18,994 nucleotides of DNA from Acidobacteriota bacterium (GTDB taxonomy: Bacteria > Acidobacteriota > UBA6911 > JACQSX01), in the NCBI GenBank assembly GCA_036507075.1, contig DASXQR010000091.1:1-18994 (forward strand), written 5' to 3'. The notes beneath the pieces are model-generated. The model did not search any database. It was not told where the DNA came from and saw only the letters and a list, made by a program, of their open reading frames with translations. The position numbers and the translations under genes are program-made. Of the stretch, positions 1 through 18,994 are shown one piece after another; positions within the stretch are counted from its first letter, which is position 1; each line of letters starts with the position of its first letter.

Positions 1-38
1 ATCAATTTTTACCACCAACGCACCAAGCCAGTTCAATT

Positions 39-74
39 CGCAACCCGGAACCCGAAACCGGAAAACCCGAAACT
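39..74. repeat. Degenerate ~7-nt tandem repeat (AACCCGG/AACCCGA/AACCGGA) upstream of greA
   Basis: cgcAACCCGG-AACCCGA-AACCGGA-aAACCCGA-AACtt read directly. Confidence 0.7.
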
Positions 75-91
75 TTTTTTGTGAATATCCG

Positions 92-559
92 ATGAAAGAA
101 GTTAAAAAGAAACTCGAAGACGAAATCCGTGCGCTTGAATACGAACTGAAGAACGAGCTGCCTAAGATAATTCAAACGGCGCGCGAGTTGGGAGACCTGC
201 GCGAGAACGCTGAATATCAAACCGCCAAAGAGCGCCAGACTCTTATCCAGGCCCAGATAGCGCAGCTCAAGGAGCGCCTTTCCAAGCTTTCCATGGTGAA
301 CCTGAAAAATATCCCTGAAGGAAAAGTAGCCTACGGTTCAACAGTGACCCTGTGGGATACGGATTCAGACAAGGAAGTGGTCTACAAGCTGGTGAGCAGT
401 GAAGAATCCAACGTGGGGAAGGGTTTGATTTCCATTAATTCCCCGATCGGCCGCAGCCTGATCGGCCATGTCGAAGGCGACGAGGTGGAAATTCAAACAC
501 CGGGAGGAAAAAAGTCCTACCAAATTCGCAAGCTGACGACAGTTCATGACAAAGAATAG
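92..559 (+). CDS. greA: Transcription elongation factor GreA
   Basis: 155 aa. N-terminal coiled coil with ARELGDLRENAEY (acidic tip residues) and C-terminal GSTVTL...ISINSPIGRSLIG...GDEVEIQTPGG Gre signature. Confidence 0.96.
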   Translation: MKEVKKKLEDEIRALEYELKNELPKIIQTARELGDLRENAEYQTAKERQTLIQAQIAQLKERLSKLSMVNLKNIPEGKVAYGSTVTLWDTDSDKEVVYKLVSSEESNVGKGLISINSPIGRSLIGHVEGDEVEIQTPGGKKSYQIRKLTTVHDKE

Positions 560-570
560 CGCCCGGCGAT

Positions 571-586
571 TGGCACCAGACATGCT
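571..586 (+). promoter_or_regulatory. Possible sigma54 (-24/-12) promoter upstream of the kinase
   Basis: TGGCAC-CAGAC-ATGCT has GG-N10-GC spacing and one mismatch to TGGCAC-N5-TTGCW. Confidence 0.3.
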
Positions 587-597
587 GAGTGAGATTT

Positions 598-3294
598 ATG
601 ACTAATTTGGCTCCCGGAACGCGGCTGGGGCCTTATGAGATTCTTGATTCCATCGGCGCCGGCGGAATGGGTGAGGTCTATCGTGCGCGCGACACACGCT
701 TGCAGCGTCTGGTCGCCGTCAAAGTACTTCCACCGCATCTGGCGGGGGACGATCAGCGCAGGCAGCGCCTGGAGCGGGAAGCCAAAGCCGTGGCATCCCT
801 GAATCACCCTCATATCTGCACACTTCATGACATTGGTCACCAGGATGGAATTGATTATCTCGTCATGGAGTACGTCGAAGGCCAGACACTCGCCCAGCGG
901 CTGGCAAAGGGAAGGTTGCCGCTCGCGCAGGTGCTGCGCTACGGCGTGCAAATCGCCGATGCGCTGGACAAGGCACACCGCTGCGGCATCATTCATCGCG
1001 ATCTGAAACCGGGCAATGTCATGCTGTCCAAAGCCGGCGGAGCAAAGCTGCTCGATTTTGGACTGGCCAAGCTGCGCGAGAAGGATCTCCAGCAGGGCGC
1101 GTCGGTGCTGACTAAAGTTCCAACCGCCTCCGACCCATTGACGGTGAACGGCACAATTCTCGGCACGGTCAGCTACATGGCGCCGGAGCAGCTTGAAGGG
1201 AACCCGGCGGACAGTCGCAGCGACATTTTTTCTTTCGGCGCTGTGCTCTACGAAATGCTCACCGGAAAGCGGGCATTCGAAGGGAAGAGCCAGGCCACCT
1301 TGATTGCGGCAATCCTGGAGCATGAACCTCCGCCCGCCGGTTCGCTTGAACCGATGACGCCTCCTGCGCTCGAGCGGCTGATCCGCCTCTGCCTGTCAAA
1401 GGATCCGGACGAGCGCTGGCAGAGCGCGCATGACATCAGGAATGAACTCGAGTGGATCCAGGATGCCGGTTCACAGGCGGGAGTGCCCGCGCCGGTAGCG
1501 TCACGCAGGAAGTATCGGGAGCGGTTTTGGATTGCCAGCACCGCGCTGCTCGCCTTATGCCTCATACTTTCGATTTTTTGGCCCGCGATTTCAGAAAACT
1601 GGCTCAGCACCAGAACGCGATCGCCGGTGCACGTGCAGCGCCTGACTGATTTCGCCGGCCTGGAGGAATTTCCGGCCATTTCCCCCGATGGTAAATCGGT
1701 TGTATTCACTGCCGACAGCGGTGGAACGAACCAGATTTGGGTTCGCCTGTTGACGGGAGGCGCGCCGCTTCAGATCACCCATGACCCGGTGGACCATCTT
1801 TTTCCGCGTTGGTCGCCCGACTCTTCGTCAATACTGTATTATTCGCCTTCGGCCGCGGGTGAATCACAGGGCGCGATATGGGAAATCTCGGCCCTCGGAG
1901 GTTCGCCGCGCCGTATCTCAGCCAGTCTTGGAGGAGCGGACCTTAGCCATGACGCCAGGGAAATCGCGCTTCTTCAATTTGTCAACGGTCAGATCGAACT
2001 GGCAGCGGCATCTCGTGATGGCTCCATCCGCCGCGTTATTGCGCGGCTCCCGTCGAACTTCCAGTATTTTTATCCGCGCTGGTCTCCGGACGATCAATGG
2101 ATCGCATATCAGCGGGGCTCAGTCTTCGATTACAAAATTTTTGTGGTGGCCGCAAAAGGCGGTGAACCGCGCTCCATCGTCAACGATGGAAGCCTGCTGA
2201 ATGGTTTTACGTGGCTGTCCGACAGTTCGGGCGTCGTATACAGCTCTTCGCGTGGCAGTACCATTCTCTATTTGCCCACGTTCAATCTCTGGTCGGCAAC
2301 CGTCAAAGGCAGCCGCCTTGTGCAGCTTACCTTTGGCGAGGCGTCGTATCTTCACCCTGACCTCAGCTCTTCGGGCAAGCTGGCGACAACCCGGATGCGC
2401 ATGCAGTTTGACATCTGGAAATACCCGGTGAATGGCAGCGCGGCGGAAAACGTGAGCCGCGGCGTTCGGATCACGCAGCAAACAGGGCAGGTGCAAACGC
2501 CCTCCGTATCACCCAGCGACCGTGAGCTTGTCTATCTTTCCGATGCCGGAGGCCACGCAAATCTGTGGAAAATGGATCTCGCCAATGGCGGCGTTCGGCA
2601 GGTCACTTACGAAGACGACGTGACCGTGGCACTCGGTGTGCCCGTTTGGTCACCGGACGGGAAGAACATCGCCTTTGTATCGAAGCGCAGCAGTGCGGCC
2701 AACGCCGACCTTTGGATGATCCGCACCGACGGAACAGACCGGAGGAAGGTGGAGCATGCGGTTGGCTGGGCCTGCTGGTCGTTCGACGGGAGATGGCTCT
2801 ACCACGTCGCCACGGAGGGAAACGTTACGGGCGTGAGAAAAATTAGAATCGACGGAGGCGAGTCGATCATGGTCCGGCGCGAAAGCGCGCAGGGGCCGGC
2901 GCTGTCTCCCGACGGCGCCACACTCTATTACGTTATGCCTCTGGCGAGCGTCAACGGCGTTTCCGACCTTGACATCCGCGCCGCGACGCCCGAGAGCGGC
3001 GCTTCGCGGGTCGTAGCCCGGATCGCAGGTTCACGTGTGCCGTCGTGGCAGCTTATCCACCCTGTTATGGCGCCCGATGGTAAGTCGCTTGCATTGCCAC
3101 TGGTGGATGCCGCCACTACCAATATCTGGGCGGTGGATACGTCGGATGGAAAGATGCGCCCTTTGACCGACTTTGGCGGACGTCGCACCTTTATTGTCCG
3201 TCGGATTTCCTGGTCCGCAGATGGCAACTCTATCTTTGCCGCCGTAGGCGAAGGCGACGCCGACATCATCTTGCTCGAAAGCTTGCAATACTGA
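598..3294 (+). CDS. Hanks-type Ser/Thr protein kinase with TM helix and C-terminal TolB-like/PD40 beta-propeller region
   Basis: GAGGMGEVY, VAVK, HRDLKPGN, DFGLAK, GTVSYMAPE and DIFSFG kinase motifs; hydrophobic FWIASTALLALCLILSIFWPAI; repeated P-x-W/I-S-P-D-G motifs. ATG 598 is preferred to GTG 589. Confidence 0.93.
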   Translation: MTNLAPGTRLGPYEILDSIGAGGMGEVYRARDTRLQRLVAVKVLPPHLAGDDQRRQRLEREAKAVASLNHPHICTLHDIGHQDGIDYLVMEYVEGQTLAQRLAKGRLPLAQVLRYGVQIADALDKAHRCGIIHRDLKPGNVMLSKAGGAKLLDFGLAKLREKDLQQGASVLTKVPTASDPLTVNGTILGTVSYMAPEQLEGNPADSRSDIFSFGAVLYEMLTGKRAFEGKSQATLIAAILEHEPPPAGSLEPMTPPALERLIRLCLSKDPDERWQSAHDIRNELEWIQDAGSQAGVPAPVASRRKYRERFWIASTALLALCLILSIFWPAISENWLSTRTRSPVHVQRLTDFAGLEEFPAISPDGKSVVFTADSGGTNQIWVRLLTGGAPLQITHDPVDHLFPRWSPDSSSILYYSPSAAGESQGAIWEISALGGSPRRISASLGGADLSHDAREIALLQFVNGQIELAAASRDGSIRRVIARLPSNFQYFYPRWSPDDQWIAYQRGSVFDYKIFVVAAKGGEPRSIVNDGSLLNGFTWLSDSSGVVYSSSRGSTILYLPTFNLWSATVKGSRLVQLTFGEASYLHPDLSSSGKLATTRMRMQFDIWKYPVNGSAAENVSRGVRITQQTGQVQTPSVSPSDRELVYLSDAGGHANLWKMDLANGGVRQVTYEDDVTVALGVPVWSPDGKNIAFVSKRSSAANADLWMIRTDGTDRRKVEHAVGWACWSFDGRWLYHVATEGNVTGVRKIRIDGGESIMVRRESAQGPALSPDGATLYYVMPLASVNGVSDLDIRAATPESGASRVVARIAGSRVPSWQLIHPVMAPDGKSLALPLVDAATTNIWAVDTSDGKMRPLTDFGGRRTFIVRRISWSADGNSIFAAVGEGDADIILLESLQY

Positions 3295-3352
3295 CCCGCT
3301 CGCGCGGCGCTTTGCCTGTCGGATACAATAGAATTCAGATCCAGGTACAGCC

Positions 3353-3598
3353 ATGCGTCGGATGCGGATTCGTGTTTGGACTGCTATTTGTCTGTTCGTC
3401 GCCTTCTTGTTGGCCGGCTGCAAAATTTCCGTCTCGATTGCGCGCGCTGATTATGTGGACGGGACGATATTTGCTGTGCGGCAGAGTTTTGGGTTTTCCG
3501 GCGTAAGATCAGAATTACTAACGTCACCTGACTTCGGCCGAACGTGGCGCGTGACAAATACAGAACATGAAGCAGTAGCGAAAATTCCGAAGGATTAG
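3353..3598 (+). CDS. Small putative lipoprotein with a single BNR/Asp-box motif (possibly truncated)
   Basis: Basic N-terminus, hydrophobic core and LAGC lipobox; TSPDFGRTW matches SxDxGxTW. Confidence 0.55.
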   Translation: MRRMRIRVWTAICLFVAFLLAGCKISVSIARADYVDGTIFAVRQSFGFSGVRSELLTSPDFGRTWRVTNTEHEAVAKIPKD

Positions 3599-3642
3599 TT
3601 GACTGAACAGACGTGAGAAAAAATCAGTACCGCGACCGTAAG

Positions 3643-3903
3643 CCCGGATTATTCATAAACTGGACAACGAACTGCAACCCCAACCACTCCTGCAACAGTG
3701 TGATGCTTATATCTGCCGACTGCCGATTGGTCATAGTGCTTTCACCGCAGAGTCGCCGAGATCGCCGAGGTCTCGCAGAGTTGCAGTCCAGCCTCTGCGA
3801 AATCTCAGCGTACTCTGCGCCTCGGCGGTGAATGCAATTGTGGCCGGCTTGCAGATATGTGCTGGGGCGATACGCCTGCTTCTCGGTTTATGAATAATCC
3901 GGG
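3643..3903. mobile_element. MITE-like element: 18-bp perfect terminal inverted repeats, TAAG direct repeat on both flanks, internal palindrome
   Basis: CCCGGATTATTCATAAAC (3643-3660) pairs with GTTTATGAATAATCCGGG (3886-3903). TAAG lies at 3639-3642 and 3904-3907. No transposase inside. Confidence 0.75.
3741..3832. repeat. Imperfect palindrome with ~9-nt CGCMGAG-type units nested inside the MITE-like element
   Basis: TTCACCGCAGAGTCGCCGAGATCGCCGAGGTCTCGCAGAG (3741-3780) versus CTCTGCGAAATCTCAGCGTACTCTGCGCCTCGGCGGTGAA (3793-3832). Confidence 0.85.
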
Positions 3904-3970
3904 TAAGGGAGCGCAGGAATGGAAAATCTTGCTAACTCCCGAAAAAACTTGGCTTTGCTGTAAGCCTTTT

Positions 3971-3996
3971 TGAAACGCTTGGATCTAATATTCGTA
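3971..3996 (+). promoter_or_regulatory. Putative ECF sigma-factor promoter for the receptor-VWA operon
   Basis: TGAAAC-N16-CGTA is an exact match to the SigW-type ECF consensus and lies about 160 nt upstream of ATG 4154. Confidence 0.5.
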
Positions 3997-4153
3997 CAGC
4001 ATAAGAGTACTCACGCCCAGGACTGGCAGGCCATGTGGTAGCGGCATGTTATCTCAGTGGCGGGAGTAACGGGCCTGGTTGCGCGGTCTTGTTCACTGTC
4101 CAGTGTGGGCAAGGCCGACGCAGCCGGGCAGATTTGTGATTGACGGCCATCAT

Positions 4154-7100
4154 ATGAAGCCAGCTCCGGCCATCCTGGCCGTGTTTGCCTCTGTTCTTAT
4201 TACCGCCTTCGGGGCTGAAACATTCAAGCTGAGCGGTACGGTTCGCGATTCCAAAAAGAGCGCCGTTGCGGGCGCCAGCGTGATGCTCGTGCAGCCCGGC
4301 ACATCGTTCCGCCGCGCAACGCGAAGCGATATCGCCGGCGCCTATGGATTTGCGGACATCCCTGCGGGCAGCTACCAACTCGTGGCACAAGGCCCTGCAG
4401 GAGTTGCCATGCAGCCGGTTTCGCTCAAATCTAAGAACTCGGTCGTCGACCTTCAACTCGCGCCTCCCTCCCAGAGCTCCGCCTTTTCATCCCTTGCCGC
4501 ATCCGGCGGGCCGCCCTCCGCCCCCGGTGGACCGTACACTGACACCAGCGGATCGACTGCCACCCTCGGTTCGTCGCCTGCCCCTGCCGCCGGTGCTTCG
4601 GAGGCTTTCCCGGAGCTGAACTTTAATCTGCCCCAGGCAGGCGCCTCCGGTTCGGCTGGAAGCGGCGGTGCTCCGGCGCCCGACTCGGTAACAATCATCA
4701 GAAGCGGCGCCATGCCGGAGTTCACTCCGTTTGGCATGGGAATGGGTGGTTTCGGCGATGACGAATTTCGACGGCCGGATGCGCGATCCAGAAGAGGCAA
4801 CAACGCCAGGCGAGACTCAAGAATGCCGAATGGGATTCGACCCGGAGCTCCGGCCGGGGCGAGAGAACCGGGCGCTGGCGGACCCGTGATCATCCAAGGG
4901 CCCATGGGTGGAATGGCGGGAGGAATAGGAGGAGGCGGCATGGCCGGCGGCGGCGGCCCGGGGGTGATGATCTACAGCCGGATGGGAGGCGCCCGCGCCA
5001 ATCGCCTGCAGGGAGGGGCTTCGCTCGGACTTCGCAGCTCGGCCCTGGACGCGCGACCCTATGCTTTGCTGGGCGAGGAAATTCCCGACCACCCGTACGA
5101 CGACGAGAACGTGGGTTTGAATCTAGGCGGTCCACTCTTTTTCCAGAAAGGGAAATCGCAGAATCGACGGGCCGCGCCCCAGTTTTTCCTGAACCTAGGC
5201 CTGAACCGCGGAAACGATTTGTTCACCGCCTTTTCAACGGTTCCCACGGCACTGGAAAGAAGCGGCGATTTTTCACAGTCCCGCTATGCCTCGGGCCCGC
5301 TTGCCGGACAGACAGTCAGAATCGCAAATCCTTTCGCGCCGGGACAGGCGTTTTCCGGAAGCCGGATTCCACAGGCGCTGATGGATCCCGCAGCGGCTGT
5401 CCTGCTCTCGTTCATGCCGCTGCCCAACCTGGAAGGACCCCAGAACTATTTCATCAATCGCAGCATCGGAAACCGAGGTCACAATTTCGGACTGACGTTT
5501 AATCTTCCGATCAACAATCAGATGCGCCTTAATTCCGGCGTGAATACAGGCAATCGAACCGGCGACGCTGCTAATCTCTTTCCGAATCTGGGAGGAGAAC
5601 GCACCACCAGTTTTGAAATAATTCGCGTCGGTCTTAACCACACTATCCGCCGCGGTCTAGTGGAAAACGGAAATGTCTCTATGTCGCGAAACCGGACGGA
5701 GGCATTGAACGGCTTTGCATTCCGGCGCGACCTGGAAGGAGAACTGGGAATCAGCGGCGTTTCGCGCCAGCCGGTAAACTGGGGAGTTCCCTCAATCATG
5801 TTTACCAACTTCGGCGATCTTCAGGATCTGAACGGATCGATCAGCGCCTTTCAGTCTTTGCGCTCCGACTACGGCCTGAATTGGATCCGGGGTTATCACT
5901 CCCTGCGCTTTGGCGCATCACTGACTCGGACTCTTCAAAATACTATTTCTGATGCCAACGGTCGCGGCACCTTCACATTTTCAGGTTTCGCAACCAGCCT
6001 CTTCAGCCGCGCGGGACTGCCCGTCCCTGGGACGGGATTTGATCTGGCCGATTTCCTGCTCGGTCTCCCCCAGAGCACCACAGTCCGCTATGGTTCGCCG
6101 GACTCTTATTTAAGGAATTGGGAATGGAGCGGATACGTGGAAGACAACTGGAAGCTTCATCCCCGGGTCACCTTCAATTTAGGCGTGAGGTACGATTTGA
6201 TCACGCCGGGCGTGGAGAAATACAACCGCCTGTCGAACCTGGACATTGCTCCGACTTTTACCGCCGCCGAGGTTGTCCTGGCGGGTGATACGGGAACGTT
6301 TTCCGGCGAGCTGCCAAGAAGTCTTATTTTCGCCGACAAGAACAATTTCAGCCCGCGGATAGGTGTGGCGTTCAAGCCGCGGGCCGACAACAGCCTGGTG
6401 GTTCGCGCGGGTTATAGTGTTTTTTACAATGACCATATTTATCGCCAGCTAACGCGGAAGCTTGTTTCGCAGCCGCCCTTCTCTTTCTCACAGAGGCTGC
6501 TCACGCAACCCGATCGCGTGCTGACTTTGCGGGACGGCTTTCCGCCGGACGATCGTCCCATCACAAACTCGATTGCCATTGATCCCCGGTATCGCACCGC
6601 GTACGTGCAGAGCTGGAATCTCAGTCTGCAGCAGCGGTTGCCCTGGAGACTGGTGGGCTCACTCACTTACCAGGGCAACAAGGGAACTCATCTGGACGTG
6701 CTGCGGGCGCCGAATCGCGCCCCTGCCGGTTCGTCGCTGGACACGGACTCGCGCCGGCGCATCGGCAACGCTCAGGAGTTTCTGTATCAGAGCAGCGGCG
6801 CTTCATCTTCGCTTCATTCTTTAAATGTCTCCGTACAGCGGCGCTTCGCCGGTGGATTCATGGCCAACGGAAATTACAACTTCGGCAAGTCCATCGACTA
6901 CATGTCTTCCGTGGGCGGAGGGTCGGGCATCGTGGTACAGAATGACGACGACCTGAGGTCCGAGCGAGGCCTGTCAAGTTTTGACGTGCGCCACCAGCTT
7001 TTCATCAACAGCATGTGGCAGCTTCCCTTTGGAGACCGAAGACGTTACTTCTCAGGTCCCGGGCTGGGACGCAAGCTGCTGGGAGGCTGGACCATTTCGC

Positions 7101-7531
7101 CGAATCTGGAAGTCACGAGCGGGCGGCCTTTCACGGCGCGCATTTCGGGCAATCAGATCAACAACAGCGGCACCGGCTCGTACGGCTCCGAACGCGCCAG
7201 CGTGACCGGGCAGCCGGTTGAAATCGATAACCAAACGACGGCGCACTTCTTTAACACCGGCGCCTTCACACTGCCCGCGCCGGGGCGGTTCGGGAACGCC
7301 GGGAGAAATACCATCCCCGGCCCGGGATCCTTCCGGTTGAACTTTACGCTGAATCGCGCCTTCCAGGTAAATGAACGGCAGCGATTGATGTTTTCCCTGT
7401 TCGCCATCAATGCCACCAATCACCCAAATTTTCAGAACATTGACACCGTGGTGAACCGCTTCAGCTTCGGCCAGGTGACCAGCATGGGACCGATGCGCCA
7501 GATTCGGGTGAACATGCGGTATTCGTTCTAA
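4154..7531 (+). CDS. TonB-dependent receptor-like outer-membrane beta-barrel (acidobacterial Oar/Cna-B type) with N-terminal carboxypeptidase-regulatory-like domain
   Basis: Signal peptide from ATG 4154 (MKPAPAILAVFASVLITAFGA); LSGTVRDS...VAGASV...GSYQL domain; YVEDNWKLHPRVTFNLGVRYD, DKNNFSPRIGVAF, FGNAGRN; C-terminal RQIRVNMRYSF beta-signal. Confidence 0.88.
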   Translation: MKPAPAILAVFASVLITAFGAETFKLSGTVRDSKKSAVAGASVMLVQPGTSFRRATRSDIAGAYGFADIPAGSYQLVAQGPAGVAMQPVSLKSKNSVVDLQLAPPSQSSAFSSLAASGGPPSAPGGPYTDTSGSTATLGSSPAPAAGASEAFPELNFNLPQAGASGSAGSGGAPAPDSVTIIRSGAMPEFTPFGMGMGGFGDDEFRRPDARSRRGNNARRDSRMPNGIRPGAPAGAREPGAGGPVIIQGPMGGMAGGIGGGGMAGGGGPGVMIYSRMGGARANRLQGGASLGLRSSALDARPYALLGEEIPDHPYDDENVGLNLGGPLFFQKGKSQNRRAAPQFFLNLGLNRGNDLFTAFSTVPTALERSGDFSQSRYASGPLAGQTVRIANPFAPGQAFSGSRIPQALMDPAAAVLLSFMPLPNLEGPQNYFINRSIGNRGHNFGLTFNLPINNQMRLNSGVNTGNRTGDAANLFPNLGGERTTSFEIIRVGLNHTIRRGLVENGNVSMSRNRTEALNGFAFRRDLEGELGISGVSRQPVNWGVPSIMFTNFGDLQDLNGSISAFQSLRSDYGLNWIRGYHSLRFGASLTRTLQNTISDANGRGTFTFSGFATSLFSRAGLPVPGTGFDLADFLLGLPQSTTVRYGSPDSYLRNWEWSGYVEDNWKLHPRVTFNLGVRYDLITPGVEKYNRLSNLDIAPTFTAAEVVLAGDTGTFSGELPRSLIFADKNNFSPRIGVAFKPRADNSLVVRAGYSVFYNDHIYRQLTRKLVSQPPFSFSQRLLTQPDRVLTLRDGFPPDDRPITNSIAIDPRYRTAYVQSWNLSLQQRLPWRLVGSLTYQGNKGTHLDVLRAPNRAPAGSSLDTDSRRRIGNAQEFLYQSSGASSSLHSLNVSVQRRFAGGFMANGNYNFGKSIDYMSSVGGGSGIVVQNDDDLRSERGLSSFDVRHQLFINSMWQLPFGDRRRYFSGPGLGRKLLGGWTISPNLEVTSGRPFTARISGNQINNSGTGSYGSERASVTGQPVEIDNQTTAHFFNTGAFTLPAPGRFGNAGRNTIPGPGSFRLNFTLNRAFQVNERQRLMFSLFAINATNHPNFQNIDTVVNRFSFGQVTSMGPMRQIRVNMRYSF

Positions 7532-7532
7532 C

Positions 7533-7606
7533 CCCTGGCCCTTTGATGGTGTCTTGGTGGTTGACAGTTTTGTGAACCACCAAGGCACCAAGGCACCAAG
7601 CCAGGG
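7533..7606. repeat. Intergenic hairpin with 8-nt CACCAAGG tandem units
   Basis: CCCTGGC...GTGTCTTGGTGGTT / AACCACCAAGGCACCAAGGCACCAA...GCCAGGG immediately after the receptor stop codon. Confidence 0.8.
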
Positions 7607-7631
7607 ACCTTGCTCGGAGTAGCATTTCAAA

Positions 7632-9689
7632 ATGAAGAGACTGGCATTCATTCTCATTCTGATTCCGTTTGCGGCGAGCAATCTGCTGCCGCAAATAGCC
7701 AGGACTCGCCCGCGTGTCCGTTTTCAGGTGACCGCCGAGCTGGTGCTTGTTGACGTGCGCGCGCTCGACTTGAAAAGCCACCCGGTAGCCGGCCTGAAAG
7801 CGACCGATTTCGAAGTACTGGAAGACGGCGTGCCACAGCGCATCGAAAGTTTTCGGGAAGTCAACATCTCCTCCGACAGGCCTGCTCAGACGGCGCAGAG
7901 CGCCCCTCTGGTAATTCCCTACCGGCGCGAAGACGTGGAAATTCCGCTGGAAAAGGTGACCCAGTATCGACTCTGGGTGGTGCTGTTCAACTTTGCCGGA
8001 ATGGATGCCGAGCAGATGCTTTCATCCACTCGCTCAGTCAAAAAGTTTGTTGCCGAAACAATGGGCGCCGATGACCTGATGGCCGTATTCCTCTACAACG
8101 GCGAGCTGCGGCTGATATCGAATTTGACCAATGATCGCCAGAGTCTCAGTCGTGAACTTGACAAGCTGGACAAAGAGCCTCCGGTGAGCGCGGATACCGC
8201 TTCTGCTGACAATGCAGATGCCGGCGACCCGTCGAGCGACGAAGCAGGTGAGCCCATCGCGGATGACCAGGAATTTGCCATGTTCGATACCAACCGGCAA
8301 TTCATCGCGCTGCAGTCCGTGCTTCAGTTCTATCGGGAAGTCCCCACGCGAAAGTCGCTGCTCTACTTTTCTTCCGGCATTCGCAATCAGGATGCGGACA
8401 ACTACGAAGAACTGAGCCGCACTACCAGCATTGCCAACCGCGCCAACGCCAGTATCTACTCGGTGGATGCGCGTGGTTTGGTCGCATTGGCCCCGGGAGG
8501 AGGGGCAAGAGATCGCGGACCTAAAGGCGAAGGAATGTTCACGGCAAAAAAAGTGAACGATCAGTTTGCAAATCTTGCGGCCAGCCAGGAAACACTCGAA
8601 GCTCTGGCGAAAGACACCGGTGGAAGGGCGCTTGTCGACTCAAACGACTTCGGAAAAATCTTTAAACAGGCGCAGCAGGATACTTCCAATTACTACCTCC
8701 TCGGTTATTACTCCAGCAGCAGCCGTAGAGACGGCAAATTCCGGAAGATTGAAGTTCGCAGCCGCGTCCCCAACCTGAAGGTCAGCTTTCGTAAGGGTTA
8801 CAACGGCCCCAAGTCCTACCTGACACTTACGTCCGAGGAAAAGGAAGAGTTTCTGGAGCGAGCGATCATTTCCCGCCAGCGGCCCGAACAATTCGGAATT
8901 GATTTGCGCGCCGATTCGTTTTACCGGGCAGCCGATCAGGTGCTGATTCCGCTCAGTCTTAAGTTCTTCAAAAAGGAACTGCTCAAGGAAGGCGAGCGCG
9001 GACAGAAGCTGGATCTTGTAGGGTTTGCCCAGGACCCGCAGGGTGAAGTGGTTCAAACACTCAGAGATTCGCTTGAGATCAAGCCCGGCGACACCGGCAC
9101 GTCCATCCTGTATCAAAACGCTTTCCTGGTGAAGCCCGGCATTTACAGCTTGACGTTTTATGCCCGCGAGAATCTGGAAGGCCGGGTCACCTCAGTAGAG
9201 CAAACGGTGAAATTGCCGCCGCGGCCGGCGCAGCTAAGCACCAGCAGCGTCGTTTTCGGAACGCAGTTGATAGAAAACAGCAATCCGCACTTTGAAATAA
9301 CGAAGGCCGGCGCCAAGCACAATGAGGCGATCACCATTGAATCGCCTCTGAAAATCGGAAACAGTGAGATCGTGCCCTCTACCGATCGGGTTTTCGCCCG
9401 CTCCAAGCAGTTTTATGTTTTGTTTCACGCCTACAACGCGCGGTTGTCGGAAGGAAAAGCAAGAGTCAAGGTGACCGCATCCATCCAGAACAGTTCCGGC
9501 AAGACGCTGGGTGACGCGCCATCGGTCAGTTTCCAGTCAATTGACAATACCACCGGCGGCGTTCCCTGCCATATGCGCTTTCCGCTGTCCAAGCTCACGC
9601 CGGGAAAATACCTGCTCAAACTGGAGGTGCTGGATGAGGCAAGTTCCGAAAAGGTCAGGCTGGAAGAATCTTTCGAAGTGACGGCCTAG
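7632..9689 (+). CDS. Secreted VWA-domain protein (VWFA-related acidobacterial type) with C-terminal Ig-like region
   Basis: Signal peptide; FQVTAELVLVDVRA, VAGLKATDFEVLEDGVPQRI, RKSLLYFSSG, IYSVDARGL, LAKDTGG, YYLLGY...DGKFRKIEV...RKGY; C-terminal LTPGKYLLKLEV. Confidence 0.88.
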   Translation: MKRLAFILILIPFAASNLLPQIARTRPRVRFQVTAELVLVDVRALDLKSHPVAGLKATDFEVLEDGVPQRIESFREVNISSDRPAQTAQSAPLVIPYRREDVEIPLEKVTQYRLWVVLFNFAGMDAEQMLSSTRSVKKFVAETMGADDLMAVFLYNGELRLISNLTNDRQSLSRELDKLDKEPPVSADTASADNADAGDPSSDEAGEPIADDQEFAMFDTNRQFIALQSVLQFYREVPTRKSLLYFSSGIRNQDADNYEELSRTTSIANRANASIYSVDARGLVALAPGGGARDRGPKGEGMFTAKKVNDQFANLAASQETLEALAKDTGGRALVDSNDFGKIFKQAQQDTSNYYLLGYYSSSSRRDGKFRKIEVRSRVPNLKVSFRKGYNGPKSYLTLTSEEKEEFLERAIISRQRPEQFGIDLRADSFYRAADQVLIPLSLKFFKKELLKEGERGQKLDLVGFAQDPQGEVVQTLRDSLEIKPGDTGTSILYQNAFLVKPGIYSLTFYARENLEGRVTSVEQTVKLPPRPAQLSTSSVVFGTQLIENSNPHFEITKAGAKHNEAITIESPLKIGNSEIVPSTDRVFARSKQFYVLFHAYNARLSEGKARVKVTASIQNSSGKTLGDAPSVSFQSIDNTTGGVPCHMRFPLSKLTPGKYLLKLEVLDEASSEKVRLEESFEVTA

Positions 9690-9690
9690 T

Positions 9691-9900
9691 GCCCGGATTA
9701 TTCAAAACTTTAACCGCCAAGACCGCTAAGACCGCCAAGATGGCGCATAGGACGGGGCTGAAACTTGAAGGATGAAGGCAGCAGGCCAAACGATTGACGC
9801 GGGCTTTGATGACCTTCATCCTTCAAGTTTCAGCCCCGTCCTATGCGCTATCTTGGCGTTCTTGGCGCTCTTGGCGGTTAAGATTTTGAATAATCCGGGC
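9691..9900. repeat. 210-bp near-perfect palindrome (88-bp arms, 34-nt loop) ending in the same CCCGGATTATTCA terminus; MITE-like; between convergent genes
   Basis: Arms 9691-9778 and 9813-9900 differ at 6 positions. The outer 17 bp and inner 36 bp (9743-9778 / 9813-9848) are perfect, with ~9-nt CGCCAAGA-type units between. Confidence 0.92.
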
Positions 9901-9910
9901 CAGCAGGCCG

Positions 9911-10210
9911 CTACCTAATCTCGTAAATGCGGGCGCCGGCCAGGTAATCGTACTTCAGAACTTCGGTCAGATGGATTGATCGGCCATCGTAGACGTGTCG
10001 GACTCCGTGGACCTCGCTGTATTTCCCGTCGCGGCTGACAATTTTGACCTTCTTCAGCTCGTCAATCTTGGTCGCATCGTCCACCAGCAGGAAATCTTCA
10101 TACTTAAACGTGTCCTGGAAGAGCCGCGTCATCAAGACATTCGTTTCCGCGCGCGCAACGGTCCATGTCAGTGCCGAAACCAGAACTAGAAGAATCATTC
10201 TAGCCTTCAT
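9911..10210 (-). CDS. Small secreted hypothetical protein (99 aa)
   Basis: AGGAG SD upstream of ATG 10210; signal peptide MKARMILLVLVSALTWTVARA|ET. No family recognised. Confidence 0.75.
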   Translation of the reverse strand: MKARMILLVLVSALTWTVARAETNVLMTRLFQDTFKYEDFLLVDDATKIDELKKVKIVSRDGKYSEVHGVRHVYDGRSIHLTEVLKYDYLAGARIYEIR

Positions 10211-10295
10211 TTTGTCTTCTCCTGATGAGTGAGACTGCAAATCCAGTCTAAATCATTGCGAAGTGTAAGACCAGTGGGGGGTTACGGTTTGTGAG

Positions 10296-10418
10296 GTTGA
10301 GCACGAATTTCCACGAATCTCACGAATTTCACGAATCCTTTGAACTACTTTGTGAAATTCGTGGTCAAGTTAAGGGATTCATGAAATTCGTGGAAATTCG
10401 TGGAAATTCGTGCTCAAC
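10296..10418. repeat. Palindrome with CACGAAT(TT) tandem units between divergent genes
   Basis: GTTGAGCACGAATTTCCACGAAT (10296-10318) is the perfect reverse complement of 10396-10418. There are four CACGAAT units on the left and several ATTCGTG units on the right. Confidence 0.9.
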
Positions 10419-10437
10419 TGGAAGCTGGTTTGACTGA

Positions 10438-11361
10438 ATGATGCAGCATGTCTTAAATGCGGTTTTCGTCCTCCTTGCTTTTCTTTCCTCTCTGTCCCTG
10501 CTGCATGCGGAGACCTATTATGTCAATTTTCAGGTACGCGACCCGGCGGGGCTTTACATTCCCAAGCTTTCGCTGGAGGACCTGAGGCTTTCGGTTGATG
10601 GCGTGGAAAAACAGCCGGCCTATCTGTTCGGCCGGGATCTGCCGATGGCGATTGCCGTCTTCTATGACAATGGCCCGTCCATGGCCCCGGAAGTGTTTAC
10701 CATGAATCCGTATTACCAGACTCCGTTGCAGAGATCGAGCACCATGACACTGGAGATTCTGGACAATCTCAAGGCAGACTACGCCATGGCGCTGTACAGT
10801 TACTTTCAGGAGCCCGTTCGTCTCACCGATTTCACCAGCGATGCGGAAATGCTGGAGCGCGGTCTGCGCAATTTGAGGGGCATGGACAAACACGTTGAAG
10901 TTGAAGTTCCGCTGGCAAGATTGTCCATCGCGCTGGACCGCGGGATTGAAATGCTGAAAAAGCGCGATGAAAAAAGAAAAGCCCTGCTGTTTTTCAGTTA
11001 CGTAATGGACCAGGACACTTCTCACATGCTGGACTCACTGCCCCGGCGCCTGGCACGGCACAATATAGAGCTCTACGTTATTTCGTTTGGGCCGCGAAGC
11101 GCCACCGGTCCGGGCTTTACGCAACAGGAGAGAATGAGCGCCTACTGGTTCAGAAAACTTACTGACGGAGAGACAGCGAATTTTTACCTGGCAGACATGT
11201 ACCGGGAAGACCTGCGCCAACTTTCCTTCGAAATTGCAAGCCGCTGGAATACCACGTTCACACTCGCATTCGAATCAAATGAACCGCTGGGCGGAAAACC
11301 ATTCAAAATTGAGCTGGCAAAACCGCAAATGAAGGTCCTGGCTCGACGAACGCTGCCTTAA
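10438..11361 (+). CDS. Secreted divergent VWA-like protein
   Basis: Signal peptide; VNFQVRDPAG..IPKLSLEDLRLSVDG, MIDAS-like FYDNGPSM, LTDFTSDAEML, KRKALLFFS, IELYVISFG, LTDG. Confidence 0.7.
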   Translation: MMQHVLNAVFVLLAFLSSLSLLHAETYYVNFQVRDPAGLYIPKLSLEDLRLSVDGVEKQPAYLFGRDLPMAIAVFYDNGPSMAPEVFTMNPYYQTPLQRSSTMTLEILDNLKADYAMALYSYFQEPVRLTDFTSDAEMLERGLRNLRGMDKHVEVEVPLARLSIALDRGIEMLKKRDEKRKALLFFSYVMDQDTSHMLDSLPRRLARHNIELYVISFGPRSATGPGFTQQERMSAYWFRKLTDGETANFYLADMYREDLRQLSFEIASRWNTTFTLAFESNEPLGGKPFKIELAKPQMKVLARRTLP

Positions 11362-11363
11362 TA

Positions 11364-11395
11364 GTTACGGGTTTACGGGTTACGGGTTACGGGTT
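11364..11395. repeat. (TTACGGG)x4 tandem repeat between convergent genes
   Basis: GTTACGGG-TTTACGGG-TTACGGG-TTACGGG-TT directly after the stop codon at 11361. Confidence 0.85.
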
Positions 11396-11452
11396 TCCTT
11401 GCCCTTGGTGCCGAAATAATCTTCAATTTTGAATTCCGAATTCGCAGCCCGG

Positions 11453-12832
11453 TCACTCGACCGCGTACCCGGCATTGATCCAGGCGCTGGTTCCGCCCAC
11501 AACATTAAACAAATTTCGAAAACCATAACGTGCCAGCACGCTGGTTGCGATGCTGGAACGATAGCCTCCCGCACAGATTACCGCGGTGGGGCGGTCGCGG
11601 TCCGGGAGCCCTGATTTCTCACCAAGATCAGCCAGTTGAATGTTTACAGCACCCGGCACGTGCCCCTGCTTGAATTCAGCCGGGCGCCGTACATCCACTA
11701 CGCCCAGATCGCTTTTCTGGCGCATTCGATGCTGCAGCTCATCCACGGTAATTTGCGGGATGGTGTTCAGTTCAAATCCCTCCTTGTCCCAGGAATAAAT
11801 TCCTCCATCAAGAAAACCCTGCACTGTATCGATCCCGACTCGTGCCAGCCGCATCACGGCCTCGTCCACTTGCGCGAGATTTTCAGAAACGATCAAAATG
11901 GGAGTTCCCATTTGAACCATTGTGCCTGCCCAGGAAGCGAACTGCCCTCCCAAGCCGATGTTCAGAGCTTTCGGAATATAGCCGGCGCCAAACTCTGCGG
12001 CCGCCCGAACATCCAGAATCTCATGACCCCGAAGGCTGCGCGCAGCAAATTCCCGCGCCGACAATTCATCGGGACGCGGCAACTCGTCCAGAGCGCGTGC
12101 GCCGGTGCGGTTTAGTTCTGCATCCTTGGGGAAATACTTCGGAATCTCGGGCATGTCGGTTGTCATCATGTGAACAAACTCTTCCCGACTCATCGGCTTC
12201 AGCGCGTAATTGAATCTTCTCTGCTCCCCGATCGTCGACACGGTTTCGCGCGAAATGTTCCTCCCGCACAGAGATCCCGCGCCATGAGCAGGGTACACCT
12301 CTGTACGGTCGTCAAGCTTCATCAACTTTTCATGGAGGCTGTCATAGAGCTGCGCAGCCATGGTCCTGGCGTCATACCCCCGGCTGCCCACCAGGTCCGG
12401 TCGGCCGATGTCGCCAATGAAAAGAGTGTCACCGGTGAGAACCCTCCCGGGCGCTTCCGGCGCCTCCGTATCGATAACTAGAATAGAGATACTTTCGGGG
12501 GTATGACCCGGCGTTTCGAAGAATCGCAGTACAACTTTTCCGAGCCTCAGTTCCTCCCCATCCCGCACGGCAATATGCTCAAAGGACGCCCCCGCCCTGC
12601 TACCGAAGACCACACGTGCCCCCGTCCGTGACGCAATTTCACGGTGCCCGCTGACAAAGTCGGCATGAAGATGGGTTTCAATCACGTATTTGATCTGCAG
12701 GCCTTGCGCGCCTGCTGCTTCAAGATACTGCTGTACGTCGCGCTGGGGATCGACAACGACTCCCTCTCCTTCGGAACCGATCAGGTAGGAAGCATGCGCC
12801 AGACACCCAAGGTAAAACTGCTTGAAGTACAT
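11453..12832 (-). CDS. MBL-fold metallo-hydrolase / persulfide dioxygenase-like protein fused to two rhodanese domains
   Basis: ETHLHADFVSG, TPGHTPES, TGDTLFIGDIGRPDL, YPAHGAGSLCG; rhodanese LDVR and VVDVR...GHVPGA; C-terminal active loop CAGGYRS. Confidence 0.92.
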   Translation of the reverse strand: MYFKQFYLGCLAHASYLIGSEGEGVVVDPQRDVQQYLEAAGAQGLQIKYVIETHLHADFVSGHREIASRTGARVVFGSRAGASFEHIAVRDGEELRLGKVVLRFFETPGHTPESISILVIDTEAPEAPGRVLTGDTLFIGDIGRPDLVGSRGYDARTMAAQLYDSLHEKLMKLDDRTEVYPAHGAGSLCGRNISRETVSTIGEQRRFNYALKPMSREEFVHMMTTDMPEIPKYFPKDAELNRTGARALDELPRPDELSAREFAARSLRGHEILDVRAAAEFGAGYIPKALNIGLGGQFASWAGTMVQMGTPILIVSENLAQVDEAVMRLARVGIDTVQGFLDGGIYSWDKEGFELNTIPQITVDELQHRMRQKSDLGVVDVRRPAEFKQGHVPGAVNIQLADLGEKSGLPDRDRPTAVICAGGYRSSIATSVLARYGFRNLFNVVGGTSAWINAGYAVE

Positions 12833-12864
12833 GGCCGTCTCCGGTCAGAACACGCGTTGTCCGC

Positions 12865-12999
12865 TCAACCTGCGTGGCGCTTCTCCGCGCGCTCTTTCAA
12901 CTTGGATTCGGTGGCGTTCTGCTTCCGATGCAGGGCCACGATATAAACAAAGAGCACTGTCCAGATAAGCGTGTAGGCCGTGAAGAGATAGAAGTTCAT
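12865..12999 (-). CDS. ccmD: Heme exporter protein CcmD (44 aa)
   Basis: ATG overlaps the ccmC stop (ATGA). MNFYLFTAYTLIWTVLFVYIVAL is a single TM followed by a basic/charged tail; operon position fits. Confidence 0.8.
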   Translation of the reverse strand: MNFYLFTAYTLIWTVLFVYIVALHRKQNATESKLKERAEKRHAG

Positions 13000-13658
13000 G
13001 CCAGCCCTCCGTGACCGATCCCAATCCGATATTCCTGGTCTTTCTGCTGCACGCGCAAATGCAGCAGCACCGCGTACAGGACCACGAAGGCGCCCAGCGC
13101 GACAAACATGGTGATCTTCATCTCCCGCTCGAGGTTCATGCCTTTCGACGTAATCACCACGGGATGTATGGAGCGCCACCAGCGAATCGACATGAACGTA
13201 ATGGGCACATCAATGAAAGCAATAATCCCCAGGATGGCGGAAATACGATACTTCCTGTCGCTTTCTTCCATGTTGGCGCGCAGCAGCAGATAGGCCACAT
13301 ACATCAACCACAACATTAGAAAGGTGGTGAGCCGGGGGTCCCAGGTCCACCAGGTATTCCACACCGGCTTGGCCCACAAAGGGCCCGTTATCAGAACCAG
13401 AGTACTGAAAATAACGCCGATTTCCGCGCTCGCCGAGGCCCAGGTGTCGTATCTTCTCACGCCCGTCGCGAGGTAAGCGACGCTGAAGACAAACAGTATA
13501 AAGTACGCGAGAAAGCTGAGCCACCCGAGCGCAAAGTGAAAATAAAAGATGCGCTGCACTTCTCCCATCACCGCCTCGCGCGGAGCGTAAAGGAACGCGC
13601 AGTAAAGCGCAAGAACCATCATTGGATAGAGCAGGACAAGAAGAAAGCTTCTCATCAT
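12996..13658 (-). CDS. ccmC: Heme exporter protein CcmC
   Basis: WWD motif WAKPVWNTWWTWDPRLT with flanking His residues (IFYFH, WRSIHP); multiple TM helices. Confidence 0.93.
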   Translation of the reverse strand: MMRSFLLVLLYPMMVLALYCAFLYAPREAVMGEVQRIFYFHFALGWLSFLAYFILFVFSVAYLATGVRRYDTWASASAEIGVIFSTLVLITGPLWAKPVWNTWWTWDPRLTTFLMLWLMYVAYLLLRANMEESDRKYRISAILGIIAFIDVPITFMSIRWWRSIHPVVITSKGMNLEREMKITMFVALGAFVVLYAVLLHLRVQQKDQEYRIGIGHGGLA

Positions 13659-14335
13659 TCCCCCAGCACGTAATCAAACACCACCAAAGCGGCAGCGAAG
13701 AATATCAGGTCGAAAACAACCATCATTCCCATCCAGTGCCAGTTCTCAATTTCACCGGTAAGCTTCAGAGCCTGCCGCATCAACTGCACGGATGCGATCA
13801 GCAGTGGAACAATGATCGGGTAAAGCAGGATCGAAACGACCACCTCGCGCAACCGCGTGCTTTCCGCCATCGCGCCAAACAGCGTTCCCACTGCCGCCAT
13901 TCCTGCCGCCGCCAGCGGACAAACCGCCGCCAGCAGCCACATTCTCCAGCTGACGGAGACGTCGAAGAAGATTATAAACAGCGGAAGAGTCAGCGTCATC
14001 AGAAGAAGGATGACGCAAAAGTTTGTGAGGAACTTTCCCACGAAAATCCACGCCGGGTCCAGCGGCAGAAGAGCGAGCGCGTGAATTGCGCTTTCAGCAC
14101 TCTCACGCTGAAAGGTGCGGGAAAGTGTCAGCGCGGACGCAAAAACAACGGCAATCCAGAATATCGCCGCCTTACCTTCGACAATGGCCGCCGATCCCGG
14201 GTCGAAACCGAAATTGAAAAGGATAAGCACCAGCAGCGCAAAGAAAAGATTGGAGAGAAAACCTTCTCTGCTTCGAACTTCGAGAACAAGGTCTTTTCTC
14301 AGAATCGCCAGCGCTGCGTTCAACCCTTCTCGCAT
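13655..14335 (-). CDS. ccmB: Heme exporter protein CcmB
   Basis: ILRKDLVLEVRS, FQRE, IFVGK, LLYPIIVPLLI; about 6 TM; between ccmA and ccmC. Confidence 0.9.
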   Translation of the reverse strand: MREGLNAALAILRKDLVLEVRSREGFLSNLFFALLVLILFNFGFDPGSAAIVEGKAAIFWIAVVFASALTLSRTFQRESAESAIHALALLPLDPAWIFVGKFLTNFCVILLLMTLTLPLFIIFFDVSVSWRMWLLAAVCPLAAAGMAAVGTLFGAMAESTRLREVVVSILLYPIIVPLLIASVQLMRQALKLTGEIENWHWMGMMVVFDLIFFAAALVVFDYVLGE

Positions 14336-14424
14336 GTGGGTGTATTAATCGTCAATTCCCGGTCGCAGGGGCAGCCTGACATGGCAGCTCCCCGGGTTGT
14401 CGCCGGTTAAATCGGGCAGCCATG

Positions 14425-15060
14425 TTAGGCCGCCCCTACAAGTTTCTCCACAACTTTGCCGTTGCCTACCTCAAACTGCCGAGTCGCCACAGATCGCGCC
14501 AATTCGACCTGATGAGTGACCATTACCACAGTCCGGCTTCGGATCCACTGCAGGAAACTCGACACGAATCCGCTGTCGAGCGCATTGAAAGGTTCGTCCA
14601 GTAGCAGGATCTCGGGATCGTGCAGCAGCGCCCTTGCAACTGAAAGCCGCTGCTTCATGCCGGCTGAATAGAAGCGGACGCGCCGCTGCGCCGCCTCTCC
14701 ATCCAGGCCCACCTGTGCCAGAAGAGACCGGCATCTGTCGCGACCCAAACCGCGCAAGGCGGCAAAAAACAGCAGATTCTCCTCGCCGCTGAGATCCGGA
14801 TACAGCAAGGATTCGTGTCCGAGATACCCCATGCGCCGGCGGAAAAGTCGCAAACCGGCGCGATCTTCGTAAAAAGAAATAGAACCGGAAGTAGGTGGCG
14901 TCAGGGAGGCGAGTATCTTCAGCAGCGTCGATTTTCCGACACCGTTGGGACCGAACAGCAGAATTCGATCCTTCTCCCTCAGCTCAAACTGGATATTTTG
15001 CAGAACGGGACGTGTGCCGTAGACCTTGTCAACTCCAGAGAGTCTGACGATGGGGGCCAT
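14425..15060 (-). CDS. ccmA: Heme ABC exporter ATP-binding protein CcmA
   Basis: Walker A GPNGVGKST, YLGH, signature YSAGMKQRL, Walker B LLLDEPF, H-loop VTHQ; ccm operon context. Confidence 0.9.
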   Translation of the reverse strand: MAPIVRLSGVDKVYGTRPVLQNIQFELREKDRILLFGPNGVGKSTLLKILASLTPPTSGSISFYEDRAGLRLFRRRMGYLGHESLLYPDLSGEENLLFFAALRGLGRDRCRSLLAQVGLDGEAAQRRVRFYSAGMKQRLSVARALLHDPEILLLDEPFNALDSGFVSSFLQWIRSRTVVMVTHQVELARSVATRQFEVGNGKVVEKLVGAA

Positions 15061-15374
15061 CAGGCTTTTTTCTTCAGTGCTCTTTTCGAGGAACGCGTGG
15101 TCTGAACCGTTTCTATCTGTTTGAGAACTTCAATTGCCTTCAGCTCGGACTCCTTCTTCAGAATCTCATAATCATGCGGCGACAGTTTGCCCATACGGTA
15201 ATCAAGCTCGATGTCTTTGAGCGAAAGATAAGCTTCTTCTTTTTCATTCAGCAGCTCATCCAGACGAGTTTGGCTGCGCAGGTCCGCCGGGGATTCCTCG
15301 GGCGCGCGAAAAAAGGGATGGGCAATGAAAACGAGCAAAGCCAGAAACAGCAGCGCGGCGACCAGTTCGGTCAA
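15060..15374 (-). CDS. Small membrane protein resembling the CcmI/CycH N-terminal region
   Basis: N-terminal TM ending in HPF, then LKDIELDYRMGKLSPHDYEILK helix motif; translationally coupled to ccmH and ccmA; no TPR region. Confidence 0.65.
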   Translation of the reverse strand: MTELVAALLFLALLVFIAHPFFRAPEESPADLRSQTRLDELLNEKEEAYLSLKDIELDYRMGKLSPHDYEILKKESELKAIEVLKQIETVQTTRSSKRALKKKA

Positions 15375-15847
15375 TCTATCTTCTCCAGCTCTTCATTCAT
15401 TCTCTGGCGATAACTGTCAGCGACCGGCGAAGCTTCAGACCGGGCGGCCTGGCGTTCCACGTCCGCTTCCTGCTTTTCCGCAGCCGCCTGCCAGTGTTTC
15501 ATCTTGACCACGAGAAATACGCCCGCAACGAAAATCCCCAGGAATGGCAGCACCCAGGCCGTAAGATTGAATCCCGACTTGGGAGGAGCCGCTAAAACCG
15601 AGATGCCGCCCTTGTTGACGTATTGCGCCAGAATCTGCTCTTTGGTCTTCCCTTCCTGCAGCATCTTCTCTACTTCTTTGGTCGTCTGATCCGCCAGTCC
15701 ACAGCCGCAGACGGAAACCGTCTTGTTGCCGCAACCGCACAGGCAAACCAACTGCGAAGTGACATCCTGCACCTGCTCCTTTGTCACCCCAGCGATTGAG
15801 GGCGAAATAGTCAGAATCATCAACGCCAGAAGAAATCGGAACCACAT
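15371..15847 (-). CDS. ccmH: Cytochrome c biogenesis protein CcmH (Cys-rich variant)
   Basis: Signal peptide from ATG 15847 (AGGTGA SD); LVCLCGC...VCGCG; GKTKEQILAQYV..G..VLAAPP.SGFNLTAWVLP is typical of CcmH; C-terminal TM. Confidence 0.85.
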   Translation of the reverse strand: MWFRFLLALMILTISPSIAGVTKEQVQDVTSQLVCLCGCGNKTVSVCGCGLADQTTKEVEKMLQEGKTKEQILAQYVNKGGISVLAAPPKSGFNLTAWVLPFLGIFVAGVFLVVKMKHWQAAAEKQEADVERQAARSEASPVADSYRQRMNEELEKID

Positions 15848-15863
15848 ATCATTCACCTGCAAT

Positions 15864-16088
15864 TGCGGAATTCGGAATGCGGAATGCGGAATAAGACGAA
15901 TGTGCGGAATTCGGAACGCGGAATGCGGAATGTCGAATAAGACGAATACTTCATAGGTGATGGACAGTCAGATAAATTTCCTGGGATTTTCCTTCCTTAT
16001 TCCGCATTCCACATTCCGCATTCCACATTTCCACATTTCCGCATTCCGCATTCCGCATTCCGCATTCCGCATTCCGCATTCCGCATTC
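15864..16088. repeat. Inverted arrays of 7-nt units (GCGGAAT)n ... (ATTCCGC)n between ccmF and ccmH
   Basis: The left arm 15864-15947 is itself a ~40-nt duplication ending AATAAGACGAAT. The right arm 15996-16088 has about 13 ATTCC(G/A)C-type units. Confidence 0.93.
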
Positions 16089-16092
16089 AAGA

Positions 16093-18108
16093 TCATGCCG
16101 CATGCTTCTGCGCCTGGCGCACCGTTTTTGCCAGCGCTTTTCGCTGCCGGTTGGGCAGCATTACAAACAGCGTTCCGAGCACCATTACAAAACCGCCGAA
16201 CCAGATCCAACCCACCAGCGGCTTGATGTACATCTTAAAAGTGGCGGTCTGTTTACTATCCCAGCCCACAAGCACGATGTAAAAATCCTCATCAAACTGG
16301 GACATGATGTCCACTTCCGTCTGCGGCTGGTCGCTCTTGAAATGGAAGTGCTTCTCGGGCCGCATGGTGGCCAGCTTTTTTCCGTTCCGGTAAAGATCCA
16401 CGCGCGCCAGGGTAACCTCCTTGTTCACTTCCCGCCTCTGGCCGAAACTGCGATAGGTGAACGTATAGTGCTTCAACCGGCCCGTTTCTCCTGGTTTCAA
16501 GACGAAATCCTGTTCCATACCAAAAAATGAAGATGCGATTATTCCGATGAAAACAATCACCACGCCCGTGTGCACGATGAATCCGCCGTAACGGCGTTTG
16601 TTACTGGTGACCAGCATATACAGGGCCCTGTAGAACGGCTCGTCCTGATCGCTTTCGATCTTTCCCGCCTGGCGCGCGCGCGCTCCCTTCCAGAATTCCC
16701 AAACCACGGTGGCCATGACGAAGGCGCAACCTGCAAAATAAGCCACCGGCACAAACTTCCGGATTCCCAGCGCCATCACCACCGGCACCGCCAGCAATCC
16801 GGTGATCAACGGGTAAAGAAAGTTGCGCTGAAAGTTCTTTACGCTTGCCTTGCGCCACGCAATCAGGGGGCACACCCCGGTGAGCACCAGCAGGGCAAAC
16901 GCCAGCGGCAGGTTGACGTTATTGAAAAACGGCAGCGAGACGGATACCTTCACACCGCGCACCGCCTCTGAAACGATGGGAAATACGGTCCCCCAAAAAA
17001 CGGCAAAGGCGATTCCCAGAAAGAGCAGGTTGTTGAACAGAAATGAACTTTCACGCGAGAAGAAGGCGGCAACACGCTCTTCAGGCTCAAGCTGTCTGTT
17101 CTGAAGCCTGCGAAAGAGAAAGAACAACGAAATGGCAAGGGAGATTCCCAGGAATACAACAAAGAAGCTCCCGATCCCCGACTGCGTGAAGGAGTGCACC
17201 GACGACACCACACCGCTGCGGGTCAGGAAGGTTCCGAAAATGCACATTTCGAAGGTCATGATGATCAACGAAAGGTTCCAGACCTTCAACATTCCCTTCT
17301 TCTCCTGAATCATCACCGAGTGAAGAAAGGCGGTGCCCAACAGCCAGGGCATGAAACTGGCGTTCTCCACCGGATCCCAGGCCCAGTAGCCTCCCCAGCC
17401 CAGTTCCAGATAGGCCCAGTGGGCGCCCATGAATATCCCGATGGTCAGAAACATCCACGCAACCAGCGTCCAGCGGCGCGTAGTCTTGATCCAGACCGGG
17501 TTGAGATTGTTGCTGATCAGTGCTGCCATGCCGAAAGCGTAGGGGACGGTGAAACCGACAAGGCCCATGTAAAGATGAGGCGGGTGGATGACCATCCAGT
17601 AATTCTGCAGCAAGGGATTCAGACCCGTGCCATCGGGAGGACGGGGCAAGCCCATCGATTGGAAAGTCTGAAAGGGAGGAGTGACAAAGGTCAGCAGGCT
17701 AAGAAAGAAGAGCATCACTCCTGACAGCACGCTGCAGACGTAAGGCATCAGTTCCCGGTTCTTGGTCTGGTTCTGAAAAACCGCAACCACCGAGTAGACC
17801 GACAGAATCAGAGTCCAGAAAAGCAGTGATCCCTTCTGACCGCCCCAGAATGACGTGATCCGGTAATGCATCGGCAGATCGAGGCTGGTATAGCTGGCTA
17901 CATACTCGTTGTTAAAATCACCGTGTACCAGCAGTGAGACCAGGGATGCGGAGGCGAGGGCAATCAGCAGAAAAGCGCCGATAACGGCGTTCTCGGCGCT
18001 CTGCGCGAGGGCGGCATTTGATTTCCGTCCGGCCACCGCGCCTGCAACCAGACCGTAAGCCGTTACCACGAAGGCCGCCGTCAGGCAGTAAAAACCAAAC
18101 TCATTCAT
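16093..18108 (-). CDS. ccmF: Cytochrome c heme lyase CcmF
   Basis: WGGQKGSLLFW, GLNPLLQNYWMVIHPP, WAYLELGWGGYWAWDPVENASFMPWL, FLHS, LTRSGVVSSVHSF, SRES, GGFIVHTG. ATG 18108 is preferred to TTG 18117. Confidence 0.96.
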   Translation of the reverse strand: MNEFGFYCLTAAFVVTAYGLVAGAVAGRKSNAALAQSAENAVIGAFLLIALASASLVSLLVHGDFNNEYVASYTSLDLPMHYRITSFWGGQKGSLLFWTLILSVYSVVAVFQNQTKNRELMPYVCSVLSGVMLFFLSLLTFVTPPFQTFQSMGLPRPPDGTGLNPLLQNYWMVIHPPHLYMGLVGFTVPYAFGMAALISNNLNPVWIKTTRRWTLVAWMFLTIGIFMGAHWAYLELGWGGYWAWDPVENASFMPWLLGTAFLHSVMIQEKKGMLKVWNLSLIIMTFEMCIFGTFLTRSGVVSSVHSFTQSGIGSFFVVFLGISLAISLFFLFRRLQNRQLEPEERVAAFFSRESSFLFNNLLFLGIAFAVFWGTVFPIVSEAVRGVKVSVSLPFFNNVNLPLAFALLVLTGVCPLIAWRKASVKNFQRNFLYPLITGLLAVPVVMALGIRKFVPVAYFAGCAFVMATVVWEFWKGARARQAGKIESDQDEPFYRALYMLVTSNKRRYGGFIVHTGVVIVFIGIIASSFFGMEQDFVLKPGETGRLKHYTFTYRSFGQRREVNKEVTLARVDLYRNGKKLATMRPEKHFHFKSDQPQTEVDIMSQFDEDFYIVLVGWDSKQTATFKMYIKPLVGWIWFGGFVMVLGTLFVMLPNRQRKALAKTVRQAQKHAA

Positions 18109-18130
18109 GAATGACAACCTGTAAAAAAAT

Positions 18131-18188
18131 TCACCACAAAGGCACGAAGAACACTAGGAATCTTTGTGTCTTTGTGCCTTTGTGGTGA
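18131..18188. repeat. Intergenic hairpin with CACAAAG(G/A) units between ccmE and ccmF
   Basis: TCACCACAAAGGCAC (18131-18145) and GTGCCTTTGTGGTGA (18174-18188) form a perfect 15-bp inverted repeat flanked by A and T runs. Confidence 0.85.
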
Positions 18189-18243
18189 TTTTTCCACAAC
18201 TGCAACGTTGGGGCGGCCCTGATAGCGATGATTCTCAAAAATC

Positions 18244-18708
18244 CTACTTCACCGGCTCAGACTTGAAATTGGTTTGCATGCCATACTTCTTCTGGTGCTC
18301 CCGGCCGACTTCGGTGTTGTACTGGCTTTCGTATTTGGACGGGCACTTGGCCATGAGCGTGTGAGCCCTGAACAAACCGCGATCCGGCGTCATCCTGCCT
18401 TCAAGAACCACTTCCGAGTTGTCCTTGAAAGTGTCGGGAACCACTCCCGTGTACCGAACCGGCAGAGTTGCTCCTCCCTCAGCCATGACAAAGTCGACTG
18501 TCATCGTGCTGGGGTCCTTCCGGATGGTTCCTGGGACCACTCTGGCCGCGACGCGCACATCCTCGGTTGGAGAACCGGGCTTTGCCATCAATTCAGACAG
18601 CTTAAAATAATAAACGGTCGCTTGCGTGCTCCCGGTGAACATCAGATAGGCGATACCCACGACGATAACCGAGGCAGCAACCATCAGTTTCAGTCGCCCT
18701 TTCCCCAC
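18244..18708 (-). CDS. ccmE: Heme chaperone CcmE, CxxxY variant
   Basis: AAGGAG SD plus GTG start; N-terminal TM; VRYTGVVPDTFK, VVLEG, LMAKCPSKY (Cys in place of His). Confidence 0.93.
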   Translation of the reverse strand: MGKGRLKLMVAASVIVVGIAYLMFTGSTQATVYYFKLSELMAKPGSPTEDVRVAARVVPGTIRKDPSTMTVDFVMAEGGATLPVRYTGVVPDTFKDNSEVVLEGRMTPDRGLFRAHTLMAKCPSKYESQYNTEVGREHQKKYGMQTNFKSEPVK

Positions 18709-18769
18709 TTAAGTCTCCTTTGTGCAGCAGGATAACAAGTAATTCTAACAGACCGGACGCGGTTAGACA

Positions 18770-18994
18770 AGGGATGGAGGGATGGAGGGATGGAGGGACG
18801 GAGAGAGGGAGGGATTGAGGGACGGAGAGAGGGAGGGATTGAGGGACGGAGGAATGGAGGGATGGAGGGATTGAGAGACAGAGGGACGGAGGGATTGAGA
18901 GACGGAGGGAAAGAGAGGTGAAGAGAAAAGCATTCGCGTCCCTCCATCTCCCCTCCATCTCTCTATCCCTCTATCTCTCCATCCCTCCATCCCT
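18770..18994. repeat. Purine-rich 8-nt (GGGATGGA-type) tandem array followed by its pyrimidine-rich inverse, truncated at the window end
   Basis: GGGATGGA x3, then GGGACGGA/GGGATTGA variants to about 18910; TCCCTCCATC... units from about 18939 to the end. Confidence 0.9.

Follow-up and report, generated by a model that had tools for sequence, protein, structure and literature searches.

The intergenic hairpins on a contig of an Acidobacteriota bacterium are read here, with a probability of roughly 0.45, as gene-less copies of cassettes that encode a GxxExxY or a four-helix-bundle protein, spread by the matching protein during natural transformation. A cassette consists of a single GxxExxY (PF13366, PD-(D/E)XK) or four-helix-bundle (PF05635) gene between inverted tandem-repeat arms. 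Six of the nine elements in the window, which is the whole of contig DASXQR010000091.1 (GCA_036507075.1, positions 1-18,994), match the arms of one specific cassette elsewhere in the genome, as judged by 8-mer sharing; a link to these two gene types that a sequence-only reading of this DNA had named for other bacteria therefore holds here. The matched cassettes carry the same promoter-like motif as DNA-uptake genes, which suggests that the hairpins spread at DNA uptake.

Repeat Hairpins of the Window

Hairpin strength was expressed as the RNA-fold z-score against 50 dinucleotide shuffles. All seven intergenic hairpins of the sequence-only reading were found in place, with z-scores of -5.3 to -26.0, far beyond the shuffles, and TRF recovered the tandem arrays (Table 1); the two single arms gave a z of about 0.1. 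As that reading had held, the elements spare recognised open reading frames, none of them overlapping a called gene.

Table 1. Repeat elements of the window, with fold z-scores or other basis.
Position	Strand	Element	Basis or remark
1-31	.	Right half, CACCAAG-type back-to-back element	Sequence; cut by contig start
39-74	.	AACCCG-type right arm	TRF 42-73
3643-3903	.	Composite MITE-like element, 261 bp	IS1380-like terminal inverted repeats
about 3741-3835	.	Inner hairpin CACCGCAGAG...CTCGGCGGTG, CGCMGAG unit, inside the 3643-3903 composite	z -6.2
7533-7606 (arms about 7546-7562 and 7576-7600)	.	Back-to-back hairpin CTTGGTGGTT...ACCACCAAG	z -5.3
about 9691-9900	.	Three-layer palindrome	z -26.0
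10296-10418	.	CACGAATTT-armed hairpin, between divergent genes	z -11.6
11364-11395	.	Lone GTTACGG left arm, directly past stop codon	TRF
15864-16088	.	GCGGAAT-armed hairpin, ccmF-ccmH junction	z -9.2
about 18124-18194	.	CACAAAGG-armed hairpin, ccmE-ccmF junction	z -8.0
18770-18994	.	GGGATGGA-armed hairpin, upstream of ccmE	z -6.4; cut by contig end

The layout of several elements had to be revised. The hairpin first placed at 3741-3832 is only the inner part of a composite with terminal inverted repeats CCCGGATTATTCATAAAC, which seven other loci cover to at least 70% at 92-96% identity. The palindrome at 9691-9900 folds as described but is built in layers, with IS1380-like outer ends, CGCCAAG arms (9713-9740 and 9851-9876), a non-repetitive inner stem of ~40 bp (about 9740-9779 and 9813-9850) and a variable loop; coverage of it reaches 70% or more at 45 loci, always below 90% identity, and arm changes in this family are mirrored between the arms. 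At 7533-7606 a hairpin does exist, but its arms (7546-7600) stand back to back, right arm before left, an order found at 51 loci vs 4 in the other order. The composite to which the CACCAAG half at 1-31 belongs also occurs on C122, C140, C82, C228 and C223. The two apparent single arms differ: 11364-11395 is truly lone, and contigs from two sequencing runs (X1 and X2) bridge across it, but 39-74 adjoins the contig start after the CACCAAG half, so its partner may be unassembled.

Fold-back or collapsed repeats introduced by assembly are a very improbable source of these structures. Contigs do break at the repeats (for 47 arms the distance to a contig end is at most 60 nt), and the element at the window end is common to three contig ends. 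The final 141 nt of this element overlap with the beginning of contig C227 (reverse strand), a contig that runs on into an atpE-like gene, named from sequence, as in the relative G001; because contig C231 ends in those 141 nt too, the join at the window end is ambiguous. However, contigs from a second study bridge three of the nine elements (7546-7600 and 11364-11395, both in X1 and X2, and 18131-18188) with unique flanks and exclude an artefact there, and the arms are imperfect, the loops differ and the same layout recurs in many other genomes.

Comparison with relatives showed that the elements are not fixed at orthologous positions, since the ccmE-ccmF and ccmF-ccmH junctions are empty in all three same-family genomes compared (G001, G002 and G004). 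The near-identical X2 strain lacks one 8-nt unit at 18124-18194 and shows no whole-element absence; likewise, among the matches listed, no joint in the assembled contigs skips a whole element with unique flanks.

Genome-Wide Families

The genome holds at least 655 such intergenic elements of fixed polarity, which fill at least 106 kb (1.7%), occupy every gap type and lie inside essential operons too. Arrays are intergenic in 2797 of 3224 cases, although the genome was called as 18% non-coding, and inverted pairs within 300 bp number 691, compared with 31-51 in five shuffles. Units do differ within the window, as had been noted, yet each recurs across the genome at about 50-220 loci and thus forms a family; the elements are therefore copies belonging to several REP-like families. 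One polarity prevailed for the CGCMGAG-unit hairpin (3742-3835; 71 loci vs 6 in reverse order), for the CACGAATTT-armed hairpin (82 vs 3) and for GCGGAAT, the largest family, in which all 142 pairs share one polarity. The GCGGAAT pattern has 199 overlapping matches in this genome and is present in 2 of 150 other genomes of the phylum.

Independent families are nested in one another, and arm changes are mirrored in 31 cases vs 7.6 expected, with 14 unmirrored. For tandem-armed elements no target duplication could be defined. Family members elsewhere in the genome, empty junctions and cassette matches together support the earlier proposal of a non-autonomous mobile or recombination system represented here by empty elements, and from them we infer movement.

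An origin by local replication slippage and template switching, the products being kept as regulatory RNA or DNA structures with no dedicated mobiliser, would account for the strain difference of one unit, the mirrored arms and the 1429 of 2797 arms, about half, for which no partner was detected. Pairs are also somewhat commoner between convergent genes (140/714 vs 384/3006 co-directional), and a regulatory role was assigned to comparable repeats in earlier papers (PMC2700814; PMC4692102; PMC4679880). This origin is nevertheless improbable and already weakened, because an exact 19-mer terminus at 69 places and a loop consensus of 43-44 nt are common to many loci, and non-repetitive features shared in this way need descent by copying. 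Fixed polarity and the occupation of every gap type also speak against it, as do the absence of all seven hairpins from the terminator-like sites listed and the lack of any Rfam match in the window. A diversity-generating retroelement does not fit: loop variation, mostly transitions, affects all four bases and is not adenine-specific, and the full-length reverse transcriptase reads on inspection as a group II intron type, with no four-helix gene adjoining.

Cassettes With Matching Arms

The matches single out one cassette each by shared 8-mer hits. The arm at 39-74 shares 56 with a broken four-helix-bundle cassette on C73 (others at most 4), and the unit of the lone arm at 11364-11395 is common to the four-helix-bundle cassette on the same contig (38 vs 1). 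GxxExxY cassettes on C37 and C140 match the hairpins at 7533-7606 (21 vs 6) and 10296-10418 (37 vs 3), one on C83 matches the arms of 9691-9900, and a truncated one on C152 matches 18124-18194. A weaker match links 3742-3835 to GxxExxY cassette arms in the relative G004 (11 hits, runner-up 7). The GxxExxY cassettes on C83, C140, C37 and C152 are flanked on both sides by their cognate repeat, of which many gene-less copies exist. Full, truncated, promoter-only and empty cassettes form decay series (C152, C82 and C192), with deletion intermediates connecting full and empty forms, and several cassettes of this genome are broken.

Partner genes for the GCGGAAT, GGGATGGA and CGCAGAG families were not found in the 96%-complete assembly. 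For GCGGAAT a matching four-helix-bundle cassette does exist in other phyla, and 25 GCGGAAT-armed cassettes of one protein subfamily were counted in five phyla. GCGGAAT loops resemble the cognate gene no more than shuffles do. The two partner-less families GCGGAAT and GGGATGGA, the broken cassettes, the loop result, the lack of a definable target duplication and the X2 strain without whole-element absence weigh against the preferred reading. When four-helix proteins of different genomes were paired, the unit was shared in 7 of 13 pairs with an identity of 60% or more, as opposed to 1-2% of 731 more distant pairs, kin being non-independent.

The GxxExxY proteins have invariant residues E27, D67, E77, K79, Q91 and Y95 in 118 sequences, and the best structural matches of a model were Cas4 proteins, at weak scores (best E 0.006; none at or below 0.001). 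The four-helix protein has one relative of solved structure, PDB 2GSC (XCC0516) of Xanthomonas. To our knowledge, neither protein is a known transposase, and we know of no catalytic role for the four-helix bundle; both points, like the weak Cas4 match, count against the preferred reading.

An outer shell is present on two of the nine window elements. The 3643-3903 and 9692-9899 elements have IS1380-like ends, which the others do not. These ends (CCCGGATTATTCATA) are similar but not identical to those of L127 (CCCGGATATTTCATA), the IS1380-family copy of the genome. The first is flanked by TAAG on both sides (3639-3642 and 3904-3907), the second by no such repeat. Among 53 short shells genome-wide, a direct 4-bp repeat was found at 10 and an inverted one at 19, six CTAG/CTAG cases counting as both.

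Such ends, and the TAAG repeat at one of the two elements, accord with a view in which the hairpins depend for movement on RAYT-like Y1 transposases, on IS1380-type transposases or on host recombination, the GxxExxY and four-helix genes being cargo whose arms act at the RNA level only, by looping the insert out of mRNA or as RNase III substrates. The genome has 12 Y1 matches, most with the competence-type motif described below; cassettes in other phyla fit tightly into the gap from one stop codon to the following start codon, without the motif; and an intervening sequence that RNase III excises encodes a related protein family (PMC4990558). Against this view, none of the 12 Y1 matches is flanked by these repeats. 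The Y1 genes inspected have their own non-tandem hairpins or none (six were scored for arm sharing), and the sole overlap, on C85, comes from a distinct GCGGAAT element that lies downstream of a Y1 cassette. The unit also tracks the protein subfamily across genomes, which is unexpected of passive cargo, and this account is judged quite unlikely. Of three GIY-YIG matches, one short gene was inspected; it follows a tRNA-like sequence and has no such arms.

A Competence-Type Motif

The motif TTCGCA-N17-GTTATG was derived from host genes only (comEA, comEC, comF, comM, dprA, recA and others, named by NCBIfam and Pfam) and called at a score of at least 14. It lies upstream of 6 of 7 four-helix, 5 of 6 GxxExxY and 9 of 12 Y1/RAYT-like genes, against a background of 44 of 4532 genes, and is common to cassette genes and to comEA, comEC, comF, comM, dprA, radC, recA and ssb. 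It is missing at lexA and at either uvrA, so SOS genes do not share it. Judged from sequence, it may be a promoter for competence, recognised by an ECF sigma factor encoded on contig C17. Neither the motif nor the IS1380-like shells had been noticed by the sequence-only reading.

Within this bacterial family the motif lies inside the arms of most cassette genes, including 13 of 19 cassettes in family relatives. It is missing from all 30 four-helix cassettes sampled across the phylum and from all five other-class-family ones, and outside the family the strict pattern occurs at control level, so the competence wiring may be local. Three unrelated repeat systems in this lineage share the motif, a sign that such elements may act during natural transformation.

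A domesticated filter would also involve transformation: cassette proteins would cut transforming single-stranded DNA at cognate hairpins and thereby restrict or mould recombination, the hairpins being marks kept by the host and their spread a side effect. The gene between its own hairpins and hundreds of intergenic copies, as in SsnA/NTS (PMC11893778), the motif within cassettes and the Cas4/RecB-type catalytic residues of GxxExxY all accord with this. Many independent nested families with broken or missing partners fit selfish turnover better than a kept host function, however, and the four-helix-bundle cassettes are left unexplained; the filter is thus unlikely, though somewhat less so than passive cargo. 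It is compatible with the preferred reading, not exclusive of it.

Proposed Mechanism and Significance

The elements are best read as non-autonomous and REPIN/Ssn-like, the cognate protein likely acting on the single-stranded hairpin; movement and protein activity are inferred from the patterns above. Under the preferred reading, the cassette protein would be made when single-stranded DNA enters the cell and would bind the folded arm of its own family, GxxExxY cutting the arm and the four-helix bundle holding it. Host recombination proteins might then insert the hairpin at a new site or in the loop of another element. Copies would persist mainly directly past stop codons, where genes and ribosome-binding sites are spared, and arm matching could be maintained through arm-to-arm copying or selection for pairing. 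Some hairpins may later have been captured by IS1380-like ends and would now move by ordinary DDE transposition.

A wider claim, that PF13366 GxxExxY and PF05635 four-helix-bundle proteins, two very large orphan families, drive a class of mobile DNA that needs no transposase, each recognising its own arm in incoming single-stranded DNA, seeding it at new gene junctions through the transformation machinery and keeping stems matched by copying while loops diverge, is speculative and rated below the preferred reading. If true, such a class would explain paired 7-9 nt repeats in many bacteria, and its proteins would supply many programmable recognisers of single-stranded DNA. Paired heptamers and octamers have long been noted in bacteria; the present matches tie them to specific partners and offer a direct test, namely binding or cutting of each protein's own arm in single-stranded DNA, for two large families of unknown function.

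Comparison With Known Systems

No description pairing these repeat hairpins with these partner proteins and competence was found in the literature searched. Partner-less paired heptamers and octamers, such as GGGAATC of Xanthomonas and those of Nostoc (Rehm et al., 2015, PMC4692102), similarly occur between genes as tandem arrays of 7-8 nt units, which are frequently paired in inverted orientation, with 70-75 such pairs in Xanthomonas. The 7-8 nt arrays of Geobacter metallireducens (Aklujkar et al., 2009, PMC2700814) and the TAACTGA repeats of Beggiatoaceae (PMC4679880) are likewise intergenic, with lineage-specific expansion. Unlike the elements described here, all these were read as G-quadruplexes, regulator sites or translation signals, and the available portions of the three papers connect them neither with four-helix-bundle or GxxExxY genes nor with competence. 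The ORF-bearing 23S rRNA intervening sequence (S23p, after which Pfam names PF05635) is also a selfish gene-carrying insert, excised from RNA by RNase III (Warrier et al., 2016, PMC4990558), but it lies in 23S rRNA, whereas the present elements lie between protein genes, are mostly gene-less and have tandem-repeat arms.

IS1380-family MITEs (PF13701 transposase; L127) resemble the shells in their ends, CCCGGAT...TTCATA, and in short flanking motifs such as CTAG, TAAG and CTTA; the likeness is limited to the shell of two of nine elements. REPIN/RAYT systems (REPtrons) and TIRtrons offer a parallel, comprising non-autonomous, intergenic, hairpin-forming doublets in which a spacer separates conserved ends; each repeat family has one partner gene, unrelated elements are nested, and a single-stranded intermediate has been proposed (Bertels and Rainey, 2011, PMC3116915; Di Nocera et al., 2013, PMC3733652; Bertels et al., 2017, PMC5581495). 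The present elements are inverted, extragenic, many-copy hairpin doublets of the same kind. Those systems, however, are paired with an HUH Y1 transposase and have short palindromes or long non-tandem TIRs as arms, whereas the ends here are tandem arrays of 6-10 nt units, and Y1 cassettes of the REPIN/RAYT type occur in this genome with other flanks.

In the Ssn/SRM system (SsnA/NTS), too, a small nuclease gene lies between copies of its own hairpin, gene-less intergenic copies run to hundreds, proteins and repeats are paired, and there is a link to natural transformation (Chenal et al., 2025, PMC11893778). SsnA cleaves the hairpin that flanks its gene when the DNA is single-stranded, and it modulates transformation, lowering rather than raising the integration of repeat-bearing DNA, about five-fold, which counts against the preferred reading. 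Ssn belongs to the GIY-YIG proteins, has a single domain and pairs with a hairpin of ~30 nt, in contrast to the predicted PF13366 and PF05635 partners here and to arms of 6-10 nt tandem arrays over 70-230 nt; at least 12 families coexist here, their genes bearing the competence-type motif. The design of a gene with its own hairpin, known from RAYT/REP and Ssn/SRM, is thereby extended to a PD-(D/E)XK nuclease and to a helical protein without known enzyme activity.

Hairpin Elements of the Window

The window forms the entire contig C91 of a 6.12-Mb assembly (G000; 233 contigs, completeness 95.7%) and carries greA, a Ser/Thr kinase gene, an outer-membrane barrel gene, a metallo-beta-lactamase/rhodanese gene and ccm cytochrome c maturation genes. 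Seven intergenic palindromes, each an inverted pair of short tandem arrays (arms), had been proposed in the sequence-only reading, and these were borne out, with folding z-scores of -5.3 to -26 and overlap of a called gene in 0 of 7, while two lone arms fold no better than shuffles (50 shuffles each throughout). Most of the window sequence is present in two soil-metagenome runs: X1, which may be its source, and X2, from a separate study. Contigs of X2 with unique flanks span elements 7546-7600, 11364-11395 and 18131-18188, which contradicts an assembly artefact for these three; that the elements in general are artefacts is very improbable. The X2 strain differs from the window by a few single-base changes and by the absence of one 8-nt unit at 18170, and among the joints listed none with unique flanks omits a whole element.

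Features of the window and loci elsewhere (C, contigs of G000; L, loci; cassette matches by shared 8-mers)
Location	Feature	Observation
39-74; 11364-11395	elements	match broken four-helix gene on C73
7546-7600	element	matches GxxExxY gene on C37
9709-9745	element	matches GxxExxY gene on C83
10296-10345	element	matches GxxExxY gene on C140
18131-18188	element	matches GxxExxY gene on C152
12865-13005 (-)	short ORF after ccmC	no Pfam match; probably ccmD
14343-14430	small imperfect hairpin, CCTGACATGGCAGC...GCAGCCATGTTAGG	ccmA/ccmB gap; no tandem arms; region z -1.4
15060-15374	conserved ccm-cluster ORF	no Pfam match
C17:70859-72967 (L135)	ECF-type sigma gene	motif overlaps last codons at 3' end; zf-HC2/TPR anti-sigma-like gene follows
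C146:65986-66615 (L128)	group II intron-type reverse transcriptase gene	motif site faces away, towards IrrE-like (Peptidase_M78) ORF
C12:1-2506 (L127)	IS1380-family element	adjoins another palindromic element with CTAA/TTAG flanks; similar short shells surround hairpins at ~50 loci
Upstream of C228:21110	lexA leader	includes CACAAAG-type arm
C192:99297; C97:18557; C48:57105; C28:993; C28:2407; L072; L100	further loci	motif-preceded
L084; L088	integron-type integrase genes in relative G002	motif-preceded
L060	four-helix-bundle gene in genome G158	amid short direct repeats resembling CRISPR array

Genome-Wide Families and Their Distribution

A genome-wide TRF search found periods of 7, 8 and 9 to be the most frequent (1470, 1287 and 927 of 5894 rows). 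Intergenic positions hold 2797 of the 3224 merged arrays of period 6-11, the non-coding share of the genome being just 18% by a crude gene caller. Inverted pairs no more than 300 bp apart number 691, against 31-51 after shuffling of the arm identities, and include 1368 of the 2797 intergenic arms. The merged total of at least 655 elements and at least 106 kb is a lower bound because the caller recovered just three of the seven window pairs. The units had been regarded as distinct rather than copies of one REP sequence; their distinctness stands, but each is itself a genome-wide family of about 50-220 loci. All 142 GCGGAAT pairs share a single polarity, and CACAAAG-type families have arm pairs in both orders. 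Of the 3006 co-directional gaps 384 hold a pair, as do 140 of the 714 convergent and 99 of the 718 divergent ones; across 387 co-directional gaps, the element begins a median of 15 nt past the stop codon, and its end lies 52 nt ahead of the called start.

Neither the ccmE-ccmF nor the ccmF-ccmH junction has such an element in any of the three genomes of the same family that carry a ccmF orthologue (G001, G002 and G004; ccmF protein identity 79-81%; 15 of 20 returned loci inspected, the window's own among them). The stop codon of ccmF in G002 overlaps the start of ccmH, and one distant genome, G023, carries downstream of ccmF another insert, whose outer ends are similar. In G000 the GCGGAAT pattern matches 199 times (overlapping matches counted); of 150 phylum genomes, two have 1 and 6 matches and the others none. 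Relaxing the pattern yields 1-34 matches in four family relatives. One row of the 150-genome tally and of the PF05635 tally below is an unpublished genome, G052, which enters no other result.

Change and Probable Movement of Elements

Among the 27 members of the 9692-9899 family, inner stems match at 97.8% within a copy versus 90.5% between copies, and departures from the consensus are mirrored in both arms in 31 cases (7.6 expected) and unmirrored in 14. An origin of the elements by local slippage is improbable. GCGGAAT loops (family example, C2:13689-13729) measure 43-44 nt in 44 of 131 cases, and those of 39-47 nt (n = 72) have a weak consensus, with a mean identity of 43% and no pair above 90%. 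Base changes are mainly transitions, and adenine bias is absent. A highly diverged loop of fixed length between conserved arms could reflect age and length selection, or error-prone copying. Other soil contigs contain loops of 38-40 nt between GCGGAAT arms. Nested elements (13 of 657) replace the host loop instead of sitting within it.

The outer ends of elements 3643-3903 and 9692-9899 resemble those of an IS1380-family copy, and the 3643 composite has seven further copies at 92-96% identity; these shells therefore probably move by ordinary transposition. It is unlikely that Y1, IS1380 or host enzymes carry the elements at large as passengers that have a role at the RNA level; Y1 genes in G000 are flanked by non-tandem hairpins or by none.

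Partner Cassettes and Their Proteins

Profile matches in G000 comprise nine to PF05635 (four-helix bundle; seven loci), six to PF13366 (GxxExxY) and 12 to PF01797 (Y1). A link of such arms to four-helix-bundle and GxxExxY genes, raised in the sequence-only reading, was upheld in G000: inverted tandem arms flank both, and six of nine window elements clearly match one G000 cassette by shared 8-mer counts against 29 cassette flanks. The 3742 element weakly matches a cassette in G004, and for the GCGGAAT and GGGATGGA elements the 29 include no G000 partner. Besides whole genes, deletion-type intermediates lie between arms: on C152 the right arm cuts off a GxxExxY gene, C82 retains arm, motif, gene ends and arm, and C192 retains arm, motif, short spacer and arm. 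The window elements are read as gene-less relatives of cassettes, with a probability of roughly 0.85.

Species genomes were scanned for GCGGAAT arms that enclose one short codon motif, which yielded 25 such cassettes, spread over Gemmatimonadota, Verrucomicrobiota, Planctomycetota, Acidobacteriota and Edwardsbacteria. Each of the 25 encodes a member of one four-helix subfamily (three broken), the motif being part of the search pattern and the remaining protein not. PF05635 is present in 89 of 151 phylum genomes, and the caller detected inverted arms at 27 of 50 four-helix loci. Units are shared between genomes in 7 of 13 four-helix pairs at ≥60% identity versus 1-2% of 731 below it, numbers that are small and include non-independent kin.

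Six GxxExxY residues (E27, D67, E77, K79, Q91 and Y95) are invariant across 118 sequences and correspond to a PD-(D/E)XK site with a QxxxY motif, as in RecB/Cas4-type nucleases. The top four Foldseek rows for its model (pLDDT 89) are Cas4 structures (best E 0.006, none ≤0.001). The four-helix protein, which may resemble the DGR helper Avd, has as its sole solved sequence relative the uncharacterised XCC0516 (2GSC, E 3e-8).

A Competence-Type Motif

Cassette leaders share a TTCGCAGA...GTTATGT motif, and a matrix of 18 leaders gave 63 matches above 22 bits on both strands and 0 on one shuffled strand. NCBIfam assigned 14 of the 20 non-seed targets tested, several under the curated cut-off (comEA, recA, ssb, pilin, comM/YifB, RAYT-like protein, recG, radC, comEC, recQ, XPF-type nuclease, comF, pcrA and dprA); six have no family. 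The cassette-seeded matrix being circular, it was rebuilt on 13 host genes alone. At a score of ≥14 the rebuilt matrix recovers 6/7 four-helix, 5/6 GxxExxY and 9/12 Y1 loci versus 44 of all 4532 called genes; lexA scores 0.5 and the two uvrA genes 8.5 and -4.1, and the window holds no site at ≥14.

Among family relatives 13 of 19 cassettes pass; none of the 5 from the class's other families does so, nor does any of the 30 taken phylum-wide. A strict motif pattern matches 6-65 times in five family genomes and 0-3 times elsewhere, near control. In the relatives the motif precedes recA and radC (both by inspection), comEA, comEC, a radA-like ATPase gene, a UPF0102 gene and integrases. The C17 ECF-type sigma locus is a candidate competence regulator: a second motif site lies near the gene, upstream there are an HTH_3 regulator and, in divergent orientation, a 79-aa ORF with the motif, and the orthologue keeps a nearby site in G001, with weak sites only in G002. 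Several conserved proteins without Pfam or NCBIfam match behind the motif are candidate new competence genes.

A cognate cassette protein would spread the elements during natural transformation. This full mechanism is proposed tentatively, its chances being put at somewhat less than even; an SsnA-like filter acting on incoming DNA is rather unlikely.

Comparison With Known Systems

A full-text literature search, with most subscription journals outside its reach, returned no link of arms to four-helix-bundle or GxxExxY genes. Comparison was made with PMC11893778, PMC3733652, PMC3116915, PMC5581495, PMC4692102, PMC4679880, PMC2700814, PMC3686654, PMC7494812 and PMC4990558; repeat-flanked genes are listed in the supplements to PMC3733652 and PMC2700814, which may be relevant to how new the association is. 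The hairpin elements are a real feature, of the known kind in which a gene is accompanied by its own hairpin; the new aspects are the two putative partner families and a competence link limited to the bacterial family.
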